Positions 1 to 64,000 of a stretch of DNA of 64,000 nt are shown here, piece by piece. Every line of letters starts with the position of its first letter. Position 1 is the first letter of the stretch. The notes under the pieces were generated by a model. That model did not search any database, was not told the origin of the DNA, and worked only from the letters and a program-made list of their open reading frames with translations. This DNA is from Bacteroidaceae bacterium. Its GTDB lineage: Bacteria; Bacteroidota; Bacteroidia; Bacteroidales; Bacteroidaceae. The translations under genes and the position numbers were made by a program. The DNA is taken from assembly GCA_017407905.1 (NCBI GenBank), contig JAFQVS010000045.1, positions 8,940 through 72,939 of the forward strand, given 5' to 3'.

Positions 1-2007
1 TTCAACACCGTAAATCTTTTCGAGAGAGGAGAGCACAAGAACAAACTCAGATACAAGAACAATCTATCATTGGAAATTGCATTATACAATGTACAGAAAG
101 AGACCTTCCGCACATTGTTCGAGGAGTGCTGCAAGAATATAAGCAACGAAGAATTAGAGCAATACCTCGCCTACATCAACAGCGAAGCCGTAATAATAGC
201 AAAATCCAATGAGGTAAAACTAGCCACAGCCATTCAACTCATCCCACCACTTTTTGTCGAAATAGTTTCAATGAGGCTCAAGAGCGACCTAAACAGGGCA
301 CAAATAGGGCTTGATATGGAATTAAGTAATCACGGCTTTCAAAGCCGAGCCCCGTCAATGTCGTCGGGCAACTATTCAAGCAAGATAATAAAAGCCTATA
401 AAATATCAGACAAAAGATTCAGTGAGTTGTACGACGAATTTACAACCCAATATTATACCAATATAGATGAGTTGTACAATATATTCAAACAGCAAGATAA
501 CAGGAGCATAAAATCGGAATATGCCGATGATTTCTTCGACGCTATGAAGAGATACCTGCCACACGTACACAAGAAAGTGCTTTACGACTACATCAGCACC
601 AACCAGCTGCAAGAGATTGTCGATTTTATGAACAGCCCGACAGGCAAGAAATTCAACGACCTATCGTTAGGCGAAATATTTAATAAAATAAACAGCACAG
701 AGATTCTCAGCGAAGAGAAAATGCTTGCGCGCATTCAATCGTACATCGACAATTTAACCCCCGAGGACTACGAAAAACATATCGAGGTAAGAGAGAATAT
801 GTCCCTAAGACCCATAAAACCGCGCACAGATGTTACCACCGTTAATTTCAAGAAAGGCACATTCACGGGAGAGACCTTCGAGGGCGTTCCCAACGGGATA
901 GGCACATACACCGATAAAAAAGGGGTAAAATACAGTGGCAATTTCAAGCAAGGCAAAATGCACGGATGTATAACCATCGAAGAGCCCTCGGGCAAGAGCA
1001 GTAAGGTAATGTACGCCAACAACAAAAAGATGAAAGTACAGAGCATAGGACGCACTGCCGACGGAGTAGCTATAAAAGCACCAACCTACAAGGACGGCGA
1101 AACTGAATATGCAATGGGATACGGATACATACAAGAGGAGGGTGTTACACGCATCGGTATGTTCATCGACGATAATTTGGAGGGCGAGGGCGAATATCTC
1201 TCGGATACCGAAACAAAAAAAGGTATATTCAAGAATGATAAGTTTATAGAGGGAGAAATTACAAATGAAAATTCCACTCGCACAACTCATTTTAACGGTA
1301 AGGCTCAAGAAATTTTCATAAACACCATCTACGACGGTACCTACAATTACACCAATATAGCAGAAAAATGGACGCAAGAGCGAGTAGGCAGAAGGATAAA
1401 TTACGACCTTGAAAGCACCGGAACATTTACCGAAAAAACAGACGACTACACGATGCAACGCCGAGGCTACTTTGCCTACGACCGTATGTACGGCAAGGGC
1501 GTCGAAGAATTTACAAGAGAAAAACAGCGCTACGGCCACAAATACGAGGGACAATTCATAGACAGCCGCCATAGTGGCGAGGGCGAGCTTACATTAACCG
1601 CGGTAAACATTTACGAAGGAAATTACAACATTAACCACGAAGGATTTACATTCCACAGTAGCGCCCAGAGCGACACAATAAAATTCAAAGGCACATTCGA
1701 GGATAAGCAATTTATAAACGGTGTGATAGAGACCTCAAACGGCGACCGTCTCGAAGGCACATTCAAAAACGGCAAGCTCGTCGATGGCAAATGCAACGTC
1801 AGCAGCAACAATTGCAGAATGATAATATCATCGGGCTACGCATCATATAAGTCGTACAGCGGCCAGATTAAGAACGGACATTTCGAGGGCGAAGGTAAAT
1901 TGATTGACTCCGACAATTACACACTCGAAGGAACATTCCAAAATAACAGACTAATAAAAGGCACTGTAAAAGACGAAAAAGGCCGATTCCTTTATAGATA
2001 CAAATAG
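1..2007 (+). CDS. MORN-repeat protein with DUF2059-like N-terminal region; 5' end probably upstream of the window
   Basis: The frame is open from base 1, with no stop before the TTG at 70 that the ORF track uses as start. The C-terminal two thirds is an array of MORN-type repeats (e.g. GTFTGETFEGVPNGIGTYTDKKGVKYSGNFKQGKMHG, YEGQFIDSRHSGEGEL, LEGTFKNGKLVDGK). A hairpin terminator follows. Confidence 0.7.
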   Translation, partial: FNTVNLFERGEHKNKLRYKNNLSLEIALYNVQKETFRTLFEECCKNISNEELEQYLAYINSEAVIIAKSNEVKLATAIQLIPPLFVEIVSMRLKSDLNRAQIGLDMELSNHGFQSRAPSMSSGNYSSKIIKAYKISDKRFSELYDEFTTQYYTNIDELYNIFKQQDNRSIKSEYADDFFDAMKRYLPHVHKKVLYDYISTNQLQEIVDFMNSPTGKKFNDLSLGEIFNKINSTEILSEEKMLARIQSYIDNLTPEDYEKHIEVRENMSLRPIKPRTDVTTVNFKKGTFTGETFEGVPNGIGTYTDKKGVKYSGNFKQGKMHGCITIEEPSGKSSKVMYANNKKMKVQSIGRTADGVAIKAPTYKDGETEYAMGYGYIQEEGVTRIGMFIDDNLEGEGEYLSDTETKKGIFKNDKFIEGEITNENSTRTTHFNGKAQEIFINTIYDGTYNYTNIAEKWTQERVGRRINYDLESTGTFTEKTDDYTMQRRGYFAYDRMYGKGVEEFTREKQRYGHKYEGQFIDSRHSGEGELTLTAVNIYEGNYNINHEGFTFHSSAQSDTIKFKGTFEDKQFINGVIETSNGDRLEGTFKNGKLVDGKCNVSSNNCRMIISSGYASYKSYSGQIKNGHFEGEGKLIDSDNYTLEGTFQNNRLIKGTVKDEKGRFLYRYK

Positions 2008-2035
2008 CAGACGCCCGTATGCAGCAACGCCAAAA

Positions 2036-2078
2036 GCAGTTACAGCCCGAAAAGTAAAAGGCTGTAACTGCTTTTTTC
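2036..2078 (+). terminator. Rho-independent terminator after the MORN gene
   Basis: Perfect 12-bp stem GCAGTTACAGCC (2036-2047) / GGCTGTAACTGC (2060-2071), followed by TTTTTT. Confidence 0.8.
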
Positions 2079-2136
2079 ATCCTTAGGCCGATAGTCTGCT
2101 TTTTTTTACGTATCTTCGCGCAATAAATACAAAAAA

Positions 2137-2772
2137 ATGAGCATAGACAACCGACTCGACGACTATATAGCCGCACACAGCAGCCCCGAGGGCGATTATC
2201 TGTACCGTCTCTACCGCGCCACGAACATCGAGATTCTGAACCCTCATATGGCATCGGGACACGTACAGGGACGCCTCTTAAAGCTACTGGTCAAGATGAT
2301 ACGCCCCAAAAATATCCTTGAGATTGGCACATACACGGGATATTCGGCAATTTGTATGGCCGAGGGCCTTGACGACGACGGCCGTCTATACACATTCGAG
2401 GTTGACGACGAGCTCGAGGACTTTACCCGCCGCTGGATTGAGGGCTCGCCCGTAGCCGACAAGATTGTGTTCAGCATAGGCAGCGCCCTTGAAAAAGTAC
2501 CGCAGATGGGGCTGAGGTTCGACCTTGCCTTCATTGACGGCAACAAGCGCGAATATATAGACTATTACGAAATGGTGCTCGGCCATCTTAGCGACAGCGG
2601 CTGGATTCTGGCCGACAACACTCTGTGGGACGGCCACGTAATAGACCCCGCCTACAAGGATGCGCAGACAAATGGCGTAAGAGCGTTCAACGACTATGTT
2701 CGAGCCGATAATCGCGTCGAGGAGGTAATCCCCCCCCTGCGCGACGGACTGACAATAATTAGAAAAAAATAA
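2137..2772 (+). CDS. Class I SAM-dependent O-methyltransferase (family 3, caffeoyl-CoA OMT / YrrM-like)
   Basis: 211 aa. SAM-binding motif ILEIGTYTGYSAICMAEGL, and later AFIDGNKREY, typical of O-methyltransferase family 3. Confidence 0.85.
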   Translation: MSIDNRLDDYIAAHSSPEGDYLYRLYRATNIEILNPHMASGHVQGRLLKLLVKMIRPKNILEIGTYTGYSAICMAEGLDDDGRLYTFEVDDELEDFTRRWIEGSPVADKIVFSIGSALEKVPQMGLRFDLAFIDGNKREYIDYYEMVLGHLSDSGWILADNTLWDGHVIDPAYKDAQTNGVRAFNDYVRADNRVEEVIPPLRDGLTIIRKK

Positions 2773-2783
2773 AAAAACAGACT

Positions 2784-3119
2784 ATGGACAGTACAAGACA
2801 GAATAAAATATCGCGCCTCATACAGAAGGAGCTAAGCGATATATTCCTCAGAATGACAAAAGAGATGCGCGGAGTGATGGTATCGGTGAGCGTCGTGCGT
2901 GTGAGCCCCGACCTCGGCATTGCAAAAGCCTATCTGAGTGTTTTTCCCTCGGAGCGCGCCGATGAGATAATAGAGCATCTGACAAACAGCACAAAAGCCA
3001 TACGATTCGAGCTTGGCAACCGCGTGCGACACCAGCTGCGCATAATCCCCGAGCTCCGCTTCTACCTCGACGACTCACTCGACTACATCGAGCACATCGA
3101 CCAACTGCTTAAAGACTAA
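2784..3119 (+). CDS. rbfA: Ribosome-binding factor A
   Basis: 111 aa. N-terminus RQNKISRLIQKELSDIF and overall size match RbfA. It sits next to an FtsX-like permease, as is common in Bacteroidetes. Confidence 0.9.
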   Translation: MDSTRQNKISRLIQKELSDIFLRMTKEMRGVMVSVSVVRVSPDLGIAKAYLSVFPSERADEIIEHLTNSTKAIRFELGNRVRHQLRIIPELRFYLDDSLDYIEHIDQLLKD

Positions 3120-3133
3120 TCGAGCCCCCGCCG

Positions 3134-4384
3134 ATGAATCTACCCCTTTACATTGCCAAGCGCTATCTGCTGTCGAAGAAGAGCCATCAGGTGATAAACA
3201 TCATTTCGGGCGTGTCGGTGGCAGGCGTTGCCCTTGCCACCATCGCAATGGTGTGTACGCTGTCGGTGTTCAACGGGTTCGGCAAGCTGGTCGAGATTCA
3301 GTCCACGGCACTGCACCCCGACATTAGAATCACCGCCGTCGAGGGCAAGACATTCGACGCCGACAGCGCGCTGGTGTCGCGTCTTGGTGCCGTGCCACAG
3401 ATTAGCGTCGTTACACGCTGCATCGAGGATAAGGCGATGGTGCAATATGGCGGCCGACAGGTGATGGCAGTCATAAAAGGTGTCGAAGAGAATTTCACCC
3501 GTCTTACGAATATCGAGGAGGCACTCATAGGCACGGGAAAGGCTACACTACGCGACAGCATCGCCCACTATGCAATTCCCGGAGCAGGGCTTGTGGGGAC
3601 GCTCAACAGCGGAATATCCTTTGTCGCTCCATACGAGATTTTTGCCCCGCGCCGCGGACGGCGAGTGAGCCTCGGCAACCCCGCAGCCAATTTCAACAAG
3701 GGTTATTTACAATCCTCGGGGCTTATTTTTGTGGTCAATCAGGCCGAGTATGACAACAACTACATTATCACCTCGATTGAGTTCGCGCGCAAGCTGTTTG
3801 CACGCAGCAGCGACGAGGTAGGCAGTCTGGAGCTGCGTCTGAGAGAGGGCGCAAGCCTCGCCGATGCCCGACGTTCCATTGCACAGATTATGGGCGAGGG
3901 TTACGACATAAAAGACCGCCGGCGCCAACAGGAGGATATTTTCAGGATTATGGAGATTGAGAAATTTATCTCGTACATTTTCCTCACATTCATCCTTTTG
4001 GTAGCCTGCTTCAATATAATAGGGTCGCTCTCGATGCTCATCCTTGAAAAGCGCGAGGATGTAACGACGCTGCGCAGCCTCGGAGCGAGCGACCACCTGA
4101 TAATCAACATTTTCGTTACCGAGGGGCTCTTAATCTCGACCATCGGTGCGCTTATCGGAATTTTAATTGGAGTGGTTGTGTGCCTTATTCAAGAGCACTA
4201 CGGGGTGCTTGCGTTGGGCGGTTCGGGAAACAATCTTTTGGTCGATAGCTACCCTGTGGATGTTCATCTGTCCGATATTCTGGTTGTTTTTGGCACGGTT
4301 ATTGCCATCGGCTTTGTGGCCGTTGCAGTGCCTGTGAGGATGCTTACGCGTAAGATTCTGAGCGGGGGTCTGAAAAAGGAGTAA
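3134..4384 (+). CDS. FtsX-like ABC transporter permease (LolC/E family)
   Basis: 416 aa. N-terminal motif IAKRYLLSKKSHQVINIISGVSVAGVALATIAMVCTLSVFNGF, a large periplasmic loop, then three C-terminal TM helices (FtsX fold). Confidence 0.85.
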   Translation: MNLPLYIAKRYLLSKKSHQVINIISGVSVAGVALATIAMVCTLSVFNGFGKLVEIQSTALHPDIRITAVEGKTFDADSALVSRLGAVPQISVVTRCIEDKAMVQYGGRQVMAVIKGVEENFTRLTNIEEALIGTGKATLRDSIAHYAIPGAGLVGTLNSGISFVAPYEIFAPRRGRRVSLGNPAANFNKGYLQSSGLIFVVNQAEYDNNYIITSIEFARKLFARSSDEVGSLELRLREGASLADARRSIAQIMGEGYDIKDRRRQQEDIFRIMEIEKFISYIFLTFILLVACFNIIGSLSMLILEKREDVTTLRSLGASDHLIINIFVTEGLLISTIGALIGILIGVVVCLIQEHYGVLALGGSGNNLLVDSYPVDVHLSDILVVFGTVIAIGFVAVAVPVRMLTRKILSGGLKKE

Positions 4385-4441
4385 CAAGCGCCCGCGGGGG
4401 TGCACTCGCCAAAAGATAGCTCAGGCTGTTTTTCACTGTAA

Positions 4442-4492
4442 AATCATCCGCCGACAGAAGGGTTCTTCTGTCGGCGGATGATTCTTTTTTTC
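4442..4492. terminator. Hairpin terminator between the convergent permease and murI genes
   Basis: Perfect 19-bp stem AATCATCCGCCGACAGAAG (4442-4460) / CTTCTGTCGGCGGATGATT (4465-4483), loop GGTT, then a T-run. Confidence 0.85.
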
Positions 4493-4511
4493 TCGGACAA
4501 GCGATATTGGC

Positions 4512-5360
4512 TCAGACGAGCGATATTCTGCTTGCGCGCACGGGCCTGCCGAGGAAGCGCGACGCCTGCTGGCGGAATTTATCGGCCGCCTCGGTGGTGT
4601 AGAACAGCGTCTCGCCGCCCTTTGTACACAACGCCTCAATATCGGTGTGCCGTGTCAGATAATCGCGCAGCGAGTGGGCAACAGCTTCGCCCTGCGTCAA
4701 CACATTCACCCCCGAGGGCACAAAGCTGCGCACCCTCTCAAGGAGCAGCGGATAGTGTGTGCAGCCCAATATCACTGTGTCGATAAGCGGGTCGCGAGCA
4801 AGCAACGCCTCGACGTCGCGGCGCACAAAATAGTCGGCTCCGGGCGTCAGATGCTCGTCGGCCTCGACCAAAGAGGCCCACATTGGGCAGGCCTTTCCCG
4901 CAACCTCAATATCGGGGAAGAGTTTTTTTATCTCAAGCGGGTAGGACATTGATTTTATCGTACCCTCGGTGGCAAGCACGCCCACGTGGCGGCTTTTTGT
5001 TACAGAGCCTATGCTCTCGACCGTGGGGCGTATAATTCCAAGAACGCGGCGCGAGGGGTCCATAATCGGCAGGTCGAGCTGCTGGATGTTGCGCAGAGCC
5101 TTTGCCGAGGCTGTGTTACAGGCGAGAATGACAAGATGGCATCCCCGACGGAAAAGAAACTCCACTGCCTGACGCGTAAACTCGTACACAACATCAAACG
5201 AGCGTGTGCCGTAGGGCGCGCGCGCATTATCGCCCAAGTAAAGATAGTCGTACTCGGGCATCAGCTTTTTAATCTCGCTGTATATTGTGAGCCCTCCGTA
5301 TCCCGAGTCAAAAATTCCTATCGGACCGGGGCCATCGGGCAGTTGCATTATTGTTGACAT
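4512..5360 (-). CDS. murI: Glutamate racemase
   Basis: 282 aa. Motifs IGIFDSGYGGLT, YLGDNARAPYG, LACNTASA and GCTHYPLL are the classical MurI signatures. Confidence 0.95.
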   Translation of the reverse strand: MSTIMQLPDGPGPIGIFDSGYGGLTIYSEIKKLMPEYDYLYLGDNARAPYGTRSFDVVYEFTRQAVEFLFRRGCHLVILACNTASAKALRNIQQLDLPIMDPSRRVLGIIRPTVESIGSVTKSRHVGVLATEGTIKSMSYPLEIKKLFPDIEVAGKACPMWASLVEADEHLTPGADYFVRRDVEALLARDPLIDTVILGCTHYPLLLERVRSFVPSGVNVLTQGEAVAHSLRDYLTRHTDIEALCTKGGETLFYTTEAADKFRQQASRFLGRPVRASRISLV

Positions 5361-5378
5361 AGGTCTCCTCTTTTGATT

Positions 5379-6047
5379 TTAGTGGAAAGCTCCCTCGACA
5401 GCCTCGTGCTCGGCATCGGTGGCCTCGACCTCAAGGTCGAGCTGTTCTACTATTGTGGTGCTGTCGGTGGCAATGGAGTCTGTTATTACCGACCTATTCT
5501 CCAATATGAATGTACGCCCGTCGGTTGCCTGTATTATCTGCGGCTCACCGTTCTTGAGGATTGTGTTTACGACTGCTTTTGTTACGTCTAAGCCCATTGC
5601 GGGATTAACGAAAAGATAGCCGGCCTCTTCGAGGTTTATGACGTAGGCAAGGCCGTTGTGCATACACACGCGGGCTATTGCATCGTCAACTATTGCATTG
5701 ACGGGTGCAAAGAGCGAGTCGTGCGCCTGCACGAGCCATTTTTTTACCTCTTCGCGGAATTGTATGCTGCGGTCAACGTGGTCTTGCAGCTCTTTTTGAC
5801 GCTTGCGCAGGATGGGCTCGGGAAACTCGCGTTGTCCGTCGAGGAAAGAGACGTAGTTGCGTGTAAGCTCCTCCTCGTTACGCAGAAGCTCTTGCTCGCA
5901 GCGCTTGAGCAATTCGTTGTAGTGAGCCTGTGCCTCCTTATACTGTGGCACCTGCTGCTGAGCCTCGCTATAATTCAGATAGCCGAATCTCACCTGTGCC
6001 ACGGCGGCAAGGGGCAAGATAAGCAGAATTACCAATATTTTTCGCAT
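5379..6047 (-). CDS. OmpH/Skp-family periplasmic chaperone paralog with acidic C-terminal extension
   Basis: The likely start is the ATG at 6047 (MRKILVILLILPLAAVAQ signal peptide); the ORF-track start at 6101 adds 18 aa with no signal. Coiled-coil, Skp-like composition. It is the third OmpH-like gene downstream of bamA. Confidence 0.7.
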   Translation of the reverse strand: MRKILVILLILPLAAVAQVRFGYLNYSEAQQQVPQYKEAQAHYNELLKRCEQELLRNEEELTRNYVSFLDGQREFPEPILRKRQKELQDHVDRSIQFREEVKKWLVQAHDSLFAPVNAIVDDAIARVCMHNGLAYVINLEEAGYLFVNPAMGLDVTKAVVNTILKNGEPQIIQATDGRTFILENRSVITDSIATDSTTIVEQLDLEVEATDAEHEAVEGAFH

Positions 6048-6132
6048 TTTCCTTATCTCTTTTGGTTTAAAATGATATAAGAGGGAGGCCTCGAAAGCCA
6101 CCCTCTCATTGTTCTATACTGAATCTCTTTTG

Positions 6133-6663
6133 TTACTGCTTGGTCGAGGAGGCTGCCGAGCCTGTTATTCCCAGCGCAGCCTTTACCTTCTCTGATACAT
6201 CCTCGCAGAGTGTCTCGCTGATGTAAGGCACGCCACCGGCAATATCAAATACGCACACGTAACCACCCTCGCGGCCCACACGCTGAATGGCGTCCGAGAG
6301 TACCTTGCTCACCTCGGTGAGTTTGTTCATTCTGGCCTGTTCGAGGTTCTGTGCACTCTCTTGATAGTACTGCTGCAAACGTGTGTTGAGCTCTTGAAGC
6401 TCGTTGTAACGACGCTGAAGAATATTCTCGGGGAGCGAGTCCTTAAGCTGCTCGAACTGAACGCCTTTCTTTTCGAGCTCGGTGCGCAGACGCTCAAACT
6501 CGTCAGCGTACTGTTTCTCCAATGTCTGAAGGTCGGCCTGAGCCTTTGTAAACTCGGGCATTATCTGCATAATTGCATTTGCATTTACGTAACCAAACTT
6601 CTGTGTCTGAGCGATGATGCTCAGGGGAGCCATCATCAAAAATAGAATCAATAACTTTTTCAT
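6133..6663 (-). CDS. OmpH/Skp-family periplasmic chaperone
   Basis: 176 aa. Signal peptide MKKLLILFLMMAPLSIIAQ, then KFGYVNANAIMQIMPE and a Q/E/L-rich coiled coil typical of OmpH. Confidence 0.85.
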   Translation of the reverse strand: MKKLLILFLMMAPLSIIAQTQKFGYVNANAIMQIMPEFTKAQADLQTLEKQYADEFERLRTELEKKGVQFEQLKDSLPENILQRRYNELQELNTRLQQYYQESAQNLEQARMNKLTEVSKVLSDAIQRVGREGGYVCVFDIAGGVPYISETLCEDVSEKVKAALGITGSAASSTKQ

Positions 6664-6723
6664 TTTTCTTTATATTTAAATTACTTTTTTCTTTGAAATG
6701 GGCAAAACTTTCGCCGCCACTCT

Positions 6724-6950
6724 CAGCCTATATTCGCCTAAGCGCAAAGCGAACGCAAAGATAGTGCCAAAGAGCGAGATATACAAAGTTTACTTTGTAA
6801 TTTCAAAGCAAGTGCAGCCTATATTCGCGTGAGCGCAAAGCGAGTGCAAAGATAGTGCCAACGAGCGAGATATACAAAGTTTACTTTGTAATTTCAAAGC
6901 GAGTGCAGCCTATATTCGCGTGAGCGCAAAGCGAACGCAAAGATAGTGCA
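6724..6950. repeat. 91-bp tandem repeat, about 2.5 units, in the intergenic region between two ompH genes
   Basis: Units begin at 6724, 6815 and 6906 (CAGCCTATATTCGC...), an exact 91-bp period with a few substitutions. Each full unit contains the palindrome TACAAAGT-TT-ACTTTGTA. Confidence 0.95.
6756..6787 (-). promoter_or_regulatory. Bacteroidetes-type promoter (-33 TTTG / -7 TATCTTTG) in the proximal repeat unit, reading toward ompH (6663)
   Basis: On the minus strand: TTTG (plus-strand CAAA 6784-6787), a 20-nt spacer, then TATCTTTG (plus-strand CAAAGATA 6756-6763). The same arrangement recurs 91 bp upstream (6847-6854 / 6875-6878). A third -7 box lies at 6938-6945. Confidence 0.6.
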
Positions 6951-6951
6951 T

Positions 6952-7467
6952 TTAATTGGAATAGCCAAGCTTAGAGAGCACGTCGTTGCTTATATCAATC
7001 TTGGGCGAGGCATAAATTATACTCGTTGCCGAGGCTCGGTCGATAACCATTGAATATCCCTTTGTATCGCAAATATCCTTTACGGCATTATAAATCTCGT
7101 CCTGAATGGGCGCCATAAGGCTCTCGCGTTTCTTGTACAGCTCGCCCTCGGGACCAAAATAGAGGCGTTTAAGCTCGCCCGCCCTCTTCTCGGTGGTCAG
7201 AATCTCCTCCTCGCGCTCGGTGCGCTGCTCGTCGCTCAGAAACATCGACTCGCTCTGATACTTTTTATAGAGCGTCTGAGCCTGCTCGACAAGAATATCA
7301 ATCTCGCCCTGCCAACGTCTCGACTGCTGATTAAGCTGCTCGTTGGCACGCTCGTAGGCCGGAATATTCTTTAATATATACTCCATATCAATGAGCGCAT
7401 ATTTCTGTGCCTGCACCCCTATGGCTGCAAAGCACGCAAGAATTGTCATTAACAAAAATCTTTTCAT
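6952..7467 (-). CDS. OmpH/Skp-family periplasmic chaperone
   Basis: 171 aa. Signal peptide MKRFLLMTILACFAAIGVQAQ, then KYALIDMEYILKNIP and a coiled-coil body. It lies immediately downstream of bamA. Confidence 0.85.
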   Translation of the reverse strand: MKRFLLMTILACFAAIGVQAQKYALIDMEYILKNIPAYERANEQLNQQSRRWQGEIDILVEQAQTLYKKYQSESMFLSDEQRTEREEEILTTEKRAGELKRLYFGPEGELYKKRESLMAPIQDEIYNAVKDICDTKGYSMVIDRASATSIIYASPKIDISNDVLSKLGYSN

Positions 7468-7511
7468 AAATTTAACTTTTATGGCATCCTGCGATGCCGG
7501 TTAAACACTCA

Positions 7512-10217
7512 TTAAAACTCTTGTCCCAAGATAAAGTGGAACTGACTGCCACTATACTGCGACGAGCCAAAGAGTTTGTCGAATCCATAAGCCCAATCAA
7601 TACCTATCAGACCAATCATTTGCAGATAGATGCGTACACCCACTCCTGCGCTGCGCTTAAGGTCGAACAGATTAAATTGGCTCGCCTCGGTCCACGTGTT
7701 ACCGCCCTCGACAAAGGCAAGGCCGTAGATATTGGTAGAGGTCTGCAACATAAAGGGGAAGCGCAGCTCCATTCCCAAGCGGGTGTAAGCGTAGCCCTCG
7801 TAGCCGTATGGGGTGAGACTACCATTGTCGTATCCGCGCAGTGCCACCATATCAGTTGCATAGTTATACGAGTATCCGCTCATTCCGTCGCCACCCATAT
7901 AGAAAGTCTCGAAGGGCGATTTTTTATTCTTGTCGTAGCTGCCCAAAATACCAAAATCGGCGCGGGTCATAAGCACAAGATTGTATTTTCCCTCGGTGAG
8001 CGAGGTATATGTCTTACTGCGGAATTTAATTTTGTAGTACTCTATCCACTTATGCTTTTCGCGCAGCTCGGATTTATAAGTCGAGCTCTTGGGATTCTTG
8101 GCCAGATTGGCATAATCCTTACCATCGAATGCCGAATAGGGCGGAGTGAACGAGGCCGACAGCGAAAATTCCGAACCGTGGCGTGGGTACAATGGATTAT
8201 CGACCGAATTACGCGAGAGCGACAGTGTAAGGTTGATATTGTTACAGTGTCCGTCGGTTATCAGGAAGTACTGCCAATCCTTAAGCGAGTATAGCTGATA
8301 GTTAAGCTCGGCCGAGAATTGGAAGAAGTCATCGGGCCAACGCAGACGACGTCCCCATCCTATTGAGAATCCATACATTCTTATATATTTATCGGGGTCG
8401 TAGTACGACGACATATTATTATATCCGTAGCCGTAGTTGTTGTAGTTGCCATAGCCATAGAGATAGTTATAATAGTTGTTGTAATAGGCCGAATTATAGT
8501 AGCTGCTTGCAACGTCTGTCTGCACCGACATAAATGCCGACACCGAGAATGAGTTGGGGCGTTTGCGGCCGAACCACGGGTCGAAGAACGAGACGCTGTA
8601 TGCCTGATAGTACTGTCCGTTCGATTGTGCACTGACGGTGAGCGTCTGACCGTCGCCCTGCGGTATTATGCCTCGGCGGTTGCCGTCGCGACGGAAGAGG
8701 TTGCGCATCGAGAAGTTTGTAAATTTCAGCGACAATTTTCCGATTACACCCGTCTGTCCCCATCCTGCCGACACCTCAATCTGGTCGCTGCTCTTCGAGA
8801 CGAGCTGCCAATCAATGTCAACGGTTCCTTTCTGTTGGTTGGGAACAATGTTGGGATTAACCTTTTCGGGGTCGAAATGTCCCATCTGAGCAATCTCGCG
8901 ATAAGAGCGCTCGACGGCGGCCATTGAGAAGAGGCTTCCGGGCAGCGTACGCAGCTCGCGGCGCACAACCTCCTCGTAGAGGCGGTCGTTTCCGCTTATC
9001 TTCACGCGGTCGATGGTTGCCTGTGCACCTTCGTACATACGTACCTCAAGGTCAACCGAGTCGTTATCGACGCTCACCTCGATGGGCACCATTTTCAGAA
9101 AGACGTAACCCTGATTGTAGTACAATTTCTGCACGGCATCCTCGTCGCTGTTCAGACGCTCGTCGAGGAGTTTCTGATTATATACGTCGCCGGCCTTCAT
9201 TCCCAGCAGATAGTTGAGTTGTGCCGTCGAATAGACGCTGTTACCCACCCAATTTATTCCTCTGAGGTAATATTTGTTACCCTCTTCGATGTTCAGATAA
9301 ATATCCACGCTCTTGTCGTCGTAGGGCACTACGCTGTCGGTAGCGATGAGTGCATCGCGGTAGCCGTGCTCATTGTAGAGCGATATTATATTCTCTTTGT
9401 CGCCCTCGTAGCGTTCCTCGGTGAATTTCTTCGAGCGCAGGAAAGTGTGAAGGAAATTGTTGAACGTGGTCTTTTCGCGTGTCTTTTTCATCGCGTAGCG
9501 CACCTTTTTGTCGGGGAGCGCCTCGACGCCGTTGATATATATCTTATGCACCTTTATTTTATCCTTTTTATCGACGTTTACATCGACAATCATCTGATTA
9601 TCGGCGTTAACGTCGGGGCGCTGCATAATATTTACCTCGGCATTTTTGTAGCCCTTACCCTCGAAATAACGCTCAATGACGCGCTTGGCACGGCTCACCA
9701 TATCAGGGGTTATTTGGTTGCCCTTGAATATTCCTATCTGCGATTCAATATCCTCGCGCTCGCTCTTCTTGACGCCGTTGATGTTAATCTGCGACACGCG
9801 CGGACTCTGTTTAAGGTGTATGCCGAGATAGATTTTCGAGCCGATGATACTATCGGCTGTGATGCTCACGTCCGAGAATAGTCCAAACTCCCAATAGCGC
9901 TTGACGGCGGCTGTGATGGCCTCGCCGGGGATGGTAATTTCGTCGCCAACGGATAGGTTCGAGAGACCTATTATCACGTAAGGTTCCTGCGTCTCGACGC
10001 CTGTAACATTTATTCCGCCAATAACATATTTGCGCGGGGTGCCCGAGTATAAGATAGTGGGGTTAACCACCTTCTGAGCCTGCGCAAGAAGCTCGCACGT
10101 GCCTACGGCAAGCACTAGCAGCGCTATTGCGGCTACACGCACAAGGCCGAGCGTCGGGCGCAATAGCATTTTTTGCTTTTTTTGTTGATTATATATCATC
10201 GTTTGCAGTTTTTTCAT
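7512..10217 (-). CDS. bamA: Outer membrane protein assembly factor BamA
   Basis: 901 aa. N-terminal POTRA-like repeats and a C-terminal beta-barrel ending ...FHFILGQEF. The start overlaps the uppS stop (ATGA). This is the canonical uppS-bamA-ompH arrangement. Confidence 0.92.
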
Positions 10218-10963
10218 TTTTTATTCTCTTCGACAATCTGTTCGCCGGTCTTTCCGTAACGACGCTGACGCTGCTGATACTCATAGACAGCCTTGCACAG
10301 TTCGTTGTTGTCAAAATCGGGCCACAGTACCTCGGTGAAGTAAAACTCGGAGTAAGCACACTGCCACAGGAGGAAATTACTCAGGCGTTGCTCTTTACCG
10401 GTTCTTATGAGAAGGTCGGGGTCGGGCATAAAATTGGTGGCCAACGAGTTTGATATTAACTTATCGTCGATGGCATCGAGCGATAGAGTGCCCATCTGCA
10501 CACGACGGGCAATAGAGCGCACCGCCTCTGTAATCTCCCGTTTCGACGAGTAGCTGAGGGCAAGCACCATTGTCATTGCGTCGTTGTTTTTTGTGCGTTC
10601 CTCGCAGGCTGCCAGACGCTCGCGCACCTTCTCGGGCAGTTTTTCAAGGTCGCCCACCACGCGGAAGCCCACATTATTCTTCATAAAAATCTCCTCCTCG
10701 ATACTCTCGAACAGAAGCACCATAAGTGCTGCCACCTCGGCCTGCGGGCGGTTCCAATTCTCGGTCGAGAAGGTATATAACGTAAGATAGCGCACCCCTA
10801 TTTTCAGTGCATTCTCAACTAATTTGCGCACTGCGGCCGCACCCGCCTGATGCCCCTCGCTACGTTCGAGGCCGCGCTGTCGGGCCCAGCGTCCGTTGCC
10901 GTCCATTATTATGGCAATATGCTGCGGAATATTGTTCCTATCTATCATTTCGTTGTATTCCAT
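10214..10963 (-). CDS. uppS: Isoprenyl transferase (undecaprenyl diphosphate synthase)
   Basis: 249 aa. Motifs [13 protein letters not shown] and [25 protein letters not shown]. Confidence 0.95.
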
Positions 10964-10973
10964 AGTCTATATA

Positions 10974-11675
10974 TCAATTATTACATTTTCTATATTTTGG
11001 CGAAAGGTCGTACGTCAGAAAAATCCCCAAAAAGGCGTAGCTGTCTTTATTTTTCATTCCATCGCTCACAATTCCGTAGGGGTCGTCCAGCACGGGGGGC
11101 GTCTCTTTTGTTACGTCGAGTTTATCACTCAGGGTAAAGCGGAACGACAATTCGCAGCCCACATTCAGACGCGGAGCCAATTTGTATTTCACTCCGATGC
11201 CCATCGGAATATTGGCCGTAAAGACATTCTCGGCAGGCTCGGGGGCGAACGTAAAGCCCAATCCCGCGAAGATATAGGGCGAGAGACGATGCGTGCGCTT
11301 GTAGCCCGTGCCCTCGCCATAGGCAAAGAAATTATACTCGAATTGTGCTCCGAGGTCGTAGAGCGTGCGGCTAAAATCCGTGTCGCCGCCGGGGAATCTG
11401 TTCCCCGCGTCGGCTGTCGAGCCCTCGATGCGCGCCACGGCAAGATTGGTCTTTACGGCCATTCGCGGATTAAGGTTGTAGCGCCACAAGGCGCCGCCCA
11501 TTATGTTCATATTCTTGAATAGCGTCGAGTAGTTGGCGTCGCCCAAATAAAAGCTGCCGCCCACCATCCCGCCTAATTCGTAGCGGTATTCGAGCTCCTC
11601 GGCACGCAACGACGCCACGGGGCACAGTAGTGTGCCCAACAGCAGTAGTATCATTTTGCGTGCCAAAAGTCTCAT
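10974..11675 (-). CDS. Outer-membrane beta-barrel protein (DUF6089-like)
   Basis: 233 aa. Signal peptide, alternating hydrophobic beta-strand pattern and G/Y/F-rich composition. The position next to uppS matches what I recall for DUF6089 proteins in Bacteroidetes; the family name is from memory and was not searched. Confidence 0.6.
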   Translation of the reverse strand: MRLLARKMILLLLGTLLCPVASLRAEELEYRYELGGMVGGSFYLGDANYSTLFKNMNIMGGALWRYNLNPRMAVKTNLAVARIEGSTADAGNRFPGGDTDFSRTLYDLGAQFEYNFFAYGEGTGYKRTHRLSPYIFAGLGFTFAPEPAENVFTANIPMGIGVKYKLAPRLNVGCELSFRFTLSDKLDVTKETPPVLDDPYGIVSDGMKNKDSYAFLGIFLTYDLSPKYRKCNN

Positions 11676-11715
11676 TCTCGTGTAGTTGCGTCGCTGTGCG
11701 AGGGGTTAAAATCTA

Positions 11716-13080
11716 TTAGAATGCCAAACGATTTATTCGTCCGCGCCACACGACGGGCTTTTCGCCGCCCGCCACTATCCACAGATAATTCTCTTTATCC
11801 ACAGAAGCCACAAAGGGGACATTTTTGCCGGCAAGCTCGGCGGGCAGCTTTATGTTGACAAGAGGCTTCCAGCTGAGGCCATTATCGCGCGAGTGATAAA
11901 TTGTCTCGAAGGCATCAACCGTCTCACCGGCCACTACTCCGGCACCACCGAAGGCATACAGAGCATTGTCGTAGTGCACCACCGACAAAGGCTTGAGCGC
12001 CGGAGCATCGAATGTGCCGTCGCCCGCGGGCTTGTAGTGCGACCACTGCTTTTCGCTCGAAAGTATGCTCCACACTTGCGGCGCCGAGGCATCCGCATCG
12101 ACCGCGTAGCCTGTTATCACCGTGCGCAGAATATTGGGGTTGGTGCGCAGCGGATAGAGCGCTACCGAGAGATTATGCAGAGGGAAATTCTCGTCGAGCT
12201 TTTGCACCGACACAAAATTGGTGCCGTCGGTGCTGTAAGCGATACTGTCGGCTGCCGTTACCGCCCACAGACGACTCTCGCCGCTGCCCTGCGATGCTAT
12301 AAGTTTCTTAATTGGCGCAGAGACGGGCACGCTGTTCCAATTTACTCCGTCGGCCGAGGAGTAGAGCGCGCCACTGCCGTCGTCGGCATACAGGCTGCCC
12401 GAGAATTGTTGTATGCCGCTAAGGTCTATCACCCCTCCCGAAAGCTCCACAGGCGTCGGCACGGCCTCGGCATTATCGAGCGGGAGTGCAACCATCATCC
12501 GCGCACCCTCGGCATTAAGGCCGAAGAGCAACATTCTATCGTCGGCAATTATCGCCCTTTGAGGCGTCGCAAGAGAAGCTCCGGGCAACTGTTGCCAATA
12601 CATTTTCTCGGGGTCGAGAGTGTGCACATTCACGCGCACCGTGTAAGATTGAATATTTGTGCCGCTCGTCGAGGCCACGAACAGTTTACGAGGCTTGCTC
12701 AGGTCAATCGAATCGGACGACGATACAGACGTGTATGTATCGGTGCTGTCGGTATAAAAATAGGCAAGGCCGTCGCACGCAACGCCCGTGGTCAATTTTG
12801 TAACGTCGGCGCCCATTGGCAGAGAGTCGGGATTATAAACCTCACGGCTCTTTTGGTCGATGATAAAAGGATAGAAACTACCCGGGACTATTTTTGTGTA
12901 GGTCGTGTCCTTGCCCTCGAGCGTTGTTCCGGGAGTATATACCCTGAACGAACCTATCGAAAAGGATGTAAGCGCCGCAAAGGGAGAGGTTACAATTTCC
13001 TCCTCGTCGTCGTTAAAGCACGATGTACACAAAAAAGCAGTTGAACAGATTGCCAAATATATTGCCAGCAGTTTTCTCAT
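11716..13080 (-). CDS. Lipoprotein, probably beta-propeller-like (DUF6242-like)
   Basis: 454 aa. Lipobox AFLCTSC. Repeated segments with ...YAFGG.., ..LWIVAGG.. resemble Kelch/propeller blades. Family assignment is tentative. Confidence 0.5.
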   Translation of the reverse strand: MRKLLAIYLAICSTAFLCTSCFNDDEEEIVTSPFAALTSFSIGSFRVYTPGTTLEGKDTTYTKIVPGSFYPFIIDQKSREVYNPDSLPMGADVTKLTTGVACDGLAYFYTDSTDTYTSVSSSDSIDLSKPRKLFVASTSGTNIQSYTVRVNVHTLDPEKMYWQQLPGASLATPQRAIIADDRMLLFGLNAEGARMMVALPLDNAEAVPTPVELSGGVIDLSGIQQFSGSLYADDGSGALYSSADGVNWNSVPVSAPIKKLIASQGSGESRLWAVTAADSIAYSTDGTNFVSVQKLDENFPLHNLSVALYPLRTNPNILRTVITGYAVDADASAPQVWSILSSEKQWSHYKPAGDGTFDAPALKPLSVVHYDNALYAFGGAGVVAGETVDAFETIYHSRDNGLSWKPLVNIKLPAELAGKNVPFVASVDKENYLWIVAGGEKPVVWRGRINRLAF

Positions 13081-13271
13081 AAAAGTTGATATTTTGAGGC
13101 TGTTTAAAATTTCTTAAAAATATTCTCCCGGGGCAAGCTGTATCAGTTTCGCCGTTGTTTATGATTGGTGCGTTACTATTAAACAGCTTCTCGGTTTCAA
13201 CCTGCAAAATTAGCAACATTTTTTGGTATCTGCGAGAAAGTTACGCTTTATTTATAATAATTTAGGGATTT

Positions 13272-14342
13272 TTATCGCTCTAAAAGGAAAATTTCATTAT
13301 TGTCGCACATTGTAACCGACGGTTGCGCGCCTTTTGGAAGAGAGGGGGCGGCAACACCCTCGCCTATTGCGAGACGATTATTGCGCTCGACCCTTACTGT
13401 ATCCCAAAGGTCGGCGTCGAGGAACAGACGCAGCAGCTGCGCGCCACCCTCGACAAGCAGGCTGTTGATTTTAAGGGCCGACAGATGAGCGAGTATCTGC
13501 GGCAAAACATCCGCCTCTTCGTCGAGCTTTATTTGTTCGATATTTTCGCCGAATTTTCCTGCCACGGGCCGATAGGTGTACACAATTGTCGGTGCCGACG
13601 AATCGAAAAGGCGCAACGTCGTCGGAAGCACGCCCCCACGGTCGAGAACAAGGCGCAGGGGATTGCGCCCGCCCCAATGGCGCAGTGTCAGCGAGGGATT
13701 GTCGAGCAGCGCCGTACGCGCCCCGACAAGAATTGCGTCGCAGCCCGCCCGCAGACGGTGCATTGCCACCATCGACAAAGGGGTGGAGATTGCAAGCGGT
13801 GCCCCCTCAGACACAGCCTCGCGCCGACGGTCGATAAAGCCATCTGCCGTCTGCGCCCATTTGAGCGTAATGTGAGGCCTTCCCGCCGTATGTAGTGTAA
13901 AGAATTTTTTATTTAGTTTATAAGCCTCATCGGCAAAAACTCCCGCAACAACCTCGATGCCTGCTTTTCTCATTCGTTCGATGCCAGTGCCGTTCACCTG
14001 CGCATTAAGGTCGGTGGCCGCAATCACCACACGTGGGATTCGGCGTTCAATAATAAGGTCGCAGCAAGGGGGAGTTTTCCCATAGTGCGAACAGGGTTCA
14101 AGAGAGACATAAATTGTCGAGCGGGCGAGCAAGCCTCTGTCAGTATCCTTTACCGAAGCTACTGCATTTACCTCGGCGTGCGGCTCCCCCGCACGAATGT
14201 GGTACCCCTCGCCTATTATGCGCCCGTCACACACAATAACGGCCCCCACCATAGGGTTGGGCGAGGTACTACCCCGTCCGCATCGCGCCAATTGCAGGCA
14301 GCGTGCAATATATTGTTTATCAACCGAATTAAAAGCGTCCAT
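13272..14342 (-). CDS. ribD: Bifunctional riboflavin biosynthesis protein RibD (deaminase/reductase)
   Basis: 356 aa. Zinc-deaminase motifs GEPHAEVNA and LEPCSHYGKTPPCCD, followed by a reductase domain (ITLKWAQTADG). Confidence 0.93.
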   Translation of the reverse strand: MDAFNSVDKQYIARCLQLARCGRGSTSPNPMVGAVIVCDGRIIGEGYHIRAGEPHAEVNAVASVKDTDRGLLARSTIYVSLEPCSHYGKTPPCCDLIIERRIPRVVIAATDLNAQVNGTGIERMRKAGIEVVAGVFADEAYKLNKKFFTLHTAGRPHITLKWAQTADGFIDRRREAVSEGAPLAISTPLSMVAMHRLRAGCDAILVGARTALLDNPSLTLRHWGGRNPLRLVLDRGGVLPTTLRLFDSSAPTIVYTYRPVAGKFGENIEQIKLDEEADVLPQILAHLSALKINSLLVEGGAQLLRLFLDADLWDTVRVERNNRLAIGEGVAAPSLPKGAQPSVTMCDNNEIFLLER

Positions 14343-14398
14343 ACTCTTGAAAAAGGGAGGGTTGTTGCGTTAATGTCCTACGTTCCTCACCGACAATA

Positions 14399-16306
14399 TC
14401 AATTAGTTATCCTTTGGCCCGACCTGTTAACAAAATAATATTTACCATTTAAGAACACTTTAGCCTCGCCGTTTCTAAAATCCTCGACCCTGTCATACTG
14501 CATAGGGACGGTTACGCGGCCCTCAATATCAATAAAGCCCCACTTTCCGTTCAATCGCACCGCGGCACGCGCGTCCTTAAAATCGTTGACGGCATCGTAC
14601 TTGAGCGGGATTTTCAAATTGCCCTTATTATCGACAAAGCCCCACTTTCCGTTCAATCGCACCGCGGCACGATAGAGGCTGAAGTCCCGCGCTTTATCGT
14701 ATTTTATGGGAACAATTTCTTTGCCATTTGTGTCGATAAAACCCCACTTATTATTTAATTTCACACGCGCCGGGCCAAAAGAGAATGACCCCGCATCGTC
14801 GTACTTTAGCGGGACAACCTCCTCGCCCTTTTTGTTGACAAAGCCCCATTTACCATCGAGGCTCACACGCGCAAGCTCTGTGGCAAACATCGACACAAAA
14901 TCATATTTTGGCGGAACAATCTCGCGGCCGACGTCGTTTACAATGCCGCTTTTTCCATTCATTTCAACCTCGGCAAAGCCATTCACAAAGGAGGCGACAT
15001 TATCATATTTTATTGGGGTAATTTCCCTGCCCGCAAGATTCACAAAGCCCCATTTATTATTAACCGATACGGCAGCGAATCCCTCATCGTAGTTTTTTAC
15101 CTCATCGTATTTTAGGGGCACCACCAACTCATCGTCGTTGTCAATAAAGCCCCATTTTCCATCCTTTTCAACTGCTGCACGCCCGCAACTGTACCGTCTC
15201 TCGGTATCATAGTCAGAGCCACCCATAAGGTTGAAAAGCAGATAAATAGCCACTATTGCAAGAATAATCATTTTTGAATTATCCTTTTTCTCGTGGGTGG
15301 ATGATTGAGGGGTATTTTGTGGCTCGACGGGCTGCTCGGCGGGAGGATTTTCGTCGCTGGAAGCCTCGGCGGGAGGATTTTCGTCGCTGCGAGGCTCGGG
15401 AGCGGTGTTATATTCGTCGGATGCAGAAAAAGGCGGCGCATCTTCCCGAGGATGAGCATACGGATACTCGTCGGTGGGGCTATCATCCTCGTCTTCTTCA
15501 GCGGCTATATACTCATCCTCGTCGGCGGCTATATACTCATCCTCGTCGGTGGGGCTATCATCCTCGTCCTCGTCGGCGGCTATATACTCGTCCTCGTCGG
15601 CGAGCGGGTCGGAATCGGCATCACAAGCCTCGGCGGGTTCAAAAGAATAAACAAACTCGAAAGCAGGCCCGGGTTCTTTATCGAATGTGGTATTTTCCTC
15701 GATGGATTGGTCATTTTCTGGCGCATCGTCGCCATATACCTTGTAGTCGAAAAAGGGCAGATTCTCACTCTGCGGCTCCTCGATATTTTCCTCGGGCTCC
15801 GCTGCCGAGGCGGGCAAGCAGGCAGCTGCGCCTATCGGTTCAATTTCCTCGTTGAAATGGTCATTTTTTACGCCCTCTTCAACTGTTGCCGCAGCATCTG
15901 TGGCGGTGGGCGTATCATCGCCCTTTAGCTGCAAAATGTCGGCCACGAGCTTTTGCATTGCCTCGGGCCTGCTTGCATCGACAAATCCCAAGCTGCCGAA
16001 TTTAAACATATACCATCCGCGCTTTTTTGCCCCGTCGAGAAGCAGCGGAAAGACCTTTTTATCGAGACTTTTTGCATACTCAACCTCCTTTCTTACCCTC
16101 GGCAATTGCAAAGAATCCTCGGACTGTAAATAGAGCACACCCCCGGCCTGCTCAATTGCAGCCTTAGCGGCGTCGTTAAATTCATCGTCTGTTACCTCGG
16201 AGTAAAAAGAGAGTGCAGGAATTTGCCGGACCAGCATACCAAGCGTGCTTCTTACCTTGTCGGCGTCTTTTGGGGAATAACTGATAAAAAGGTCGTATTT
16301 TGCCAT
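14399..16306 (-). CDS. TIR domain - acidic repeat linker - single TM - 8x WG-repeat (KWG) protein
   Basis: 635 aa. The N-terminus YDLFISYSPKDADKV ... VRKEVEYAKSLDKKVFPLLLDG matches TIR_2 hallmarks, including the conserved Glu position. The D/E-rich tandem-repeat linker includes DEDEYIAADEDEDDSPT. The TM helix is MIILAIVAIYLLFNLMGG, with Lys residues on its N-side. Eight units of about 35 aa follow, of the form ..GKWGF(I/V)(D/N)..G.E(I/V)(V/T)P.KYD. Confidence 0.85.
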   Translation of the reverse strand: MAKYDLFISYSPKDADKVRSTLGMLVRQIPALSFYSEVTDDEFNDAAKAAIEQAGGVLYLQSEDSLQLPRVRKEVEYAKSLDKKVFPLLLDGAKKRGWYMFKFGSLGFVDASRPEAMQKLVADILQLKGDDTPTATDAAATVEEGVKNDHFNEEIEPIGAAACLPASAAEPEENIEEPQSENLPFFDYKVYGDDAPENDQSIEENTTFDKEPGPAFEFVYSFEPAEACDADSDPLADEDEYIAADEDEDDSPTDEDEYIAADEDEYIAAEEDEDDSPTDEYPYAHPREDAPPFSASDEYNTAPEPRSDENPPAEASSDENPPAEQPVEPQNTPQSSTHEKKDNSKMIILAIVAIYLLFNLMGGSDYDTERRYSCGRAAVEKDGKWGFIDNDDELVVPLKYDEVKNYDEGFAAVSVNNKWGFVNLAGREITPIKYDNVASFVNGFAEVEMNGKSGIVNDVGREIVPPKYDFVSMFATELARVSLDGKWGFVNKKGEEVVPLKYDDAGSFSFGPARVKLNNKWGFIDTNGKEIVPIKYDKARDFSLYRAAVRLNGKWGFVDNKGNLKIPLKYDAVNDFKDARAAVRLNGKWGFIDIEGRVTVPMQYDRVEDFRNGEAKVFLNGKYYFVNRSGQRITN

Positions 16307-16335
16307 TTTGCTTTGTGATAATGAATTTATATCTG

Positions 16336-16343
16336 CAAAAATA
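16336..16343 (-). promoter_or_regulatory. Candidate -7 promoter box (TATTTTTG) for the TIR gene
   Basis: Plus-strand CAAAAATA at 16336-16343 reads TATTTTTG on the minus strand, about 30 nt upstream of the ATG at 16306. I saw no clear -33 TTTG. Confidence 0.4.
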
Positions 16344-16382
16344 GCTTATTTACTCTAAAAAACAACTAATAACCGAAAGGAA

Positions 16383-17210
16383 TTACTTTGTAGCCCGACG
16401 CAGGGTGATGAGCACAATCTCGCTTGGCGCGCAGAAACGTACCTTGCGGCGCGACGTTCCGATGCCGTTTGTCGTAATCACGGGAACCCCCTGCGAGGTA
16501 CTGTTGAGCCCCGATAAAAAGCGGTGTCCGTAGAGCGAATTTGTAACGGGAGCATAAAGTCCCAAAAGGGTTACCTGCCCTCCGTGAGTGTGCCCCGAGA
16601 GGACAATATCGGCCCGGGCGGCTGCCCTTTGAGCATAGTCGGGGGTGTGTGCCAGAAGTATCACAAAGGCACTGTCGGCTATTGCATCGGTGGGCTGCGG
16701 CGCAAGCGTATCTACCTTAAAAGAGTTTGCCACCCCGGCGATAAAAAAGAGGCTGTTGCCCGTGAGCGCCACAGCCTCGTCGTGCAGCAGATGTACATTA
16801 TGCAGCCTCATAGCCTCCTCGATAGCCTCGGCGCGGCTACGCTCGTGGTTGCCAAGCACCGCATAGGTGCCATAAAGGGTTTTTACACTCGAAAGAGAGT
16901 CGAAAAGCTCGTCAATATATTTGTCCGAGGTTACATAATCGCCACCCAAAAGCAGCATTTGCGGTTGCAATTGCCTAAGTTTGCGCACGACCCTCGCCAG
17001 ACGCTTGCGCGTAAATTTACTCGGATAGTGCGTGTCCGAAATAAAGGCAATGTCGCAACCGTCGAAATTCTGTGGCAGACGCTCGCTCACAAGCTCGTAG
17101 CGTTTGACACGCCCCACCCCGCTGGTCGAGAGCGAGGCGCACGACACAAAGAGTATGGCCGCGACACATATTGCGGCCATACGCCTGATTCTTTTGAGCA
17201 TTTGCGACAT
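16383..17210 (-). CDS. Metallophosphoesterase (calcineurin-like, YkuE-like) with N-terminal membrane anchor or signal
   Basis: 275 aa. Motifs ISDTHYP, LLGGDY, LGNHE and SGHTHGGQV. Confidence 0.85.
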   Translation of the reverse strand: MSQMLKRIRRMAAICVAAILFVSCASLSTSGVGRVKRYELVSERLPQNFDGCDIAFISDTHYPSKFTRKRLARVVRKLRQLQPQMLLLGGDYVTSDKYIDELFDSLSSVKTLYGTYAVLGNHERSRAEAIEEAMRLHNVHLLHDEAVALTGNSLFFIAGVANSFKVDTLAPQPTDAIADSAFVILLAHTPDYAQRAAARADIVLSGHTHGGQVTLLGLYAPVTNSLYGHRFLSGLNSTSQGVPVITTNGIGTSRRKVRFCAPSEIVLITLRRATK

Positions 17211-17223
17211 TTTGCAGAAAGAA

Positions 17224-17697
17224 TTATTTCTCGATGAGCACGACAGCGTATGCCGTGATGCCCTCTCGGCGTCCCTCGAAGCCCAATTTTTCGGTGGTTG
17301 TAGCCTTTATCGAGAGGGTGTCGGGGTCAATCCCAAGCACGTCGGCCATTGTCTGCTGCATTGCGGGAATATGCGGGTTCAATTTAGGTGCCTGAGCCGC
17401 TACCGTAGCGTCGATATTCCCTATGCGATAGCCCTTTTCTTTCAGAAGCTCGTTGGTGCGACGTAAAAGAATTTTACTGTCTATATTCTTAAACTCACCC
17501 GACGTATCGGGAAACTGATAGCCAATGTCGCGCAAATTGGCGGCGCCCAGCAGCGCATCGCATATTGCGTGAATGAGCACATCGGCGTCGGAGTGTCCGT
17601 CGAGCCCGCGCTCGTAAGGTATTTTCACCCCTCCCATCCACAAATCACGTCCCTCGACCAAGCGATGAACGTCCATTCCAAAGCCTACACGTATCAT
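17224..17697 (-). CDS. ispF: 2-C-methyl-D-erythritol 2,4-cyclodiphosphate synthase
   Basis: 157 aa. Motifs RVGFGMDVHRL, GHSDADVLIHAICDALLGA and ATTTEKLGFEGR. Confidence 0.95.
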   Translation of the reverse strand: MIRVGFGMDVHRLVEGRDLWMGGVKIPYERGLDGHSDADVLIHAICDALLGAANLRDIGYQFPDTSGEFKNIDSKILLRRTNELLKEKGYRIGNIDATVAAQAPKLNPHIPAMQQTMADVLGIDPDTLSIKATTTEKLGFEGRREGITAYAVVLIEK

Positions 17698-17711
17698 ATT
17701 TTTCTTCTTTT

Positions 17712-18914
17712 TTAACGTCCGAAAAGGTCTCTTAGTCCGTCCATATCAAACGACAGCGAGAAGCGCAGCGTCTGGTCAAGCGGGTTACTCTGCGCCGTCG
17801 AGATAAGATAAGCAGCATCCAGCGAAAAGACGCTCATCTTGAATCCCGCACCCAGAGTAAAATATTTTCTGTTACCCTTATACTCATTCTCGTAGTGGTA
17901 TCCGCCGCGCAACGAGAATTGCTGATTGTAGCAATACTCAACGCCCACTCCTCCGTAAATCTCCTTAAGCTCCTCACTGAAGCCGCCGGGAGCATCGCCA
18001 AAGGACTTAAAGATACCCGAGATTGACGAAATATCGTTGTATCCCGTTGACTCCAACCACCCTTGATACTCCGAGTATTTCGAGTTATCATCGGGCTCGT
18101 ATCCCTCCTCCTCAAGGAATTGCGAGTATGTGGGACGCGTGGGCACCATCAGTTTGTTAATGTCGGCACTGAACGAGATTGTGTTATACTCGTCGATGGG
18201 CACAAGAATAGAGGCTCCTATACGCAGATTGGTGGGAATAAACTCGTTCGTATTGCCTCCGTCGTACGATATTTTACTACCGATATTCGAGGCGTTAAGT
18301 CCGAGGCCCAGCATACACTCGCGATTGCCCAACATTATATAATTATTATAGTACAAGGCAAGGTCGGCGGCAAAAGCCGAGCCGGGCTCCATATCCTCGG
18401 CATAGTCGTATTGAAGGTCGCTATAAATGAAGCGCAGCGCAACCGCCGCCGAGAAGGTCTCGGAGAGCATACGCGAATAGGCAACGTCTATTGCAAATTC
18501 ATAGGGCTTTATGGTATATTCCTCGGCAATGACCTCGCCCAGCGAGAAATATGTCAGCGAGCCGCTCACCGCCGAATAGTCGCCTATGCGATAGAATCCC
18601 GTAAGATAGGCAAGGTCAATATCGCTCACAAGCTGACGCAACCACGGAGTGTAGGACATTGACAATCCCGCACGCGCAATATTGAACGGATATTTTGCAG
18701 GGTTCCAATATTGCGAGTTTACGTCGGCCTCGGTGGCAACGCCAACGTCTCCCAGCGCTCCTGCACGCGCATCGGGGGCGATGGAGAGCGACGTTACTCC
18801 CGTGTTTACGGGGTTAAATTGTTCCTTTTGAGCCCACAGAGGCAGGGCGAGCATAATGGCCAACAGTGTAGGCAGTATTCTGTTCTTCATCATATTTTTT
18901 GTCGTTTTTATCAT
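17712..18914 (-). CDS. porV: Type IX secretion system outer-membrane protein PorV (LptO)
   Basis: 400 aa. Signal peptide and a beta-barrel-like sequence resembling the FadL/PorV family. It lies immediately downstream of the porU-like gene, the conserved porU-porV pair. Confidence 0.75.
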   Translation of the reverse strand: MIKTTKNMMKNRILPTLLAIMLALPLWAQKEQFNPVNTGVTSLSIAPDARAGALGDVGVATEADVNSQYWNPAKYPFNIARAGLSMSYTPWLRQLVSDIDLAYLTGFYRIGDYSAVSGSLTYFSLGEVIAEEYTIKPYEFAIDVAYSRMLSETFSAAVALRFIYSDLQYDYAEDMEPGSAFAADLALYYNNYIMLGNRECMLGLGLNASNIGSKISYDGGNTNEFIPTNLRIGASILVPIDEYNTISFSADINKLMVPTRPTYSQFLEEEGYEPDDNSKYSEYQGWLESTGYNDISSISGIFKSFGDAPGGFSEELKEIYGGVGVEYCYNQQFSLRGGYHYENEYKGNRKYFTLGAGFKMSVFSLDAAYLISTAQSNPLDQTLRFSLSFDMDGLRDLFGR

Positions 18915-18943
18915 TATTTCGGCTCTTAATAAAACTTACTTTT

Positions 18944-21900
18944 TCACTTTTTATTGTTTAGGACTATTATTTTTTCTGCTTTTGTCTGCTCGCTGCTACC
19001 CTCGGACGAGAGGCGGGCACGATAGATATATACTCCCGTTGGCATTGGCTGCCCGCCCGACGCGGTAACGTCCCAGACTATTGCGCACTGCGTGCTTACG
19101 CTCGTGAGACGCTCGCTGCATTGCCACAGCATCTGCCCCTGAAGATTGAAAATCTCTATTGTAACGTCAAGCTCGCTGTGCGGACGATTGTGTGTAAGCA
19201 CGAATGTCGCCCTCTGCCCATACTGCACGGGATTGGGCGCAACCCTTACATCGACAAAATCGGGTGCAAGATTAGGCACAACCACAAAGGTCAGCGTGTC
19301 GGTCGATGAGTTATTGAACAGGTCCCACGCACGCAAGAGCAGCGTATGCTCGCCCTCGCCGAGCGCCGAGAGAGGATACTCGATTGTTCCGCTGCGATAG
19401 TCGCCCACTGCGGGGACGTATGCACTGTTCAGATTATATGTGTGGAATTTATCATTATCGACAATGGCCATAATATCGTGTCCGATGCCTGTGCCGACGG
19501 TGTTTATTCCATTCTCGTCGAAGAGTTCGACAAAGAGACAGGGGGCAGAGTTTACCTCGTCGCCGTCCATAAACTCGGGGGTGTTAAGGTACATTTTTAT
19601 CTGCGGCCCTTTTGCGTCGTTGCTTGTCGAGGGGGCGGTGCCTCCGACCGTAAAATTATCATAACAGCCTTGCGCTGACGTGCCCAACGTATCTACGGCA
19701 AAGAGGTTCAGCATACCTTTTTCGCCTCGATAGCTAATATCCATAGGCACGGGGATTGTCAGTTTGAAGCGTCCACCCGCCACCGAGTCGCTCCCGGCAA
19801 AGAGACGCTTGGGATAGGCCACATACTCGAATTTTCCGAGACCTGTATTATCGCGTGTCGAGACTGTCTCGATGCAGTCGAAGAGTGTGGGTTGCACGAC
19901 GCCGCAAAAATCGGTTGCGGGCGAGCCGTCGGGACGCGCCACGTAACCCTCGACAACAACCGTGCCACCGGCACGGGCCTCTCCCTCGTGCGTGGCGTCG
20001 GCGCCATCGAATTTATCGACCACCACCTTGTAACGCGGAATATGCAGCCTCAGGGCAGGGTCGCCGATGAGCACATACTGCAATTTATTCTCGGAGAGGT
20101 CGCTTCCCTCGGATATTAGGGCACATTTTGCCATACGCATAGCATCGCCCACCGACGGATAGCGTCCCTCGGCGTCGGGCGTCAGCAGCAGCTGCATAAA
20201 TTTCTGATTTATAATGGCATTATATACCTGAAGCACGGTGCGTGTGGTTGTAAAAAGCCCTATTGCAGCACCGTTGGGATTGAGCATCGCAGTCTCGGCA
20301 AGCGAGCCGTCGCCCATATCAAACGGGCCAATGTCGCACGAGGCCGTTACCCAGAAGGGGACGCGCGGCGAGCTTAGCGCGGCCATATCAGAGGCTTTCC
20401 ACGTCTGTTCGTGCGAAAGTAGATTGGCGCTGCCGTGTCCCGAGTAGTTTGCGATGAGCACTCCCTCGTCGAGGCGGTCGTATATTGCTTGTGTGGCCAT
20501 CGGGTAGCTGTTTCCCGTCGAGAGTACCTCCATAGGATACTCGTCCCAATAGATGCGGTTAATCATAAACGCGGGGTTCGCCTCCGAGGTCAGTCGGGCT
20601 ATTGCCTCGGCATCCTTCATATGTTGGTTGGGGATTGTCTTATCGCCATCGTCGCCCATAAGCAGCAGTCTGTTTTGCCACGCTCCGGGGTTGCGATTCT
20701 CGATGTAAGCAATCAATTTATCAACTACGCCCGAGGCATCGGCGGTGGTCTGCACGGGGATACGCCCAACGGAAATATCTACCTTGTCGCGTAGAAGGTT
20801 GCCGCCCTCGCCGTCGTCGAGCAGGGCAAAATAGTCCTCAAGAACGTACGAGCGAACTGCGCTTACCGAGTTGTCCGATTGGTAGGTGAGCAGGAAATTA
20901 TCGGCGCTCATACGCGGATAGGTGATGAGCCTGTTGTCGGTGAGGCCGTCGCCAAAGAGTAGCAGATATTTGGGTGCCGCCCCTGCATCGGCGGCACGGT
21001 CGTATAGCATTTTCATTAGTCGGCGATAGGCGGTGGCATCGGGAGTGCCCGACGAAAATTCATTATATACCTGCGCGGCTGTTACCACCGCAACGCTCAG
21101 ATTATCGTGCTGTTTGTGTGCCTCGGCCAGACGATTGGCCTCGGCGAGGAAGGCGCCATTGGAGGGGACGATGATTATCATATCAACCCCTTCGAGGGCG
21201 TGCAGATTCTGGTTGGGAACCTCCACGGCCTTTGTTATCGAGGGGAAAGAGCCTTTTACGTTTACGGCCACAAGCTGCTCGTCGTACGACGCCGGGGCAA
21301 CCACCGTGAGTATTCCGTCGGCAAGCCGGGCTTCGAGCTCGACGGTGGATGCTTGGTCGGTTACCCTCCACACGTGCGTGTCGGCCGTGGCGTTTGCAAT
21401 CTTGAATGTGGCGTTACCCGATGTGCCGTCGCCTCGAAACTCAATATCGGAGCCTCGCAGGGCCAGCCTGCGCGTAAAGCTCAGACGCAGATAATCGAGG
21501 TGCCCCGAGAGGCTTGCGTCCGACGTTGTGTGCGTGAGTTTTATGGTTGTATTCTCGGTCAGCCCCGAGGGTACCACGAAGGAAATATCGGCGAAGCGTC
21601 CGTGGTCGGTACTTGTGGCCTGAGGCACACCCAGCGAGCCAATCTGCGCACCGTTGACATCAACCGCCACGCGCGAGACAGTGGTTGCATTGCTTGCAAA
21701 TGAAATATCGACATTGGCACGCTGCCCCTCGACCACCCCTTCGAGCGGGAAGCGGTAGCTCACCGTGCGCCCCGCCGAAAAGTCATACTCACCCACCAGC
21801 CGTCGGCCGTATGTGCAGAGTGTCTTTTCCTCTTTCTCGTATAGCGCATAGTCGGGATAAGTATCATAGACCTTGCCCACGGTTGCCTCCATCTGCTGCT

Positions 21901-22702
21901 TGGGGAATTGCAGCGGCTCGCCGTCTCCCTCATTGAGGAAATAACAGGCCTCATCGGAATATACATTCTGTGTATGTGTGAAGCGCCCCGAGGCATACTC
22001 CCAGCGCACCGTTCCGTTGGCAAAGAAGAGTACATAATCCTTCTCGCGCCACAGAGGAATCTCTTGCAGGTCGTCGGGAAGATTGTGCAGATTCTTCTCG
22101 GGCAGTATGCGGCCGCCGTAGCCGAAGAGACGCACGCGCGAGGGGTCGTTAAAGCCCATACGCCTGAGCTCGGCAGTGGTTATTTTGTGTACGCCGCTCT
22201 CCTTAACCGATATTCGCACCCAGCGCCCTGTGTCGAGCACCGAGGCATTTGTGTAGCGTTGCCGTGGCGAGGTGCGGCTGTCGAGGCGCGAGAGTGCCTT
22301 TTGGACGCTGAGCGTGCGCGAGACGACCAATTTAAACGAGTTTATGCGCATAAAGCGGCCGTCGGCACTGACGACGGGCACAAAGCTCACGTCGAGCTGT
22401 CCGCGCTTGGCCGAAACGCCCACCGACGCGCTGACGCGAGGATAAGCAGGCAGTGCCTCGGGCAGTGCGTCGAGACGGTAGCGGGCAATCTCCCCGGGGC
22501 TCATCGGCACAAATTCGGGATACTCGATGGTTGCCTCATAGTCGTAAATTGCATAGTCGTCGGGCAGCTCAATCATTGTCGAGTAGCGCGGCAGAAGCGT
22601 GTCGCGCGCCATCGTCTCCCAATCGACCTCGATAAACTGTGCCATCGCCCCCGAGGCGACGAGCAGCAGTGCAAAAGTTAATATTTTCCTAAGACTTTTC
22701 AT
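18944..22702 (-). CDS. porU: Type IX secretion system sortase PorU (C25/gingipain-like peptidase)
   Basis: 1252 aa. Signal peptide and a central C25-like region (YLLLFGDG..., ANYSGHGS..., WVTASCDIGPFD, supplying His and Cys). The C-terminal beta-sandwich ends ...AEKIIVLNNKK. Adjacent to porV. Confidence 0.78.
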   Translation of the reverse strand: MKSLRKILTFALLLVASGAMAQFIEVDWETMARDTLLPRYSTMIELPDDYAIYDYEATIEYPEFVPMSPGEIARYRLDALPEALPAYPRVSASVGVSAKRGQLDVSFVPVVSADGRFMRINSFKLVVSRTLSVQKALSRLDSRTSPRQRYTNASVLDTGRWVRISVKESGVHKITTAELRRMGFNDPSRVRLFGYGGRILPEKNLHNLPDDLQEIPLWREKDYVLFFANGTVRWEYASGRFTHTQNVYSDEACYFLNEGDGEPLQFPKQQMEATVGKVYDTYPDYALYEKEEKTLCTYGRRLVGEYDFSAGRTVSYRFPLEGVVEGQRANVDISFASNATTVSRVAVDVNGAQIGSLGVPQATSTDHGRFADISFVVPSGLTENTTIKLTHTTSDASLSGHLDYLRLSFTRRLALRGSDIEFRGDGTSGNATFKIANATADTHVWRVTDQASTVELEARLADGILTVVAPASYDEQLVAVNVKGSFPSITKAVEVPNQNLHALEGVDMIIIVPSNGAFLAEANRLAEAHKQHDNLSVAVVTAAQVYNEFSSGTPDATAYRRLMKMLYDRAADAGAAPKYLLLFGDGLTDNRLITYPRMSADNFLLTYQSDNSVSAVRSYVLEDYFALLDDGEGGNLLRDKVDISVGRIPVQTTADASGVVDKLIAYIENRNPGAWQNRLLLMGDDGDKTIPNQHMKDAEAIARLTSEANPAFMINRIYWDEYPMEVLSTGNSYPMATQAIYDRLDEGVLIANYSGHGSANLLSHEQTWKASDMAALSSPRVPFWVTASCDIGPFDMGDGSLAETAMLNPNGAAIGLFTTTRTVLQVYNAIINQKFMQLLLTPDAEGRYPSVGDAMRMAKCALISEGSDLSENKLQYVLIGDPALRLHIPRYKVVVDKFDGADATHEGEARAGGTVVVEGYVARPDGSPATDFCGVVQPTLFDCIETVSTRDNTGLGKFEYVAYPKRLFAGSDSVAGGRFKLTIPVPMDISYRGEKGMLNLFAVDTLGTSAQGCYDNFTVGGTAPSTSNDAKGPQIKMYLNTPEFMDGDEVNSAPCLFVELFDENGINTVGTGIGHDIMAIVDNDKFHTYNLNSAYVPAVGDYRSGTIEYPLSALGEGEHTLLLRAWDLFNNSSTDTLTFVVVPNLAPDFVDVRVAPNPVQYGQRATFVLTHNRPHSELDVTIEIFNLQGQMLWQCSERLTSVSTQCAIVWDVTASGGQPMPTGVYIYRARLSSEGSSEQTKAEKIIVLNNKK

Positions 22703-23316
22703 CAGCGTACACGAAAATCGAGCACCTTTTCCTGCCCTATATAACCTCTGAGATAATCGCCCACCTTTACGGGTGCAACGCCTGCGGGAGTGCCCGTGAA
22801 GATAAGGTCGCCCGTCTTTAGCGTGCAGAAGCGGCTCACGTAGGCCACTATTTCATCGACCGTGAAGAGCATCTGAGCGCTGTTTGCGCTCTGCACCACA
22901 GCGTCGTTTATGGTGAGCGAAAAATCTATATTCTTAATGTCGTAATTCTCGATGGGACGAAACTCGCCAAGCACAGCCGAGCAGTCGAACCCCTTTGAGA
23001 GTGCCCACGGCCCACCCGCGGCAATTGCCCTGCGCTGAATATCGCGCGCGGTAAAATCGACGCCCACGGTGATTGCGTCGTAGTAACGGTGGGCGAAGCG
23101 CTCGGGGATGCTGCGTCCCAGCTGGCCTATGCGCACCACAATCTCGGCCTCGTAGTCGATGCGTCCCATCCAATCGGGCAGATAAAAGTGCTTGCCGTTT
23201 TTCAGTATCGCCGAGTCGGGCTTAAAGAATATTATCGGCTCCTCGGGTTTTTCGCCCGTCCCATCAAATTCTATTGCGTGTGCGGCATAATTTTTGCCTA
23301 CTGCTATTATTTTCAT
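22702..23316 (-). CDS. Fumarylacetoacetate hydrolase (FAH) family protein
   Basis: 204 aa. MKIIAVGKNYAAHA..., EAEIVVRIG, GDLIFTGTPAGV are typical of the short FAH/HpcE-like family. Confidence 0.85.
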   Translation of the reverse strand: MKIIAVGKNYAAHAIEFDGTGEKPEEPIIFFKPDSAILKNGKHFYLPDWMGRIDYEAEIVVRIGQLGRSIPERFAHRYYDAITVGVDFTARDIQRRAIAAGGPWALSKGFDCSAVLGEFRPIENYDIKNIDFSLTINDAVVQSANSAQMLFTVDEIVAYVSRFCTLKTGDLIFTGTPAGVAPVKVGDYLRGYIGQEKVLDFRVR

Positions 23317-23348
23317 ATTCTGTAAGTGTGTGTGTATAGTTTATGTCC

Positions 23349-23996
23349 TTACTCTTGTTCGAGCGTGTCGAGGCGGTTGAACATCAGCGACAAATGAGCA
23401 TAGAGCGAGGTATTCTGCACCACAATATCCTCGGGCACGCGTATGCGCAGCGGGGTAAAATTCCATATAGCCTTTATGCCCCATACTACCATCCTGTCGG
23501 CCACCTCCTGTGCACTCTCTATGGGCACCGTAAGGATGCCTATTTTCACATTGTGCCGACGCATTTTCGCGCCAATCTCGCTTATGTGATAGACGGGAAT
23601 GCCCGAGATATTATGCCCCACGAGACGCGGATTATTGTCGAATGCCGCAACAACCTCAAGGCCGAATTGTTGCAGTCCCGTATCCTTGAGCAGCGCACCG
23701 CCCAAGCGTCCGGCACCAAAGAGAAAAGCCTTGTGTCGGGTATTGAACCCGAGGAAGGTCTCAAGCACTTCGAGCAGATTGTCAATCTCGTAGCCCACAC
23801 GCGTGCGCCCCACGATATTCACGCACGAGAGGTCTTTTGCTATCTGCGAGGCCACGATATTAGTCTCTTTCGAGAGGCGCGTCGAGGAGACAAAAGTCTC
23901 GCCGCGTGTCTTAAGCAGACGACAAACAGACAGATACCACGGCAGACGTCGCAGCGTGGGCTCGGGTACTTTGTCTATCTTATATTGTGTGTCCAT
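23349..23996 (-). CDS. rex: Redox-sensing transcriptional repressor Rex
   Basis: 215 aa. The winged-helix N-terminus is PEPTLRRLPWYLSVCRLL. The Rossmann motif is FLFGAGRLGGALL. Confidence 0.9.
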   Translation of the reverse strand: MDTQYKIDKVPEPTLRRLPWYLSVCRLLKTRGETFVSSTRLSKETNIVASQIAKDLSCVNIVGRTRVGYEIDNLLEVLETFLGFNTRHKAFLFGAGRLGGALLKDTGLQQFGLEVVAAFDNNPRLVGHNISGIPVYHISEIGAKMRRHNVKIGILTVPIESAQEVADRMVVWGIKAIWNFTPLRIRVPEDIVVQNTSLYAHLSLMFNRLDTLEQE

Positions 23997-24291
23997 ACTC
24001 TTTTGTTTAATGGGCGCGTATCGCGCGCTATATAATAACGTAGCAAAATTAAACTTATTTTATGAAGCTATAAAATTTGTGCGGCAAAATAAACAGCTGT
24101 TTAATTCTTATTGTAAAATTTTCCATATTTCGTGTCTTTGTTTCGGCCTCTTTGAGACTATTTTTTAGATATTCAAACAGTTTCTCAAGAAGAGGGTGCA
24201 TTATATTTTTCCTGTTTATGTCATTTTGCACCAATAATTTTCTTATCTTCGCACCAATAAACCACACAAACACATAAATTCGATTAACATT

Positions 24292-25476
24292 ATGAGCCAA
24301 TATTCATCGCCGTTCAAGGAGAGAAGTTTTTTAAGACGATACGCCGCAGCCATTAAATTCCAGATACAGAATTTCAAAGTCCTATCCATTCTGTACATTC
24401 TGTTTGTAATACCAATGAGCTACCTTATCACAAAAAACTCTTCGGGAAACATCAGTGCAATACTTCTCGGCATTCTGAATATTGGCGCAACAACCTTCTA
24501 CTATGCAACCTTTAAGCAATATATAAAGAGAAAAAAGGCTGCGGTCATCAACAGCGATTTTATTGGCGAATGCAAGGAGGTGTTTGTAAAAAATATAATT
24601 TTATCACTTTCACTGTATGCCATTTCAATCTGTGCATCATTTGCCATTTCTATCATTATGGTAATTTCACTTTATCTCCTTAATGTGTATATTGCTTTAA
24701 CACTGCTTATTATAGCCGTTGCAGCCGCTGCACTATATATTGTTATCCCCTCGATACATTATATACTGTCGTCAAAAACTGTTTTTATCGACCGTCTGAG
24801 CGAGGGCTTTAAATTACAAAAGGGGCACATCAGCGGAATATTGGGCTACGCACTTTTTTCGGGTTTTATTTATATCACTCTTTTATTTTTTACCCTTGTA
24901 TTGGTAGTTACATATTGTATTGTAAAATATGGAGATAATTATGAGCCCGGCGCCAATTTCACACTCTTTGCAATGGCAGCAGCACAATTTTTTCATTGCA
25001 TATTCCTGTTAGTCCCTATGCTCTATCAGTATGCGCACATAATTGCTCAAAAGGCAGCAAAGGAGAGGGAAGAGAGTGCCGTCGCCACCACAGAGAGCAC
25101 GCCCGAGGAGCCTCAGGCACCCGCTGCCGCCGCCGAGGTTAACACACCTCTGCCCGCAGAGCCCACAGCAGAAGATGCAGTAGAGGAGAGCACTCCGCCC
25201 GCAGAACCCGAACCACAGAAGAGCGACGTCCCCACCCGACGAAAAGGAGCATTCAAAATAGAGGGCAGCGGCTTTTACTCGATAGAGCTTTGCAGCGCAA
25301 AAGAGAGCCATAAAATAACCGAAAATCTATACATTCTTTTGGGCTACACAAAGGACGAGGCCGAGAGCATAGTAAACAACCTACCCGCAATAGTTGCCGA
25401 GAACCTTTCAATGTCCGAGGCGCTCGACCTCAGAGCACTCCTCGAACAGGCCGGCGGCTCAGTAAATATAAAATAA
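24292..25476 (+). CDS. Polytopic membrane protein (about 6 TM) with P/A/E-rich linker and C-terminal ribosomal L7/L12-CTD-like domain
   Basis: 394 aa. About six hydrophobic helices, then the linker EEPQAPAAAAEVNTPLPAEPTAEDAVEESTPPAEPEP. The tail LGYTKDEAESIVNNLPAIVAENLSMSEALDLRALLEQAGGSVNIK aligns by eye with the L7/L12 C-terminus [43 protein letters not shown]. Confidence 0.65.
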   Translation: MSQYSSPFKERSFLRRYAAAIKFQIQNFKVLSILYILFVIPMSYLITKNSSGNISAILLGILNIGATTFYYATFKQYIKRKKAAVINSDFIGECKEVFVKNIILSLSLYAISICASFAISIIMVISLYLLNVYIALTLLIIAVAAAALYIVIPSIHYILSSKTVFIDRLSEGFKLQKGHISGILGYALFSGFIYITLLFFTLVLVVTYCIVKYGDNYEPGANFTLFAMAAAQFFHCIFLLVPMLYQYAHIIAQKAAKEREESAVATTESTPEEPQAPAAAAEVNTPLPAEPTAEDAVEESTPPAEPEPQKSDVPTRRKGAFKIEGSGFYSIELCSAKESHKITENLYILLGYTKDEAESIVNNLPAIVAENLSMSEALDLRALLEQAGGSVNIK

Positions 25477-25478
25477 TT

Positions 25479-25817
25479 ATGAAAAAAAACGATTGGAAAG
25501 AGAGGCTCAATATAGTCTATTCCACCAACCCCGATTTTCAATATTCCACCGATGAAAAGGAGGAAATTGCCACCCTGCCCAAGCAACAGCAGAGGCTGCG
25601 CGTGAGCATCGAGAAGAACCACCGAGGCGGAAAGACCGTAACCCTCGTCAAGAATTTCACAGGCACCGACGACGACCTCAAAGAGCTTGGCCGCCTTCTA
25701 AAAACCCGCTGCGGCGTAGGCGGAACGGTAAAAGAGGGCGAGATACTCGTTCAAGGCGATTTTAAACAAAAAATCGTCGAAATTCTGCTAAAAGAGGGCT
25801 ACACACAGACAAAATAG
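25479..25817 (+). CDS. yciH: Translation initiation factor SUI1/YciH family
   Basis: 112 aa. LRVSIEKNHRGGKTVTLVKNF...LKTRCGVGGTVKEGEILVQGDFKQKIVEILLKEGY is the SUI1 fold signature. The start is 3 nt after the stop of the upstream gene. Confidence 0.88.
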   Translation: MKKNDWKERLNIVYSTNPDFQYSTDEKEEIATLPKQQQRLRVSIEKNHRGGKTVTLVKNFTGTDDDLKELGRLLKTRCGVGGTVKEGEILVQGDFKQKIVEILLKEGYTQTK

Positions 25818-25925
25818 CACCCCGAAAAAAAACTTTTTATTAGCCGCGACACATATTTACACAAAATAGATGTATATTCGCGCAATAAACCCCCACAGAG
25901 AATACAACCTAAAATACACAACAAT

Positions 25926-26570
25926 ATGTCAAACAAATCAAAAGTCATTTTGGCAGCTGAGCTGCTGAAAATCAAGGCAGTAAAATTACAACCCGAGCAA
26001 CCCTTTACTTGGGCGTCAGGCTGGAAGTCTCCATTCTATTGCGACAACCGCAAGACCCTCTCGTTCCCCGAGCTCCGCACACGCGTCAAGCTGGGCCTTG
26101 CCAACCTTATCCTCGAAGAATTCCCCGAGGCCGACACCGTTGCCGGCGTTGCAACAGGCGCCATTGCACAGGGTGCCCTTGTAGCCGAGGAGCTCGGCAA
26201 GCCCTTTGTATATGTACGTTCATCGGCCAAAGACCACGGTCTGGGCAACCTCATCGAGGGTGATGTTCAGCCCGGTGCCAAAGTTATTGTGGTAGAAGAC
26301 CTTGTATCGACAGGCCTCAGCAGCCTCAGAGCCGTCGAGGCACTGCGTGCGGCAGGCGTCGAGGTAATAGGAATGGTAGCCTCGTTCACATACGGATTCG
26401 GCGTAGCCGAAGAGGCCTTTGCAAAGGCAGGCGTAAAGCTCATCACCCTTACCGACTACGAGTCGGTGCTCGAGGCAGCAAAAGCAACCGGATACATCAC
26501 CGAGGATGTAATGCCCACACTCAAAGAGTGGCGCGCCAACCCCTCGGAGTGGAGAAACGACCTTAAATAA
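25926..26570 (+). CDS. pyrE: Orotate phosphoribosyltransferase
   Basis: 214 aa. FTWASGWKSPFYCDNR and the PRPP-binding motif KVIVVEDLVSTGLSS. Confidence 0.93.
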   Translation: MSNKSKVILAAELLKIKAVKLQPEQPFTWASGWKSPFYCDNRKTLSFPELRTRVKLGLANLILEEFPEADTVAGVATGAIAQGALVAEELGKPFVYVRSSAKDHGLGNLIEGDVQPGAKVIVVEDLVSTGLSSLRAVEALRAAGVEVIGMVASFTYGFGVAEEAFAKAGVKLITLTDYESVLEAAKATGYITEDVMPTLKEWRANPSEWRNDLK

Positions 26571-26576
26571 CCCACT

Positions 26577-26987
26577 ATGAGCCAATACGAGAGCAGCGTA
26601 AAGCAGATACCCTACTCACAAGAGCGAGTATATTCCAAGCTACAAGACCTCAACAACCTCGAAGCCCTTCAAGGGAAACTCCCCGAGGACAAGGTCAAGG
26701 AATTTACATTCGACCACGACCAAGCAACAGTAGATGTTCCCCCTATTGGCAAGGTAACAATAAGAGTAGTAGAGCGCGAAGAGCCTAAATGTATAAAATT
26801 CGAGGCAGTTGGTTCGCCCATCCCCATAAATATGTGGATACAGATTATTCCCGACGGCAGCGAAGCATCCAAAATGCGCGTAGTAGCAAAAGCCGAGCTT
26901 AATTTTATGCTGCGCGGAATGATTGAAAAACCGCTCAAAGAGGGGCTCGAAAAGATAGCCGACACATTGGCAATGGTACAATACTAA
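26577..26987 (+). CDS. SRPBCC-superfamily protein (CoxG/polyketide-cyclase-like)
   Basis: 136 aa. The size and pattern are typical of SRPBCC ligand-binding proteins. There are no catalytic motifs to check. Confidence 0.55.
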   Translation: MSQYESSVKQIPYSQERVYSKLQDLNNLEALQGKLPEDKVKEFTFDHDQATVDVPPIGKVTIRVVEREEPKCIKFEAVGSPIPINMWIQIIPDGSEASKMRVVAKAELNFMLRGMIEKPLKEGLEKIADTLAMVQY

Positions 26988-27017
26988 AATATTGTACCAC
27001 AACAGAACAAAGCAACG

Positions 27018-27055
27018 CACTGCCTGCAAAATCCTATTGAATTTTGCAGGCAGTG
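27018..27055 (+). terminator. Hairpin after the SRPBCC gene
   Basis: Perfect 15-bp stem CACTGCCTGCAAAAT / ATTTTGCAGGCAGTG with an 8-nt loop. No clear T-tract follows. Confidence 0.5.
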
Positions 27056-27112
27056 TCAAAAGTTGCTCAACAGTAAATAAAACAGCCTCTAATCATAGAA
27101 CAAAAACATTAT

Positions 27113-28456
27113 ATGGCAAAAAAACTTTGGGAGAAGAACAGCACAGTAACCCCCGAAATTGAACGCTTCACAGTGGGCAAAGACCGCGAGCTCGACCTAC
27201 TGCTGGCCCGATACGATATTTTAGGCTCCATAGCCCACAGCGCAATGCTGTGCAAGATTGGAATGCTCAGCGAGCAAGAGACAAAGGAGCTTCACAGCGA
27301 GCTGCGCGAGATATACACCCTTGCCGAGAAAGGAGAATTTACCATCGAAGAGGGAGTAGAAGATGTACACTCACAAGTAGAGCTTATGCTCACCCGCAAG
27401 CTGGGCGATACGGGCAAAAAGATACACAGCGGACGCTCGCGCAACGACCAAGTACTGCTCGACCTTAAACTATTCACCCGCCACGAGCTGCGCCTCGTGT
27501 GCGAGGCCGTCAAACAACTATTCGACAGCCTCATAGCACAGAGCAACCGCCACAAAGAGGTGCTTATGCCCGGATACACCCATCTGCAAGTGGCAATGCC
27601 CTCGTCGTTCGGACTATGGTTCGGTGCCTACGCCGAGAGCCTCGCCGATGATATGCTCTTTCTTCAGGCGGCCTATCGTATGTGCAACCGCAACCCATTG
27701 GGTTCGGCCGCAGGATACGGCTCGTCGTTCCCCCTCGACCGCACTCTCACCACCAATCTTTTGGCATTCGACACAATGAACTACAATGTGGTGTATGCAC
27801 AGATGGGGCGCGGAAAGTGCGAGCGCAACGTAGCCTACGCCCTTGCAAGCGTAGCCGGCACACTCTCAAAAATGGCCTTCGACGCCTGTATGTTCAACTC
27901 GCAGAATTTCGGTTTTGTGAAACTGCCCGCCGAGTGCACCACAGGCAGCAGCATTATGCCCCACAAGAAAAACCCCGACGTTTTTGAGCTACTGCGCGCA
28001 AAATGCAACCGTCTGCAAGCACTGCCCACCGATATTATCCTGATAATGAACAATCTACCCGTAGGATACTTCCGCGACCTTCAGATTATAAAAGAGGTCT
28101 TTCTGCCCGCATTCGACCAAATTAAAGAGTGCCTGCGTATGGCCAACTACATAATAGAGCGCATCGAGGTCAACGAGCACATTCTGGACGACCGGCGCTA
28201 CGACCCAATGTTCAGCGTCGAGGAGGTGAACCGTCTGGCAGCCGAGGGAATGCCCTTCCGCGACGCCTACAAGAGAGTAGGCCTCGAAATTGAAGCAGGC
28301 ACATTCCGCGCCGATAAAAACATACACCACACGCACGAGGGCAGCATCGGCAATCTGTGCAACGAGCAGATAACCGAGCTAATGAACAGCATCTGCGACA
28401 GTATGAATTTCGAGCGCATCGACAGAGCCGAAGCACATCTGCTGGGACGAGAATAA
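27113..28456 (+). CDS. argH: Argininosuccinate lyase
   Basis: 447 aa. Fumarate-lyase signature GSSIMPHKKNPD, plus HSGRSRNDQV and MPGYTHLQVAMP. Confidence 0.95.
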   Translation: MAKKLWEKNSTVTPEIERFTVGKDRELDLLLARYDILGSIAHSAMLCKIGMLSEQETKELHSELREIYTLAEKGEFTIEEGVEDVHSQVELMLTRKLGDTGKKIHSGRSRNDQVLLDLKLFTRHELRLVCEAVKQLFDSLIAQSNRHKEVLMPGYTHLQVAMPSSFGLWFGAYAESLADDMLFLQAAYRMCNRNPLGSAAGYGSSFPLDRTLTTNLLAFDTMNYNVVYAQMGRGKCERNVAYALASVAGTLSKMAFDACMFNSQNFGFVKLPAECTTGSSIMPHKKNPDVFELLRAKCNRLQALPTDIILIMNNLPVGYFRDLQIIKEVFLPAFDQIKECLRMANYIIERIEVNEHILDDRRYDPMFSVEEVNRLAAEGMPFRDAYKRVGLEIEAGTFRADKNIHHTHEGSIGNLCNEQITELMNSICDSMNFERIDRAEAHLLGRE

Positions 28457-28484
28457 TAAAACCGGATAATCTCTAAAAACAGTT

Positions 28485-28540
28485 AACGCAAGGTCGCAAC
28501 GCAGCATATAAGACAATAATTGCCACGACCTTGCGTTTTT
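28485..28540 (+). terminator. Putative terminator after argH
   Basis: 12-bp stem AACGCAAGGTCG (28485-28496) / CGACCTTGCGTT (28526-28537), followed by TTT. The loop is large (about 29 nt). Confidence 0.45.
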
Positions 28541-28563
28541 AAATTGCAGAAACAACAGAGAAT

Positions 28564-29067
28564 ATGAAAAAATTTTTTTTATTGCTAATCACAGCCCTCA
28601 CCACATTATCGTGCGACACAGAATCACCCTACTCGGGCTACTCGGTGTTCTTCACCTGCGACGCATCGTTCCACCCCTTTAATCAAGCGAGCAGCTACGG
28701 GCAATTTATCACCATAAGACGCAAAAGCTCAACATCTTACGAGGTAACCGACGCACAAGGCACAAAGCACACACACAACCTCACCGAGGCCGAGGCCCGA
28801 CAAAAATTCTACTACGGCCTCGGAGGACTAATCATCGGCACCCCCTCGATGGAAGATGGACAAATATGGGCCTACGACCTTGCCTGTCCCAACTGCGAAA
28901 TGGCCCGCTACCGCCTGCAAACCGACCACATAGGACGCGCCTCGTGCAACAACTGCGGCAGCATCTACGACCTTAACTGCGGCGGAATACCCATAGAAGG
29001 AAAATCGCGCATACTGTGGCGCTACCGCGTGCACACCGCCGGAACATTCATCACCGTGCAGAATTAA
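28564..29067 (+). CDS. Hypothetical lipoprotein with CxxC...CxxC zinc-ribbon-like motif
   Basis: 167 aa. Lipobox LTTLSC, and later ACPNCEMARYRL...ASCNNCGSIYDL. Confidence 0.55.
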   Translation: MKKFFLLLITALTTLSCDTESPYSGYSVFFTCDASFHPFNQASSYGQFITIRRKSSTSYEVTDAQGTKHTHNLTEAEARQKFYYGLGGLIIGTPSMEDGQIWAYDLACPNCEMARYRLQTDHIGRASCNNCGSIYDLNCGGIPIEGKSRILWRYRVHTAGTFITVQN

Positions 29068-29191
29068 GCCTTTTCCCCGCTCGCACCCCACGTCCCTAAA
29101 CATTCGCACCCCGCAAAAGAGCAAGACACCCCTCCCAAGCCGCACTACAGCCTCTTCAGAGTGCTATTTTTTAATTTAGTAAAGAAACTTT

Positions 29192-29222
29192 TTTGAAATT
29201 AGCACAAAAACCCTTATCTTTG
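29192..29222 (+). promoter_or_regulatory. Bacteroidetes-type promoter for tRNA-Leu
   Basis: TTTG at 29192-29195, a 19-nt spacer, then TATCTTTG at 29215-29222, about 58 nt upstream of the tRNA. Confidence 0.65.
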
Positions 29223-29280
29223 CACCCGTTATCGTTGTCGCAATGGTAAGACTCCGGCTTCGGCGGTAACTTTTAAGGTC

Positions 29281-29366
29281 GCTCGAATGGTGGAATCGGT
29301 AGACACGAAGGACTTAAAATCCTTTGGCATTTAAACGCCGTGCGGGTTCAAGTCCCGCTTCGAGTA
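29281..29366 (+). tRNA. tRNA-Leu (anticodon TAA)
   Basis: The acceptor stem GCTCGAA / TTCGAGT has one G-U pair. The D-arm is GGTGGAATCGGTAGACAC. The anticodon stem-loop AAGGA-CTTAAAA-TCCTT puts TAA at positions 34-36. There is a long variable arm and a T-arm GCGGGTTCAAGTCCCGC. The discriminator is A, and CCA is not encoded. Confidence 0.9.
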
Positions 29367-29373
29367 CTCGGTT

Positions 29374-29412
29374 AATCTCTTGTAAGTCGTTGATTTATGA
29401 GAGATTTTTTGA
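29374..29412 (+). terminator. Weak hairpin plus T-tract after tRNA-Leu
   Basis: AATCTCT (29374-29380) pairs with AGAGATT (29400-29406), followed by TTTT. The stem is short and the loop long. Confidence 0.4.
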
Positions 29413-29637
29413 TACTTTCTTAAAATATAGGGTTCAAAAGCAAAAATCGGGGTAGGAATTTCACAAACGAGCCACCATTGTCAAAGCAAATAACACTCGG
29501 GGAGGAAAGTGCGGGACTACAGTTTGCCACGTTCCTCTCCCGTCCCCTTTTCACAAAAAACACCTTACTAACAAATTATTGTCAAAAAGATTCACTAAAT
29601 TATTAGCTGTAAGTTGTTATAATCGCACTATATTCAC

Positions 29638-29645
29638 TATCTTTG
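29638..29645 (+). promoter_or_regulatory. Candidate -7 box (TATCTTTG) upstream of the FISUMP lipoprotein gene
   Basis: TATCTTTG lies 39 nt upstream of the ATG at 29684. This supports the internal ATG over the TTG at 29579 used by the ORF track. Confidence 0.5.
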
Positions 29646-29683
29646 CTGTACTGATTAAGAATTTTCACAAGCACTCCAAAAGA

Positions 29684-31042
29684 ATGAGAATAAGTAACAA
29701 TCTATTTAATCTGTTCACGTTGTTGATAGTCGGCCTCGCCGTATGCTCCATAGGCGCTTGCAGCGTCGATGACGCCGAGCCTCTATTTAAGGAGACTACA
29801 AACAACAATATCACCATAGACACAACCGGTGTTGCCGTTACAGGCGAGATAGAGAAACAAGGCATCACATACGCACATATCAAGGGGTATGCCAATTTAA
29901 ACCTTCTGCCAACGGGCAGTGGCGAGATAGGCGTGGAAATATGCCCGTCGGGCGAGGAGGTATCGGCCCACCAAAAGACCTCAAGCACTTTATCCGACAA
30001 TGCCTTTGTGATAGAGTTTGACAATCTCACCCCCGATACAGAGTACAGATACCGTTCATTCGTCCGAAGCGACGAGCGTACATACTACGGGCAATATAAC
30101 ACACTCACAACCAACGCCCTCTACCCTATCACCACCACTGTGGATGCCACCGACTTAACCCGCACCTCGGCCACAATAATCTCGACCGTACAAACTGCAT
30201 TGGCCGATCCCATAGACAATCTAATGGTGGGAGTGGCATACTCATTATCCGAGCAGGCCTTTGAAACACCATCCGAGGAGATTATTTTCTGCGGCGAACA
30301 ATCGGCCGGCGACGTCCCTGATGGGATACTCACCGTAACGCTTCGAGAGCTCAGCGAGGCAACCACATATTATTACACAACATATACAAAGGCCAGTGGC
30401 GAATATTGCTTCGCCAAGATAAAAAGCTTCACCACCTACGGAGACGATTACACCCCATCGGGCGCAGTTGACCTCGGCCTCAGTGTAATGTGGGCCACTT
30501 GCAACATCGGTGCAGACTCCCCCGAAGAGTACGGCGACTATTATGCTTGGGGCGAGATTGAGCCTAAGGAGAAATATGAAGAGGGCAACTATAAATGGTA
30601 TGACAAGTTCACAGGCAGCTATATTAAATATTGCACAGATGCCACAATAGGAACAGTTGACGATAAAACCGTGCTCGACCCCGAAGATGATGTAGCACAC
30701 GTAAAGTTAGGTGGCGGATGGCGTATGCCCACCGAGGCCGAAATAATTGAATTGTGCAAAAAATGTACTTGGGAAAAGGATACAACCTACAATGGTATTG
30801 AAGGTGCTATTGTCATCGGCCCCAATGGGAACAGCATTTTCCTTCCCGCAGGAGGATATTATTCAAAAGGCCTTTATAATAAAAAAGAAACAGGATATTA
30901 TTGGGCATCGACATTAGGAACATCGGGGCGTAATGGTGATAATTATCGACCTAAATACGGAGAGTCTTTTAACACTAACGGCATCGAGACATCATACCGC
31001 AATCGTTATTACGGTTGCTCTGTTCGCCCTGTTATAAAATAG
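29684..31042 (+). CDS. Lipoprotein: two Ig/FN3-like modules plus a C-terminal FISUMP / DUF1566-type domain
   Basis: The start was moved to ATG 29684 (MRISNNLFNLFTLLIVGLAVCSIGAC lipobox). The C-terminus has GLSVMWATCNIGA...YYAWGE...GGWRMPTEAEIIEL...YYWAST...CSVRPV. This is the Fibrobacter-succinogenes-major-paralogous / DUF1566 pattern. Confidence 0.8.
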   Translation: MRISNNLFNLFTLLIVGLAVCSIGACSVDDAEPLFKETTNNNITIDTTGVAVTGEIEKQGITYAHIKGYANLNLLPTGSGEIGVEICPSGEEVSAHQKTSSTLSDNAFVIEFDNLTPDTEYRYRSFVRSDERTYYGQYNTLTTNALYPITTTVDATDLTRTSATIISTVQTALADPIDNLMVGVAYSLSEQAFETPSEEIIFCGEQSAGDVPDGILTVTLRELSEATTYYYTTYTKASGEYCFAKIKSFTTYGDDYTPSGAVDLGLSVMWATCNIGADSPEEYGDYYAWGEIEPKEKYEEGNYKWYDKFTGSYIKYCTDATIGTVDDKTVLDPEDDVAHVKLGGGWRMPTEAEIIELCKKCTWEKDTTYNGIEGAIVIGPNGNSIFLPAGGYYSKGLYNKKETGYYWASTLGTSGRNGDNYRPKYGESFNTNGIETSYRNRYYGCSVRPVIK

Positions 31043-31065
31043 CTCATATTTACCGATTACACCAA

Positions 31066-31100
31066 AATTGGCACAAAAGATAATTTCTTTTGTGCCAATT
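31066..31100. terminator. Hairpin terminator between the convergent FISUMP gene and CHAT-A
   Basis: Perfect 14-bp stem AATTGGCACAAAAG (31066-31079) / CTTTTGTGCCAATT (31087-31100), flanked by A/T runs on both sides. Confidence 0.75.
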
Positions 31101-31197
31101 ACATTTTATTCCTAATTTACGGCTATTTTTAAGGGGGGGATGCTGCTTACGACAGCTGCTATCGCCTTACATTTTTAGGAACAAGGCTTAGAGGCTA

Positions 31198-33459
31198 TTA
31201 TTCTATTCCATCCAACAGGATAAATGCAGCCCAATATTGAGGAGAGGCCCATTTTGCGTAACTGCGCACACGGTTTTTAGCGATTTTAAGAGCCTCGTGC
31301 TTAGACTTTCCCGCCATCCAATGCTTGTAAAACTCGGTCATAAGCACCTGTGTGGCATCATCATCCACCTTCCAAAGGGACATCAGAATGGCATCGGCAC
31401 TTGCCATCTTAAAACCACGCTGGAGGCCGAACACGCCATCCGAGGATATATCTCCCCGGGCCGTTTCACACGCACTGAGGACAACAAGGTCGAGCCCCTG
31501 TAAATCCAGCGTAGAAATCTCTTGCGCCGTCAGGACACCATCCTCCAGCCCCTCGGGGATGGGCGCACCGTTATAAACATTATCGGCACCCGAGAAGAAC
31601 AGTCCGCTACGCAACAGCGGGTTATCTTTATCGCCACCCCTACTATCCTTATTGTGATAGAATCCGTGAGTAGCAATATGAATAATCTTCTTTTGCTGTC
31701 CGCTCAGGGCCTTGAACGACGCCTCTGTTCCCTCGTTGGCAATATATGCCTTAGCCGAGATATTGGCCTCGTGCGAGCTATTTATGATTGAGGTGATACT
31801 GTCTGCCTCGACTCTTGTTCCCTTAAGATAAGGTATTTTTACTATCGCCGCACGCTCGGCACGCGTGTTATCCTCGACAAAGACAATATCGCGCTTACGA
31901 ACAGCCGGATAGTTGTACATATCGGCCACCATATCACGCGTACTCATATCATACGTTAATCCACCATAAATGGCAGCATCCCGTCCATCCTTTAAGCTCC
32001 GTCCCGTAATCAATTCTCTGGTAGATGAGAGACGATACACATCAAAGACATCGGCTATACTGTGATACGATTCAATTTCTCCATTCTTCATCACCGGCTC
32101 GATAAATGGTAGATACTCTATGCCCGTAACCAACAGAGCACCGTCGGCCGAAAAATAGATGCGTCCCTTATCTTTGGTTGGGAAATATTTAACAATATCA
32201 TCCGACCAGATGGCATTGCTCAGTCTCCACAAGCCGTCCATATCCTCTTTGGCATACTTTTGAAAGGGATTTCCCGACAAATGGCTATCTAACCCCTTGT
32301 ACGTACTTACTGTATCGCGTTTACTCTTAGACCGGAGAAAGTCGGGCACTAAATCCTTGAACGAGAATTTCGGAGCATCTTGCAGCGATACGTAATTATT
32401 CAATTTCACAATCTTGGGCGACGACCAACGCTTTTTCAGCAGGATGGCACCATACTCATTGCTTGTCGTACGATAAAATTCTATGGCTAAATCATCGTTC
32501 GATAGCTGATTGCGAACATCCTTCCACGTAATTGACAGCTGTGGGATAGTATATTCCTGTCCCTGCTCGCGCAGAGCCCCGAGAATGACATAATCGAGCG
32601 AGTCGAGAGTACTTTGCGCTGCCCCCGCGAGTGTCAGCCTCTTTCTAATGGTTAAATTATCAATAGCCCTTTTGTTGCCACTCTCATTGACATAACTCTC
32701 GAAGCTGACTGTTGTGTTAAGCAGCAGACCTTTGGAGAGCAACAAAGCATTATAAGCCGCCGACGCAATAGAGGGCATTCTTCCATCTGAAGAATGTGCC
32801 AAATCAACAGTTTTATTGATATATTTTGCCGCCACATTCCAATAAATATTACGCTCCGACTCGCAGCTCGAACAAAATTCGTCTTTTATCAACTGAATAT
32901 AAGAGTTATACCCCTTATTATGATATTTACTCGATTTCTTATATTTCAACCGTTCGGCATACAATCGCGACAGCTCTAATAGAGCATTCAAATAGACCTC
33001 GCTTCCTTTACCAAAATAGGCCTCCTTCAGACGGCAAGATTTTTTTGAAGACTGCACCGCCATAAAATCGCGGCCCGAGTTATACTCAATCTTGGATTTT
33101 ATATCTAAATAAAAAATCTGGTTGATTGTATCTTTACCTTTGAAGCCCCCCTTCCCGATTTTCTCAAACAGGATATTACTCTTCTTTAGCAACTCCTTTC
33201 CCAGCTCATTATCGCCTGCATCAGCACACACCGCGGCACACCACATCAAGCAATCGGCATATTGAAGGCTCTGTGCAGAATATCGTTTTTTGTACAATTG
33301 CAATAACTCATTAAGTGCCGGAGCAATATCTTTTGTGTCCCTATACAGCCGCTCTTGAATCTCGTTTTTCAGAGACTGCACCCTTAAAGAATCATTTGTC
33401 GATGCCAATATATAAACACAGCACAGCAAAGAAAGCAAAAATATATTATATCGTTTCAT
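31198..33459 (-). CDS. Exported TPR + CHAT-domain (caspase-fold) protein, short paralog (CHAT-A)
   Basis: The likely ATG is at 33459 (MKRYNIFLLSLLCCVYILAST signal peptide); the ORF-track start at 33468 is a TTG. The C-terminal CHAT core has IHIATHGF (His) and VVLSACETARG (Cys), then GVFGLQRGF...SLWKVDD...YWAAFILLDGIE. Confidence 0.88.
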   Translation of the reverse strand: MKRYNIFLLSLLCCVYILASTNDSLRVQSLKNEIQERLYRDTKDIAPALNELLQLYKKRYSAQSLQYADCLMWCAAVCADAGDNELGKELLKKSNILFEKIGKGGFKGKDTINQIFYLDIKSKIEYNSGRDFMAVQSSKKSCRLKEAYFGKGSEVYLNALLELSRLYAERLKYKKSSKYHNKGYNSYIQLIKDEFCSSCESERNIYWNVAAKYINKTVDLAHSSDGRMPSIASAAYNALLLSKGLLLNTTVSFESYVNESGNKRAIDNLTIRKRLTLAGAAQSTLDSLDYVILGALREQGQEYTIPQLSITWKDVRNQLSNDDLAIEFYRTTSNEYGAILLKKRWSSPKIVKLNNYVSLQDAPKFSFKDLVPDFLRSKSKRDTVSTYKGLDSHLSGNPFQKYAKEDMDGLWRLSNAIWSDDIVKYFPTKDKGRIYFSADGALLVTGIEYLPFIEPVMKNGEIESYHSIADVFDVYRLSSTRELITGRSLKDGRDAAIYGGLTYDMSTRDMVADMYNYPAVRKRDIVFVEDNTRAERAAIVKIPYLKGTRVEADSITSIINSSHEANISAKAYIANEGTEASFKALSGQQKKIIHIATHGFYHNKDSRGGDKDNPLLRSGLFFSGADNVYNGAPIPEGLEDGVLTAQEISTLDLQGLDLVVLSACETARGDISSDGVFGLQRGFKMASADAILMSLWKVDDDATQVLMTEFYKHWMAGKSKHEALKIAKNRVRSYAKWASPQYWAAFILLDGIE

Positions 33460-33464
33460 ACTCT

Positions 33465-34007
33465 TCAAAATGTAGTTTTTATACCAAGCCCTATTCCACT
33501 AAAGGTGCGTTCGTTGCGACAACTGAAATGCGACACTCCCACTTTTATATTCTTGTTGACATCCAATAAATAGACGGTAGAAGCATCTATTGCGGCCGCC
33601 TTTTCTCTGAGCCTTTTTCCCCATCTGAAGAAGGAATATGGAATAGTCATAGTTAGAGCAACACCGCAAGGAATCGCAACCCACGTAGAAACATCCGTTC
33701 CTGTTACGACATATACGGTGGCTGCATATAGCCCCAGCGCAGTAATAACCCCAACCGCCTCGACCTCGGCAGCCCTCATTCTTAACATTCGCTTCTTGTT
33801 TTGCATTTCAAAGTCGTATGCTCTGTTCATAGAGTTTATATTCATATAATACTCGGCCGACAGCATCGGAAGCTCGGCTATACAACTATCCTGCATCGTC
33901 TCAATAGTTTCCGTGCCATTAGTTTGCGAGTACAAGGCCGAGCAAACGATTGATACTAATATAGTAATGAGCAATCTTTTTAGTTTCATAATCCTACAAA
34001 TTACCAT
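33465..34007 (-). CDS. Small exported membrane protein (signal peptide plus 2 predicted TM helices)
   Basis: 180 aa, with an alternative ATG at 33989. The signal is MKLKRLLITILVSIVCSALYSQ. Hydrophobic helices are VGVITALGLYAATVYVV and WVAIPCGVALTMTIPYSFF. The protein ends ...GIGLGIKTTF. Its start overlaps the stop of the upstream gene (ATGGTAA), and its stop lies 5 nt before the CHAT-A ATG. Confidence 0.6.
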   Translation of the reverse strand: MVICRIMKLKRLLITILVSIVCSALYSQTNGTETIETMQDSCIAELPMLSAEYYMNINSMNRAYDFEMQNKKRMLRMRAAEVEAVGVITALGLYAATVYVVTGTDVSTWVAIPCGVALTMTIPYSFFRWGKRLREKAAAIDASTVYLLDVNKNIKVGVSHFSCRNERTFSGIGLGIKTTF

Positions 34008-34789
34008 TTTATTGTTCGTGTTATTATCGACGTGTCAAAGAGTTTTCTTGTCGAGAAAATTGGGAACGAAATTTTTGCTTCGTAATAGCCTCTTTGGTCT
34101 TTTACATTATTTAAAGAGTGATAATAAGCAATCGCATTCCTATCGAGTTGATGCAAAATATAATATCCCGCTCGTAATTCAAGTTTTATAAATGAGAATT
34201 TTGCATTTAATCCATAATAAATAGAGGCTGCAAAATTGTTAAAGCACTCATCATTAAACCCTTGATAGCTAAAAGTCTCATCGTACTTAATACGCTTGTC
34301 GAGCAAAATCTCAGCCTTAGCACCTGCACAAAATACCAACCAAGAGAAATTTACATCGGTAGTAATCCAATGGGTGTGCATTCCGAGGGTGCGAAAAAGT
34401 CCCTTGTCGAACGCAAACCTCTCATATTTATATCCTAAATTGACGCCTAATCGAAGCTGGTCATATTGAGTACTATAAAATTCACTCCCTACGCCCACAT
34501 CGACAAAAGATGAGTATATGGTTGTCATATTATCTGGAATTGCAGTAAAATCATTATACTCGAATGTTCCCTTATATATACTCCCTAAGGTACAATTGAT
34601 ATATAAATCACAGCCTATTAGGTTGGCCGTGGATTTTCGGGGCAATATCTTGACGTTGTCAATATCATCACTAAGGATGTATTTAACATAGTCAGTTTGA
34701 GCCTCGGAAATATAAGGGATAGCACAGAGGCATCCTACAAACAGGAGTTTAATATTTCTCAAGATAAATGTATTTAATTGCTCGCACAT
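34001..34789 (-). CDS. Exported protein, beta-barrel-like outer membrane candidate
   Basis: 262 aa. Signal peptide ...LLFVGCLCAIPYISEAQ, alternating hydrophobic/aromatic strands and an aromatic C-terminus (..TRTIKW). It overlaps the upstream gene by 41 nt. Confidence 0.55.
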   Translation of the reverse strand: MCEQLNTFILRNIKLLFVGCLCAIPYISEAQTDYVKYILSDDIDNVKILPRKSTANLIGCDLYINCTLGSIYKGTFEYNDFTAIPDNMTTIYSSFVDVGVGSEFYSTQYDQLRLGVNLGYKYERFAFDKGLFRTLGMHTHWITTDVNFSWLVFCAGAKAEILLDKRIKYDETFSYQGFNDECFNNFAASIYYGLNAKFSFIKLELRAGYYILHQLDRNAIAYYHSLNNVKDQRGYYEAKISFPIFSTRKLFDTSIITRTIKW

Positions 34790-35462
34790 AATAACTCTTT
34801 TTCTTTAATCTACCATCTTTTCTATCATAAGAACCAACAAGGGGTGCAACTATTGCCATATTCGAGGGGTCGGCATTCTCGTTTACAACACCCTCCTGAT
34901 TATAATTGCAATAATCCTCGGCGCAGGTCCAATAAAAATTCTCCTCATTTAAGGGCACACCACCAATTTTCGATAATACTGCGTTCAGTTCATCTAAATC
35001 TGTATTGATAACTAAGAAATCCCATGCCTCTTCCCTTGTAGGCAGACGCCAAGAGCTACTCGAGGATGGCTTATCTGTCGGGTTCTTCTTGTTGCACCAA
35101 TTCATAGCTGGATAATTCTCAATTCCCCTGCTTTTCATCAAATGAAGCATAGCCGTACCAAAAGAATCATCACCATACACTCTCTTAGGGAACCTCAGAG
35201 TATCCTCAATTTGATATACAGTCTCACCCAAAGGCCCCCACGGCAAATAAGCCTCATCTGCCGACACTACTATAATACAACTGTTGTAACTATCATATTC
35301 ACAATGTACGACGACGCCCTTATTGCCATATTCATCCACGTAGGTGTCATACAATTGATACACCTTTTTTGTCTCGTCAAAAATTATTTCATCGGATGTA
35401 TAACCGCACCCCAATAGCAGTGGGATAATAATGCAGATTAAAAATTTTAAATAATTAGTCAT
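34749..35462 (-). CDS. Lipoprotein with DUF1566-like domain
   Basis: 237 aa. Lipobox IIPLLLGC. SWRLPTREEAWDFL ... FYWTCAED ... SYYVRAIKYI matches the DUF1566 pattern (WRLPT..E / YW[ST] / V-R-x-[IV]). Confidence 0.7.
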   Translation of the reverse strand: MTNYLKFLICIIIPLLLGCGYTSDEIIFDETKKVYQLYDTYVDEYGNKGVVVHCEYDSYNSCIIVVSADEAYLPWGPLGETVYQIEDTLRFPKRVYGDDSFGTAMLHLMKSRGIENYPAMNWCNKKNPTDKPSSSSSWRLPTREEAWDFLVINTDLDELNAVLSKIGGVPLNEENFYWTCAEDYCNYNQEGVVNENADPSNMAIVAPLVGSYDRKDGRLKKKSYYVRAIKYIYLEKY

Positions 35463-35468
35463 ATTGCG

Positions 35469-36332
35469 CTAATAAAAAATACAAGTATCCAATTCCAAAG
35501 CCGAAACATCAAATGTTGCCACAAAAGGGCGATGTTCCTCATTTTTTATAATATGTTTAACCGAATTGTTACCATCGGAATCTTCGGTTCGCATTCTAAT
35601 GGCTATTTCGTCGTCGGCATTGCACAAGGATATTGGAACGATGATAGAATCCCTGTGCGAGAGATAATAATATTGATACTCATATAATCCCGATTCAATC
35701 TTCTCAATATCCTTAAAACCAAATGCCTCGACACAGTCTATTGAAGCGTTCAGGCTTTCGGCATCGCCAAAATTGGTAAACACACAATAGCCATTATAGG
35801 TCATCGGCCTGAGTTTTACAGAAAAAATCTGATTCGACGGTAACGCGTGCAACGAGGCCGACAACAGCACATTATACTGCGGCTCTGCTTTTCTATCGAC
35901 CATATACAGATAGATATTATCGTAGCGGTTGGTACCCAGCTGACACCAAGCCTCTGAGAAATTCAGAAGCTCGCCCTTCTTTAATATATCGGCCATAAAG
36001 ACAAAATAATAAGTATTGTTATTATTCAAATGGCTGAAGGTTATTTGCGTCTCGCCTAAATGGGGCAAGAGGCGAGTTTGCGTATCCAACAGCTGCCCGC
36101 CATTATCGTAGCAGTAGCATACTGTTCGCAACGCATAGGCAGTGTCAATCTTGTTGCTGCATCCCATCCTAAATTCTCCATCATCGAATGAGAGGATATT
36201 CGAGAAATAGTCGCCCGAATCCAAAATAAATGTTACGCCCCTCTGCGACGTGTCGGCCCACTCGTCGAAATTCTCCTTACAGCTTGTCAGCAAAAAGAGT
36301 GAAATGATAAGAAGTACCCGTATGCTTTTCAT
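35469..36332 (-). CDS. Hypothetical lipoprotein
   Basis: 287 aa. Lipobox SLFLLTSC. I recognise no motifs. Its start overlaps the stop of the upstream gene by 4 nt (ATGA). Confidence 0.6.
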   Translation of the reverse strand: MKSIRVLLIISLFLLTSCKENFDEWADTSQRGVTFILDSGDYFSNILSFDDGEFRMGCSNKIDTAYALRTVCYCYDNGGQLLDTQTRLLPHLGETQITFSHLNNNNTYYFVFMADILKKGELLNFSEAWCQLGTNRYDNIYLYMVDRKAEPQYNVLLSASLHALPSNQIFSVKLRPMTYNGYCVFTNFGDAESLNASIDCVEAFGFKDIEKIESGLYEYQYYYLSHRDSIIVPISLCNADDEIAIRMRTEDSDGNNSVKHIIKNEEHRPFVATFDVSALELDTCIFY

Positions 36333-36976
36333 ATTTTAAATGGAATTTCATAAGTTAGTCCGACACCTATTCTACCCCTCTCGAAGGCCGATTTATACAA
36401 GCCGTAATAGTTGTACTCCTTTGTCTCGAACAGATATTTCTGATTTATTGCGGGGGCAAGGTCGTACTCGTAGTACAACGAGGCTCGCCACCTTTTTATT
36501 TTAAAGCCGATTTTTGCACCGACCGAGAAATAGTCGTCGGCAAGATTCGCGTCCGACGTTCTTGTATCCGACAATCGGCTATGATAGGCAGAGTTTATCG
36601 CCCAATGTGAGGCTATTTCTCCTGCAACGAAAAGCGAGAATGACTTTCCGCGTATCACATTCAGCCTCAACGATGCACACAGCAGAATTTCTTGAGTAGA
36701 TATATACTCGTCGCGCCCGCCGAAATAGGGGTTGCGAATATTATATTTGAGCCCAAAATCGGCATTTAATAAATTGCGCGACGAACCAATGCCGACAGCA
36801 ATTTTGGGCGAGAAACTGTAATTGTAATTTGCCGCCGCATCTACTCCAATATCAAAATGGTAATATTCAATTCTGCCGAACCGCTCTTTCTTAATTCTCC
36901 TATAATCGGGCTGTGCCCAAATAGAATTAAGCATTAAAAAACATAAAAAAGCTGTTATAATGACTTTTCTATTCAT
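36329..36976 (-). CDS. Exported small beta-barrel-like outer membrane protein
   Basis: 215 aa. Signal peptide VIITAFLCFLMLNSIWAQ. G/Y/F-rich alternating strands (FDIGVDAAANYNYSF, ADFGLKYNI, SVGAKIGFKI, ASLYYEYDL, IGVGLTYEIPFKI) resemble small porin-family barrels. Confidence 0.6.
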   Translation of the reverse strand: MNRKVIITAFLCFLMLNSIWAQPDYRRIKKERFGRIEYYHFDIGVDAAANYNYSFSPKIAVGIGSSRNLLNADFGLKYNIRNPYFGGRDEYISTQEILLCASLRLNVIRGKSFSLFVAGEIASHWAINSAYHSRLSDTRTSDANLADDYFSVGAKIGFKIKRWRASLYYEYDLAPAINQKYLFETKEYNYYGLYKSAFERGRIGVGLTYEIPFKI

Positions 36977-37045
36977 AATCTATTCGTTCTTTTCATTAGG
37001 GGGGGTGAAGCCTCAATATTGAGACATTGGGATTTTTGGGGCCGA

Positions 37046-37318
37046 TTAAGAGCCCCAGATATTATCCCAACCGTTGCCGCCCTTACGTTTTTTTATGAAC
37101 GAAGAGCCGGCGTCGAGCTCAATGGCAATAGTAACATTGGATTTTTCAAAAACTTTGGCAGCATCGGCCTCGGGCACCTCATAGGGATAACTCTTACCCG
37201 TCATATCAATTGTCAGGAAAGGCTCCTGCGCCCAAACAGCAGGGCTCAAAAGAATAAGGAGGAGTAACAACATTCTCTTTAAAGAAAAGATTTTTTTGGT
37301 CATATTCTTAAATTTCAT
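37046..37318 (-). CDS. Small secreted protein (about 60 aa mature)
   Basis: 90 aa with a strong signal peptide KRMLLLLLILLSPAVWAQ. It lies 69 nt upstream of the coupled gene run on the same strand. Confidence 0.5.
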   Translation of the reverse strand: MKFKNMTKKIFSLKRMLLLLLILLSPAVWAQEPFLTIDMTGKSYPYEVPEADAAKVFEKSNVTIAIELDAGSSFIKKRKGGNGWDNIWGS

Positions 37319-37556
37319 TTTTCCTTTTTTGTGTAAAAATAATTAACTCGGGCTGCTCCAATATTCCGAGAATAAATAGAGGCACAAAGCTGCGCTCGGA
37401 CATTTCAGAGCAGATGCGAGTATGCGAACCCACAATAAATTCGCATACTCGTGCAAATATATTATTTTTTTTAAGAATTTATTTAAATCTGTTAAGAATT
37501 AAACTTATAAAATATTTTCTCGAAATAAAGGTCGAGACTTTTAAGTTTTTATAATC

Positions 37557-40500
37557 CTAATCTATTCCATCCAGCAAGATAAATGCCGCCCAATAACGAG
37601 GATGGGCGAAACGCCCATTTTCGCACGTTCTCAGATAATTACGTGCATTTACCAGCGCTACACGCTTCGTCTGTTTATTCGTTATCAGATTACGATAAAA
37701 TTCCGTCATCAGAATTCGAGTAGCTTGGTCGTTCACCTTCCACAACGACATTATCATTGACTGAATGCCAGCCTTTTTAAATCCACGCTGAAGGCCGAAC
37801 ACACCTTCGCCTGTAATCTCGCCTAATCCCGTCTCACAAGCCGAAAGCACCACCATATTTACATTCGTAAGGTCGAGGTGCGAAATTTCTCGCGCCGTGA
37901 GGATTCCATCATCGACATTATCGGGAATAGTCTCGCCATAAAACCAAGCTGAAGCACCCGTCATAAATAGTCCCGAACGACTCAACGATTGGTCCTCCTT
38001 ACTATCATCCTGTCTGATTAAGGTAACAGATGTTGAATCTTTAATCTCGTCCTGTGTCTGATAAAAACCGTGCGTAGCCACGTGGAGCATTGTTACATCA
38101 CTGCCACTTGTGCGTTTAAACTCATCCTCCGTTGCATTGATTGTTGTATATGTCTCGACACTCAAATTATTCTCGCTGAAGATTTCTGCAATCTGCTCCA
38201 CCTCTTTATTTGTACCCGGCAAAGGCTCTAAATAGAATGCAGCCCCGCGCTCAAATGCAGAGACATCACGCATTGCATACACATTCTCCTCGCCCTCGTG
38301 CTGATTCTTCGATGCAATCTCGGCCCATACATCATCCTTTACATAATACTCTATTCCACCATAGAGTGCAGCCTTAGTTACCAAAGGCGCAGCCCTATTC
38401 AATTGATTCTTATGCTTCACAATCTCCATTGTGTTTGAAACTCTGTAAAGATTGTACTTCTCGCACATAAGCGTATTACTGCCACCCCCTTCTGCAAGCA
38501 TATTCTCCATTGCAACCTGATACAACATACCGGTTGGAGAGAAATAGATGCTTTTTACACCGTCTAACAAATATTCAATTTCGCCATTATTAACAATATA
38601 ATAAGGCCAAATATCGTGAGTATATTTTAGATATAACGAATCGCTACTCTCTTTGATAACATCATCAATTCTATACATATTTACGAGCAAAGGGGCGTCA
38701 TAATTTTTCTTTAGAATCAAAGCATAATACCAATCGCCTTTATTTATGTATTCAATTGCCATTTCATCATCGTCTAAGGCATTCTGTACATCCCTCCAGC
38801 CGACCTCCAATGATTTTGTATAATCGTCGAAAGCCTTTGACGAGTACCACAATTCTGTCATAATCTTATCGGCCTCCATTTTCAATTGTTGCAACTCGGT
38901 TGGTGGCAAGGTTGTATCATCGAGTTGCCGCTTTATGCGCAGATAATCTTCGTACTGTTTTTGCACGGTTCTGTTACCCGACTCTTTAAGCACTTTGACC
39001 AGCTCTTGCTCGGAGCGCAACATATACCCCTTACTGAACAGCGCAAAATCATAGGCAAGCTCTCTTATTGTGTCCGAGCTATTCGGCCCGTAACCCAATG
39101 CGTTTATTATATCGGAAGATAGGGCCCCGATTCTATCCTCCAGATTCTTGTCCGAGAAAAGACGTTGACGCTGCATTTTACGTATTTCGTTCCACGATGC
39201 AACCAAATAATCGTATTTCTCTTCATTGGTCTTTTCCTCTTTCGAGTAATGATAAGCCAAAGAGACCTTAGTCTCTAAATATTTCATTTCGTCCTCGGAA
39301 ATATGTTCGATAGAATATCTATAACCAATTAAGTCATATATCAATTCACTCAGATAGACAAAAGCAGAATAATAATACTCATCATCGTTGTTTTGTAATA
39401 CGACTTTCTTTATCTGTTGTCGCAAACGGTCGGCATCTACCACAAGTTTGTAATCTTGCTTCTCATAGGCAAGAGCACATAACATATTCATTGCATCGTA
39501 ACTCTCTTGATACCTATGCAGCTCGGGGTTCTCGGACAATAACTGATATATAATTTTAAAATCATCTAACAAATACAAACGATTGCAACTGAGATGGATA
39601 GAATGATACGATATTAAACATTTGGCATACAAAACAGCCGTATATATCTCTTTTTTCTTTTTACTATCTTTTAAAAGACTTAAGAAGTAGTCCAAACGAT
39701 TAAAAGAGGAGGTAAGTTCCTTATTATAAACAGATTTTAATGTATAATTATCTAATAAATTATCAATTACACATAATGTAGCTACAATAGGCAGTTTCAA
39801 CGCATCATTGCTATCTACATACCTTAGAACATCTTTCTCGTGCTGTTCGTAGGTAATACTGTCTGTGTGCAGGCGTATTACAGAAAGATATTTAGCCCAA
39901 TAAACAACATCCCTGACATTCTCTTTTATTATAGAATCCTTCCAACACTTCATCTTTTCCATAAATGCCTCCTTTAAGCCCAAAGAATCGGCGCATAGCC
40001 CCATATTGATTGCCATACAGTGTTTGTCGTCGGTAATTATATTGTAAAATATAAAAACAGGAATAGAATCAAAAAATTCCTCATACCTATAAAATGCATC
40101 CAGAAAATTACGGTCGCGAAGCACCTGCCAAAGGCTCGGCGCATTGTATTTAGTGTAATATTTACTCTCTTTTGGCTTTGATTTATTATTCTTCCACAGC
40201 TCGAATTGCTTGTCATATTCGGCGAGGGCCTTCTTGTAAGCCGAATCCCTTTTCAATGAGTCCATATACGTAGTTGTCGCATAACGTTCCACATCCCATA
40301 CTACACGGTGATTAGATGCATCCATTTCAAATCTTACGACATCCTCTAATTCCGAGTACTTCTGATATTGGGGCGACTGCTCACCAAATTTTTCTTTTAC
40401 CCGGTTGCAATATTTATTCATAACACTATCGGCCATCAACTCATCTTTAGTTTCTTTCATTGCAACAAGGGCAAACTTTTTCAGGTTATCATAGAAATAA

Positions 40501-42125
40501 GGCGTTCCCAAACTATCCAAATGCTCCAATAATATCAATTTGGATTGAAGTAAATTCTGTTTAATCATCGACAAGGAGTATCTTACGGTATCGTAAGCAC
40601 TTACAGAATACTTGCTGTCTCTGAGTTTCATTTCTACTATTGATAAACTATTGTCAATGTGGCTTTGCCCCTTGGCAACCTCTTGTGCCGCATACTTTCT
40701 ATCCAATTTTGTATTCAGAATGTTCAATGCTGCGCCGCTTGTTTTTCGCGCTTTTACATAATAATCGGCAATCAGATAGACATAGGAACAGCATAGCAAA
40801 GGCACGTACAAATTACTGTTTTCAAACTTTATAGCATCTTCATCAGCTATTTTCAATGCTCTTTCATAATCATTCGAGTTAATATGAGCCACTGATAGAG
40901 AGACAGAAATAATGCTATACAAGTCATCAACTATGCTACCTGCATTTGCTAATTTTCGTCTTATTTCATATACTTCATCTATTAAATCATTATCTATTTT
41001 CCCGTTCATTGAGCTAATCATCAACAATAAGCTCGATGAGCCCGATAAAACAATTTGTCCTTCACTTGTTTTGACATCAGCCTTACGGACTATTTTTTTT
41101 AACAACTTTTTAGTTTTATCTACTTTATTTTGTTTAAAATAAACAATTGATTTTTGAAGTAGAGCGAGCAGATGCGGCTCGCAATATTTTCCACCATACA
41201 ACACAGATAATTCTTCGGCCGATGTAATATATTTTAACGCTAAAACATCATTTCCCATTGAATGATTTACCTCGGAGGCAGACAGCAGCAGTTGTATATA
41301 TCGCTCGCTGGCCGTGCCATAAAGTTTACTCGCTATCGACAGCATCTTTTCGACAGCCTCGTTGTATTTATCCATCATACCAACCTGAGCAAATACTTTG
41401 GACAAATTATCCCACACATTTACTGCTAAATCACTTTCGGCCTCGCCAACAGCATCTAAATAGAGTAAAAAATCATTGAATCCCTCTAATACGTCATAAA
41501 GTTCGCCTTTCATAGAGTAAACATTTATGGCTTGTTCCAAAAGAAATCTCTTGAATCGGGCATTTTTTCCATACAAATTATCGCAATCGTCCAAAACACG
41601 CTTCACATCGGCTTTTGCTTTTTGAAAATCGCCAGAATATGCCCTTAACTCGGCTATATACATACGCGTATTGATAGTCCAACGCGACTCTCGCCCTAAT
41701 GCAGCATACTCAATTTGGTACATCTCCTGCAATTTCTGTATTATAAAATTTGTATCATCCCCCTTATATGCCAATACAACTTTTGAGATAGAATCACTCT
41801 TCAGCATAAGCCTTCGGTCAATCGGCGGTAAATCGTACCCGCGCTCATCGTATAATGCTGCATTCTTTAAATCGCCCTTTTTGAAATAACAAGAGGCAAT
41901 CCAATTCCTCAAATATGTTACCCTGCTATCGAGTGAATCCAACTCCCCGGTTTCGATAGCTTTGCTCTGCTCGAAGACAAGAATCGCCTCATCATATTCT
42001 TTGGCATTGTAAAGAGCTACACCCCGTGCATATAACGAATCGGAATAGGCCAGACGAGACACATTCTGTCCGAAACTACTTTGCAACAGCAAGGTAAAAA
42101 TTATAAAAGCAAATATTCTCTGCAT
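37557..42125 (-). CDS. Exported giant TPR + CHAT-domain protein (CHAT-B)
   Basis: 1522 aa. Signal peptide MQRIFAFIIFTLLLQSSFGQ and a long all-helical TPR-like body. The C-terminal CHAT core has LHVATHGF (His) and VVLSACETGLG (Cys), then ...YWAAFILLDGID. Confidence 0.9.
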   Translation of the reverse strand: MQRIFAFIIFTLLLQSSFGQNVSRLAYSDSLYARGVALYNAKEYDEAILVFEQSKAIETGELDSLDSRVTYLRNWIASCYFKKGDLKNAALYDERGYDLPPIDRRLMLKSDSISKVVLAYKGDDTNFIIQKLQEMYQIEYAALGRESRWTINTRMYIAELRAYSGDFQKAKADVKRVLDDCDNLYGKNARFKRFLLEQAINVYSMKGELYDVLEGFNDFLLYLDAVGEAESDLAVNVWDNLSKVFAQVGMMDKYNEAVEKMLSIASKLYGTASERYIQLLLSASEVNHSMGNDVLALKYITSAEELSVLYGGKYCEPHLLALLQKSIVYFKQNKVDKTKKLLKKIVRKADVKTSEGQIVLSGSSSLLLMISSMNGKIDNDLIDEVYEIRRKLANAGSIVDDLYSIISVSLSVAHINSNDYERALKIADEDAIKFENSNLYVPLLCCSYVYLIADYYVKARKTSGAALNILNTKLDRKYAAQEVAKGQSHIDNSLSIVEMKLRDSKYSVSAYDTVRYSLSMIKQNLLQSKLILLEHLDSLGTPYFYDNLKKFALVAMKETKDELMADSVMNKYCNRVKEKFGEQSPQYQKYSELEDVVRFEMDASNHRVVWDVERYATTTYMDSLKRDSAYKKALAEYDKQFELWKNNKSKPKESKYYTKYNAPSLWQVLRDRNFLDAFYRYEEFFDSIPVFIFYNIITDDKHCMAINMGLCADSLGLKEAFMEKMKCWKDSIIKENVRDVVYWAKYLSVIRLHTDSITYEQHEKDVLRYVDSNDALKLPIVATLCVIDNLLDNYTLKSVYNKELTSSFNRLDYFLSLLKDSKKKKEIYTAVLYAKCLISYHSIHLSCNRLYLLDDFKIIYQLLSENPELHRYQESYDAMNMLCALAYEKQDYKLVVDADRLRQQIKKVVLQNNDDEYYYSAFVYLSELIYDLIGYRYSIEHISEDEMKYLETKVSLAYHYSKEEKTNEEKYDYLVASWNEIRKMQRQRLFSDKNLEDRIGALSSDIINALGYGPNSSDTIRELAYDFALFSKGYMLRSEQELVKVLKESGNRTVQKQYEDYLRIKRQLDDTTLPPTELQQLKMEADKIMTELWYSSKAFDDYTKSLEVGWRDVQNALDDDEMAIEYINKGDWYYALILKKNYDAPLLVNMYRIDDVIKESSDSLYLKYTHDIWPYYIVNNGEIEYLLDGVKSIYFSPTGMLYQVAMENMLAEGGGSNTLMCEKYNLYRVSNTMEIVKHKNQLNRAAPLVTKAALYGGIEYYVKDDVWAEIASKNQHEGEENVYAMRDVSAFERGAAFYLEPLPGTNKEVEQIAEIFSENNLSVETYTTINATEDEFKRTSGSDVTMLHVATHGFYQTQDEIKDSTSVTLIRQDDSKEDQSLSRSGLFMTGASAWFYGETIPDNVDDGILTAREISHLDLTNVNMVVLSACETGLGEITGEGVFGLQRGFKKAGIQSMIMSLWKVNDQATRILMTEFYRNLITNKQTKRVALVNARNYLRTCENGRFAHPRYWAAFILLDGID

Positions 42126-42196
42126 ACTCTTAATTTATAATCGGTTAATTATATCAATATTTTAAGGCTAAAAGCTCGGTGGCAAGTGCTTAACTC

Positions 42197-45100
42197 TTAT
42201 TCTATTCCATCCAACAGGATAAATGCAGCCCAATATTTGGGGTCGTCCCACCCCTTCTCCTTATGCGAGCGCACCAACTGCTTGGCAAGCTCAAGCGCCT
42301 CGCGTTTACTCTTGCCTTCGACCACCCAAAAGCGGTAAAATTCGGTCATAAGCATACAGGTAGCCTCGTCATCTACTTTCCACAGCGACATTAGGATGCT
42401 ATTGGCACCGGCCTTCTTCAGGCCGCGCTGAAGGCCAAAAACACCCTCGCTTGTTACATCGCCCAACCCTGTTTCGCAGGCCGAGAGTGTAATAAGCTCT
42501 GTTTGCGTTAGGTCGAGGGCCGCAAGCTCGCGTGCCGTCAGGATTCCATCATCGACATTATCGGGAATTTCCATTCCCCGCATATATGACACGGCGCCCG
42601 CCATCAACAATCCGCTGCGGCTCAATGCCTGCATCTCTTCGGTATCATATTCACTCGACTTTTTGACACCATTCCACGCCTGAAAAAAGCCGTGTGTTGC
42701 AATGTGCACAATAGCCGTGGCGAACCGCTCAGTTGCTTTACCGCCTCCTCGGTTGCAGAGACGCCCGTAAACAGTTCGGCACCCACCTTTTCGCCTTGCA
42801 GTAATTTATCAATCTCGCCGACCTCAATTTCCGTTCCGGGAAGATAGATGCTTGCACCGCGCTCGAAAGCACGTTGCAACGAGACTATATCACGATTGGC
42901 GGTACCATTTTCACCGGCAGCCGCCCGCAACGACATTTCTTGCCACTGCTCGCTGCCGAGCTCATACTCCACCCCTCCGAACAACGCCGCTGTTAATTCG
43001 CGCTGCGCCTTTTTCGGACGAATAATCTCCCGCGTATTCGACAAGCGATACATATTGTAGGCATCGCACATTGCGCTTCCGTCGGGCCGCGGCAACGACT
43101 CCATAGGCAACTGATGCAGCGCCATTGATGGAGAAAAATAGATATTCTTCACCCCAGCAAGCACCTCGTGCAATGGTTCCCATATAAGCTCGTACTGTCG
43201 TTGTCGGTTGTTTGCGGCAAGCGACAACTCCTCCTCGGGGCACAAGGCTTTAAACTGAGGTTCGAAGCCCTTTTTCAATATAAGCGCAATGATGTACGAC
43301 ACGCCATCGTCGGGCGATGCACCTTGCACAAATTCTATTGCAATTTCTCCATCCCTCAATGCACTGCGCACATCCTGCCACGAGAGTGTAAGCTGCCGTG
43401 TATAATCCCCAAAATTATGCGAAGAAGTTTCAAGAATATCATATATTCCAATTTGTTTTTCACCAAGTGAATCACGTTCGGCAGCTGACAAATTGCCGGC
43501 CATCTTTTTACGAATACTCCTTAATTCATTGCACAAAGCAATAAGAGACTCATTCCCCGACTCAAGCATAGTTCGCTCCAATTCGGCCTGCGAGCGCAGC
43601 AACAGCCCTTTGATAAAAAGAGCCGCATCGTAGGCAAAGCCACAAAAAACAGGGGTTTTATATTTTAGTACGTAACCCGTTGCTTTATTCTGCAACTGCC
43701 AAGATTTAGTATGAAAAAGATATTCGCCATAGAAAGCCGACATATATTTACCTCTAATAAATCCACGTAAATCCTCCACATCACATCGCATTGTTTCAAC
43801 CAAATGCTGTTCAAATAAATCGGTATTATTTTGTAGTTGATGACAAAGCGCCAAAAGCTCGGAAACACGTTTTATCAAATCATTTTCTTGAATATCATCT
43901 CTAAAACTGAAAGAAGAAAAATAATTAGACCTATAAACATTATCACACACTAATGGGTTATTCTGTAAGTTCTTAGGAAGGCCCATAATGCGCTCACCAA
44001 TACGAATAGCCTCATCGCAACGGCCGGCATCATATTCTATACGCATTTGCCAATACAACAAGGCTCTGTAAGTCCTTGTGGCTGTATAATTTCGAGCCTC
44101 GTGCACCCGTATGGCCTCCGAAATTAAATCGGGAATATCCGAGGGAAGAATATGGTTAATATCATCGAATATATTCCAAGACATTAGGCTTGCAGTGGCA
44201 AAAATTATAAAATTATCGTAACTTAGATTCCCCGTGCCGCACTTCTGCTTCACATCGTTTATCATCTTTTTTGTTGTAGCAACCATAAAACCAATATACT
44301 CCTCATCGCGTGCTTTTGCATAAAAAGATGATTTATTTCCAATGGCCGTCAAAAGAATTATACCCTTTAACTCGGGATTTTCGTTCCATAGAGAATCGTC
44401 GCGAGCAATTACGTTATTCACCAGATTCAGCAGCTCCTGTGCATCAGTAAACCCTATTTCTACCTTTCTCAACGTATTACAAGCCATATTAAGGTAATCC
44501 TTATGGTGCCTGTTGGCAAGCAATAGAGAGTCGAACGTGTGCGCAATATCACTCTGGCTGCAACCACTTTTTTTCATAGAATACGCTAATCGAAAAGATA
44601 AATTAGAGCCATCTGTATCTCCCAATGTAACATATTCCGGTATCCAAGATACGCGCCCAAATAACCGTTTGTAAATCTCTATTGCCTTACCATACTCACC
44701 AACTTCTTCATCATAATAAATATCGGCAATTTTATTTAAACAATCATTTGAAGCCTCGTCTAACGGAATAGAATCGAGCGCCCCCAACTCATACAAATAT
44801 TTTTGTATAACATACGAGTACTTATTTATTTCATTGCCGTAAAGCACTCTTTCGACACGTAGTATCTCGCGCAAGATGCCTTTCAATTCATCATCTAACT
44901 CATCAAATGTTAAAACCTTATATGGTGCTTTTAAGAATAAAGCACTATCGAATAGTTTGCAAAGAACATCTTCATAATTTTCTGTTGCAATATTCTCATT
45001 GTCCTGTTTCATACGTTCGCTGTAATTGCGACACACATCATACAAACGAATATAATCGTGTGTACCATCGCAACCATAATAGAAGTTAAAGAACGCACTC

Positions 45101-46686
45101 CAACACTCATCGCTATCGGCTCCAAACAGACGCTCGGCTGTGTAAAAATTCATCTCTTTGACTATATTCAGAGCAAAATTATTTTGATATATAAGACTGT
45201 CGGGACGAATACCCTCGGGTAGGAAACCAAGATTATTCGTTAGGTCCAATTTCTTATTGACACTAAAAAATCTCGAAATAATATTGTTTGTGATGGCCGC
45301 CTCTGATAGAGATAAATTCGATATATTATTCTTGTACTCATCGCAAACTACACGAAGCCATTCGGTTGCCTCGCCGAAACGATGCGCTCCCATATAAGTG
45401 GCAAATGTCAACATTTTGTATGTTAAGCCCTTACCTTTTTTGAATCTTATTTCGTCGGACATTCTGTGCAGATGCTCGCAGGAGTAGGCTGCGCCTTGAT
45501 GTATGAACAGATAAAAGAGCGTATATACATTTACCTTATCGCTCAGAAGAGCCTCTACCCTCTTCCACATTTTTGTTATTTTCTTGGGGCTGTTATCCGG
45601 GAGTGTGGATTTTGCAGCCAAAGCAATAATTGTTAATGTAGTATCATCGGGGGTGCTCAATGCCGCACGATTGCTCAGCACCTCGTCAAACTGCAAGCGG
45701 GCCTCATCGTTGCGGTTCATATCCCTTAACAACAGGCCACAAGTCAAGCGCTGATAGTCGGCCTGCCAAGAATCCTCCAATTTCACATAGAGCGAAATGA
45801 GACTGTTTTTCAATTCCAATGCCTCTTGGAAAAGGCCCAAATTATAGTAATATCTGCTCACATCGTACAAGGCATTGGCATAGGCGTATTTATCGAGAGT
45901 ATATAACTCTTCTGTTACGCCGACGAGTTGCCGCCAAGCATTTTGCAATTGCTGCTTGTCTTGTGTTAAGTAATACAATCCACACAGACTGCGCAAGGCA
46001 TTATAGTGCATCCACATAGGCTTTTCAGGAAGCCTTGCAAGCTGCTGTTTACGAGCATCAATAGCCTCTTTATAATAGGTTTCTATGGCCATTCGTTGAG
46101 CATAAAAATCCAACACACGACAATAATATAGTCCGTGCGTGGCGCCCTTCATCTCGAAAATTGTTTTTACCCTTACCAATAAATCTCGGAAATCTGATTT
46201 TCCAAGATAGTCTTTTTCGGCCCACATTTCAAGCACCTTTAGCAACAGGAGGGCATAGGCGTCTGTCTCGCCGAAACGCTCGTAATACAATTCGGCACAT
46301 TTTTGATATACTTTTGCAGCCTCGCCGGGGTTGGATGCCTCTAACGCAAGAGCCTCTTGACGCAAAGAGTCTATTTCAATTGTCAGACGGCGGTCGGTGG
46401 GGGTAATATCGAATCCCCACGGGTTTATCTCGGCAGCGCGGGCTGTGTCTCCCAAATGAAAATAACAGCCGGCCAGCCACTCGCGGCCGTACCCCCAGCG
46501 AACGTTGGTGGAATCAATCTCGGCCCTGTCCAATTTTTGCACCGCCTCGAACAGAGGTATCGCCTCGCCATATTTTGCCTCATTATATAGCTCTACGCCT
46601 TTGGCAAACAACTCATCGCTGTACCTACTTTGGGAAAAGCCAACTATTGGAAAAAATAACACAAGCAGTAACAAACGGTATTTCAT
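42197..46686 (-). pseudogene. Exported giant TPR + CHAT-domain protein (CHAT-C), interrupted by a -1 frameshift near 42720
   Basis: Two ORFs (42622..46746 and 42197..42709) together reconstitute a paralog of CHAT-B. The likely start is ATG 46686 (MKYRLLLLVLFFPIVGFSQS). The long frame decays into ..KQLSGSPRLLCTLQHTAFF.., while the +2 frame reads ATAIVHIATHGFFQAWNG, continuing into LSACETGLG ... YWAAFILLDGIE. Confidence 0.85.
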
Positions 46687-46955
46687 AGTACTATTTTTTG
46701 CGGTCTCTAAGAAAAATTGAAACACCGGGTTATATTTTGGGAGCAACTTCCCGAGTGCAAAGAAAATTATTTTACATAAAAAATCAAAATTATTTGGAAG
46801 CTGTTAAAATTTATATCGCCGAATTTTTTATAAGTGCCAACAAGCGCAAACTTTTTTTTAGGAATTTAAACAGCTTCTTACTTTTTACGATAAAAAGAGA
46901 CTCACTTTCTTATAATAAAAAGAGAATTATCGCACACTGTTCCAAAAAATATAGC

Positions 46956-46963
46956 TACATTTG
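46956..46963 (+). promoter_or_regulatory. Candidate -7 box (TACATTTG) for the hut operon
   Basis: TACATTTG lies about 90 nt upstream of the ftcD ATG and overlaps the palindrome TGCATA-A-TATGCA. There is no clear -33 TTTG. Confidence 0.4.
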
Positions 46964-47053
46964 CATAATATGCAGATATTAGTTGCATCGACACTGTGAA
47001 ATAATTTGATATAAATTCAAACTGCCACTAAAAAACTAACAGATAAAAACACT

Positions 47054-48760
47054 ATGCAAAAGAGAATCATTGAGTGTGTGCCCAATTTTTCCGAGGGGCG
47101 TAACTTAGAGACAATCAAGCAGATTACCGACAGCATAGAGGCTGTAAAGGGTGTTAAATTATTAGACGTTGACCCGGGCGAGGCCACCAACCGCACGGTT
47201 GTTACCTTTGTGGGCGAGCCCGAGGCAGTGATGGACGCAGCCGTTGCATCAATAAAGCGTGCAACCGAGCTCATTGATATGCGTCAGCACAAGGGTGCAC
47301 ATCCGCGAATGGGCGCCTGCGACGTCTGCCCGCTTATTCCCGTGTCGGGCGTTACAATGGAGGAGTGTGCCGTGTTTGCACGCACCCTCGCCCGCCGCGT
47401 CTCAGACGAATTAGGCGTGCCCACATACTGCTACGAGGCCGCCGCATTCAAGCCCGAGCGCCGCAATCTTGCCGTGTGCCGCGAGGGAGAGTACGAGGCT
47501 CTGCCCGAGAAGATGGCCTGCGAGGAGAAGCGCCCCGATTTTGGCGCGCGCCCCTTCGACGAGGCTATTGCCCGCACGGGAGCCACCGCCGTCGGCGCCC
47601 GCGATTTTTTAGTAGCGGTGAATTTCAACCTTAACACAACATCCACCCGCAGAGCCAACGCCATCGCCTTCGACGTACGCGAGAAAGGGCGTCCCCGCCG
47701 CGAGGGCAACCCCATAGTAGGCAAAATAATCAAGGACGAGAATGGCGAGCCCATAATGATTCCCGGCACACTGAAAGACTGCAAGGCCATAGGCTGGTAC
47801 ATTCAGGAGTATGGCATTGCACAGGTGTCGATGAACATCACCAACCTCGCGTCAACGCCGTTGCACGCCGCCTTCGACGAGGTTTGCCGCGCCGCCGAGG
47901 CCCGCGGAGTGCGCGTAACGGGCACCGAGATTGTAGGCCTTGTGCCCAAGAAAGCCCTCACAGATGCGGGACGATATTTTCTGCACAAACAGCACCGTTC
48001 GACGGGTGTGCCCGAGAGAGAGCTGGTGCGCATAGCCATCGAGACAATGGGACTGTCGAACCTAAAGGAGTTTAAGCCCGAAGAGAAAATTGTCGAATAT
48101 ATCCTTGAGGCCGAGGAGCAGAAAGGCATAAGCAAGCTCGTGGATATGACCTGCGCCGCCTTTGCCGAGGAGACGGCAAGCGAGTCGCCCGCCCCCGGTG
48201 GAGGCTCAATCTCGGCCTATATGGGCGCATTGGGCGCAGCGCTGGGCGCAATGGTGGCCAACCTTTCATCGCACAAAGCAGGCTGGGACGAGCGTTGGGA
48301 ATTTTTCTCGCAATGGGCCGAGGAGGGCGTGAACATAATGAACCAACTCTTGGCGCTTGTCGATGAGGACACGGCAGCCTTCAACAAGATTATGGACGTC
48401 TTTGCAATGCCCAAAAACACCCCCGAAGAGAAGGCCGAACGTTCGCGCGCAATGCAGACAGCGACACTCTACGCCACACAGGTACCCCTGCGCACTATGC
48501 AGACAGCCTACAAGGTCTTTGACATTGTAAAGGCAATGGCCATCGAGGGCAACCCCAATTCCGTCTCCGACGCAGGTGTGGGCGCTCTTGCCGCACGCTC
48601 GGCAGTGATGGGCGCCTGCCTGAACGTAAAGATAAACGCCGCCGGACTGAAAGACCGCGACACCGCCGAGGCGCTTGTCAAAGAGGCCGAGGCCATACAG
48701 CAGCTTGCCCAAAAGGCCGAGCAAGAGATTCTTGCCATTGTCGAGAGTAAGATTGGTTGA
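47054..48760 (+). CDS. ftcD: Bifunctional glutamate formimidoyltransferase / formimidoyltetrahydrofolate cyclodeaminase
   Basis: 568 aa. The N-terminus IIECVPNFSEGRN...TNRTVVTFVG is the formiminotransferase signature. The C-terminal ~200 aa is an all-helical cyclodeaminase-like region (APGGGSISAYMGALGAAL). Confidence 0.88.
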   Translation: MQKRIIECVPNFSEGRNLETIKQITDSIEAVKGVKLLDVDPGEATNRTVVTFVGEPEAVMDAAVASIKRATELIDMRQHKGAHPRMGACDVCPLIPVSGVTMEECAVFARTLARRVSDELGVPTYCYEAAAFKPERRNLAVCREGEYEALPEKMACEEKRPDFGARPFDEAIARTGATAVGARDFLVAVNFNLNTTSTRRANAIAFDVREKGRPRREGNPIVGKIIKDENGEPIMIPGTLKDCKAIGWYIQEYGIAQVSMNITNLASTPLHAAFDEVCRAAEARGVRVTGTEIVGLVPKKALTDAGRYFLHKQHRSTGVPERELVRIAIETMGLSNLKEFKPEEKIVEYILEAEEQKGISKLVDMTCAAFAEETASESPAPGGGSISAYMGALGAALGAMVANLSSHKAGWDERWEFFSQWAEEGVNIMNQLLALVDEDTAAFNKIMDVFAMPKNTPEEKAERSRAMQTATLYATQVPLRTMQTAYKVFDIVKAMAIEGNPNSVSDAGVGALAARSAVMGACLNVKINAAGLKDRDTAEALVKEAEAIQQLAQKAEQEILAIVESKIG

Positions 48761-48837
48761 CGGGCACCCACGCAATAAAGAATCATCCCCCACCGACAAA
48801 AAAAACAGACAAAAGAACCCATAAGAGACAAAAAAAT

Positions 48838-50850
48838 ATGACCGATTTTCAAAGAGATATTTTGGCAGGAATCCCCGACATTCTGCCCCCGAAGAAGGCC
48901 TACGACACAACGGCCAACCACGCCCCCAAGCGAAAAGACATACTCAGCGACGAGCAGAAGAAGCTGGCTCTGGCAAACGCACTGCGCTATTTTCCCGCCA
49001 AGCACCACGCCGAGCTTGCCCCCGAGTTTCTCGACGAGCTTCGCGAGTATGGCCGCATATATATGTACCGTCTGCGCCCCGACTACGAGATGCACGCACG
49101 CCCCATCGACGAGTATCCTGCCCGCAACAAGCAGGCGGCAGCCATTATGCTGATGATACAAAATAACCTCGACAAGGCAGTGGCACAGCACCCGCACGAG
49201 CTCATCACATACGGCGGCAACGGCGCAGTGTTCCAAAATTGGGCACAGTATCGTCTGACGATGAAATATCTTGCCCAAATGACCGACGAGCAGACACTCG
49301 TAATGTACTCGGGACACCCTCTTGGGCTTTTCCCCTCGCACAAAGATGCTCCGCGTGTGATTGTAACAAATGGAATGGTAATTCCCAACCACTCGTCGCA
49401 GGACGATTGGGAGCGCTTCAACGCAATGGGCGTCTCGCAGTATGGACAGATGACAGCCGGCTCCTATATGTACATTGGCCCGCAAGGCATTGTCCACGGC
49501 ACCACAATCACTGTGATGAACGCCGCCCGCAAGCGTATGCAAGAGGGAGAGAGCGACCTGCGGGGAATGCTCTTCGTAACAGCAGGCCTCGGAGGAATGT
49601 CGGGCGCACAGCCTAAGGCCGGAAACATCTCGGGCGTTGTCAGCGTAACGGCCGAGATTAACATTGCCGCGGCCCAAAAGCGCTACAATCAAGGGTGGGT
49701 AGATGAGCTGCACACGTCGCTCGACGAGCTTATTCCCCGCATTCGCGAGGCAGTTGAAAAGAAAGAGATTGTATCATTTGCCTACGTGGGCAATGTGGTC
49801 GATTTATGGGAGCGCCTCGCCGACGAGGAGATAAACGTTACTTTGGGCTCGGACCAGACGTCGCTGCACAATCCGTGGGCCGGCGGATACTACCCCGTGG
49901 GCTACAGCTACGAGGAGTCGAACCGTATGATGGCCGAGGAGCCCGAGCGCTTCCGCGAGTGTGTACAAGCCTCGCTGCGCCGCCACGTAGCCGCAATCAA
50001 CAGGCTCACCGCCCGCGGAATGTATTTCTTCGACTATGGCAACGCCTTCCTGCTCGAAGCCTCACGCGCCGGCGCCGATATTCTAAAGGCCGACGGCACG
50101 TTCCGCTACCCCTCGTACGTACAAGATATTATGGGCCCGATGTTCTTCGACTACGGATTCGGCCCCTTCCGCTGGGTGTGCACCTCGGGCAAGGAGAAAG
50201 ACCTTGAGACAACCGACCGCCTTGCGGCCGAGGTACTCGAAAAGATGCTTGCCGATGCTCCCGCCGAGATTCGCGGACAGCTCGAAGACAATCTGCATTG
50301 GATACGCGAGGCCAAAGAGAACAGGCTCGTCGTGGGCTCTCAGGCACGCATCCTGTATGCCGACTCCGAGGGACGCACACGCATCGCCCTTGCCTTCAAC
50401 AAGGCAATAGAGAGAGGCGAAATTTCGGCCCCCGTGGTGCTTGGACGCGACCACCACGACGTATCGGGCACCGACTCGCCCTACCGCGAGACGTCGAACA
50501 TCTACGACGGCTCACAATTCTGCGCCGATATGGCAGTGCACAATGTCATCGGCGATTCGTTCCGCGGAGCAACGTGGGTATCCATCCACAATGGCGGCGG
50601 CGTAGGCTGGGGCGAGGTTATAAACGGTGGCTTCGGAATGGTAATAGACGGCAGCAGCGACGCAGCACGACACATCGAGGAGATGCTCCTCTGGGACGTC
50701 AACAACGGCATTGCGCGTCGCAGTTGGGCACGCAACAAGGGTGCAATTTTTGCAATCAAACGACAGATGGAGCGCACCCCTCTTTTGCAGGTTACACTGC
50801 CCAACATTGCCGACGCCTCTTTAATAGAAAAAGTATTTAACAACCACTAA
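48838..50850 (+). CDS. hutU: Urocanate hydratase
   Basis: The start was moved to ATG 48838 (MTDFQRDIL...); the ORF-track start at 48757 overlaps the end of ftcD. Motifs TYGGNGAVFQNW, GLGGMSGAQ and GRDHHDVSGTDSPYRETS. Confidence 0.93.
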   Translation: MTDFQRDILAGIPDILPPKKAYDTTANHAPKRKDILSDEQKKLALANALRYFPAKHHAELAPEFLDELREYGRIYMYRLRPDYEMHARPIDEYPARNKQAAAIMLMIQNNLDKAVAQHPHELITYGGNGAVFQNWAQYRLTMKYLAQMTDEQTLVMYSGHPLGLFPSHKDAPRVIVTNGMVIPNHSSQDDWERFNAMGVSQYGQMTAGSYMYIGPQGIVHGTTITVMNAARKRMQEGESDLRGMLFVTAGLGGMSGAQPKAGNISGVVSVTAEINIAAAQKRYNQGWVDELHTSLDELIPRIREAVEKKEIVSFAYVGNVVDLWERLADEEINVTLGSDQTSLHNPWAGGYYPVGYSYEESNRMMAEEPERFRECVQASLRRHVAAINRLTARGMYFFDYGNAFLLEASRAGADILKADGTFRYPSYVQDIMGPMFFDYGFGPFRWVCTSGKEKDLETTDRLAAEVLEKMLADAPAEIRGQLEDNLHWIREAKENRLVVGSQARILYADSEGRTRIALAFNKAIERGEISAPVVLGRDHHDVSGTDSPYRETSNIYDGSQFCADMAVHNVIGDSFRGATWVSIHNGGGVGWGEVINGGFGMVIDGSSDAARHIEEMLLWDVNNGIARRSWARNKGAIFAIKRQMERTPLLQVTLPNIADASLIEKVFNNH

Positions 50851-50861
50851 AAACAACAATT

Positions 50862-52352
50862 ATGATACATTATATAAGCGCCCAACATCTAAGCATTGCA
50901 CGGGTCGAGGAGATTTTGACAAAAGGGTATAAATTGGCCTTGAGCGACGATGCAAAAGAGCGCATCAACCACTGCCGCGAGTATCTCGACCGCAAAATGG
51001 AGGATACACAAAATCCCATCTACGGCGTAACAACAGGATTCGGCTCGCTGTGCAATATCTCGGTCGATAAAGAGAATCTGTCGCAACTGCAAAAGAACCT
51101 TATGATGTCGCACGCCTGCGGCACGGGACAGCGCGTCCCCTCCGAGATTGCCCGCCTGATGCTTCTGCTCAAGGTGCAATCGCTCTCTTACGGACACTCG
51201 GGCGTGCAGCTCGTTACCGTCGAGCGCCTCGTTGATATGTTCAACAACAACATTATCCCCGTTGTCTATGAGCAGGGCTCGCTGGGAGCCTCGGGCGACC
51301 TTTCGCCGCTGGCCCATATGTGCCTCCCCCTGATAGGATTGGGCGAGGTAGAAATTGACGGCAGCATTGTCGATGGCGCCACAATGATGCAGCGAATGGG
51401 GTGGCAGCCCATCACACTATGCTCGAAAGAGGGCCTTGCGCTATTGAACGGCACACAATTTATGTCGGCATACGGAGTATATTCGATAATAAACGCAATG
51501 CGTCTGAGCCGTTGGGCCGATTATATCGGCGCAATGTCAATAGACGCCTTCGACGGGCGCATCGAGCCGTTCGAGCACAGCGTGCACGCCATTCGTCCGC
51601 ACAACGGACAGATTCAAACGGCAAAGGCCGTGCGCGAGATTCTCAGTGGCAGCGAGATTATCAAGCAACCCAAGAAGCACGTGCAAGACCCCTACTCGTT
51701 CCGCTGTATCCCGCAGGTACACGGCGCCTCGAAAGACACAATCGCCTACGTTGCCCACATTCTTGAGACCGAGATAAACTCGGCAACCGACAACCCCACA
51801 ATATTCCCCGACACCGACGAGGTAATCTCGGCCGGCAATTTCCACGGACAGCCCATTGCCCTTGCGATGGATTTTCTGGCCATTGCAATGGCCGAGCTTG
51901 GAAATATCTCGGAGCGTCGCGTCTATCGCATAATCTCGGGCGTGCGCGGCCTGCCCCACTTCCTTGTGGTTAATCCGGGCCTCAACAGTGGCTTTATGAT
52001 TCCCCAATATACGGCAGCATCCATCGTGAGCCAATCGAAAGGCCTATGCTGGCCCGCGTCGTGCGACTCAATTCCCTCGTCGCAGGGACAGGAAGACCAC
52101 GTCAGTATGGGCTCGAACGCCGCCACCAAACTGCTGAAGGTTGTACAGAACACCGAGCGCATCCTTGCCATCGAGCTTATGAACGCCGCGCAGGCGCTCG
52201 AATTCCGCCGCCCGCTAAAATCGTCCCCGGACATCGAGGCCATTTACAGCGCCTACCGCAAGATAGTCCCCTTTGTCGATAACGACACGGTAATGTACCC
52301 CTACATTGCACAATCGGTAAAATTCCTAAACGATTATGAGCTTGCTCGTTAA
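50862..52352 (+). CDS. hutH: Histidine ammonia-lyase
   Basis: 496 aa. The MIO-forming motif GSLGASGDLSPLAH is present. Confidence 0.95.
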   Translation: MIHYISAQHLSIARVEEILTKGYKLALSDDAKERINHCREYLDRKMEDTQNPIYGVTTGFGSLCNISVDKENLSQLQKNLMMSHACGTGQRVPSEIARLMLLLKVQSLSYGHSGVQLVTVERLVDMFNNNIIPVVYEQGSLGASGDLSPLAHMCLPLIGLGEVEIDGSIVDGATMMQRMGWQPITLCSKEGLALLNGTQFMSAYGVYSIINAMRLSRWADYIGAMSIDAFDGRIEPFEHSVHAIRPHNGQIQTAKAVREILSGSEIIKQPKKHVQDPYSFRCIPQVHGASKDTIAYVAHILETEINSATDNPTIFPDTDEVISAGNFHGQPIALAMDFLAIAMAELGNISERRVYRIISGVRGLPHFLVVNPGLNSGFMIPQYTAASIVSQSKGLCWPASCDSIPSSQGQEDHVSMGSNAATKLLKVVQNTERILAIELMNAAQALEFRRPLKSSPDIEAIYSAYRKIVPFVDNDTVMYPYIAQSVKFLNDYELAR

Positions 52353-53571
52353 GAATATAGGCCTTCTTGTGGGCATCGACGAGAGCGGACGCCTCAGAGT
52401 GGCGGGCGAGGCAATGAAGAGCATCGCCACACTCCCCGATGCGTGGCTTCTGACCGAGGGCACCCGCATAAAGGACTACGGCCCTATGGAGCAGCTGCCC
52501 ACCGAGACACCCTCTTCGACCCTCGACGCCGAGGGTGGCTGGCTGCTACCCTCGTACTGCGACTCGCACACACACATTGTCTATGCCGGCAGCCGCGAGA
52601 GAGAGTTTCTCGACAAGATAAACGGCCTCTCGTACGAGCAGATAGCCGCCAACGGCGGCGGCATTCTAAACTCGGCCGACCGTCTGCACGACACCCCCGA
52701 GGACGAGCTCTATCGTCAGGCAATGGAGCGCATCGACGAGATTGTGTCGATGGGTACCGGCCTTGTCGAGATAAAATCGGGCTACGGCCTCACCCTCGAC
52801 GACGAGCTTAAGATTCTGCGCGTAATACGCCGCATAAAAGAGAACGCCCCGCTCGAGGTGCGCGCCACCTTTTTGGGTGCGCACGCCGTGGGGCGAGCCT
52901 TCAAGGGTCGTCAGCGCGATTATGTCAATCACGTGTGCGACGAGATGATTCCCGCCGTGGCCGCCGAGCATCTGGCCGACTTTATCGACGTATTCTGCGA
53001 CCGAGGTTTCTTCACCCCCGAAGAGACGGCACAGATTATAGAGCGCGGAGCCGCCTACGGCCTCAGCGCCAAGATACACGCCAACGAGCTTGCCGTATCG
53101 GGTGGCGTCGAGGTGGGCGTTCGGCATAAAGCCCTCTCGGTCGATCACCTCGAATCAATGGGCGACGAGCAGATTCAGGCACTAAAAGGCAGCGACACAA
53201 TCCCCACGATGCTCCCCGGATGCGCCTTCTTCTTGGGCATAAGCTATCCTCCCGCACGCAAAATGATTGACGCAGGCCTTGCCGTGGCACTCGCCTCGGA
53301 CTATAATCCCGGCACAGCCCCCTCGGGCAATATGCGCTTCGTGGCATCGTTGGCAAGCATAAAAATGAAGATGACCCCCGCCGAGGCACTCAACGCCTCG
53401 ACACTGAACAGCGCCTGCGCAATGGGCCTCAGCAACGACTACGGCTCCATAACACGCGGCAAGGTAGCCAATTTCTACATCACCAAGCCACTGCCCTCGC
53501 TCGCCTTTATTCCCTATGCACATCAAACACCCATAATAAAGAAAATAGTACTCAAAGGCAAGTTGCAGTAA
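52336..53571 (+). CDS. hutI: Imidazolonepropionase
   Basis: 411 aa. Amidohydrolase metal motif CDSHTHIVYAG, plus KIHANEL and ASDYNPG. Overlaps hutH by 17 nt. Confidence 0.93.
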   Translation: MSLLVKNIGLLVGIDESGRLRVAGEAMKSIATLPDAWLLTEGTRIKDYGPMEQLPTETPSSTLDAEGGWLLPSYCDSHTHIVYAGSREREFLDKINGLSYEQIAANGGGILNSADRLHDTPEDELYRQAMERIDEIVSMGTGLVEIKSGYGLTLDDELKILRVIRRIKENAPLEVRATFLGAHAVGRAFKGRQRDYVNHVCDEMIPAVAAEHLADFIDVFCDRGFFTPEETAQIIERGAAYGLSAKIHANELAVSGGVEVGVRHKALSVDHLESMGDEQIQALKGSDTIPTMLPGCAFFLGISYPPARKMIDAGLAVALASDYNPGTAPSGNMRFVASLASIKMKMTPAEALNASTLNSACAMGLSNDYGSITRGKVANFYITKPLPSLAFIPYAHQTPIIKKIVLKGKLQ

Positions 53572-53590
53572 TAAACAACAGTTTCCCAAA

Positions 53591-53634
53591 CAAGCGAGTG
53601 TGAATCAAATATTTGATTCACACTCGCTTGTTTG
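53591..53634 (+). terminator. Rho-independent terminator of the hut operon
   Basis: Perfect 20-bp palindrome CAAGCGAGTGTGAATCAAAT (53591-53610) / ATTTGATTCACACTCGCTTG (53611-53630), followed by TTTG. Confidence 0.8.
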
Positions 53635-53869
53635 AATGAACCAGCTTAAAAAAAACTCTAATATATCAAACAGTGATAAAACGAGCATAAAAAGGCAAGA
53701 ATAACTCACTCACAAAATAAACATAAATCTCGAAAAAAAATTAAACAGTTTTATATAATAACCCCACAAATTCATCGTAAACCACATTCTCTTTAGACAT
53801 ATATAAATAGCAAGAAAGAGAGGGTCGGCGGTTAATCGACATTATCAATGCCTCCATTTATTTAATCGT

Positions 53870-53900
53870 TTTGATAAATAGAAATTATAAATTACCTTTG
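53870..53900 (+). promoter_or_regulatory. Bacteroidetes-type promoter for the thioredoxin gene
   Basis: TTTG at 53870-53873, a 19-nt spacer, then TACCTTTG at 53893-53900, about 42 nt upstream of the ATG at 53942. Confidence 0.65.
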
Positions 53901-53941
53901 CGCAAGAAGAATAATTATTAACCCTTTAAAAACTATATGCT

Positions 53942-54304
53942 ATGGCAACAATAAATTTAACAAAAGATGGATTCGAGAAAATAACATCCTACACAGGAGC
54001 AATCCAAGGTAATTGGGAATATATTGGAAACAAACCGGCAGTCATAGATTTTTATGCCCCGTGGTGCGGCCCCTGCAAAATGCTCTCTCCCATACTCGAA
54101 GAGCTATCAGAAGAGTATTCAGGACAAATTGATATATACAAAGTAAATGTTGATAACGAAGAAGAACTCTCTACCCTATTAGAAATCAGAAGCGTGCCGA
54201 CACTCATTTTTATTCCTATGCAATCGGAGCCACAAAAAGCTGTCGGAGCATTATCCAAGCAGCAACTAAAAAAGATTTTTGAAGATTTTTTACTACAACA
54301 CTAA
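53942..54304 (+). CDS. Thioredoxin
   Basis: 120 aa. Active site FYAPWCGPCK and later RSVPTLIF. Confidence 0.9.
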   Translation: MATINLTKDGFEKITSYTGAIQGNWEYIGNKPAVIDFYAPWCGPCKMLSPILEELSEEYSGQIDIYKVNVDNEEELSTLLEIRSVPTLIFIPMQSEPQKAVGALSKQQLKKIFEDFLLQH

Positions 54305-54389
54305 GAAACCGACAAGAGCGTCTCGAGCAGAGAATAATCCCCCCCAAAAAAAATAAACCCTTTCTAAACAAGTTATTATAAATTCAAGT

Positions 54390-56855
54390 ATGAAAAGCCC
54401 AACCCCCACATATATAATAGTAGGCGGAGTAGCAGGTGGTGCTACAGCCGCGGCACGCATCCGCCGCAATTCCGAATATGCCAAAATCATTCTATTCGAG
54501 AAAGGAGAGTATATCTCATACGCCAACTGCGGCCTACCTTATTACATCGGAGGCGTCATAGAAGAGCGTGAGCGTCTTTTCGTTCAGACGCCCGAAGCAT
54601 TCGGCCGACGATTCAACATTGACGTACGCATCAATAGCGAGGTAATGCGAATAGAGCCCGAGAAGAAATTAGTACACATACGCACATCCAATGGAGACGA
54701 ATATACAGAAGCATACGACAAGCTACTACTCTCCCCCGGAGCAACACCCGTTCGTCCCCCCTTACCGGGCATTGAGAACGAGGGTATATATACATTACGC
54801 AACATAGCCGACACAGACAAAATCAAGAACTACATACAACAACACAACGTAAAACGCGCCGTAATAGTTGGAGGCGGATTCATCGGCCTTGAAATGGCCG
54901 AAAACATCCACCGTACAGGCGCCGAGGTTGCAGTAGTAGAAATGGCTAATCAAGTGATGACCCCTATCGACTTCTCTATGGCATCCATCGTACACCAACA
55001 TCTGCAAGAAAAAGGCATACAATTATATCTGAATCAAGCAGTAGAATCCTTTACACGTGAAAATGACATACTGAAAGTACATTTTAAATCGGGAATAAAG
55101 CTCGAAGCCGATTTTATTCTGCTCTCCATAGGAGTGAGGGCACAAACAAATTTAGCCCGCGAAGCAGGCTTAAAAATAGGCGAGGCACAAGGAATCTATG
55201 TAAATGAATTTTTACAGACGTCAAATGAATCTATCTATGCCGTCGGTGATGCCATAGAATATCCCCACCCTATAACAGGAAAGCCTTGGTTAAATTTTCT
55301 GGCAGGCCCGGCAAACCGTCAGGCACGCATCGCCGCAGATAATATGGTATTCGACAACATCAATACTTATGAAGGCTCTATCGGCACAGCAATAGCCAAA
55401 GTATTCGACATCACAGTGGCATCTACCGGTCTTGCGGCCAAAAGGCTGAAACAAATGAACATACCCTATCTATCCTCGACCATACATACAGGTTCACACG
55501 CTGGATACTACCCCGGTTCCTTGCCAATGGACATAAAAATCACATTCTCGCCAAGCGACGGACGACTCTATGGGGCACAGATAATAGGATACGACGGAGT
55601 GGACAAACGCATCGACCAATATGCCTTTGCCATCAAAAACGGAGCAACGGTAGAAACCCTCACCCGAATGGAACACGCATACGCACCCCCATTCTCATCG
55701 GCAAAAGACCCGATAGCCATCTCGGGATATGTAGCAGAAAATATTCTTACCGACAAGATGACACCACTTTACTGGCGCGAATTGCAAAATGCAAATCTTT
55801 CAAAAGTAACACTCGTAGATGTACGCACCCCCGATGAAGCCGCGCTTGGGAGCATTCAGGGAGCCATTAACATCCCATTGGACAATTTGCGCGAACGAAT
55901 GAGCGAAATTCCAAAAGACCGTCCCGTATATCTCTTTTGCGAAGTAGGATTACGTGGATACCTCGCCTCCAATATACTAAAAGGATGCGGATACAAAGAC
56001 GTACGCAACCTTATAGGAGGGCTTAAGACATACGAAACAGCAACAAAACCCATTGAAACTCCAACTCAAGGTGCAAAAGAGAATAAGAATGGTTGCACTC
56101 CTACTGCTTCGTGCAGCGAAAGCACTGTTGTTGTCAAGGTCGATGCCTGCGGCATACAATGTCCCGGCCCCATTCTAAAGCTAAAGAAAAGCATAGAGAG
56201 TTTGCAACCGGGACAACTAATTGAAGTACGTTCCACAGACGCAGGCTTCCCACAGGATGCAGCATCTTGGTGTTCAAGCACAGGGAACAAATTCATAGAG
56301 AAACGCACAGAAAAAGGCATCCACTACGTACTTATAGAGAAATCCGCACCTAAAGACATCGAAAAAGCAAAAATAACAAACGACGAAAAGGGTAAAACAT
56401 TTATTCTATTTAGCGACGACCTTGACAAAGCCTTGGCAACCTTTGTATTAGCCAATGGCGCTGCCGCTACGGGCAAAAAGGTAACAATATTCTTCACATT
56501 CTGGGGGCTGAATACCATAAAAAAGTCTCATAAACCGAATGTAAAGAAAGACCTGCTGGGACGAATGTTTGGATGGCTGCTACCCTCGGACACAAAAAAG
56601 CTGTCCCTATCAAAAATGAATATGGCAGGCATAGGAGCCAAAATGATGCGCTTCATAATGAGGCGCAAAGGAGTCGATTCATTGGAAAGCCTTCGCCAAC
56701 AAGCCATCGACAACGGAGTAGAATTTATAGCCTGTCAAATGTCAATGGATGTAATGGGAATAAAACGTGAGGAGCTACTCGACGAAGTCAATATTGGCGG
56801 CGTAGCCACCTATATGGACAGAGCCGAACAATCCAACGTAAACCTATTCATCTGA
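54390..56855 (+). CDS. Four-domain fusion: CoA-disulfide reductase-like FAD oxidoreductase + rhodanese + TusA/SirA-like + DsrE/DsrF-like
   Basis: 821 aa. The domains in order are:
- FAD motif IIVGGVAGGATAA, with redox Cys in SYANCGLPYY
- rhodanese, with Cys in VYLFCEVGLRG
- TusA motif VDACGIQCPGP
- DsrE-like tail (KTFILFSDDLDKALATFVLANGAAATGKKVTIFFTFWG ... FIACQMSMDVMG). Confidence 0.85.
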   Translation: MKSPTPTYIIVGGVAGGATAAARIRRNSEYAKIILFEKGEYISYANCGLPYYIGGVIEERERLFVQTPEAFGRRFNIDVRINSEVMRIEPEKKLVHIRTSNGDEYTEAYDKLLLSPGATPVRPPLPGIENEGIYTLRNIADTDKIKNYIQQHNVKRAVIVGGGFIGLEMAENIHRTGAEVAVVEMANQVMTPIDFSMASIVHQHLQEKGIQLYLNQAVESFTRENDILKVHFKSGIKLEADFILLSIGVRAQTNLAREAGLKIGEAQGIYVNEFLQTSNESIYAVGDAIEYPHPITGKPWLNFLAGPANRQARIAADNMVFDNINTYEGSIGTAIAKVFDITVASTGLAAKRLKQMNIPYLSSTIHTGSHAGYYPGSLPMDIKITFSPSDGRLYGAQIIGYDGVDKRIDQYAFAIKNGATVETLTRMEHAYAPPFSSAKDPIAISGYVAENILTDKMTPLYWRELQNANLSKVTLVDVRTPDEAALGSIQGAINIPLDNLRERMSEIPKDRPVYLFCEVGLRGYLASNILKGCGYKDVRNLIGGLKTYETATKPIETPTQGAKENKNGCTPTASCSESTVVVKVDACGIQCPGPILKLKKSIESLQPGQLIEVRSTDAGFPQDAASWCSSTGNKFIEKRTEKGIHYVLIEKSAPKDIEKAKITNDEKGKTFILFSDDLDKALATFVLANGAAATGKKVTIFFTFWGLNTIKKSHKPNVKKDLLGRMFGWLLPSDTKKLSLSKMNMAGIGAKMMRFIMRRKGVDSLESLRQQAIDNGVEFIACQMSMDVMGIKREELLDEVNIGGVATYMDRAEQSNVNLFI

Positions 56856-56910
56856 TTATGAAACTATTTATCCGTAAGCCGACTAAATTTTATTATAAAA
56901 AGATTCTCTT

Positions 56911-57837
56911 ATGACACTTCAACAGATGGAATACATTGTGGCCTTGGACAAATATCGCCACTTTGCGCGTGCCGCAGAATCGTGCGGCATCACGCAATCG
57001 ACACTCTCGTCCTTAATACAAAAGCTCGAAAATGAATTAGATGTAACAATATTTGACCGCAACAGCCATCCAATAAAGCCTACACAATTAGGAGAAGAGA
57101 TTATCATTCAAGCAAAAGTTTTGCTGTTCAATGCCTCACAAATAGAAGAAATAGTATCTTCACACAAAGGAGAGTCGGTTGGCAAAGTGCGCTTGGGCAT
57201 AGCCTCGACCATAGCACCATATATTCTGCCAAAAATGTTCAAGTACCTCTCAAAAGAACATCCCGACATTGACTTATATGTAGAAGAGGCCCGCGTAGCA
57301 ACAATAATACAAAAAATAGAACGCGCCGAGCTTGACCTTGCTCTGCTGGCTACGCCATTGAACAACAGCGAATTATTAGAGATACCAATATACACCGAAC
57401 GCTTCGTTGCTTATGTTTCACCAAACGAACAGATGTATGAGCACAAAGTGTTGGACACATCCACACTGCCAATTGAAAATGTCTGGGTGCTACGTGAGGC
57501 ATATTGTCCTAACCACGGCATCTTCCCATTTTGCCAATCGAAATCGGGCAAGCGGGCGACATACGAAGCCGGGAGCATTGAAACACTCGTCAAGATTGTT
57601 GACGAAAATGGAGGTTATACAATTATCCCCGAGTTACACGTTCCATTGCTCCATAATAATCAACAGAGCAACATCCGTCCCCTGCACAATCCCGAGCCGA
57701 CGCGTGAGATAGCCTTCGTAATACGACGCGACTACGCACGTGAACGTCTGCTCAACATATTGGCAGATGCCATAAAGAGTGTAATTCCAAAGGAAATGAT
57801 ATATGAAAGAGTAAAAAAATTCAAGATAAAATTATAA
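56911..57837 (+). CDS. oxyR: LysR-family regulator, OxyR-like (hydrogen peroxide-inducible genes activator)
   Basis: 308 aa. HTH region LQQMEYIVALDKYRHFARAAESCGITQSTLSSLIQKLE. Two Cys residues are spaced like the OxyR redox switch (YCPNHGIFPFC, 9 residues apart). It neighbours thioredoxin and a disulfide reductase. Confidence 0.75.
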   Translation: MTLQQMEYIVALDKYRHFARAAESCGITQSTLSSLIQKLENELDVTIFDRNSHPIKPTQLGEEIIIQAKVLLFNASQIEEIVSSHKGESVGKVRLGIASTIAPYILPKMFKYLSKEHPDIDLYVEEARVATIIQKIERAELDLALLATPLNNSELLEIPIYTERFVAYVSPNEQMYEHKVLDTSTLPIENVWVLREAYCPNHGIFPFCQSKSGKRATYEAGSIETLVKIVDENGGYTIIPELHVPLLHNNQQSNIRPLHNPEPTREIAFVIRRDYARERLLNILADAIKSVIPKEMIYERVKKFKIKL

Positions 57838-58013
57838 TGAGCTGCCAAAGAAGTGTCGTCGGGTAGATTTTTTATTATCTTTTACCGTCCCCGACAAGAC
57901 AGGCACACCGAAGAAGAGAAAGAGAAGCCGAAAGAACCTCGCTTATATAGAAATATTCTTTTACACCGCACGCCTGCTCTCTTAGCAGTTTGCCACAAAA
58001 ATATTTCACTTAC

Positions 58014-58053
58014 AAGGCAAGAAAGAAAAACAACCTTTCTTGCCTTATCTTTT
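58014..58053 (+). terminator. Orphan hairpin plus T-rich tail in the oxyR-peptidase spacer
   Basis: Perfect 12-bp stem AAGGCAAGAAAG (58014-58025) / CTTTCTTGCCTT (58035-58046), followed by ATCTTTT. It lies about 180 nt past the oxyR stop. Confidence 0.5.
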
Positions 58054-58215
58054 AATTTATATAGAGGCATAAGGGGTAATTATCGGCAAAAATGCCTATA
58101 TTCGCGCAATTGAGGAAACGGTTTAAATTTATACAGTCAATTTCCATATACAACAAAAAGATAAAGACAACGAGCGAAGCTGAGAATAGAGCTTCCAAAC
58201 AAACACATTACAATT

Positions 58216-60249
58216 ATGATAAAAAGAGTAATTTTAGGCATAATAGCCTGCCTTACAATCAGCAGCAGCACATTCGCCGACGAGGGAATGTGGCTGCCCA
58301 CCCTCATCAAAGAGCGCATCAAAGAGATGCGCAAGATGGGCTTTAAACTAAAAGCCGAGGATATTTATTCATCCGAAAAAGCCTCGTTAAAGGACGCGGT
58401 GGTACAATTCGGCGGAGGCTGCACAGGCGAGTTTGTATCGGAGCAGGGACTTCTGCTCACCAACCACCACTGCGGCTACGGCTCGATACAGAAGCTCTCG
58501 TCCGTCGAACACGACTACCTCACCTACGGCTATTGGGCACAGTCTATGGCCGAGGAGCTGCCCGTCCCCGGACTCACCGTCAGCCTGCTCGTGAGTATGG
58601 AGGACGTTACCGAGCGCTTGGCCGCAGGCGAGAAGCGCGAGGATATAATAGCCTCGGCAACAAAGGGCGAGGGCTATCGTGCCTCAATCGAGAGCATCTA
58701 CTATGGCAACCAACATATACTGTACGTCTATCAGACCTTCCGCGACGTGCGCCTCGTGGGTGCCCCTCCCTCGTCGATAGGAAAATTCGGCGGCGACACC
58801 GACAATTGGATATGGCCGCGCCACACGGGCGACTTTTCAATATTCCGCGTCTATGCCGACAGCAACAACCAGCCGGCCGATTACAGCAAAGAGAATGTCC
58901 CCTATCGCCCCAAGAGACACTTTAAAATATCGACCGACGGCATAAAAGAGGGCGACTTTACAATGATTTACGGATTCCCCGGAAACACACAGGAGTATGT
59001 AATCTCGGACGCCGTCGAGTATGTTGCCAACGTATCGAATCCGATGAAAATAGCCCTGCGCACACAACGCCTCGAAACAATAAGCGCGGCACAGGCCAAA
59101 GACCCCGCCGTGCGCATCGCCTATGCCGCCAAGCACGCAGGCATTGCCAACGGATGGAAAAAGTGGCAGGGCGAAAGCCTCGGCCTCGAACGCCTCGGCA
59201 CTGTTGAGAAGAAAAAACAGTACGAGGCCGCTTTTGCCGAGTGGGCCGCCGACAAGCCACAATACGCCTCGCTGCTCGACTCGATGCGCGCCGCATACGC
59301 CACCACCACCGAGGGCTATTTTGTGCGCGAGCTCTTCAACGAGACGATAGGCGCCATTGAGGCCTACTCCTATGCACGCGCCGCACAGAGCGCCATCGAC
59401 AGAAACGCAGGCGACTATTTTACACTCCCCAAAGACTACAATATTGACATCGACCGCACCATCGCCCGACAGATGATAGCTGAGTTTATGAAGCGTATGC
59501 CCACAAAATATATCCCCGAGGCACTACGCTCGGGCATTAAGGGCAGCGGCAGCATCGACGCCTACGTTGACAGCCTCTTTAACGGCACAAAAATATTGCG
59601 TCAAGGCCCCACAGCCTTAGAGAGCCTCGCGGGCGACCCTATGCTGGAGTTTGCAAAGATATTCGCCCCCATCGTCAGCCACAACAGCAGATACCTCTAT
59701 CGCAATCTAAGCAACGTCCCCTCAATAGAAAAGTGGTACCGCACATATATGCAGGCACTGCGCGAGTGGGACGGCAACCGCGCCTTCTACCCCGACGCCA
59801 ATTTCACACTGCGCGTGGCCTACGGCACAATATGCGGCTACGAGAATGCCGACGGCGAGTATCACACGCCGCTCACCACCCTCGACGGAATAATCGCAAA
59901 GGACAATCCCCAGATTTACGACTACGATATTCCGCAGGAGCTGCGCGACATTTACAAAAACAAGGAGTATGGTCGCTGGGCCATCGAGAAGGATGGTCGC
60001 ACCACCGTCCCCGTCTGCTTCCTTGCATCCAACCACACCTCGGGCGGAAACTCGGGCTCGCCCGTGATAAATGGTCGCGGCGAGCTTGTGGGCATCAATT
60101 TCGACCGCACGTGGCGCTCGACAATGAGCGACATTGAGTTCGACCCCACAATATGCCGCAACATCTCGGTTGATATTCGTTACGTCCTTTTTGTTGTCGA
60201 TTGCATAGGAGGCGCCGAGTATCTGCTGAAAGAAGTAGGCGTAAAATAA
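58216..60249 (+). CDS. S46-family dipeptidyl peptidase (DPP7/DPP11-like)
   Basis: 677 aa. After the signal peptide the mature N-terminus is DEGMWLP. The catalytic His lies in LLTNHHCGYG, and the catalytic Ser in GGNSGSPVIN. Confidence 0.9.
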   Translation: MIKRVILGIIACLTISSSTFADEGMWLPTLIKERIKEMRKMGFKLKAEDIYSSEKASLKDAVVQFGGGCTGEFVSEQGLLLTNHHCGYGSIQKLSSVEHDYLTYGYWAQSMAEELPVPGLTVSLLVSMEDVTERLAAGEKREDIIASATKGEGYRASIESIYYGNQHILYVYQTFRDVRLVGAPPSSIGKFGGDTDNWIWPRHTGDFSIFRVYADSNNQPADYSKENVPYRPKRHFKISTDGIKEGDFTMIYGFPGNTQEYVISDAVEYVANVSNPMKIALRTQRLETISAAQAKDPAVRIAYAAKHAGIANGWKKWQGESLGLERLGTVEKKKQYEAAFAEWAADKPQYASLLDSMRAAYATTTEGYFVRELFNETIGAIEAYSYARAAQSAIDRNAGDYFTLPKDYNIDIDRTIARQMIAEFMKRMPTKYIPEALRSGIKGSGSIDAYVDSLFNGTKILRQGPTALESLAGDPMLEFAKIFAPIVSHNSRYLYRNLSNVPSIEKWYRTYMQALREWDGNRAFYPDANFTLRVAYGTICGYENADGEYHTPLTTLDGIIAKDNPQIYDYDIPQELRDIYKNKEYGRWAIEKDGRTTVPVCFLASNHTSGGNSGSPVINGRGELVGINFDRTWRSTMSDIEFDPTICRNISVDIRYVLFVVDCIGGAEYLLKEVGVK

Positions 60250-60256
60250 AAACAAC

Positions 60257-61900
60257 GTGGAGAATAAAAAACCTGTAACTAAACTAATTGCTTGGCTGTG
60301 GCGCAACTCAAGAGGCGCCCGCCGACAAGCGCTGCTCAACACCGCAATGGGCCTTTTGGACGTTGCGTGCCAGCTGCTGTGGGTTCTTGCCTGCAAACGC
60401 GCAATTGACATTGCAACGGGCGAGGCCGAAGGGTCGCTGCTGCTCACGGGAGTAACAATCGGGGCGCTTATGCTCATCGAGATTCTCTCGCGTAGCGCCG
60501 GCCGCTGGATAAACGCCCTTATGGGAGTAAAGACGAGCAACCGCACCCGTCTGCACATCTTCTCGCGTCTGATGCGCAGCGAGTGGCTCTATCTGCAAAA
60601 GCACCACACGGGCGACCTTATCAACCGCCTCGAAGGCGACGTCAGCAACATAACGCTGCTTGTTACCGAGAGCGTCCCGGCGGTTATTGTGGTGCTTGTA
60701 CAGCTTGTCGGCAGCTTCGTGCTGCTCTTCAGTATGAACAGAATGCTGGCAGTCGTCATACTATTCATCCTGCCCGTCTGCCTGCTTGTGAGCCGCGTGT
60801 ATGTACGTTATATGCGCGACTACAACCGTCAGGTGCGCGACAGCGACAGCCGCATACAATCGGTGCTTCAAGAGAGCCTCCAGCACAAAGCCGTCATAAA
60901 AACCCTTGAACAGAACGACGCAACCGAGCAGCATCTGACGCGCCTGCAAGAGAGGCTTCACAGTCAGGTGCGCAGCCGTGCGAAATTCTCAATCGGGGCA
61001 TTTACCTTTGTGCAGTTGGGCTTTGCCGCCGGCTATCTGACAGCCTTCTTGTGGGGAGTGGGTGGCCTTTCGAGCGGAGCAATCACATTCGGCACACTGT
61101 CAGCCTTTTTGCAGTTGGTGGGCCTTATACAGCGTCCCACGATGGACCTCAGCCACTTCCTCCCCGGGATGGTGTCGGCACTCACCGCCGCCGAACGCCT
61201 CGCCGAGCTCGAAGAGCTCCCCGAGGAGCAGCAGGGCAACCGCATCATTCTTAAAAGTACCGCCGGAGTAAGATTCAGCAACGTCAATTTTGCCTACGAG
61301 GAGGGAAGCCGCACAATCCTTCGGAATTTCTCGTTCGATTTCAGCCCCAACAGCAGCACCGCCATCGTGGGCGAGACGGGCGCCGGAAAGACCACCATAA
61401 TACGCCTTTTGGTGGCACTCGTACAGCCCGTCAGCGGCACAATCGAGCTATATAATAGCAGCGAGAAGCACCTCTCGTCGCCCCTCACACGCGGCAATTT
61501 CGTGTATATCCCGCAGGGCAACAGCCTCATCAGCGGCACCATACGCGACAATCTCCTTATGGGCAACCCCGAGGCCACCGAGCAGCAGATGCGCGAGGCT
61601 CTGCACACAGCCTGCTGCCATTTTGTCGATGAACTGCCCGAGGGCATCGACACCCCCTTGAGCGAACAAGGCGGCGGACTGAGTGAGGGTCAGGCGCAAC
61701 GCATAGCCGTTGCACGCTCGCTTCTGCGTCCCGGCTCGATACTCATTTTAGACGAAATTACCTCGGCCCTCGACGAGGCAACCGAGGAGCAGCTGCTGGA
61801 GCGTCTCACCTCGGCAAAGACGGGAAAGACACTAATTTTCGTTACCCATCGTCCCGCCGCCCTCCGATACTGCACAAACGTCCTTAAAATAGAAAAATAA
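60257..61900 (+). CDS. ABC transporter, fused permease/ATP-binding protein (exporter type)
   Basis: 547 aa with a GTG start. The N-terminal half is TM helices. Walker A is GETGAGKTT, the signature motif is LSEGQAQR, and Walker B is ILILDE. Confidence 0.85.
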   Translation: MENKKPVTKLIAWLWRNSRGARRQALLNTAMGLLDVACQLLWVLACKRAIDIATGEAEGSLLLTGVTIGALMLIEILSRSAGRWINALMGVKTSNRTRLHIFSRLMRSEWLYLQKHHTGDLINRLEGDVSNITLLVTESVPAVIVVLVQLVGSFVLLFSMNRMLAVVILFILPVCLLVSRVYVRYMRDYNRQVRDSDSRIQSVLQESLQHKAVIKTLEQNDATEQHLTRLQERLHSQVRSRAKFSIGAFTFVQLGFAAGYLTAFLWGVGGLSSGAITFGTLSAFLQLVGLIQRPTMDLSHFLPGMVSALTAAERLAELEELPEEQQGNRIILKSTAGVRFSNVNFAYEEGSRTILRNFSFDFSPNSSTAIVGETGAGKTTIIRLLVALVQPVSGTIELYNSSEKHLSSPLTRGNFVYIPQGNSLISGTIRDNLLMGNPEATEQQMREALHTACCHFVDELPEGIDTPLSEQGGGLSEGQAQRIAVARSLLRPGSILILDEITSALDEATEEQLLERLTSAKTGKTLIFVTHRPAALRYCTNVLKIEK

Positions 61901-62013
61901 CCCCCACCGACTAAAAAAACGCCTCGGCACAATAAACGACAAAAAAGCGCGTTAATTCAAAAGATAGCCTGCCCCATAAAAAAAGCAAGGCATAAACACA
62001 ACTGCAAAATACT

Positions 62014-62607
62014 ATGATAGAATATCTTAGAGGAGAATTAGCCGAGATTACCCCCGCCACCGCAATAATAGAGTGCGCAGGAGTGGGCTACGAGACAAAC
62101 ATAACCCTTAACACATACAGCGTGCTGCAAGGGAAAAAAGATGTAAAAATATATATCTACGAGGTTATACGCGAGGACACTCACCAACTATACGGATTCC
62201 ACAGCAAAGACGAGCGCGCCCTCTTCCTCAAACTAATATCCGTCTCGGGAATAGGCGGAAACACCGCACGCACCATCCTCTCGGCCTTCACCGTTGCCGA
62301 GCTGTGCGAGGTAATCGCCACAGGCAACGAGACAGTGCTCAAGAGCGTCAAAGGTATCGGCCTAAAGACCGCGCAGCGCATAATCGTCGAGCTTAAGGAC
62401 AAGATAAAGGATATTTCCTCGGGCGCATCGGGCACAGCCGCGGTAAATATTGCATCGAGCAACGAGACAGCCGAGCAGGCAGTATCGGCCCTTGTGATGC
62501 TGGGTTTCCCCTCGGCCGCCGCAAACAAAGTAGTCCAGAATGTTGTAAAAGCCCAGCCCTCGGCCTCGGTCGAGCAGGTCATAAAGCTGGCCCTCAAACA
62601 ATTATAA
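62014..62607 (+). CDS. ruvA: Holliday junction branch migration complex subunit RuvA
   Basis: 197 aa. MIEYLRGEL..., GVGYE, LYGF and the HhH motifs [15 protein letters not shown] and [13 protein letters not shown]. Confidence 0.93.
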
Positions 62608-62619
62608 AAGAGAGCAACG

Positions 62620-64000
62620 ATGATACTGCGCGTGCTACTAATGTCGTTGATGATTCTCGCAAATATCCTCCCGATATTCGCGCAGGACGACACACGTGCA
62701 GCCCGCCGTCGAGCCCGCGAGCAGAGAATAGCCGCGCGCGACACTCTGAAGGCACGCTACCCCATTGCCCCGACAACCCCCGAGAGCCTCGACGACATAA
62801 AGAGCAACGCCTACGACCTGCACTCGCCGCAAAACATCGTAACCGACACAATATACAACGACAAGGACAGCACCTACACATTCCGCACACGCTTGGGCAG
62901 CGAGCTTCTTGGTGTCCCCATTATGCTCAAGCAACAGGAGTACTACCAATGGCATCTGAGCCAATCGGCCAAGCGCTATTTTCGCGAGAAGAACCAAAAA
63001 GAGTTCGAAGCGGCACAGAGCAAAGACAAATTCGACTTTACTGATATGCACTTCGACCTCGGCCCCGCCGAGAAAATCTTCGGCCCGGGAGGAGTGCGCA
63101 TAAAGACACAGGGTAGCGCCGAGATGAAAATAGGCTACTCGATGCAAAAGATAGACAACCCCTCGCTGCCCCAGCGCAGCCGCAGCACCAACAGCTTCGA
63201 TTTTGACGAGAAAATAAACCTCAACGTCAAAGGTAGCGTGGGCGACAAAATGAACCTCAACCTCAACTACAACACCGAGGCCACCTTCAGCTACGACGCA
63301 CAGAAGCTGAACCTAAAATACGAGGGCAAAGAGGACGAGGTAGTAAAGCTCATCGAGGCAGGCAACGTATCGTTCAACACAAACTCCAGCCTCATACGCG
63401 GCGCATCGTCGCTCTTTGGCATAAGAGCCGATTTTCAGTTCGGCAAGCTCTCGTTGCAGACAGTAGTGTCGCAAAAGACATCAAGCAGTACCTCGGTAAG
63501 CTCTAAGGGCGGCACACAACTCACCACATTCGAGATTGAGATTGCCAACTACGACGAGAATCGCCACTTTTTCCTTGCCCACTACTTCCGCGACAACTAC
63601 GACCGTTCTATGGCACAGTTGCCCACCATAATGTCGGGCGTAACCATCAACCGCGTCGAAGTGTGGATAACCAATAAGACCAGCGACTACAGCAACCCGC
63701 GCAATATTGTCGCCTTTACCGATATTGGCGAGAGTCGCCACATAAGCAACGCAATGTGGCAAGCCACGGGCAACCCCGGGGGGCTGCCCTCGAACAGCGC
63801 CAACAATCTGTACAGCACAATGAACAGCACCTACGGTGAGATTCGCAACATCGACAATGTAAACAACGTCCTCAGCAGCATAAACGGTATTAACGGCGGC
63901 CTCGACTACGAGAAACTATCGAACGCCCGTCTGCTCTCGGCCTCGGAATATACCGTAAACAAGGCCTTAGGATACATCTCACTCAAAAATGCCCTGCGCG
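62620..64000 (+). CDS. sprA: T9SS translocon protein SprA, 5' part only (runs off the window; absent from the ORF track)
   Basis: ATG at 62620 (MILRVLLMSLMILANILPIFAQ signal peptide). The frame stays open to base 64000. My own translation gives ...FDFTDMHFDLGPAEKIFGPGGVRIKTQGSAEM..., NLNYNTEATFSYDAQKLNLKYEG and VTINRVEVWITNK, which resembles the SprA N-terminal region as I remember it. Confidence 0.75.
   Translation, partial: MILRVLLMSLMILANILPIFAQDDTRAARRRAREQRIAARDTLKARYPIAPTTPESLDDIKSNAYDLHSPQNIVTDTIYNDKDSTYTFRTRLGSELLGVPIMLKQQEYYQWHLSQSAKRYFREKNQKEFEAAQSKDKFDFTDMHFDLGPAEKIFGPGGVRIKTQGSAEMKIGYSMQKIDNPSLPQRSRSTNSFDFDEKINLNVKGSVGDKMNLNLNYNTEATFSYDAQKLNLKYEGKEDEVVKLIEAGNVSFNTNSSLIRGASSLFGIRADFQFGKLSLQTVVSQKTSSSTSVSSKGGTQLTTFEIEIANYDENRHFFLAHYFRDNYDRSMAQLPTIMSGVTINRVEVWITNKTSDYSNPRNIVAFTDIGESRHISNAMWQATGNPGGLPSNSANNLYSTMNSTYGEIRNIDNVNNVLSSINGINGGLDYEKLSNARLLSASEYTVNKALGYISLKNALR

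Follow-up and report, generated by a model that had tools for sequence, protein, structure and literature searches.

How did a low-GC block of genes for exported proteins come to lie between a tRNA-Leu gene and the hut operon of a Bacteroidaceae bacterium, and what might these proteins do? Within the 64,000-nucleotide stretch analyzed here (hereafter the window), the original prediction had noticed an AT-richer island beside tRNA-Leu by eye, and computation of windowed GC and GC3 bears this out. GC is 41.7% in the segment 29410..46901 (17.5 kb) and 51.2% in the remaining window. In 2-kb windows GC is 0.36-0.47 across 29-47 kb and 0.50-0.57 in the flanks, and GC3 is 0.36-0.50 in the island genes and about 0.60-0.70 in the flanking housekeeping genes (Mann-Whitney, island vs. 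flanking housekeeping genes: p=1.7e-4 for GC3, p=4.5e-5 for GC). Low GC by itself is not unique to the island, since three further low-GC patches occur in the window (70-2007, 24292-25476, and 53942-57837). The borders are given by blastn against the sister species L031 (93% nucleotide identity), where homology is lost between 29409 and 46902. The last stretch in common is the hairpin that terminates the tRNA transcript (alignment conserved to 29409), and the island begins just beyond it, 42 nt 3' of tRNA-Leu(UAA). It is a horizontally acquired accessory segment without an integrase, set between this terminator and the ftcD promoter region (Table 1), and its host belongs to an uncultured, Alistipes-related lineage of Bacteroidales from the ruminant gut.

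The same site can be followed in eight related species, which share a 100% identical tRNA-Leu sequence and retain it upstream of ftcD (argH is also retained in five of the eight). The gap between tRNA-Leu and ftcD measures 234 bp, 1.07, 1.4, 1.9, 2.2, 4.3, 4.9, and 6.7 kb in these species; the site is empty in the first and holds different, small and unrelated cargo in the other seven, including a GH95 fucosidase, Ig-like giant proteins, CHAP-M23-CHAP, a DUF4595 lipoprotein and a MarC-like protein. The island genes of the window are found at this site in none of the eight relatives, the sister species included, and neither is an integrase. The tRNA-Leu/ftcD interval is thus a hypervariable site, in keeping with the lineage-specific hypervariable locus offered as one option by the original prediction. 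Most of the alternative cargo encodes exported glycosidases and adhesins rather than defense functions, which counts against the conflict system considered below.

Could the block instead be a vertically inherited core locus, its low GC a mere by-product of biased amino-acid or codon use in proteins that are exported and weakly expressed? The sister species shares the low-GC genes at 53942-57837, and a second strain, L088 (98% nucleotide identity), has diverged from the window equally in island and flanks (about 98% identity in both), as such a reading would have it. The equal divergence also indicates that the species did not gain the island very recently. However, absence from all eight relatives with the site contradicts a syntenic core locus, the shift in GC and GC3 contradicts a composition like that of the flanks, and homologous gene sets in other genomes sit at different sites and are likewise low in GC relative to their own flanks. 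A core locus is therefore extremely improbable.

A second possibility is that an integrative element (island, ICE or prophage) once targeted the tRNA and later lost its integrase and att sites, leaving the present remnant. Adjacency to a tRNA gene, low GC and internal decay by a frameshift and a deletion are what such a remnant might display. Yet Pfam, NCBIfam, and PADLOC detect no integrase, transposase or phage domain in the island, and neither an att repeat nor a direct-repeat copy of the 3' end of the tRNA was found. By arithmetic from their coordinates, the ten ORFs fill about 94% of the island, which leaves no space for a hidden integrase or its pseudogene. The junction lies past the tRNA and its terminator rather than inside the tRNA, the eight relatives carry small cargo or none and no integrase, related gene sets elsewhere occupy sites without a tRNA, and no close relatives of the island were found on plasmids or viral contigs. 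A decayed integrative element is thus quite unlikely, and the earlier statements that mobility genes and a tRNA 3'-end copy are lacking, and that this is no freshly integrated element, hold. Integrase-free chromosomal hotspots of accessory genes between core genes are a general concept. The site resembles them in its conserved core flanks, species-specific content, lack of mobility genes, nearby tRNA and low GC, and this side of the finding is ordinary. Since mobility genes are absent, the island has probably been exchanged by homologous recombination via its conserved flanks, not by site-specific integration.

Table 1. Features of the island and its landmarks (positions in the window).
Feature	Position	Strand	Evidence and remarks
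tRNA-Leu(UAA)	29281..29367	+	Left landmark of variable site; ARAGORN; Rfam RF00005, 59.5 bits
tRNA terminator hairpin	29374..29406	+	Terminator scan; 15-bp stem and T-run
452-aa lipoprotein (from ATG)	29684..31042	+	Lipobox SIGAC, then acidic SVDDAE
Hairpin terminator	31066..31100	+	15-bp stem; separates two convergent genes
CHAT1, exported TPR-CHAT caspase-like protease, 753-756 aa	31198..33468	-	Pfam CHAT, E=1.8e-47
174-aa exported or membrane protein	33465..33989	-	Signal peptide, hydrophobic hairpin, C-terminal ...GIKTTF
262-aa exported protein	34001..34789	-	Beta-rich, OMP-like alternating pattern; module position conserved
237-aa lipoprotein, DUF1566/Lcl_C (C-type-lectin-like) domain	34749..35462	-	Lipobox LLLGC; profile matches, alignment
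287-aa lipoprotein, module marker	35469..36332	-	Lipobox LLTSC; alignments, motif survey
215-aa exported small outer-membrane beta-barrel-like protein, first module gene	36329..36976	-	Weak OMP_b-brl and DUF5777 matches
90-aa chimeric ORF	37046..37318	-	Deletion scar, from comparison with strain variant L088
CHAT2, exported, 1522 aa	37557..42125	-	Pfam CHAT, E=8.4e-51; long helical/TPR region, CHAT domain C-terminal
CHAT3, exported TPR-CHAT, 1496 aa, frameshifted	42197..46686 (ORF pair to 46746)	-	Pfam CHAT, strain comparison
ftcD	47054..48760	+	First hut operon gene, right landmark of variable site; Pfam; synteny in 80 relatives

The ten ORFs had been described as all exported. Read by eye, each of the ten does appear to open with a Sec or lipoprotein signal: three carry lipoboxes (Table 1) and seven SPase-I type signals, with Gln apparently at +1 in six of the seven, in agreement with the Bacteroidetes Q-rule (PMC5837995). 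Two of the ten are not intact, as the 90-aa ORF is a deletion scar and a frameshift divides a single gene into the ORF pair 42197-46746. PADLOC and NCBIfam recognize none of the island proteins, but the description of the content as being of unknown function overlooked a conserved six-gene module and three paralogous exported TPR-CHAT caspase-like proteases.

CHAT1 is the best resolved of these proteases. Its AF2 model is of good quality (pLDDT 86, pTM 0.84), and H597, H601, and C667 are invariant across 49 homologs. The best structural matches from Foldseek are Csx29, the TPR-CHAT protein of craspase (type III-E CRISPR Cas7-11; 7y8t_B, 3.7e-12), separase (5e-10) and SAVED-CHAT (further matches include 8eey_B, TMq 0.48, 9hm7, and 8tl0). 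All share helical repeats followed by a caspase-like domain, and the latency until ligand binding that characterizes the known systems may extend to CHAT1. These systems are, however, cytoplasmic and activated by RNA or cyclic nucleotides, whereas the proteases of the window are exported, and no CRISPR or CBASS genes occur in the window. Full-length homologs of CHAT2 are rare; signal peptides are present in the best 16 (P0001-P0016) of the 40 homologs listed for it, and genes of its type stand in tandem with a CHAT3-like gene in L084-L087.

A closer parallel is DdvA, the one characterized periplasmic TPR-CHAT protein, for which phage sensing in the periplasm and self-cleavage have been proposed (PMC11506125). 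Like the island proteases it is a TPR-CHAT protein outside the cytoplasm with a His-Cys dyad and a separase/craspase-type fold (Foldseek E=5e-10 between CHAT1 and 8rot_A), and the proposed sensing of an envelope or phage signal followed by proteolysis is similar. Other exported Bacteroidota CHAT proteins of the same family adjoin genes that read as ECF-sigma-like and anti-sigma-like (Pfam gives no sigma or anti-sigma match for them), together with a Peptidase_C14 caspase gene. In contrast to DdvA, the proteases of the window are free proteins with cleavable signal peptides and no fusion to an anti-sigma domain or TM helix, there is no sigma factor in the island, and there is no match at the sequence level. 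Their partners here are lipoproteins and small OMPs, joined elsewhere by a TIR-TM-lectin protein.

The six-gene module runs in the order OMP-like protein (215 aa), lipoprotein (287 aa), DUF1566 lipoprotein (237 aa), OMP-like protein (262 aa), membrane protein (174 aa) and a CHAT protease of about 750 aa, here CHAT1, and it recurs in at least eight lineages at unrelated chromosomal sites. The same order is kept at 26-67% amino acid identity in L128, L168/L169/L176, L170, L171, and L172, and is judged from gene size and Pfam matches in L175 and L177. L128, L168, and L170 have homologs of the 174-aa protein in the corresponding place, and L175-L177 have a size-matched gene there. The alignment of the 215-aa protein ends in a C-terminal aromatic signal (...Y.FPF). 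For the 237-aa family, Lcl_C is matched in five of six members (best E=1.1e-4, under Pfam's cutoff), and the motifs SWRLPT, YWTC, and VRAIKY are invariant. The 287-aa lipoprotein belongs to a small family (about 60 clusters in 1.84 billion representatives), marked by C-x-x-[DN]-F-[DN]-[EP]-x-x-D-[ST]-x-x-R beginning at the lipidated Cys. The module is conserved yet uncharacterized, and is a cell-envelope gene set built around exported TPR-CHAT proteases.

In other gut Bacteroidales the module has company, as a rule a receptor-like TIR protein that spans the membrane. A TIR-TM-FGE-sulfatase gene lies directly upstream of it in four cases (L170, L171, L172, and L177) and adjoins genes of the CHAT2 or CHAT3 type in seven others (L084, L085, L090, L109, L125, L140, and L155), and a 218-aa exported protein accompanies the module in seven lineages. 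Neighbors at related loci include MmeI, nSTAND1, and T5orf172. Both the TIR-TM-FGE gene and the 218-aa partner are absent from the island of the window. A link to the TIR proteins is seen in the 452-aa lipoprotein, whose gene is divergent from all other island genes. Its N-terminal part is FN3-like, and its C-terminal domain is lectin-type and DUF1566/Lcl_C-like (E=0.0027, profile positions 10-116 of 117); this lectin domain recurs, at 33% identity, as the periplasmic domain of the TIR-TM protein of L140, and a similar gene is present in the L175 system.

We consider a periplasmic proteolytic sensing or conflict system the best explanation of the locus, with a probability of roughly one half for the whole, island status included. 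Signs of conflict-like behavior are the MmeI, nSTAND1, and T5orf172 neighbors, the sigma-like, anti-sigma-like and Peptidase_C14 genes beside other exported CHAT proteins, and the codon differences between the two strains, for which nonsynonymous:synonymous counts are 34:30, 15:4, 10:5, and 8:2 in island genes and 3:15 and 4:22 in hut genes; DdvA supplies a precedent. The CHAT proteases would be latent and are placed in the periplasm, putatively, rather than on the surface. An envelope-borne ligand (for example a phage, a damage signal or the effector of a competitor) would be recognized by their helical-repeat regions or else by the small OMPs and lectin-like lipoproteins, upon which the activated His-Cys protease would cut envelope substrates. 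A candidate substrate is the 287-aa lipoprotein, with cleavage at the invariant Arg 13 residues past the lipidated Cys, a proposal for which the conserved Arg is the sole basis. In the full system of other genomes the signal may be handed to the single-pass, receptor-like TIR-TM-FGE-sulfatase protein, and its TIR domain would then act in the cytoplasm as the effector. As the TIR-TM-FGE protein and its 218-aa partner are missing, this signaling arm cannot work here as drawn, and the island would represent a version without the TIR gene, in partial decay. A TIR-TM-WG-repeat gene at 14399-16306 might be imagined as a substitute, which is pure speculation.

The domains recall the NTP-dependent "ternary" conflict systems with TIR, caspase-like and FGS (FGE-sulfatase/C-lectin) domains (Kaur et al., 2020, PMC7159879) and the DGR-diversified C-lectin sensors (PMC10907252). 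TIR, CHAT/caspase and FGE-sulfatase-type C-lectin domains, the last as predicted sensors, are common to both, as is a variable, paralog-rich conflict locus. A core of MoxR/vWA, STAND or GTPase type is not seen here, however (apart from the nSTAND1 neighbor at one locus), nor is a DGR, and protease and lectin domains are extracytoplasmic, with TIR linked via a single TM helix.

The comparison with L088 reveals signs of decay in this copy of the island, the other option offered by the original prediction being an old or degraded island. CHAT3 has lost one nucleotide at about 42720 (CCC to CC), shortly before the catalytic His motif HIATHGF, which places the two halves of the CHAT profile on separate ORFs; the gene is intact in L088. 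In the 90-aa ORF, the opening 68 codons of a 1495-aa exported sialidase-like gene run into the final 24 codons of a 57-aa ORF, with the junction at about 37116-37120 at a GAGCT microhomology. This ORF was left behind when a 4.4-kb deletion took out the sialidase-like gene, which is still present in the L088 island (neuraminidase model NF052328, 2e-73, below cutoff; BNR_3; sub-cutoff RicinB).

This enzyme bears on an alternative that we regard as possible if doubtful, namely adhesion or surface structure combined with foraging on host glycoproteins. The lipoproteins and small OMPs would form an appendage or adhesin complex, and gingipain-like CHAT proteases would mature lipoprotein precursors after the conserved Arg, with loss of the lipidated N-terminus (the role of Rgp toward type V pilins), break down host proteins beside the sialidase-like enzyme, or do both. 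Arg-gingipains are clan CD proteases; the segment that is removed from type V pilins is much longer than 13 residues, which counts against the comparison. The AF2 model of the 287-aa lipoprotein suggests that the fold is all-beta and possibly type-V-pilin-like: Bacteroidales fimbrial proteins of the type V pilus are its best Foldseek matches (3r4r, 5nfi, 3gf8, and 5nf4; E from 1.6e-4, TM about 0.25), albeit for a low-confidence model (pLDDT 58.7) and a protein with no pilin Pfam or PDB sequence match. An acidic, export-signal-like stretch precedes its conserved Arg, DUF1566 lectin-like lipoproteins are encoded alongside, and the other cargo of the site includes exported glycosidases and Ig-like proteins. 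Cleavage of lipoprotein pilin precursors by Arg-gingipains in Porphyromonas (PMC5954841) is a precedent that shares an exported clan CD cysteine protease, lipoprotein substrates and a conserved Arg shortly past the lipidated Cys, but CHAT and C25 are separate families, the putative pro-segment is short, and the usual fim/mfa gene set is absent. The tight linkage to a cytoplasmic TIR protein and the nSTAND1, restriction-modification and sigma/anti-sigma neighbors would also be left unexplained.

An unlikely alternative, which overlaps the preferred sensing or conflict system in that its function is likewise one of conflict, is immunity to interbacterial antagonism, in which the island would be an acquired immunity locus and its exported CHAT proteases would destroy invading toxins that act in the periplasm, T6SS effectors for instance. 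In the B. fragilis GA3 T6SS locus, the variable effector/immunity region is described as containing proteins with a CHAT domain (PMC11854122), at the level of annotation and speculation only, and T6SS or effector genes are absent in and near the island and in the related loci examined. Export, paralogy, strain variability and fast evolution fit such a role. Against a conflict function in general, it may be observed that the elevated nonsynonymous change, the paralogy, the decay and the low GC would also suit loci for surface antigens or niche adaptation.

The island between the tRNA-Leu(UAA) gene and ftcD carries three paralogous genes for TPR-CHAT proteins (Table), a content overlooked in the original prediction, which had described the cargo as being of unknown function. 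The Pfam CHAT profile (PF12770) matches CHAT#1, the short protein, at E=1.8e-47 and CHAT#2 at E=8.4e-51, and is divided between two ORFs in CHAT#3 (E=4.4e-10 and 2e-38); the motifs HIATHGF and LSACET are found in all three. Across 49 homologues of the short CHAT, His597, His601 and Cys667 are invariant. The AlphaFold2 model derived from this alignment (pLDDT 86.2, pTM 0.84) is made up of helical repeats at residues 5-301 followed by an alpha/beta domain at 327-752. A Foldseek comparison of this model with the PDB returned Csx29, the TPR-CHAT protein of Craspase (E=3.7e-12, TMq up to 0.48), the periplasmic domain of DdvA and human separase (both E=5e-10), and also SAVED-CHAT. PDB sequence searches with a single CHAT sequence and with the CHAT profile gave no match, and fold comparison alone succeeded. 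Signal peptides are present in P0001-P0016, the closest 16 of the 40 CHAT#2 homologues listed, and in these a conserved first TPR follows immediately after the cleavage site. The island CHATs are exported proteins with a predicted separase/craspase-type TPR-CHAT fold and an intact predicted catalytic dyad. Relatives of the short CHAT are common, forming at least 254 clusters at E<=1e-20; full-length relatives of CHAT#2 are rare.

Export signals can be read at the N-terminus of all ten island ORFs, as first proposed. Three carry lipoboxes (SIGAC, LLLGC and LLTSC) and seven have SPase-I type signals, of which six would expose Gln at +1 in keeping with the "Q-rule" of Bacteroidetes (PMC5837995). 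The segment had also been judged AT-richer by eye, and this is borne out by windowed GC (0.36-0.47 across 29-47 kb in 2-kb windows, with a minimum of 0.364 at 39-41 kb, vs. 0.50-0.57 in the flanks), by whole-island GC (41.7% vs. 51.2% in the remaining window) and by GC3, which is 0.36-0.50 in the ten island ORFs and 0.60-0.70 in argH, ftcD, hutU, hutH and other flanking housekeeping genes (Mann-Whitney p=1.7e-4). Composition alone would not single out the island, since three further low-GC patches are found within the window (Table).

Coordinates of the island, its borders and the other features discussed (window positions unless a related locus is named)
Feature	Position	Strand	Description
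Low-GC gene at window edge	70-2007	+	645-aa protein; GC 0.426
TIR-TM-WG gene	14399-16306	-	635 aa; N-terminal TIR_2, long acidic linker, one TM (~residues 343-362), seven WG beta-repeats; GC3 0.535
ORF adjoining Peptidase_C25 gene	17712-18914	-	400 aa
Peptidase_C25 gene	18944-22702	-	1252 aa; gingipain family, E=1.9e-95
Low-GC gene	24292-25476	+	394 aa; GC3 0.454
Lipoprotein gene between argH and tRNA-Leu	28564-29067	+	167 aa
tRNA-Leu(UAA)	29281-29367		called by ARAGORN and Rfam
Terminator hairpin of tRNA-Leu	29374-29406		15 bp; inside the 42 nt homologous with L031
Island	29410-46901		17.5 kb; ten ORFs
Lipoprotein gene	29684-31042	+	452 aa
CHAT#1 (short CHAT)	31198-33468	-	~753 aa
Fusion ORF	37046-37318		90 aa
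CHAT#2	37557-42125	-	1522 aa
CHAT#3	42197-46686	-	split into two ORFs
Frameshift in CHAT#3	~42720		1-nt deletion (CCC to CC)
Amidohydrolase (hutI-like) ORF	52336-53571		
tRNA-Glu(ctc) call	52550-52638	-	89 nt; ARAGORN
Second low-GC patch	53942-57837	+	GC3 0.34-0.46
Motif CA(G/A)GGTGGACAAAA	L022 3373-3383; L031 8160-8170; L042 7855-7865		70-85 nt downstream of tRNA-Leu

A search with the ftcD protein recovered 80 related loci, nearly all from ruminant-gut MAGs labelled Bacteroidaceae, Alistipes or Rikenellaceae. The metagenome contig L001 shares 99.996% identity with the window, L088 (98.1%) represents a second strain, and L031 (93% DNA identity) is the nearest distinct species. Homology with L031 spans the tRNA and the next 42 nt, stops at 29409 and restarts at 46902, ~150 bp before ftcD, and these two points therefore define the island. 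The order yciH-prt-pkc-(argH)-lipoprotein-tRNA-Leu...ftcD is kept in eight related species, the lipoprotein being absent in L031; more distant relatives carry other neighbours upstream of ftcD. Homologues of the island genes are found at this site in none of the eight, where the interval is either empty (234 bp) or occupied by a MarC-like membrane protein (1.07 kb), a small exported protein (1.4 kb), a CHAP-M23-CHAP peptidoglycan-hydrolase trio (1.9 kb), a DUF4595 lipoprotein (2.2 kb), an exported GH95 fucosidase with a sub-cutoff ricin-type lectin match (4.3 kb), a Big_5/DUF6359 giant exported protein (4.9 kb) or CstA with a Big_5 giant protein (6.7 kb). The cargo in relatives is of low GC in every case. 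Atypical composition combined with absence or alternative cargo between conserved flanks marks an acquired accessory segment or hotspot, and on the synteny in these relatives we rejected the view of the ten genes as a low-GC core locus.

No tyrosine or serine integrase, transposase or phage domain was detected in the ten island proteins using Pfam, NCBIfam and PADLOC, and with ~94% of the island coding (from gene coordinates) there is no space for a hidden integrase. A repeat search of 28500-48000 found no direct repeat of the tRNA 3' end (attL/attR), only the three CHAT paralogue blocks and chance matches; the absence of mobility genes and of a distal tRNA copy had both been anticipated. The spacer between CHAT#3 and ftcD contains an imperfect inverted repeat of 28 nt (75% complementary), which was likewise judged a chance match. 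Insertion inside the tRNA 3' end is contradicted by the homology with L031, which runs through the terminator hairpin. Plasmid and viral collections contain no close relatives of the island proteins, only distant generic CHAT proteins of <30% identity, and thus nothing in them points to a plasmid or phage as the vehicle. The original prediction had left a choice between an old or degraded island and a lineage-specific hypervariable locus. The differing cargo, the lack of integrase and att sites and a junction lying beyond the tRNA favour the latter and disfavour a degraded tRNA-targeting element. The observations support a lineage-specific hypervariable site, at which the island may have been exchanged by homologous recombination through the conserved flanks. 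As such, the island itself is an ordinary kind of feature, an accessory hotspot without an integrase.

Other features of this site were also noted. The motif CA(G/A)GGTGGACAAAA lies close to tRNA-Leu in three relatives with differing cargo (L022, L031 and L042) and extends to ~28 nt in L022 and L042. It was considered as a shared recombination site for the island and rejected, being absent from the window; it may be an ancestral-spacer remnant or a regulatory element. The 167-aa lipoprotein gene is kept in seven of the eight relatives retaining the site, with 50-54% identity in six and 86% in L005 (90-96% for its neighbour prt), and is a rapidly evolving envelope gene bordering the variable site. 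Positions 1-7880 of L031, upstream of tRNA-Leu, show no similarity to the argH-lipoprotein region of the window, and hence the left flank has also been rearranged or replaced in that species.

Comparison with the second strain reveals that the island varies and decays within the species. The frameshift in CHAT#3 falls immediately upstream of the catalytic His motif, and the orthologue in L088 is intact (1496 aa). Only one other contig, L001, covers the frameshift; it probably comes from the same population as the window, and an assembly error in the CCC run is for this reason a possible alternative. The 90-aa ORF is a fusion at a GAGCT microhomology: it begins with the initial 68 codons for a 1495-aa exported protein and ends with the final 24 codons of a 57-aa ORF, and both parents are present in L088. 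Of the ten ORFs with export signals, this one is no gene. The lost 1495-aa protein is predicted to be sialidase-like, its L088 copy matching a neuraminidase model at 2e-73 (below the model cutoff), BNR_3 and, sub-cutoff, RicinB. Island and flanks are equally diverged between the two strains (~98% nt identity). Nonsynonymous to synonymous differences number 34:30 in CHAT#3, 33:52 in CHAT#2 and 15:4, 10:5 and 8:2 in further island genes, vs. 3:15 in hutH and 4:22 in ftcD; these codon-difference counts are small and point to relaxed or diversifying selection on the island genes. The locus is variable, decaying and fast-evolving.

The short CHAT belongs to a conserved operon with envelope proteins. 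Five small genes and the short CHAT occur in the same order in independent lineages and at unrelated chromosomal sites, which elsewhere adjoin nusA-infB, transketolase, trmE and others. Amino-acid identity to the window is 32-53% in the related locus L128 and 26-67% across L168, L170, L171 and L172; gene size and Pfam matches alone place L169 and L176 with L168 and indicate the module order in L175 and L177. The members are, in order, a 215-aa beta-rich protein with an aromatic C-terminus (weak OMP_b-brl and DUF5777 matches), a 287-aa lipoprotein whose lipobox LLTSC is conserved across its family, a 237-aa lipoprotein with DUF1566/Lcl_C matches in five of six members of its family (sub-threshold but consistent, best E=1.1e-4), a 262-aa exported beta-rich protein, a 174-aa protein with a signal peptide and hydrophobic hairpin, and the CHAT of ~750 aa. 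The 174-, 215- and 262-aa products are likely small exported beta-rich or membrane proteins. The 287-aa lipoprotein family is a narrow marker of the module (1.84 billion representatives yield ~60 clusters at E<=1e-10) and has a strongly conserved motif directly after the lipidated Cys, C-x-x-[DN]-F-[DN]-[EP]-x-x-D-[ST]-x-x-R. Its AlphaFold2 model is weak (pLDDT 58.7, from eight sequences only), and the best Foldseek matches are Bacteroidales type V pilus proteins (3r4r, Mfa2, DUF1812 and Mfa3; E from 1.6e-4, TM ~0.25). As neither Pfam nor PDB sequence searches, including the lipoprotein profile against PDB, gave a match, a pilin-like fold is suggestive only.

In other genomes the CHAT genes are frequently linked to a TIR receptor-like protein. 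Four loci (L170, L171, L172 and L177) carry two further genes directly upstream of the module and on the same strand, one encoding a ~430-aa protein in which a single TM helix separates the N-terminal TIR domain from a C-terminal FGE-sulfatase domain (C-type-lectin fold), the other a 218-aa exported protein. This TIR-TM-FGE gene adjoins the module in four of eight module-carrying lineages, and a complete nine-gene operon is found in L177. The same pair precedes tandem long CHATs related to CHAT#2 and CHAT#3 in L084 and L085 and is also present in L090, L109, L125, L140 and L155; L086 has the 218-aa gene, preceded by a truncated ORF at the contig end, and L128 resembles a locus of the L125 type into which the module was inserted, with the 218-aa gene on one side and a CHAT on the other. 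A second TIR-TM protein of L140 has a periplasmic domain that shares 33% identity with the lectin-like C-terminal domain of the 452-aa island lipoprotein. Neighbours of related CHAT loci include MmeI, T5orf172, ResIII helicase, nSTAND1 and RyR-domain proteins. Both the TIR-TM-FGE and 218-aa genes are absent from the window's island, which encodes no TIR-domain protein. A separate subset of 12-13 loci resembles a split DdvA-DdvS, in that exported CHATs occur there together with an exported Peptidase_C14 caspase and with genes for an ECF-sigma-like and a one-TM anti-sigma-like protein; the sigma and anti-sigma labels are readings of the sequence, since Pfam gave no such match in these loci. Its members include L095, L106, L111, L113, L121, L133, L148, L158 and L162 (Bacteroidota metagenomes). 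In three loci, an FHA-like domain, also assigned by eye, is joined through a TM helix to trypsin.

What could be the role of exported CHAT proteins in this setting? PADLOC-DB v2 and NCBIfam gave no meaningful match for the island proteins, and PADLOC only generic TIR matches for the TIR-TM-FGE partner of other loci. DdvA, stated to be the sole characterised periplasmic TPR-CHAT, is a proposed sensor of a phage-associated signal in the periplasm, with self-cleavage (PMC11506125). It has an N-terminal zinc anti-sigma domain, a TM helix and an adjacent cognate ECF sigma gene, whereas the island CHATs have cleavable signal peptides and no sigma gene was found in the island. In type III-E Craspase, Csx29 is accompanied by Cas7-11/gRAMP and a CRISPR array; the island has none of these, and there are no repeat arrays in 28.5-48 kb. 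The conflict systems of Kaur et al. (PMC7159879) use the same vocabulary of TIR, caspase-like and FGE-sulfatase C-lectin sensor domains as the CHAT loci, and DGR-diversified sensors (PMC10907252) also have domains in common with them, but both are cytoplasmic and NTPase-centred whereas the CHATs here are exported. For CHAT domains in Bacteroides, the sole mention in the searchable literature is an annotation in a T6SS variable region (PMC11854122). The cargo appears to be a new variation on known TPR-CHAT and conflict-domain themes, and its functional reading is wholly computational.

We put the probability that the CHAT system serves envelope sensing or conflict through regulated proteolysis at about one half. 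The analogy with DdvA, Craspase and separase would make the CHATs latent periplasmic proteases, switched on by ligand bound at the repeat regions or via the lectin-like lipoproteins or OMPs. Once active they could cleave substrates in the envelope, and in full systems this would lead to activation of the cytoplasmic TIR domain. The main alternative, which we regard as rather unlikely, is that the genes serve surface structures, adhesion or foraging as a module, with the CHAT maturing lipoprotein precursors in a gingipain-like manner (PMC5954841). Type V (FimA/Mfa) pili are made from lipoprotein precursors, and the 287-aa protein likewise has a lipobox; Arg/Lys cleavage removes the N-terminal strand of the former, and the latter has a conserved Arg at +13 from Cys as a candidate site. 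The pilin-like hint of this lipoprotein, the sialidase-like gene of L088 and the nature of the other cargo at the tRNA-Leu/ftcD site all fit such a module, which leaves the linkage to TIR, sigma and defence genes unexplained. The island has no SusC/SusD pair of the kind found in polysaccharide utilisation loci, as Pfam detected neither a TonB-dependent receptor nor a SusD domain there.

A more specific form of the envelope-sensing reading, unlikely as it stands, would place the module in a trans-envelope pathway for immunity or signalling, hitherto undescribed, that gut Bacteroidales run with Toll-like logic. Lectin-like outer-membrane lipoproteins and small barrels would capture an external ligand, and the latent periplasmic TPR-CHAT would be activated to cleave the 218-aa protein, the 287-aa lipoprotein or the receptor ectodomain. 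The single-pass TIR-TM-C-lectin receptor would then trigger its own cytoplasmic TIR effector, and the window's island would be a variant with extra proteases and without the TIR gene.

TPR-CHAT caspase-like proteases are known as cytoplasmic executioners (separase, Craspase and SAVED-CHAT), DdvA being the single periplasmic case studied. A whole family of Sec-exported TPR-CHAT proteins is present in gut and rumen Bacteroidales, sharing a conserved operon with predicted outer-membrane proteins and lectin-like lipoproteins. Were the linkage functional, a Gram-negative cell would sense envelope events by proteolysis and relay them to a TIR effector, with a bearing on gut phage and competitor defence and on the question of where TIR and caspase immunity originated in evolution. 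The island supplies testable candidates in the form of catalytic residues, a putative cleavage motif and natural knock-out alleles.

Elsewhere in the window, the TIR-TM-WG gene, 13 kb from the island and with a GC3 below that of its neighbours, has the same design as the TIR-TM-FGE-sulfatase proteins, namely a cytoplasmic TIR, a single TM and a periplasmic binding domain; a functional link to the island would be speculation. The Peptidase_C25 protein has a size that we take to be that of a PorU-like type IX secretion protein, for which it is a candidate. The tRNA-Glu(ctc) call lies inside the hutI-like ORF and, without Rfam support, is most likely a false positive. Sigma-70 promoter scans are uninformative for Bacteroidota promoters. 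The sole match of the 645-aa protein is to MORN repeats (whole-protein E=3.2e-7, with no individual stretch passing). For the 394-aa protein it is a ribosomal L7/L12 C-terminal domain, matched at borderline level in the C-terminal part, and L12/ClpS-domain insertions occur in Bacteroidetes conflict-system proteins (Kaur et al., PMC7159879). The second low-GC patch encodes a thioredoxin, an 821-aa pyridine-nucleotide-disulfide oxidoreductase-rhodanese-TusA-DsrE fusion and a LysR regulator. Unlike the island it is kept at 93% nt identity in the sister species L031, and low GC there thus does not mean strain-specific.

Follow-up and report, generated by a model that had tools for sequence, protein, structure and literature searches.

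Positions 37318 to 31198 of the window (the whole 64,000-nt stretch of DNA that was analysed, from a Bacteroidaceae bacterium) carry seven genes, of which the last six (g2-g7), judged from sequence comparison, are a real co-inherited unit: a six-gene operon, rare and tightly conserved, of gut and rumen Bacteroidales. We tentatively read g2-g7 as the chassis of an envelope-resident, conflict-type system for sensing and proteolysis, a possibility that we rate at somewhat below an even chance. An earlier note on this DNA had proposed one machine of seven genes; co-inheritance, export and an active-looking CHAT protease hold for g2-g7, whereas g1 lies outside the conserved unit. The features of the locus are as follows.

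29684..31042, plus strand: FN3-DUF1566 accessory lipoprotein gene, encoding FN3-like repeats and, at the C-terminus, a DUF1566-like domain, convergent with the operon, with sub-threshold Pur_ac_phosph_N and Lcl_C matches
31066..31100, no strand assigned: bidirectional terminator-like hairpin with a 15-bp stem between the convergent g7 and FN3-DUF1566 genes (consensus match only)
33459-31198, minus strand: g7 (CHAT-A), 753 aa, signal peptide and CHAT domain
33989-33465 (alternative start 34007), minus strand: g6, 174 aa, signal peptide and two-helix hydrophobic hairpin
34789-34001, minus strand: g5, exported beta-rich protein, 262 aa
35462-34749, minus strand: g4, lipoprotein, 237 aa
36332-35469, minus strand: g3, lipoprotein, 287 aa
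36976-36329, minus strand: g2, exported protein, 215 aa, whose stop overlaps the g3 start (ATGA)
37318-37046, minus strand: g1, small secreted protein, 85-90 aa, probable start ATG 37303
37319..37470, minus strand: putative promoter region and structured 5' leader (TAtaTTTG motif, perfect hairpin)
37537-37518, 3' of CHAT-B and upstream of g1: terminator-like hairpin, from sequence pattern
37557..42125, minus strand: CHAT-B, 1522-aa exported TPR-CHAT protein (PF12770, E 8.4e-51), directly upstream
42197..46746, minus strand: CHAT-C, third TPR-CHAT paralogue, ORFs of 1374 and 170 aa

ORF calls confirmed all seven genes on the minus strand at the coordinates given in the earlier note, along with most of its spacings: a 69-nt gap between g1 and g2, a 6-nt gap between g3 and g4, a 41-nt overlap of g4 with g5, and a 5-nt gap between g6 and g7. 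The starts of g1 and g6 and the g5/g6 overlap required revision. The most likely start of g6 is ATG 33989, because the alignment of all orthologues begins at this Met and independently made gene calls use it; therefore, 11 nt separate g5 from g6, rather than the two genes overlapping by 7 nt. The most likely start of g1 is ATG 37303, because the ATG at 37318 is ATA in two 98.7%-identical strains (L070 and L073); over the 85 codons from ATG 37303, there are no amino-acid changes between the window and L070, and one in L073. Upstream of g1, the Bacteroidota-type -7 motif TAtaTTTG may mark a promoter. The leader contains a perfect hairpin (arms 37417-37428 and 37440-37451; 16 bp once extended in the fold) that occurs once in the window; the leader RNA folds at -47.7 kcal/mol (z = -4.69), and an Rfam search matched no family to it. 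The claim that every part is exported held up, as a signal peptide or lipobox was read in each of g1-g7: g1 (ending AVWA, followed by Q), g2, g5 and g6 have signal peptides with Gln at +1, as does CHAT-B, a feature described as the Bacteroidota Q-rule (PMC5837995); g3 and g4 have the lipoboxes LLTSC and LLLGC; and g7 has a signal peptide.

The genes lie in an island of low GC content (0.38-0.42 vs ~0.52), which also holds two more CHAT paralogues, one of them frameshifted. CHAT-B, which shares ~33% identity with CHAT-A across the C-terminal half, lies in this island but is not in the operon, and it has its own terminator-like hairpin. Based on frame analysis, CHAT-C is split by a frameshift of 1 nt immediately ahead of its catalytic His (~42700); this region is 100% identical in a spanning assembly (L001), and the gene is intact at 1496 aa in L070. 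CHAT arrays also flank CHAT-A in L066-L069, and Bacteroidota genomes have many CHAT paralogues, often in tandem. On the other side of the operon, the FN3-DUF1566 lipoprotein has a 49%-identical orthologue beside the module in L004, and close strains encode versions of it that are 444 to 509 aa long.

The CHAT-A orthologues scored at least ~590 bits on a CHAT-A profile; the paralogues compared with them scored <410 bits. In ~15 independent loci, g4-g5 lie directly upstream of every CHAT-A orthologue in the same order, usually with g2-g3 as well; g6, separate or fused into CHAT-A, accompanies every orthologue, and g2-g3 accompany most. Because gene order is kept in ~15 independent loci, the arrangement is far beyond chance; the small proteins of these loci are only about 22-60% identical, and order and strand are nonetheless kept. 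The earlier note had named co-conservation as a check: the small core genes are strictly linked with CHAT-A orthologues, whereas no module gene occurs within 10 kb of any of ~50 other CHAT paralogues. The minimal unit is g4-g5-g6-CHAT, as in shortened modules that lack g3 (L009, L012, L068, L069). Between strains, five of the six core genes have pN/pS values of 0.11-0.58, and g4 alone exceeds 1. The module turns up sporadically, in MAGs with the labels Prevotella, Rikenellaceae, Bacteroidaceae and unclassified Bacteroidales, and one contig carries three tandem modules. Beside that contig's modules are genes with HipA/HipB-like N-termini, noted by eye only. The view that no characterised system has this composition is borne out by Pfam, NCBIfam, PADLOC, PDB sequence searches and the literature, none of which yielded one; PADLOC models of known defence systems gave no significant match to the locus.

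Upstream of this constant chassis, the head genes vary: TIR-FGS with family C, families A and B, or g1. A protein with TIR_2, a TM helix and an FGE-sulfatase (FGS) domain heads the operon in seven relatives (L006, L009/L012, L010, L011, L016, L066, L067), and its gene lies 9-20 nt from the next. The FGE-sulfatase domain follows a single TM helix, so the TIR domain is expected to be cytoplasmic and the FGE-sulfatase domain periplasmic. Family C occurs with this gene in the seven loci; lipoprotein B is present in nine loci and family A in three. Family A is a secreted, highly conserved protein of ~426 aa that adjoins CHAT paralogues in L023 and L045 and lies downstream of CHAT-A in L013; family C is also found beside separate TPR-CHAT genes of 775 aa. 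In the window copy, these head genes (TIR-FGS, C, B and A) are missing, as is any other recognisable effector, and the head is g1 only. By homology, g1 is a lineage-specific orphan outside the conserved core, with no homologue in any of the 65 related loci; among 5.8 billion clusters, the matches were all from its own lineage. Domain searches of A, C and g1 identified no recognisable toxin, immunity or pore-forming domain.

Based on sequence comparison, conservation within the module is highest in g7 (orthologues 50-79% identical; pN/pS 0.11). Its CHAT domain is a strong PF12770 match (E 1.8e-47), and His598 and Cys664 are invariant in an alignment of five orthologues, in agreement with the earlier description of a caspase-fold protease with an intact His/Cys dyad. 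The label TPR-CHAT fares less evenly, as the helical-repeat region matches TPR_12 below threshold (E 0.004). A PDB sequence search identified no relative of g7 at E ≤ 0.01, Csx29 included. Besides its signal peptide, g6 has a helical segment and a hydrophobic hairpin of two helices, and a beta region of ~50 aa at its C-terminus ends GIGxKxxF. Orthologue alignment places the hydrophobic stretches at residues ~78-96 and 103-125; a hydropathy scan flagged the first in the window protein and both (70-88, 97-115) in an 866-aa CHAT-A in L013, where residues 2-120 match g6 HMM positions 2-126 (E 2.7e-16), an in-frame fusion. Wherever it is separate, g6 is directly upstream of CHAT-A. The previous label, a 2-TM exported protein, can thus be refined: with its two-helix hairpin, g6 is the predicted membrane tether of the protease. 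Given the topology of this hairpin with the signal peptide cleaved, the protease domain is predicted to be periplasmic; the inner-membrane-type tether disfavours a surface-delivered protease with its own barrel, one of three hypotheses in the earlier note.

The description of g2 and g5 as beta-barrel-like draws on scattered sub-threshold matches to outer-membrane barrel families. For g2, these are OMP_b-brl, DUF5777, DUF2490, OMP_b-brl_2 and DUF6588; the protein has a C-terminal G-x-x-Y-x-I-P-F motif and no match in a PDB sequence search, and it is present in 12 of 14 CHAT-A contigs examined (absent in L068 and L069). Orthologues of g5 match OMP_b-brl_2 and DUF481, and g5 adjoins every CHAT-A orthologue, including in the shortened modules. 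We consider g2 a probable small outer-membrane beta-barrel and g5 a probable second one, with no kinship detectable between them by hhalign (probability 1.2%).

The assignment of g4 as a DUF1566 lipoprotein stands for its lipobox and for the recurrence of Lcl_C in 8 of 11 orthologues, but the domain is sub-threshold throughout (E 0.0096 in the window protein; best E 5.3e-6). The C-terminal domain probably has a C-type-lectin-like fold, and a PDB sequence search with g4 gave a single, marginal match (4EPS, residues 425-478 of 510, E 0.099). Based on 15 substitutions in one strain pair (13 non-synonymous, 2 synonymous), pN/pS is 1.65 for g4 versus 0.11 for g7 (Fisher p = 0.0095), and the amino-acid changes between the near-identical strains cluster in five patches.

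An AlphaFold2 model of g3 from a 59-sequence alignment had a pLDDT of 95.4 and a pTM of 0.87, and the top 20 Foldseek matches in the PDB all belong to the type V pilin family (3gf8, E 9e-12, TM 0.52; 5nfi Mfa2, TM 0.51; then 3r4r, 5nf4 and 5dhm). The predicted structure is a two-domain type V pilin fold, transthyretin-like and closest to the Mfa2/DUF1812 anchor class. Sequence searches place g3 in no Pfam pilin family, and even its distant relatives matched neither the Mfa2 nor the FimA family of Pfam; the family comprises 72 clusters among 1.84 billion representatives. After Cys18, g3 has a motif resembling the Bacteroidota lipoprotein surface-export signals SDDFE and SDDDD (PMC5080379). Only 13 residues separate the lipid Cys from the first strand, so there is no removable anchor strand before R31, and the loop between beta1 and beta2 has no basic residue (Arg or Lys) that is conserved.

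This fold invites the main rival reading, which we rate somewhat lower than sensing and proteolysis: the module as a specialised derivative of the type V pilus, or of a surface adhesin, that encodes a protease for its own maturation, CHAT-A acting as Arg-gingipains do for Fim/Mfa pilins. In such a derivative, g3 and g4 (with lipoprotein B in relatives) would be surface lipoproteins whose precursors are cleaved to permit assembly or release, and g2 and g5 would aid export or anchoring. The g3 protein is of anchor size, 4EPS is cited as a type V pilin structure, an FN3-DUF1566 lipoprotein adjoins the operon, and the module, like the pili of Porphyromonas and Bacteroides, is found in Bacteroidales. 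Gingipains, like CHAT proteases, are clan-CD cysteine proteases; they are secreted C25 enzymes, exported through the T9SS and encoded away from pilus genes, whereas CHAT-A is encoded in the operon and tethered by an inner-membrane-type hairpin. Type V pilins have to be cut at a conserved Arg, as at R43 of the B. fragilis pilin BfrT, and g3 has no such residue in its beta1-beta2 loop. Variable proteins homologous to Bacteroides tip pilins are described as having C-terminal C-type-lectin folds, and the module likewise co-encodes a lectin-type lipoprotein; however, neither the operon nor families A, B and C yielded a stalk pilin of the FimA, Mfa1 or fimbrillin type. The module also adds two barrel-like proteins, pilus assembly offers no role for a cytoplasmic TIR domain like the one that heads the operon of seven relatives, and the shortened modules dispense with g3. 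The earlier hypothesis of lipoprotein maturation by gingipain analogy is strengthened by the g3 fold and weakened by the missing stalk pilin and the missing conserved basic residue. The earlier note had also allowed for the small proteins mapping to a known system with an unrelated CHAT neighbour: g3, by fold, and g4, weakly, do map to type V pilins, but the CHAT gene is linked.

Less probable still is the processing or delivery of effectors against other cells, with heads A, C and g1 as pro-toxins or cargo that CHAT-A cleaves in the periplasm and the barrels release. Heads that vary on a constant chassis would suit this, as would the pairing of families A and C with other CHAT genes, and CHAT genes have been noted where a T6SS locus of Bacteroides fragilis is variable (PMC11854122). 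However, the heads lack recognisable toxin domains, the commonest is an inner-membrane TIR protein rather than a secreted one, and g1 has no relatives; barrels of 215 and 262 aa would, in our judgement, be rather small to export proteins, and domain searches of g2 and g5 gave neither a POTRA nor an Omp85 domain. That unrelated envelope genes merely lie beside one of many CHAT genes is very improbable: the abundance of tandem CHAT paralogues and the lack of a recognisable family for most of the small proteins would permit it, but it is contradicted by the ~15-locus conservation of order and strand and by the L013 fusion. The exclusive linkage to the CHAT-A clade, start and stop codons that overlap or nearly abut, and pN/pS below 1 in all core genes except g4 also speak against it.

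Among described systems, prokaryotic caspase/CHAT-TIR-FGS conflict systems (Kaur et al., eLife 2021, and an earlier 2020 study; PMC8195603) share with the module a CHAT protease with an intact dyad, a TIR and FGS protein (in the operon of seven relatives) and proteins of lectin fold that probably bind ligands, of which g4 changes fast between strains. Both also show expansion by paralogy, accessory genes that vary and a sporadic distribution. Those systems are intracellular and usually governed by STAND or MoxR-vWA NTPases, whereas all module parts except the TIR domain are exported, the module includes a pilin-fold lipoprotein and outer-membrane-type proteins, and the window copy has no TIR-FGS gene; the module showed neither a STAND or MoxR-vWA NTPase nor an effector-associated domain or a DGR reverse transcriptase. 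Type III-E CRISPR Craspase (gRAMP/Cas7-11 with TPR-CHAT Csx29) also has a helical-repeat (TPR-like) region before a CHAT protease; CHAT-A differs in having a signal peptide and matched no PDB chain by sequence, those of Csx29 among them, and no cas genes, CRISPR array or tandem repeats lie near the module. Bacterial gasdermin systems, which are cytoplasmic, likewise encode a caspase-fold protease beside a candidate membrane-active partner, but domain searches detected no gasdermin domain in any module gene. As a working analogy only, LapG is a periplasmic cysteine protease of another family, held at the inner membrane by the c-di-GMP receptor LapD, and LapA is kept via an outer-membrane component. 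The module may similarly use a partner-held inner-membrane cysteine protease to control a retained surface protein, although no component is homologous and the module has no c-di-GMP domain; LapD/LapG control of the LapA adhesin is described in Pseudomonas (PMC4359373).

Of the earlier hypotheses, envelope sensing and proteolysis gains most, from the TIR-TM-lectin heads, the clustered g4 changes and tandem paralogy. We favour it because of the strict g4-g5-g6 linkage, the g6-CHAT-A fusion, the variable heads, the low-GC island and the sporadic distribution, and because FGS, a C-type-lectin fold often paired with TIR or caspase effectors, has been proposed as an invader sensor (PMC8195603; PMC10907252). 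Against it, we count the PADLOC result, the window copy without an effector and the lack of a STAND or MoxR-vWA NTPase, and the g3 fold and lectin-type lipoproteins suit an adhesin or pilus role equally well. Under the sensing-and-proteolysis reading, g3 and g4 would form a ligand-binding unit on the cell surface, held or coupled across the outer membrane by the small barrels g2 and g5. Ligand binding or envelope damage would activate the tethered CHAT protease, which would cleave a co-encoded exported protein. Since the window copy lacks the TIR-FGS, C and B head genes, its output may be cleavage or shedding of its own lipoproteins or g6, or an effector elsewhere, a candidate being an unlinked TIR-TM-WG-repeat protein (16306-14399). 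In full systems, cleavage would switch on the TIR domain, leading to NAD+ breakdown and to growth arrest or abortive infection.

Seven consecutive ORFs occupy the minus strand from 37318 to 31198: g1 (a small secreted protein), g2 and g5 (barrel-like proteins), g3 and g4 (lipoproteins, the latter DUF1566-like), g6 (a two-TM protein) and g7 (CHAT-A, a 753-aa TPR-CHAT protease). Based on ORF calling and the sequence itself, their spacing is as described in the earlier note apart from two starts. All orthologues of g6 align from the Met at ATG 33989, which is also used in independent gene calls; g6 (174 aa) is therefore adjacent to g5 but separated from it by an 11-nt gap, not overlapping it by 7 nt as had been proposed. 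The upstream ATG of g1 (37318) reads ATA in strains with 98.7% identity, and g1 probably starts at ATG 37303, with a product of 85 aa. The proposal that every part is exported is supported by export signals in all seven products: g1, g2, g5, g6 and g7 carry a signal peptide and g3 and g4 a lipobox. The signal peptides of g1, g2, g5 and g6 are read with Gln at +1, in line with the Bacteroidota Q-rule (PMC5837995).

A terminator-like hairpin lies 3' of the gene upstream of the operon, a 15-bp bidirectional one lies 3' of g7, and g1 is preceded by a TAtaTTTG motif and by a leader with strong predicted structure; on the basis of these elements, g1 to g7 look like one transcription unit. The leader is as follows:

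37319-37470, minus strand: operon 5' leader, unusually stable predicted fold (-47.7 kcal/mol, z = -4.69); a perfect hairpin immediately follows the promoter-like motif

The leader hairpin is single-copy within the window, and a comparison of the leader with Rfam matched no family and no known cis-regulatory RNA. Phase variation by an invertible promoter was rejected because the repeats are only AT-rich and 74-77% complementary.

To define linkage from the protease side, the CHAT-A alignment was scanned against species-representative genomes and JGI metagenomes, and HMMs of the families were mapped on all 69 loci. In every CHAT gene scoring at least ~590 bits on the CHAT-A profile, g4 and g5 lie immediately upstream; g6 is present in all of them, either separate or fused to CHAT-A, and g2 and g3 are present in most. 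No g2 to g6 family was found within 10 kb of ~50 lower-scoring CHAT paralogues, whose source genomes bear labels such as Prevotella, Muribaculum, Parabacteroides distasonis and Chitinophagaceae. The small genes are thus co-conserved with their own CHAT gene, a point on which the earlier note had staked its claim of a single module. Its seven-gene boundary contracts to a core of g2 to g7, as g1 has no relatives anywhere outside its own lineage. Contigs that carry diverged g3 relatives (36-55% identical) all show products of ~215, 287, 237, 255, 175 and 750 aa in this order, with CHAT last. One contig (L009/L012) carries shortened units, g4-g5-g6-CHAT and g5-g6-CHAT, in tandem, and such units stand singly in L068 and L069, which reduces the tightest core to g5-g6-CHAT, in most cases accompanied by g4.

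The g3 family is very rare: an exhaustive profile search yielded 72 clusters (50% identity) among 1.84 billion, and a word-seeded search eight among 5.8 billion; a scan of JGI metagenomes with an eight-sequence alignment found no g3 relatives. All module hosts at the loci examined are gut or rumen Bacteroidales MAGs, with no cultured isolate seen among them, and an NCBI MAG that bears the label “Bacteroidaceae bacterium” (GCA_017531425.1) is the closest named relative. An apparent decay of the module in the NCBI MAG (strain L071) proved to be a gene-calling artefact, all seven ORFs being intact. L072 alone has a nonsense codon in the operon:

L072 4157-6418: CHAT-A with a nonsense codon at position 201, the remainder of the operon intact

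CHAT-A contains a strong CHAT domain (PF12770, E 1.8e-47 in a Pfam scan), and the catalytic dyad described as intact in the earlier note is invariant among orthologues (His598, Cys664). It is the most conserved part of the module, with 50-79% identity among the five lineages first compared vs 33-60% for the small proteins, and its pN/pS between strains is 0.11. A PDB sequence/profile search with CHAT-A found nothing. In L013, CHAT-A has the signal peptide, helical segment and two-helix hairpin of g6 at its N-terminus as an in-frame fusion (g6 HMM E 2.7e-16), and in L011 that position has kept only a short g6 motif. We take g6 to be the predicted membrane tether of the protease; based on the topology of its hairpin once the signal peptide is cleaved, CHAT-A is implied to sit in the periplasm. 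The L013 fusion lacks the last 50 residues of g6, which end with an invariant Phe in a GIGxKxxF motif; a PDB search with g6 gave chance-level matches only. Elsewhere in the window, PorV (PF19572) and a 1252-aa Peptidase_C25 protein, probably PorU, are encoded on the minus strand at 17712-22702; these genes show that the host has a type IX secretion system (T9SS). CHAT-A ends directly with its CHAT domain and so leaves no room for the usual T9SS C-terminal domain.

Scans of g1 to g6 against Pfam, NCBIfam and PADLOC returned nothing above threshold, g3 and g6 having no significant match in Pfam or NCBIfam, and structure prediction gave g3 a fold. A first AlphaFold-type model built from eight sequences had a pLDDT of 58.7 and only weak structural matches (TM ~0.25), and the model from a 59-sequence alignment reached a pLDDT of 95.4 and a pTM of 0.87. 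The best 20 Foldseek PDB matches to the latter (probability 1.00, TM up to 0.52) all belong to the type V pilin superfamily, whose members are built from a pair of transthyretin-like beta-sandwich domains (PMC13655056). The leading match is 3gf8 (DUF1812; E 9e-12, TM 0.52), joined by 4qdg (BT2657), 3r4r (BDI_3522) and 5nfi (the Porphyromonas gingivalis anchor Mfa2, TM 0.51), and Mfa3 and Mfa4 come next; the top 20 include 5nf4 and 5dhm. At the level of sequence, a PDB sequence/profile search with g3 found nothing, and an intermediate-sequence test matched no Pfam pilin family in g3 or in 19 distant relatives; a 2460-aa match among those distant relatives is a cadherin-like repeat protein and probably a spurious partial match.

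Like type V pilins, g3 is a lipoprotein with a lipobox Cys (LLTSC; Cys18, invariant across 59 family members). The residues that follow, C-x-[DE]-[ND]-F-D-E, are similar to SDDFE and SDDDD, two lipoprotein export signals that have been validated (PMC5080379), in keeping with a predicted surface exposure. However, g3 falls outside FimB/Mfa2 by sequence, and its beta1-beta2 loop (residues 39-46) has no conserved basic residue in 59 sequences, whereas type V stalk and tip pilins have a conserved Arg/Lys cleavage site in this loop and anchors do not. The common Arg31 precedes the first strand (30-38) and lies outside the columns conserved at 90% or more in the 59 sequences; only 13 residues separate the lipid Cys from that strand. 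The absence of a loop cleavage site is consistent only with the anchor class, and g3 lacks the hallmarks of a polymerising stalk pilin. No stalk pilin (FimA, Mfa1, fimbrillin) was matched in a Pfam comparison that covered g1 to g7, their flanking genes and the families A, B and C, which accompany the module in relatives.

For the g4 lipoprotein, 8 of 11 orthologues gave a below-threshold match to Lcl_C/DUF1566, and its sole PDB sequence match is marginal (4EPS, residues 425-478 of 510, E 0.099). A paper on Bacteroides diversity-generating retroelements (DGRs) lists 4EPS among type V pilin structures and reports that variable proteins with homology to tip pilins carry C-type-lectin folds at their C-termini. 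Between the window and L070, which are 98.7% identical strains, g4 shows 13 nonsynonymous and 2 synonymous changes, compared with 28 nonsynonymous and 29 synonymous changes in the other six genes combined (Fisher p = 0.0095). The changes in g4 fall in five short patches (residues 60-61, 93-94, 146-149, 173-175 and 210-216), a clustering for which diversifying selection or short-patch recombination may be responsible. The recurrent gene families near these loci included no DGR reverse transcriptase. A separate, convergently transcribed lipoprotein with FN3 repeats and a DUF1566-like domain varies in called length from 444 to 509 aa among near-identical strains, a variation that gene calling or a contig end may partly explain, and its orthologue adjoins the module in L004. 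The two lipoprotein genes are located as follows:

Window 34749-35462, minus strand: g4; counterpart at L070 8528-9241
Window 29579-31042, plus strand: FN3-DUF1566 lipoprotein; counterparts at L070 12947-14476, L071 12947-14302 and L073 6900-8234

For g2 (215 aa) and g5 (262 aa), described in the earlier note as beta-barrel-like, the matches are all below threshold and scattered over differing outer-membrane barrel families in different orthologues; both are plausible, putative outer-membrane barrels. Neither has a POTRA or Omp85 match, and PDB sequence/profile searches with g2, g5 and families A and B found nothing. The possibility that g2 and g5 are detectable paralogues was rejected (hhalign probability 1.2%).

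In seven related loci (L006, L009/L012, L010, L011, L016, L066 and L067), the operon opens with a protein of ~430 aa that runs from an N-terminal TIR domain (TIR_2, 7.8e-13) through a single TM helix near residue 190 to an FGE-sulfatase domain at the C-terminus (1.3e-14). Because this TIR-FGS protein lacks a signal peptide, its TIR domain is predicted to be cytoplasmic and its lectin-fold domain periplasmic. The FGE-sulfatase (“FGS”) domain has a C-type-lectin fold and is a proposed invader sensor, often joined to TIR or caspase effectors (PMC8195603; PMC10907252). After this head gene come family C (secreted, ~219 aa), in most cases lipoprotein B (~433 aa), and g2 to g7. Three loci open instead with family A (secreted, ~426 aa, 63-72% identical), followed by B. 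The window has no remnants of families A, B or C based on tblastn, and the TIR-FGS gene is absent from it; DUF1566-like lipoproteins and an unlinked TIR-WG protein are all that it holds of this kind. Families A and C also adjoin CHAT paralogues outside the CHAT-A clade (L004, L005, L023 and L045). Family A is a highly conserved secreted family of ~400-430 aa, without a Pfam or PDB match, that adjoins exported CHAT genes inside and outside this clade; it looks like a candidate general partner, or possibly substrate, of Bacteroidales CHAT proteases. Family C also forms two-gene units with a separate TPR-CHAT protein of ~775 aa, apparently a minimal exported CHAT module separate from the six-gene type:

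L004 6764-8044; L005 210-1523; L007 1606-2877; L013 12222-13418; L023 8731-9945; L045 6246-7646; L069 21211-22019: family A loci
L004 1188-4177; L005 8668-11755; L045 7643-10643: family C-CHAT units

A variant TIR-TM protein heads a shortened g5-g6-CHAT module on L009; the two ORFs immediately upstream of it (L009 5614-7428), of 106 and 495 aa, have N-termini judged by eye to be HipB-like and HipA-like, respectively.

The operon lies within a low-GC block at ~31-47 kb (0.38-0.42 vs ~0.52), which is flanked by argH and tRNA-Leu on one side and by hut genes on the other and also holds two further TPR-CHAT paralogues, CHAT-B (1522 aa) and CHAT-C. The frameshift in CHAT-C falls just before the catalytic His (~42700) and recurs at 100% identity in L001, an independent assembly covering the site; in L070 the gene is unbroken, at 1496 aa. 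Across Bacteroidota, Chitinophagaceae among them, large CHAT genes (~900-1500 aa) commonly stand in tandem, two to four at a time; to our knowledge, none of these arrays has been characterised so far. The unlinked TIR-TM-WG protein has an N-terminal TIR_2 domain, an acidic low-complexity linker, a TM helix at 346-364 and seven WG beta repeats, the same layout (TIR inside, binding domain outside) as in the TIR-FGS proteins of relatives, and could be a trans-encoded effector for the module. Elsewhere, ARAGORN placed a tRNA-Glu(CTC) at 52550-52638 (minus strand) inside a plus-strand 411-aa ORF (52336-53571), so that the ORF or the tRNA is spurious.

Window 42197-46746, minus strand: CHAT-C, broken by a 1-nt frameshift into a 1374-aa and a 170-aa ORF
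Window 14399-16306, minus strand: TIR-TM-WG protein, 635 aa, unlinked and ~15 kb away
L017, L019, L022, L030 (Parabacteroides distasonis An897), L032, L039, L041, L046-L048 and L066-L069: CHAT arrays

Among known systems, the caspase-fold protease with its His/Cys dyad is shared with CHAT/caspase-TIR-FGS conflict systems, whose TIR and FGS neighbours are found in the seven related loci but missing from the window. No STAND, MoxR-vWA or effector-associated domain was found in the window operon, the flanking genes, families A, B and C or the TIR-FGS protein. Whereas the Craspase of type III-E CRISPR has gRAMP/Cas7-11 and a CRISPR array beside its TPR-CHAT protein, the neighbours here are envelope proteins, and no CRISPR or tandem array occurs within window positions 26-48 kb. 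Two-partner-secretion-like CHAT systems have an Omp85/ShlB transporter with POTRA domains, but none lies beside CHAT-A; the sole Omp85 protein of the window is BamA, ~24 kb from the module. Comparison with the PADLOC catalogue of defence systems gave two chance-level matches only (E 0.004-0.006), and searches of the literature turned up just one unrelated paper on CHAT with DUF1566 and none that connects CHAT domains to type V pili, Mfa2 or fimbrillin. The earlier view that no characterised system has this composition is therefore upheld by PADLOC and the literature, but the module is not without known relatives, given the pilin fold of g3 and the TIR-FGS proteins of related loci. The central proposal, one undescribed exported CHAT module, survives the refuting conditions set in the earlier note and emerges sharpened: it would be a caspase-fold protease conflict system moved into the envelope and combined with parts of type V pili, the individual domains being already known.

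The best-supported reading, which we favour tentatively and at somewhat less than an even chance, is an envelope sensing-and-proteolysis conflict system. It builds on the observed linkage, the g3 fold, the g6 fusion with the topology that it implies, the TIR-TM-FGS architecture in relatives and the g4 substitution pattern. The pilin-fold g3 and lectin-like g4, as putative surface lipoproteins, would bind something external as the trigger, and g2 and g5, as small outer-membrane proteins, would couple them to the periplasm; the tethered CHAT protease would then be activated and would cleave a co-encoded exported protein as its substrate, and in full systems cleavage by CHAT-A would fire the TIR domain. 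A fuller version, possible although we consider it doubtful, is a trans-envelope immune-like receptor in which a pilin-anchored, diversifying surface lectin antenna would signal through small outer-membrane proteins to the periplasmic, inner-membrane-tethered CHAT protease, whose cleavage would in turn switch on a cytoplasmic TIR domain across the inner membrane. The main rival, by analogy with gingipain, is a surface structure derived from a type V pilus with its own maturation protease. This accounts well for g3 and g4, but leaves unexplained the TIR head gene, the inner-membrane-type tether and the modules without g3, and both the stalk pilin and the cleavage site are missing; we regard it as possible but rather unlikely. 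That the module processes and delivers an effector seems improbable to us, and a chance neighbourhood, set beside the strict association of g4 and g5 with CHAT-A, highly improbable.

We know of no prokaryotic CHAT or caspase-like protease characterised so far other than as a cytoplasmic part of a defence system; members of the CHAT-A clade are exported, membrane-tethered and locked to surface-type proteins. A fold or role is now assigned to three of the protein families (g3, g4 and g6), and with six genes, clear catalytic residues and natural variants (TIR head, A head, headless and shortened g4-g6-CHAT), the module is compact. Outside Porphyromonas, no pilin-cleaving protease is known to us, and a Bacteroides pilus paper leaves the protease for Arg cleavage of pilins unnamed. 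If the module serves pilus maturation, CHAT-A would be the first operon-encoded protease for a protein with a type V pilin fold. If it serves defence or sensing, caspase/TIR-type immunity would reach the envelope, the first contact point for phages, predators and competitors, and the trans-envelope receptor, if true, would be a bacterial counterpart of surface-receptor-to-caspase/TIR signalling built from parts of type V pili.

Follow-up and report, generated by a model that had tools for sequence, protein, structure and literature searches.

Separase cuts after an Arg residue in a defined motif and serves as a model of proteolysis at specific sites, as opposed to bulk degradation. Its His-Cys dyad is equivalent to that of the CHAT proteases, among them DdvA of Myxococcus xanthus, whose dyad has been named as H862/C907 (PMC11506125). 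As a periplasmic TPR-CHAT protein in control of a CBASS/CRISPR island, DdvA also provides a precedent for the role that we propose below (PMC11506125); a sequence-only reading of the DNA described here, which placed the known prokaryotic TPR-CHAT proteases in the cytoplasm, passes over this protein. A 2012 survey had already noted that some caspase homologs of prokaryotes probably carry signal peptides, and homologs of family C14 form multi-paralog operons in Bacteroidetes (PMC3501461).

The window analysed here, 64,000 nucleotides from the metagenome-assembled genome of an uncultured Bacteroidaceae bacterium, encodes three CHAT proteins, CHAT-A, CHAT-B and CHAT-C. In the reading that we propose, these are periplasmic proteases gated by a partner, with envelope proteins as their substrates and a probable role in envelope surveillance or defence; our confidence in this reading as a whole is moderate. 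The new finding is the membership of CHAT-A in an operon, which is more interesting than export itself.

Three CHAT proteins and their catalytic half

The Pfam CHAT model (PF12770) matches all three proteins, with E values of 1.8e-47 for CHAT-A, 8.4e-51 for CHAT-B and 4e-10 plus 2e-38 for CHAT-C. CHAT-A and CHAT-B are 33% identical over ~560 residues (E 2e-70), and CHAT-C aligns with CHAT-B at 33% identity over 344 residues, 56% over 176 and 40% over the first 117. These alignments bear out the earlier claim of a shared C-terminal module of about 500 residues, and at the sequence level they show similarity far beyond chance, as of true paralogs. The N-terminal strings that had been quoted for CHAT-B and CHAT-C are present in the translations.

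Table 1. Positions of genes, catalytic codons and other features in the window.
Feature	Position	Strand	Description
tRNA-Leu(taa)	29281..29367	+	edge of low-GC island
f487	29684..31042	+	probable surface lipoprotein (SIGAC|SVDD), FGE-sulfatase/FISUMP-like C-terminal domain
CHAT-A	31198..33459	-	753 aa from ATG; exported helical-repeat + CHAT protease (predicted), closes six-gene operon
CHAT-A dyad	31668-31666; 31470-31468	-	codons of His598; Cys664
s180	33465..33989	-	174 aa, exported (LYS|Q), two hydrophobic helices in hairpin
s262	34001..34789	-	exported (SEA|Q); orthologs in same position in all nine CHAT-A loci
s237	34749..35462	-	lipoprotein (LLLGC), weak repeated DUF1566/Lcl_C-like (C-type-lectin-like) signature
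s287	35469..36332	-	lipoprotein (LLTSC), all-beta, may be of type V pilin (FimA/Mfa) superfamily
s215	36329..36976	-	first gene of operon; exported (IWA|Q), probable small outer-membrane beta-barrel
BNR_3/RicinB-like remnant	37046..37342	-	~98 codons, phmmer E 4e-36
CHAT-B	37557..42125	-	1522 aa; exported long-arm helical-repeat + CHAT protease (predicted)
CHAT-B dyad	38072-38070; 37838-37836	-	codons of His1352; Cys1430
CHAT-C	42197..46686	-	1496 aa; exported long-arm paralog, broken here by -1 frameshift
CHAT-C dyad	42694-42692; 42478-42476	-	codons of His1332; Cys1404
CHAT-C frameshift site	42719..42720	-	CC here vs CCC run in L080, one C missing (DNA alignment)

The mechanically called frame of CHAT-A begins at a TTG three codons ahead of the ATG, and its GenBank annotation comprises only 249 residues, from the internal Met508. 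The GenBank protein MBQ2778779.1 (1522 residues, named 'CHAT domain-containing protein') falls in the cluster, at 90% or more, of P0001; the CHAT-B ortholog on the sister-strain contig L080 is 98% identical. CHAT-C is called as two open reading frames, 42622-46746(-) and 42197-42709(-), with the real ATG at 46686, the very position at which the sequence-only reading had ended the region, and insertion of one base gives a protein of 1496 residues, the length of the intact gene in L080. Between window and sister strain, dN/dS of the C-terminal module is 0.22 for CHAT-C versus 0.05 for CHAT-B, and this raised value hints that the frameshift is real decay and not an assembly error.

The His motif reads IHIATHGF in CHAT-A, LHVATHGF in CHAT-B and VHIATHGF in CHAT-C, and the Cys motif LSACETARG, LSACETGLG and LSACETGLG, respectively. 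For CHAT-A, with 472 homologs, H598, G599 and C664 are invariant in an alignment of 58 sequences, as are the dyad His and Cys in the alignment of the CHAT-B family. When a catalytic-domain profile is compared with PDB sequences, DdvA is the top match (E 1.9e-8), and the THG His and SAC Cys of the family align residue for residue with its H862 and C907. The alignments show the dyad to be intact in all three proteins, for which catalysis is predicted.

In the AF2 model of CHAT-A (pLDDT 85) a helical-repeat arm is joined to a C-terminal module made up of linker helices, a mixed α/β half and the catalytic CHAT half, a layout that is the same in separase and Csx29; the top Foldseek matches are DdvA, which ranks first, separase, Csx29 and SAVED-CHAT. 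The term TPR is the weakest part of the earlier description, since all Pfam TPR matches in the three proteins score below the gathering threshold, although the modelled arm of CHAT-A does resemble TPR structures in Foldseek. The arms had also been described as diversified ligand sensors. Divergence is indeed faster in the arms than in the catalytic module. A dN/dS of 0.24-0.33 between window and sister strain, however, indicates purifying selection, with no sign of diversifying selection in this comparison.

The envelope operon of CHAT-A

A six-gene envelope operon ends with CHAT-A. In the nine loci examined, homologs of the five small ORFs precede, in the same order, CHAT-A orthologs of 45-67% identity; all five are found in the window, L080, L081, L083, L085, L101, L166 and L168, and four of the five in L167, from which the hairpin protein is missing. 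The genes of the operon overlap or are separated by only 5 nt, and all five non-CHAT products have signal peptides or lipoboxes. PADLOC and NCBIfam models match neither the CHAT proteins nor the small ORFs. CHAT-B and CHAT-C are stand-alone long-arm forms outside the operon and have no conserved partner genes; the three proteins, although first read as one expanded family, are thus not one functional set.

The hairpin protein s180, with its start placed at Met7 after the ortholog P0169, carries a YY..N..R.YD[FY]E motif and a C-terminal G-x-G-x-K..F end with an aromatic C-terminus; the 68 representatives of its family are all 122-209 residues long. Fusion of s180 to the CHAT-A N-terminus is seen in 9 of 120 members of the CHAT-A family, in the order signal peptide, exported motif, hairpin and TPR-CHAT, an architecture that puts the CHAT domain on the exported side. 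Both flanks of the s180 hairpin are basic, implying a cytoplasmic placement of these flanks if the protein sat in the inner membrane. Of the other partners, s215 has weak Pfam matches (OMP_b-brl, E 0.0045; DUF5777, E 0.0073) and s262 has neither a Pfam nor a PDB sequence match, while the WRLPT...YWT...VRAIK signature of s237 gives Lcl_C E values of 0.008-0.04, all below the cut-off, in three of three members tested.

The lipoprotein s287 has an invariant FDE and an invariant Gln30-Arg31, the latter 13 residues past the lipidated Cys and ahead of the first β-strand, with acidic residues after the Cys. All of the top 13 Foldseek PDB matches of its AF2 model are Bacteroidales FimA/Mfa-type lipoproteins, including Mfa2, Mfa3, BT2657, BF2867 and DUF1812 (E 2e-7 to 2e-4), pointing to possible membership of the type V pilin superfamily. 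Clan-CD gingipains mature type V pilin lipoprotein precursors (PMC9046445), and CHAT-A could act as Rgp and Kgp do, cutting s287, and perhaps s237, after the conserved Arg. The operon would then build an adhesin or pilus-like structure and sense nothing, with s287 and s237 released or polymerised at the surface; the lectin-like appearance of s237 and the OMP-like proteins also encoded by the operon would suit such a role. We regard this as possible but unlikely. Confidence in the s287 model is low (pLDDT 58, from 9 sequences), its TM scores are only 0.25-0.35, and neither a Pfam FimA/Mfa nor a PDB sequence match is found even at permissive thresholds. There is, moreover, a single pilin-like gene and no stalk-pilin candidate within the window, and maturation would leave unexplained both CHAT-B and CHAT-C and the linkage of the operon to TIR receptor genes in most lineages.

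A low-GC island and its relatives

The CHAT region forms a low-GC island (GC 0.38-0.47, versus 0.52-0.56 in the flanks) with a tRNA gene at its edge; no att-like repeats and no phage or mobile-element genes were found flanking it. The BNR_3/RicinB-like remnant has an intact, exported counterpart of 1495 residues in L080. Five of the seven other lineages have a gene for a TIR-TM-FGE receptor before the operon; in L081, L085, L166, L167 and L168 the receptor and the exported x218 (~215 residues) are directly upstream, and x218 alone is found in L083 and, at a contig end, in L101. The receptor has a cytoplasmic N-terminal TIR part with no signal peptide, which matches defence TIR models, then one TM helix and a periplasmic C-terminal FGE-sulfatase domain. 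Besides such receptors, related loci contain exported C14 caspases, which adjoin CHAT genes in 12 of 79, and CHASE2, trypsin and kinase modules; tandem CHAT paralogs occur in 14 of 70. The receptor and x218 are absent from the window, the receptor is absent from L080 as well, and the other recurrent 'conflict' neighbours do not occur at the window locus, so that the case for defence is one of guilt by association in other genomes. The island has no cas genes or CRISPR array, and PADLOC gave no match.

Could the operon serve a Toll-like trans-envelope immunity? CHAT would then process a ligand, or the FGE-sulfatase domain of the receptor, and so switch on the TIR part (NAD+ cleavage or signalling), the window being a reduced version from which the receptor was lost. 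Apart from the linkage and topology just described, this would account for f487 (start read at Met36), an FGE-like neighbour convergent with CHAT-A whose homologs elsewhere come after TIR-FGE receptor genes, and it would fit the recurring association of caspases with FGE-sulfatase domains (PMC3501461). In the window and L080, however, the six-gene operon is intact under purifying selection with no receptor, implying that it works without TIR-TM-FGE, and adjacency may only mirror a common island location. We therefore consider such a system distinctly unlikely.

Two further possibilities carry little weight. That the TPR-CHAT protein is a periplasmic sensor and site-1 protease for ECF sigma control, as DdvA would suggest, is very unlikely: among solved proteins DdvA is the nearest relative in both structure and sequence, and putative small TPR or anti-sigma-like neighbours occur in some related Bacteroidales loci, but the window proteins start with a cleavable signal peptide instead of a zinc-binding anti-sigma domain with a TM helix, the island has no sigma or anti-sigma genes, and reports of DdvA-like anti-sigma factors are limited to Myxococcota and a single Comamonas species (PMC11506125). 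By analogy with the CHAT-domain genes beside effectors in the V2 variable region of the Bacteroides fragilis GA3 T6SS locus, speculated to encode immunity proteins (PMC11854122), the CHAT proteins might instead degrade or sense effectors (T6SS, bacteriocins) that competitors deliver to the periplasm, where many effectors act; we give this scant credence, as no T6SS genes lie in or beside the island.

Export, proposed mechanism and known systems

Sec signal peptides had been claimed for all three proteins, and each N-terminus has the basic n-region, uncharged h-region and small-x-small site expected for signal peptidase I. The predicted cleavage sites of CHAT-B (SFG|Q) and CHAT-C (GFS|Q) both place Gln at +1, following the Bacteroidetes Q-rule (PMC5837995). 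With a crude rule set for scoring, and internal segments as controls, signal-peptide features are found in 32 of 40, 111 of 120 and 72 of 77 family members, against 0-1 for the controls, and Gln at +1 in 45-62%. More than 230 family members were examined, some of them belonging to other phyla, and ~93% overall show these features. Export is accordingly predicted to be the norm of a large, unstudied Bacteroidales CHAT family, with over 580 relatives across Bacteroidales species genomes, and not peculiar to the window locus, as the sequence-only reading had implied.

That the hydrophobic N-termini are mis-called starts of cytoplasmic proteins, as the signal-peptide-less GenBank form of CHAT-A from Met508 would have it, is already contradicted and scarcely credible: the CHAT-A frame is open over all 753 codons, more than 100 orthologs conserve its N-terminal 500 residues and retain the n/h/c pattern, the CHAT-A ATG lies 5 nt past the upstream stop in the window and in orthologs checked (e.g. 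L081), the next in-frame Met of CHAT-B is residue 106, within a conserved N-terminal repeat, and hydrophobic N-termini are kept in orthologs down to 30-45% identity. The Pfam CHAT match ends no more than 5 residues from the C-terminus, leaving no room for a T9SS C-terminal domain, and none is found in CHAT-A, CHAT-B or CHAT-C. Of the two sites first suggested, periplasm or surface, the periplasm is thus most likely the final location.

In the partner-gated reading that we prefer, the three proteins would be periplasmic clan-CD cysteine proteases of the separase/Csx29/DdvA type, with a predicted active CHAT half, which remain in the periplasm once signal peptidase I has cut. The hairpin protein s180 would hold CHAT-A at a membrane, and the helical arm would take up a protein partner or ligand. 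Binding would turn on a resting dyad, by analogy with separase and Craspase and with what has been proposed for DdvA. CHAT-A would then cut envelope proteins site-specifically, the other products of its operon being the most plausible substrates; a purely conjectural candidate for the cut site is the invariant Gln-Arg of s287. The biological role is most likely surveillance or defence at the level of the envelope. CHAT-B and CHAT-C would be separate long-arm versions with ligands differing from that of CHAT-A, CHAT-C being apparently inactivated in this strain.

How, then, does this locus compare with known systems? The C14 caspase homologs (metacaspases and orthocaspases) share a caspase fold, probable export signals and a link to FGE-sulfatase domains (PMC3501461), but their Pfam family is PF00656 and not PF12770, they have neither the long helical arm nor the mixed α/β half, and they have never been linked to the CHAT-A operon. 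The gingipains of Porphyromonas gingivalis (clan CD, C25) are likewise exported Bacteroidales cysteine proteases, and mature surface lipoprotein precursors (PMC9046445); unlike the CHAT proteins, they come from another protease family, carry a T9SS C-terminal domain and are attached to the surface, and the pilin and anchor matches of s287 come from a low-confidence model. Separase (9HM7, 7NJ1, 5U1T) has the same combination of helical-repeat arm and protease domain (Foldseek E 1e-10 to 1e-5), although identity is only ~10% and the enzyme is eukaryotic, nuclear or cytoplasmic, and regulated by securin and phosphorylation.

Csx29 (TPR-CHAT) of type III-E CRISPR (Craspase; 7Y9X, 8EEX, 8EEY, 8D9F) matches in overall fold (Foldseek E ~2e-10, TM 0.34-0.40), and its Cys region aligns as GACET in 8D9F with SACET in the window family. 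An allosterically gated dyad is common to Csx29 and the mechanism proposed for CHAT-A, but Csx29 works in the cytoplasm in a complex with Cas7-11, where target RNA activates it. The best Foldseek match of CHAT-A, with E 1e-10, is DdvA, which like the window proteins joins helical repeats to a CHAT domain outside the cytoplasm and whose catalysis is likewise predicted. DdvA comes from a different phylum, forms a dimer and regulates a CBASS/CRISPR island. Its zinc-binding anti-sigma domain in the cytoplasm, its TM helix and its ECF sigma partner have no counterpart in the window proteins, which have only a cleavable signal peptide; CHAT-A instead goes with a hairpin anchor, encoded separately but in some lineages fused to it, and with four further envelope partners.

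Three CHAT paralogs with export signals and their catalytic module

Three CHAT-domain genes, all encoded on the minus strand, lie within 31.2-46.7 kb of the window, and there is no fourth in the 64 kb. The sequence-only reading had placed them accurately, and the motifs it quoted are all present in the translations. In the PF12770 profile search that it proposed, each protein scores above the curated cut-off of 24 bits (CHAT-A 162.6, CHAT-B 173.5, CHAT-C 39.9 + 132.9 bits). The three are unambiguously paralogous and have a common C-terminal module, as had been supposed: CHAT-A aligns with CHAT-B over ∼560 residues (33% identity, E 2e-70), and CHAT-C is 33% and 56% identical to CHAT-B in the C-terminal module and 40% identical over the first 117 residues. 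The common module of ∼500 residues consists of linker helices and both halves of a separase-like CHAT domain.

Features of the window and of related loci (L-numbers) in other genomes, with their coordinates
Feature	Sequence	Position	Strand	Remarks
tRNA-Leu(taa)	window	29281-29367	+	island border
f487 (487-codon ORF)	window	29579-31042	+	likely true start Met36 (29684)
CHAT-A	window	31198-33459	-	753 aa from ATG; PF12770 match
BNR_3/RicinB-like remnant, ∼98 codons	window	37046-37342	-	E 4e-36 to the L080 gene
CHAT-B	window	37557-42125	-	1522 aa; PF12770 match
CHAT-C	window	42197-46686	-	two ORFs (1374 + 170 codons); PF12770 matches
CHAT-C, intact	L080	5439-9929		sister strain
BNR_3/RicinB-lectin-like gene	L080	14830-19317		exported, 1495 aa
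TIR-TM-FGE protein	L081	2512-3810		430-480 aa
TIR-TM-FGE protein	L085	1081-2520		430-480 aa
TIR-TM-FGE protein	L166	3030-4334		430-480 aa
TIR-TM-FGE protein	L167	3048-4346		430-480 aa
TIR-TM-FGE protein	L168	1392-2711		430-480 aa
x218 exported protein	L081	3826-4482		example
x213 exported protein	L085	15661-16302		example
x226 exported protein	L085	10272-10952		example
CHASE2/caspase neighbour	L051	6265-7566		example
CHASE2/caspase neighbour	L014	7218-8141		example
CHASE2/caspase neighbour	L039	539-4006		example

MBQ2778779.1, a 1522-aa entry that clusters at ≥90% with P0001 (98% identical), is named 'CHAT domain-containing protein' in GenBank. The GenBank entry for CHAT-A, MBQ2778772.1, and the identical MBR3855977.1 from a second MAG have only 249 aa, beginning at the internal Met508. 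The open frame comprises 753 codons, and more than 100 orthologs conserve the 504 residues missing from the entry, signal peptide included; the annotation is thus truncated and masks the export signal. CHAT-C is restored to 1496 aa when one base is added. On the sister-strain contig (L080), where CHAT-B is 98% identical, CHAT-C is intact with the same 1496 aa, the sole local difference being CC at 42719-42720 of the window against CCC in L080.

Of the three proteins, CHAT-A was modelled with AlphaFold2 (58 homologs, pLDDT 85, pTM 0.78). In the model, residues 1-320 form a helical-repeat arm, 324-500 a mixed alpha/beta region and 545-753 the catalytic CHAT half, the sub-domain labels being given by analogy. 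Whole-chain Foldseek places the model closest in the PDB to the anti-sigma factor DdvA, to separase from human and yeast, to Csx29 (type III-E CRISPR) and to SAVED-CHAT. CHAT-A is thus predicted to have the separase/Csx29-type architecture, in which a helical arm precedes a CHAT domain with a mixed alpha/beta N-terminal part. Pfam TPR matches of all three window proteins fall under the gathering scores; the CHAT-A model matches kinesin-light-chain TPR domains in Foldseek (E 4e-5 to 1e-4), and many relatives have strong TPR matches.

The catalytic dyads are H598/C664 in CHAT-A, H1352/C1430 in CHAT-B and H1332/C1404 in CHAT-C, and both the His of the ATHG motif and the Cys of the LSACET motif are invariant across three independent family alignments. 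A PDB search with the CHAT-A catalytic domain as a single sequence gave nothing significant and a broader profile was needed; built from 16 sequences, all three window proteins included, it has DdvA as its top PDB sequence (E 1.9e-8) and also reaches Csx29. The sequence-only reading had expected these residues to coincide with a caspase dyad, and in the profile alignment they fall on H862 (His of THG) and C907 (Cys of SAC) of DdvA, which the structure paper describes as the canonical dyad (PMC11506125). The alignment argues for equivalence of the family His-Cys pair with a structurally defined dyad.

At each N-terminus a basic n-region is followed by an uncharged hydrophobic core and then by a small-x-small site, with cleavage predicted at SFG/Q in CHAT-B, GFS/Q in CHAT-C and, without the Gln, ILA/S in CHAT-A; Gln after the cleavage site is a mark of Bacteroidetes SPase I substrates (PMC5837995). 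By a simple rule set, signal-peptide features are present in 32 of 40 CHAT-B search matches, in 111 of 120 CHAT-A family members and in 72 of the 77 complete CHAT ORFs in the best 79 species-representative loci, compared with 0-1 positives among internal segments of the same proteins used as controls. The cleavage site followed by Gln occurs in 45-62% of family members. It is chiefly this family-wide conservation that argues for export of all three proteins by Sec signal peptides, as first proposed. Downstream starts are excluded, since conservation at the protein level includes the N-terminal regions, and any later in-frame Met of CHAT-B would fall within or beyond a conserved repeat. In A, B and C the CHAT domain occupies the chain up to its last 5 residues; a T9SS sorting domain is therefore absent, and neither Por_Secre_tail nor a type B CTD was matched in them. 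Given also that no lipobox Cys is conserved in the CHAT proteins, soluble or peripherally tethered periplasmic proteins would be the most economical reading.

Export does not make this locus exceptional, as the sequence-only reading had it, since signal-peptide features are the norm, kept in 93% of the family. Its statement that known TPR-CHAT proteases are cytoplasmic is likewise outdated, the periplasmic TPR-CHAT DdvA having already been published (PMC11506125), and a 2012 survey reported caspase homologs that probably have signal peptides and are often partnered by FGE-sulfatase (PMC3501461). A scan with the C-terminal module over one genome per GTDB species matched at least 600 stretches, of which 580 were confirmed as relatives. 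The best 79 of these are nearly all labelled Bacteroidota, mainly Bacteroidales, mostly from rumen and gut MAGs, and include Prevotella, Bacteroides, Muribaculaceae, Paludibacteraceae, Rikenellaceae and Odoribacter; 14 of 70 loci have tandem CHAT paralogs. Signal-peptide-like N-termini are also found on TPR-CHAT proteins labelled Acidobacteriaceae and cyanobacteria, among others. A metagenome scan with the CHAT-A profile gave mainly distant relatives and one true ortholog locus, L101. Our literature search found no substrate or function for any exported TPR-CHAT member and no paper on the Bacteroidales family, save one that remarks speculatively on CHAT proteins encoded in the variable region of a T6SS locus of B. 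fragilis (PMC11854122).

A low-GC island under uneven constraint

The CHAT genes occupy an island of low GC (0.38-0.47 over 29.5-46.7 kb, compared with 0.52-0.56 in the flanks) between tRNA-Leu and the hut operon. A mobile-element origin is unsupported: the end of the tRNA-Leu gene has no att-like direct repeat, and the island lacks an integrase or other mobility gene. Elsewhere in the window, ARAGORN reports an 89-nt tRNA-Glu(ctc) at 52550-52638 (-), antisense within a hutI-like amidohydrolase ORF (52336-53571) and probably a false positive, and a 394-aa ORF at 24292-25476 (+) has an odd architecture, its sole Pfam match, just under the cut-off, being a C-terminal domain of ribosomal L7/L12 in the last stretch of the protein (residues 355-394).

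Strain-level decay is seen within the island. Between CHAT-B and the CHAT-A operon, the sister strain has an intact lectin-like gene together with a 57-codon ORF, whereas the window has only the remnant of that gene, indicating a deletion of ∼4.3 kb in the window strain; the CHAT-C frameshift is the second such lesion. Against its orthologs, CHAT-B is 44% identical in the arm compared with 64-68% in the catalytic module, or 28% compared with ∼50%. Relative to the sister strain, dN/dS is 0.24 for the arm and 0.05 for the module of CHAT-B, and 0.33 and 0.22, respectively, for CHAT-C. Selection is purifying throughout, with the arms less constrained. The earlier picture of the arms as diversified sensors holds insofar as they diverge faster, but a dN/dS of 0.24-0.33, from a single strain pair, gives no sign of diversifying selection. 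The catalytic module of CHAT-C differs from that of L080 by 15 non-synonymous and 19 synonymous changes (CHAT-B 4 and 22), a hint that constraint on CHAT-C is relaxing, which fits a frameshift that is real and was not introduced by assembly.

The CHAT-A envelope operon and its neighbours

Five small ORFs between CHAT-A and CHAT-B are closely packed or overlapping, and every one has an export signal. The s215 protein has an SPI signal and weak matches to outer-membrane beta-barrels; s287 is a lipoprotein with a lipobox and an invariant Gln-Arg; s237 is likewise a lipoprotein, in which a DUF1566/Lcl_C signature recurs, though under the threshold; s262 has an SPI signal; and s180, whose true length is 174 aa, has an SPI signal followed by two hydrophobic helices. 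PDB sequence-profile searches with s287, s262, s237 and s215 gave nothing significant. Homologs of these ORFs stand in the same order upstream of every CHAT-A ortholog (45-67% identical) for which context was fetched, in seven other lineages and the sister strain. Phmmer E-values are 1e-13 to 1e-72, weaker only for a fused s180 module in L166 (5e-7), and L167 has four of the five, the hairpin protein s180 being absent. Since no homologs occur in the best 79 CHAT-B-type loci, the small ORFs go with the CHAT-A sub-family alone and are not general partners of exported CHAT proteins.

In 9 of the 120 CHAT-A family members listed, the s180 module (motif and hairpin) is fused to the CHAT-A N-terminus, and at one fusion locus the separate s180 gene is absent. 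The fusion ties the two proteins together, and because the hairpin would bring the chain back to its side of origin, the TPR-CHAT part should lie on the exported side. The s180 family is small and specific, with 68 representatives in 1.84 billion proteins, all of 122-209 aa; both flanks of the hairpin are basic, and in 63 of the 68 an aromatic last residue follows G-x-G-x-K. A Phage_holin_3_6 match on the hairpin of an s180 ortholog is not significant (E 0.058).

What accompanies the operon in other genomes? Directly upstream of it, in five of the seven other lineages, is a gene whose product has a TIR domain at the N-terminus, a single TM segment and an FGE-sulfatase domain at the C-terminus, in every case followed by a gene for an exported protein of ∼215 aa. 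Three of these five lineages, plus L083, also have a ∼430-aa lipoprotein (x430), to which hhalign across all accessory families detects no kinship of s287. The TIR-TM-FGE proteins, for which we found no description in the searchable literature, resemble transmembrane TIR receptors whose sensor would be periplasmic and lectin-like. The ∼215-aa families x218, x213 and x226 are mutually homologous (hhalign probability 96-99.5%), the one kinship that this comparison brought out among the accessory families, have no Pfam match and accompany different modules: TIR-FGE, kinase/protease and others.

CHAT-B-type genes in the best 79 loci have several recurrent neighbours, none of them universal: CHASE2 membrane proteins (18), a ∼390-aa exported protein (15-17), exported C14 caspases (12), WD40-caspases (6), OmpA-like proteins and a kinase/protease module. 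At 18 loci a stand-alone CHASE2 gene lies directly upstream of an exported CHAT gene; we found no paper connecting CHASE2 with the CHAT domain. Bacteroidales seem to possess a wide repertoire of periplasmic caspase-fold proteases. The window itself has none of the neighbours that recur in other genomes: no CHASE2, exported C14 caspase, OmpA-like protein, WD40-caspase or DUF4407, and no TIR-FGE, x218, ∼390-aa exported protein (x395), x430 or kinase module. Its sole link to the TIR-FGE neighbourhood network may be f487, a lipoprotein gene convergent with CHAT-A. The f487 product has the lipobox SIGAC with an acidic SVDD behind the Cys, then FN3-like repeats, and ends in an FGE-sulfatase/FISUMP-like domain; homologs of f487 directly follow TIR-TM-FGE and x218 pairs in L029 and L105.

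Possible role and likeness to known systems

If the proteins work as separase, Craspase and the proposed DdvA model suggest, the helical arm would serve as a protein-binding platform and the dyad would rest in an inactive geometry until a partner binds, so that CHAT-A, CHAT-B and CHAT-C may be periplasmic proteases that are gated by a partner and cut at specific sites. The hairpin protein would tether CHAT-A, which would cut its operon partners, a candidate cleavage site being the invariant Gln-Arg shortly after the lipid anchor of s287. The hairpin fusion and this Gln-Arg offer concrete entry points, to a complex and to a candidate substrate, respectively. In most lineages there is linkage to TIR receptors and other conflict-type genes; this, together with the variable, island-like setting and the expansion of paralogs, tilts the balance towards a role in envelope surveillance or defence.

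The main alternative draws on the type V pili. Type V pilins are lipoproteins of two beta-sandwich domains resembling transthyretin, are processed at an Arg/Lys site, and form stalk, anchor and tip subunits. The s287 model, built from a shallow alignment and poor (pLDDT 58), has as its 13 best Foldseek matches solely Bacteroidales lipoproteins of the type V pilin/anchor (FimA/Mfa) family, so that a pilin-like s287 is a lead; sequence profiles give no support for FimA/Mfa, and the window has no stalk-pilin candidate. On this view CHAT-A would mature a surface structure resembling a pilin or adhesin, much as type V pili are matured by gingipains (PMC9046445).

In a further reading, the operon could form the core of an undescribed immune or surveillance system in the envelope of gut Bacteroidales, a proposal that we consider unlikely as it stands. 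Lectin-like and pilin-like surface lipoproteins and small OMPs would sense an insult such as a competitor's toxin or the adsorption of phage, a caspase-like protease tethered to a membrane in the periplasm would turn that insult into a proteolytic signal, and in most lineages the TIR-TM-FGE-sulfatase receptor would relay it over the inner membrane. If true, this would be a bacterial counterpart of signalling from an extracellular protease to Toll/TIR. Caspase-fold proteases are central to research on bacterial immunity, as in Craspase, gasdermin activation, SAVED-CHAT and the TIR-caspase systems; to our knowledge, almost all that is known of them concerns cytoplasmic proteins. Here, at least 580 Bacteroidales-type TPR-CHAT relatives appear built for the periplasm, and one sub-family is fixed in an OMP/lipoprotein operon with a transmembrane TIR receptor as its usual companion. 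Were they sensors or processing enzymes of the envelope, they would belong to a barely explored compartment of conflict and surface biology in dominant gut and rumen bacteria.

Finally, the locus was compared with known systems. PADLOC-DB v2 gives no significant match for the three CHAT proteins or the five small ORFs, and matches only the generic TIR part of the receptor found outside the window; NCBIfam gives no informative matches. Neither Pfam nor PADLOC finds the Craspase partners Cas7-11 (gRAMP) and Csx30/31 among the island genes, there is no CRISPR repeat array in 29.2-47.1 kb, and none of the ORFs neighbouring the CHAT genes, all of which bear export signals, matches gasdermin. No sigma or anti-sigma domains were found among the island genes scanned, and whereas DdvA-like anti-sigma proteins have a cytoplasmic, zinc-binding anti-sigma domain at the N-terminus, a TM helix and an ECF sigma gene next to their own, CHAT-A, CHAT-B and CHAT-C have signal peptides of ∼20 residues. 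We conclude that the family as such is already annotated and has a solved periplasmic relative, and that what appears undescribed is a soluble or hairpin-tethered CHAT protein within a conserved envelope operon, joined elsewhere to a transmembrane TIR receptor.
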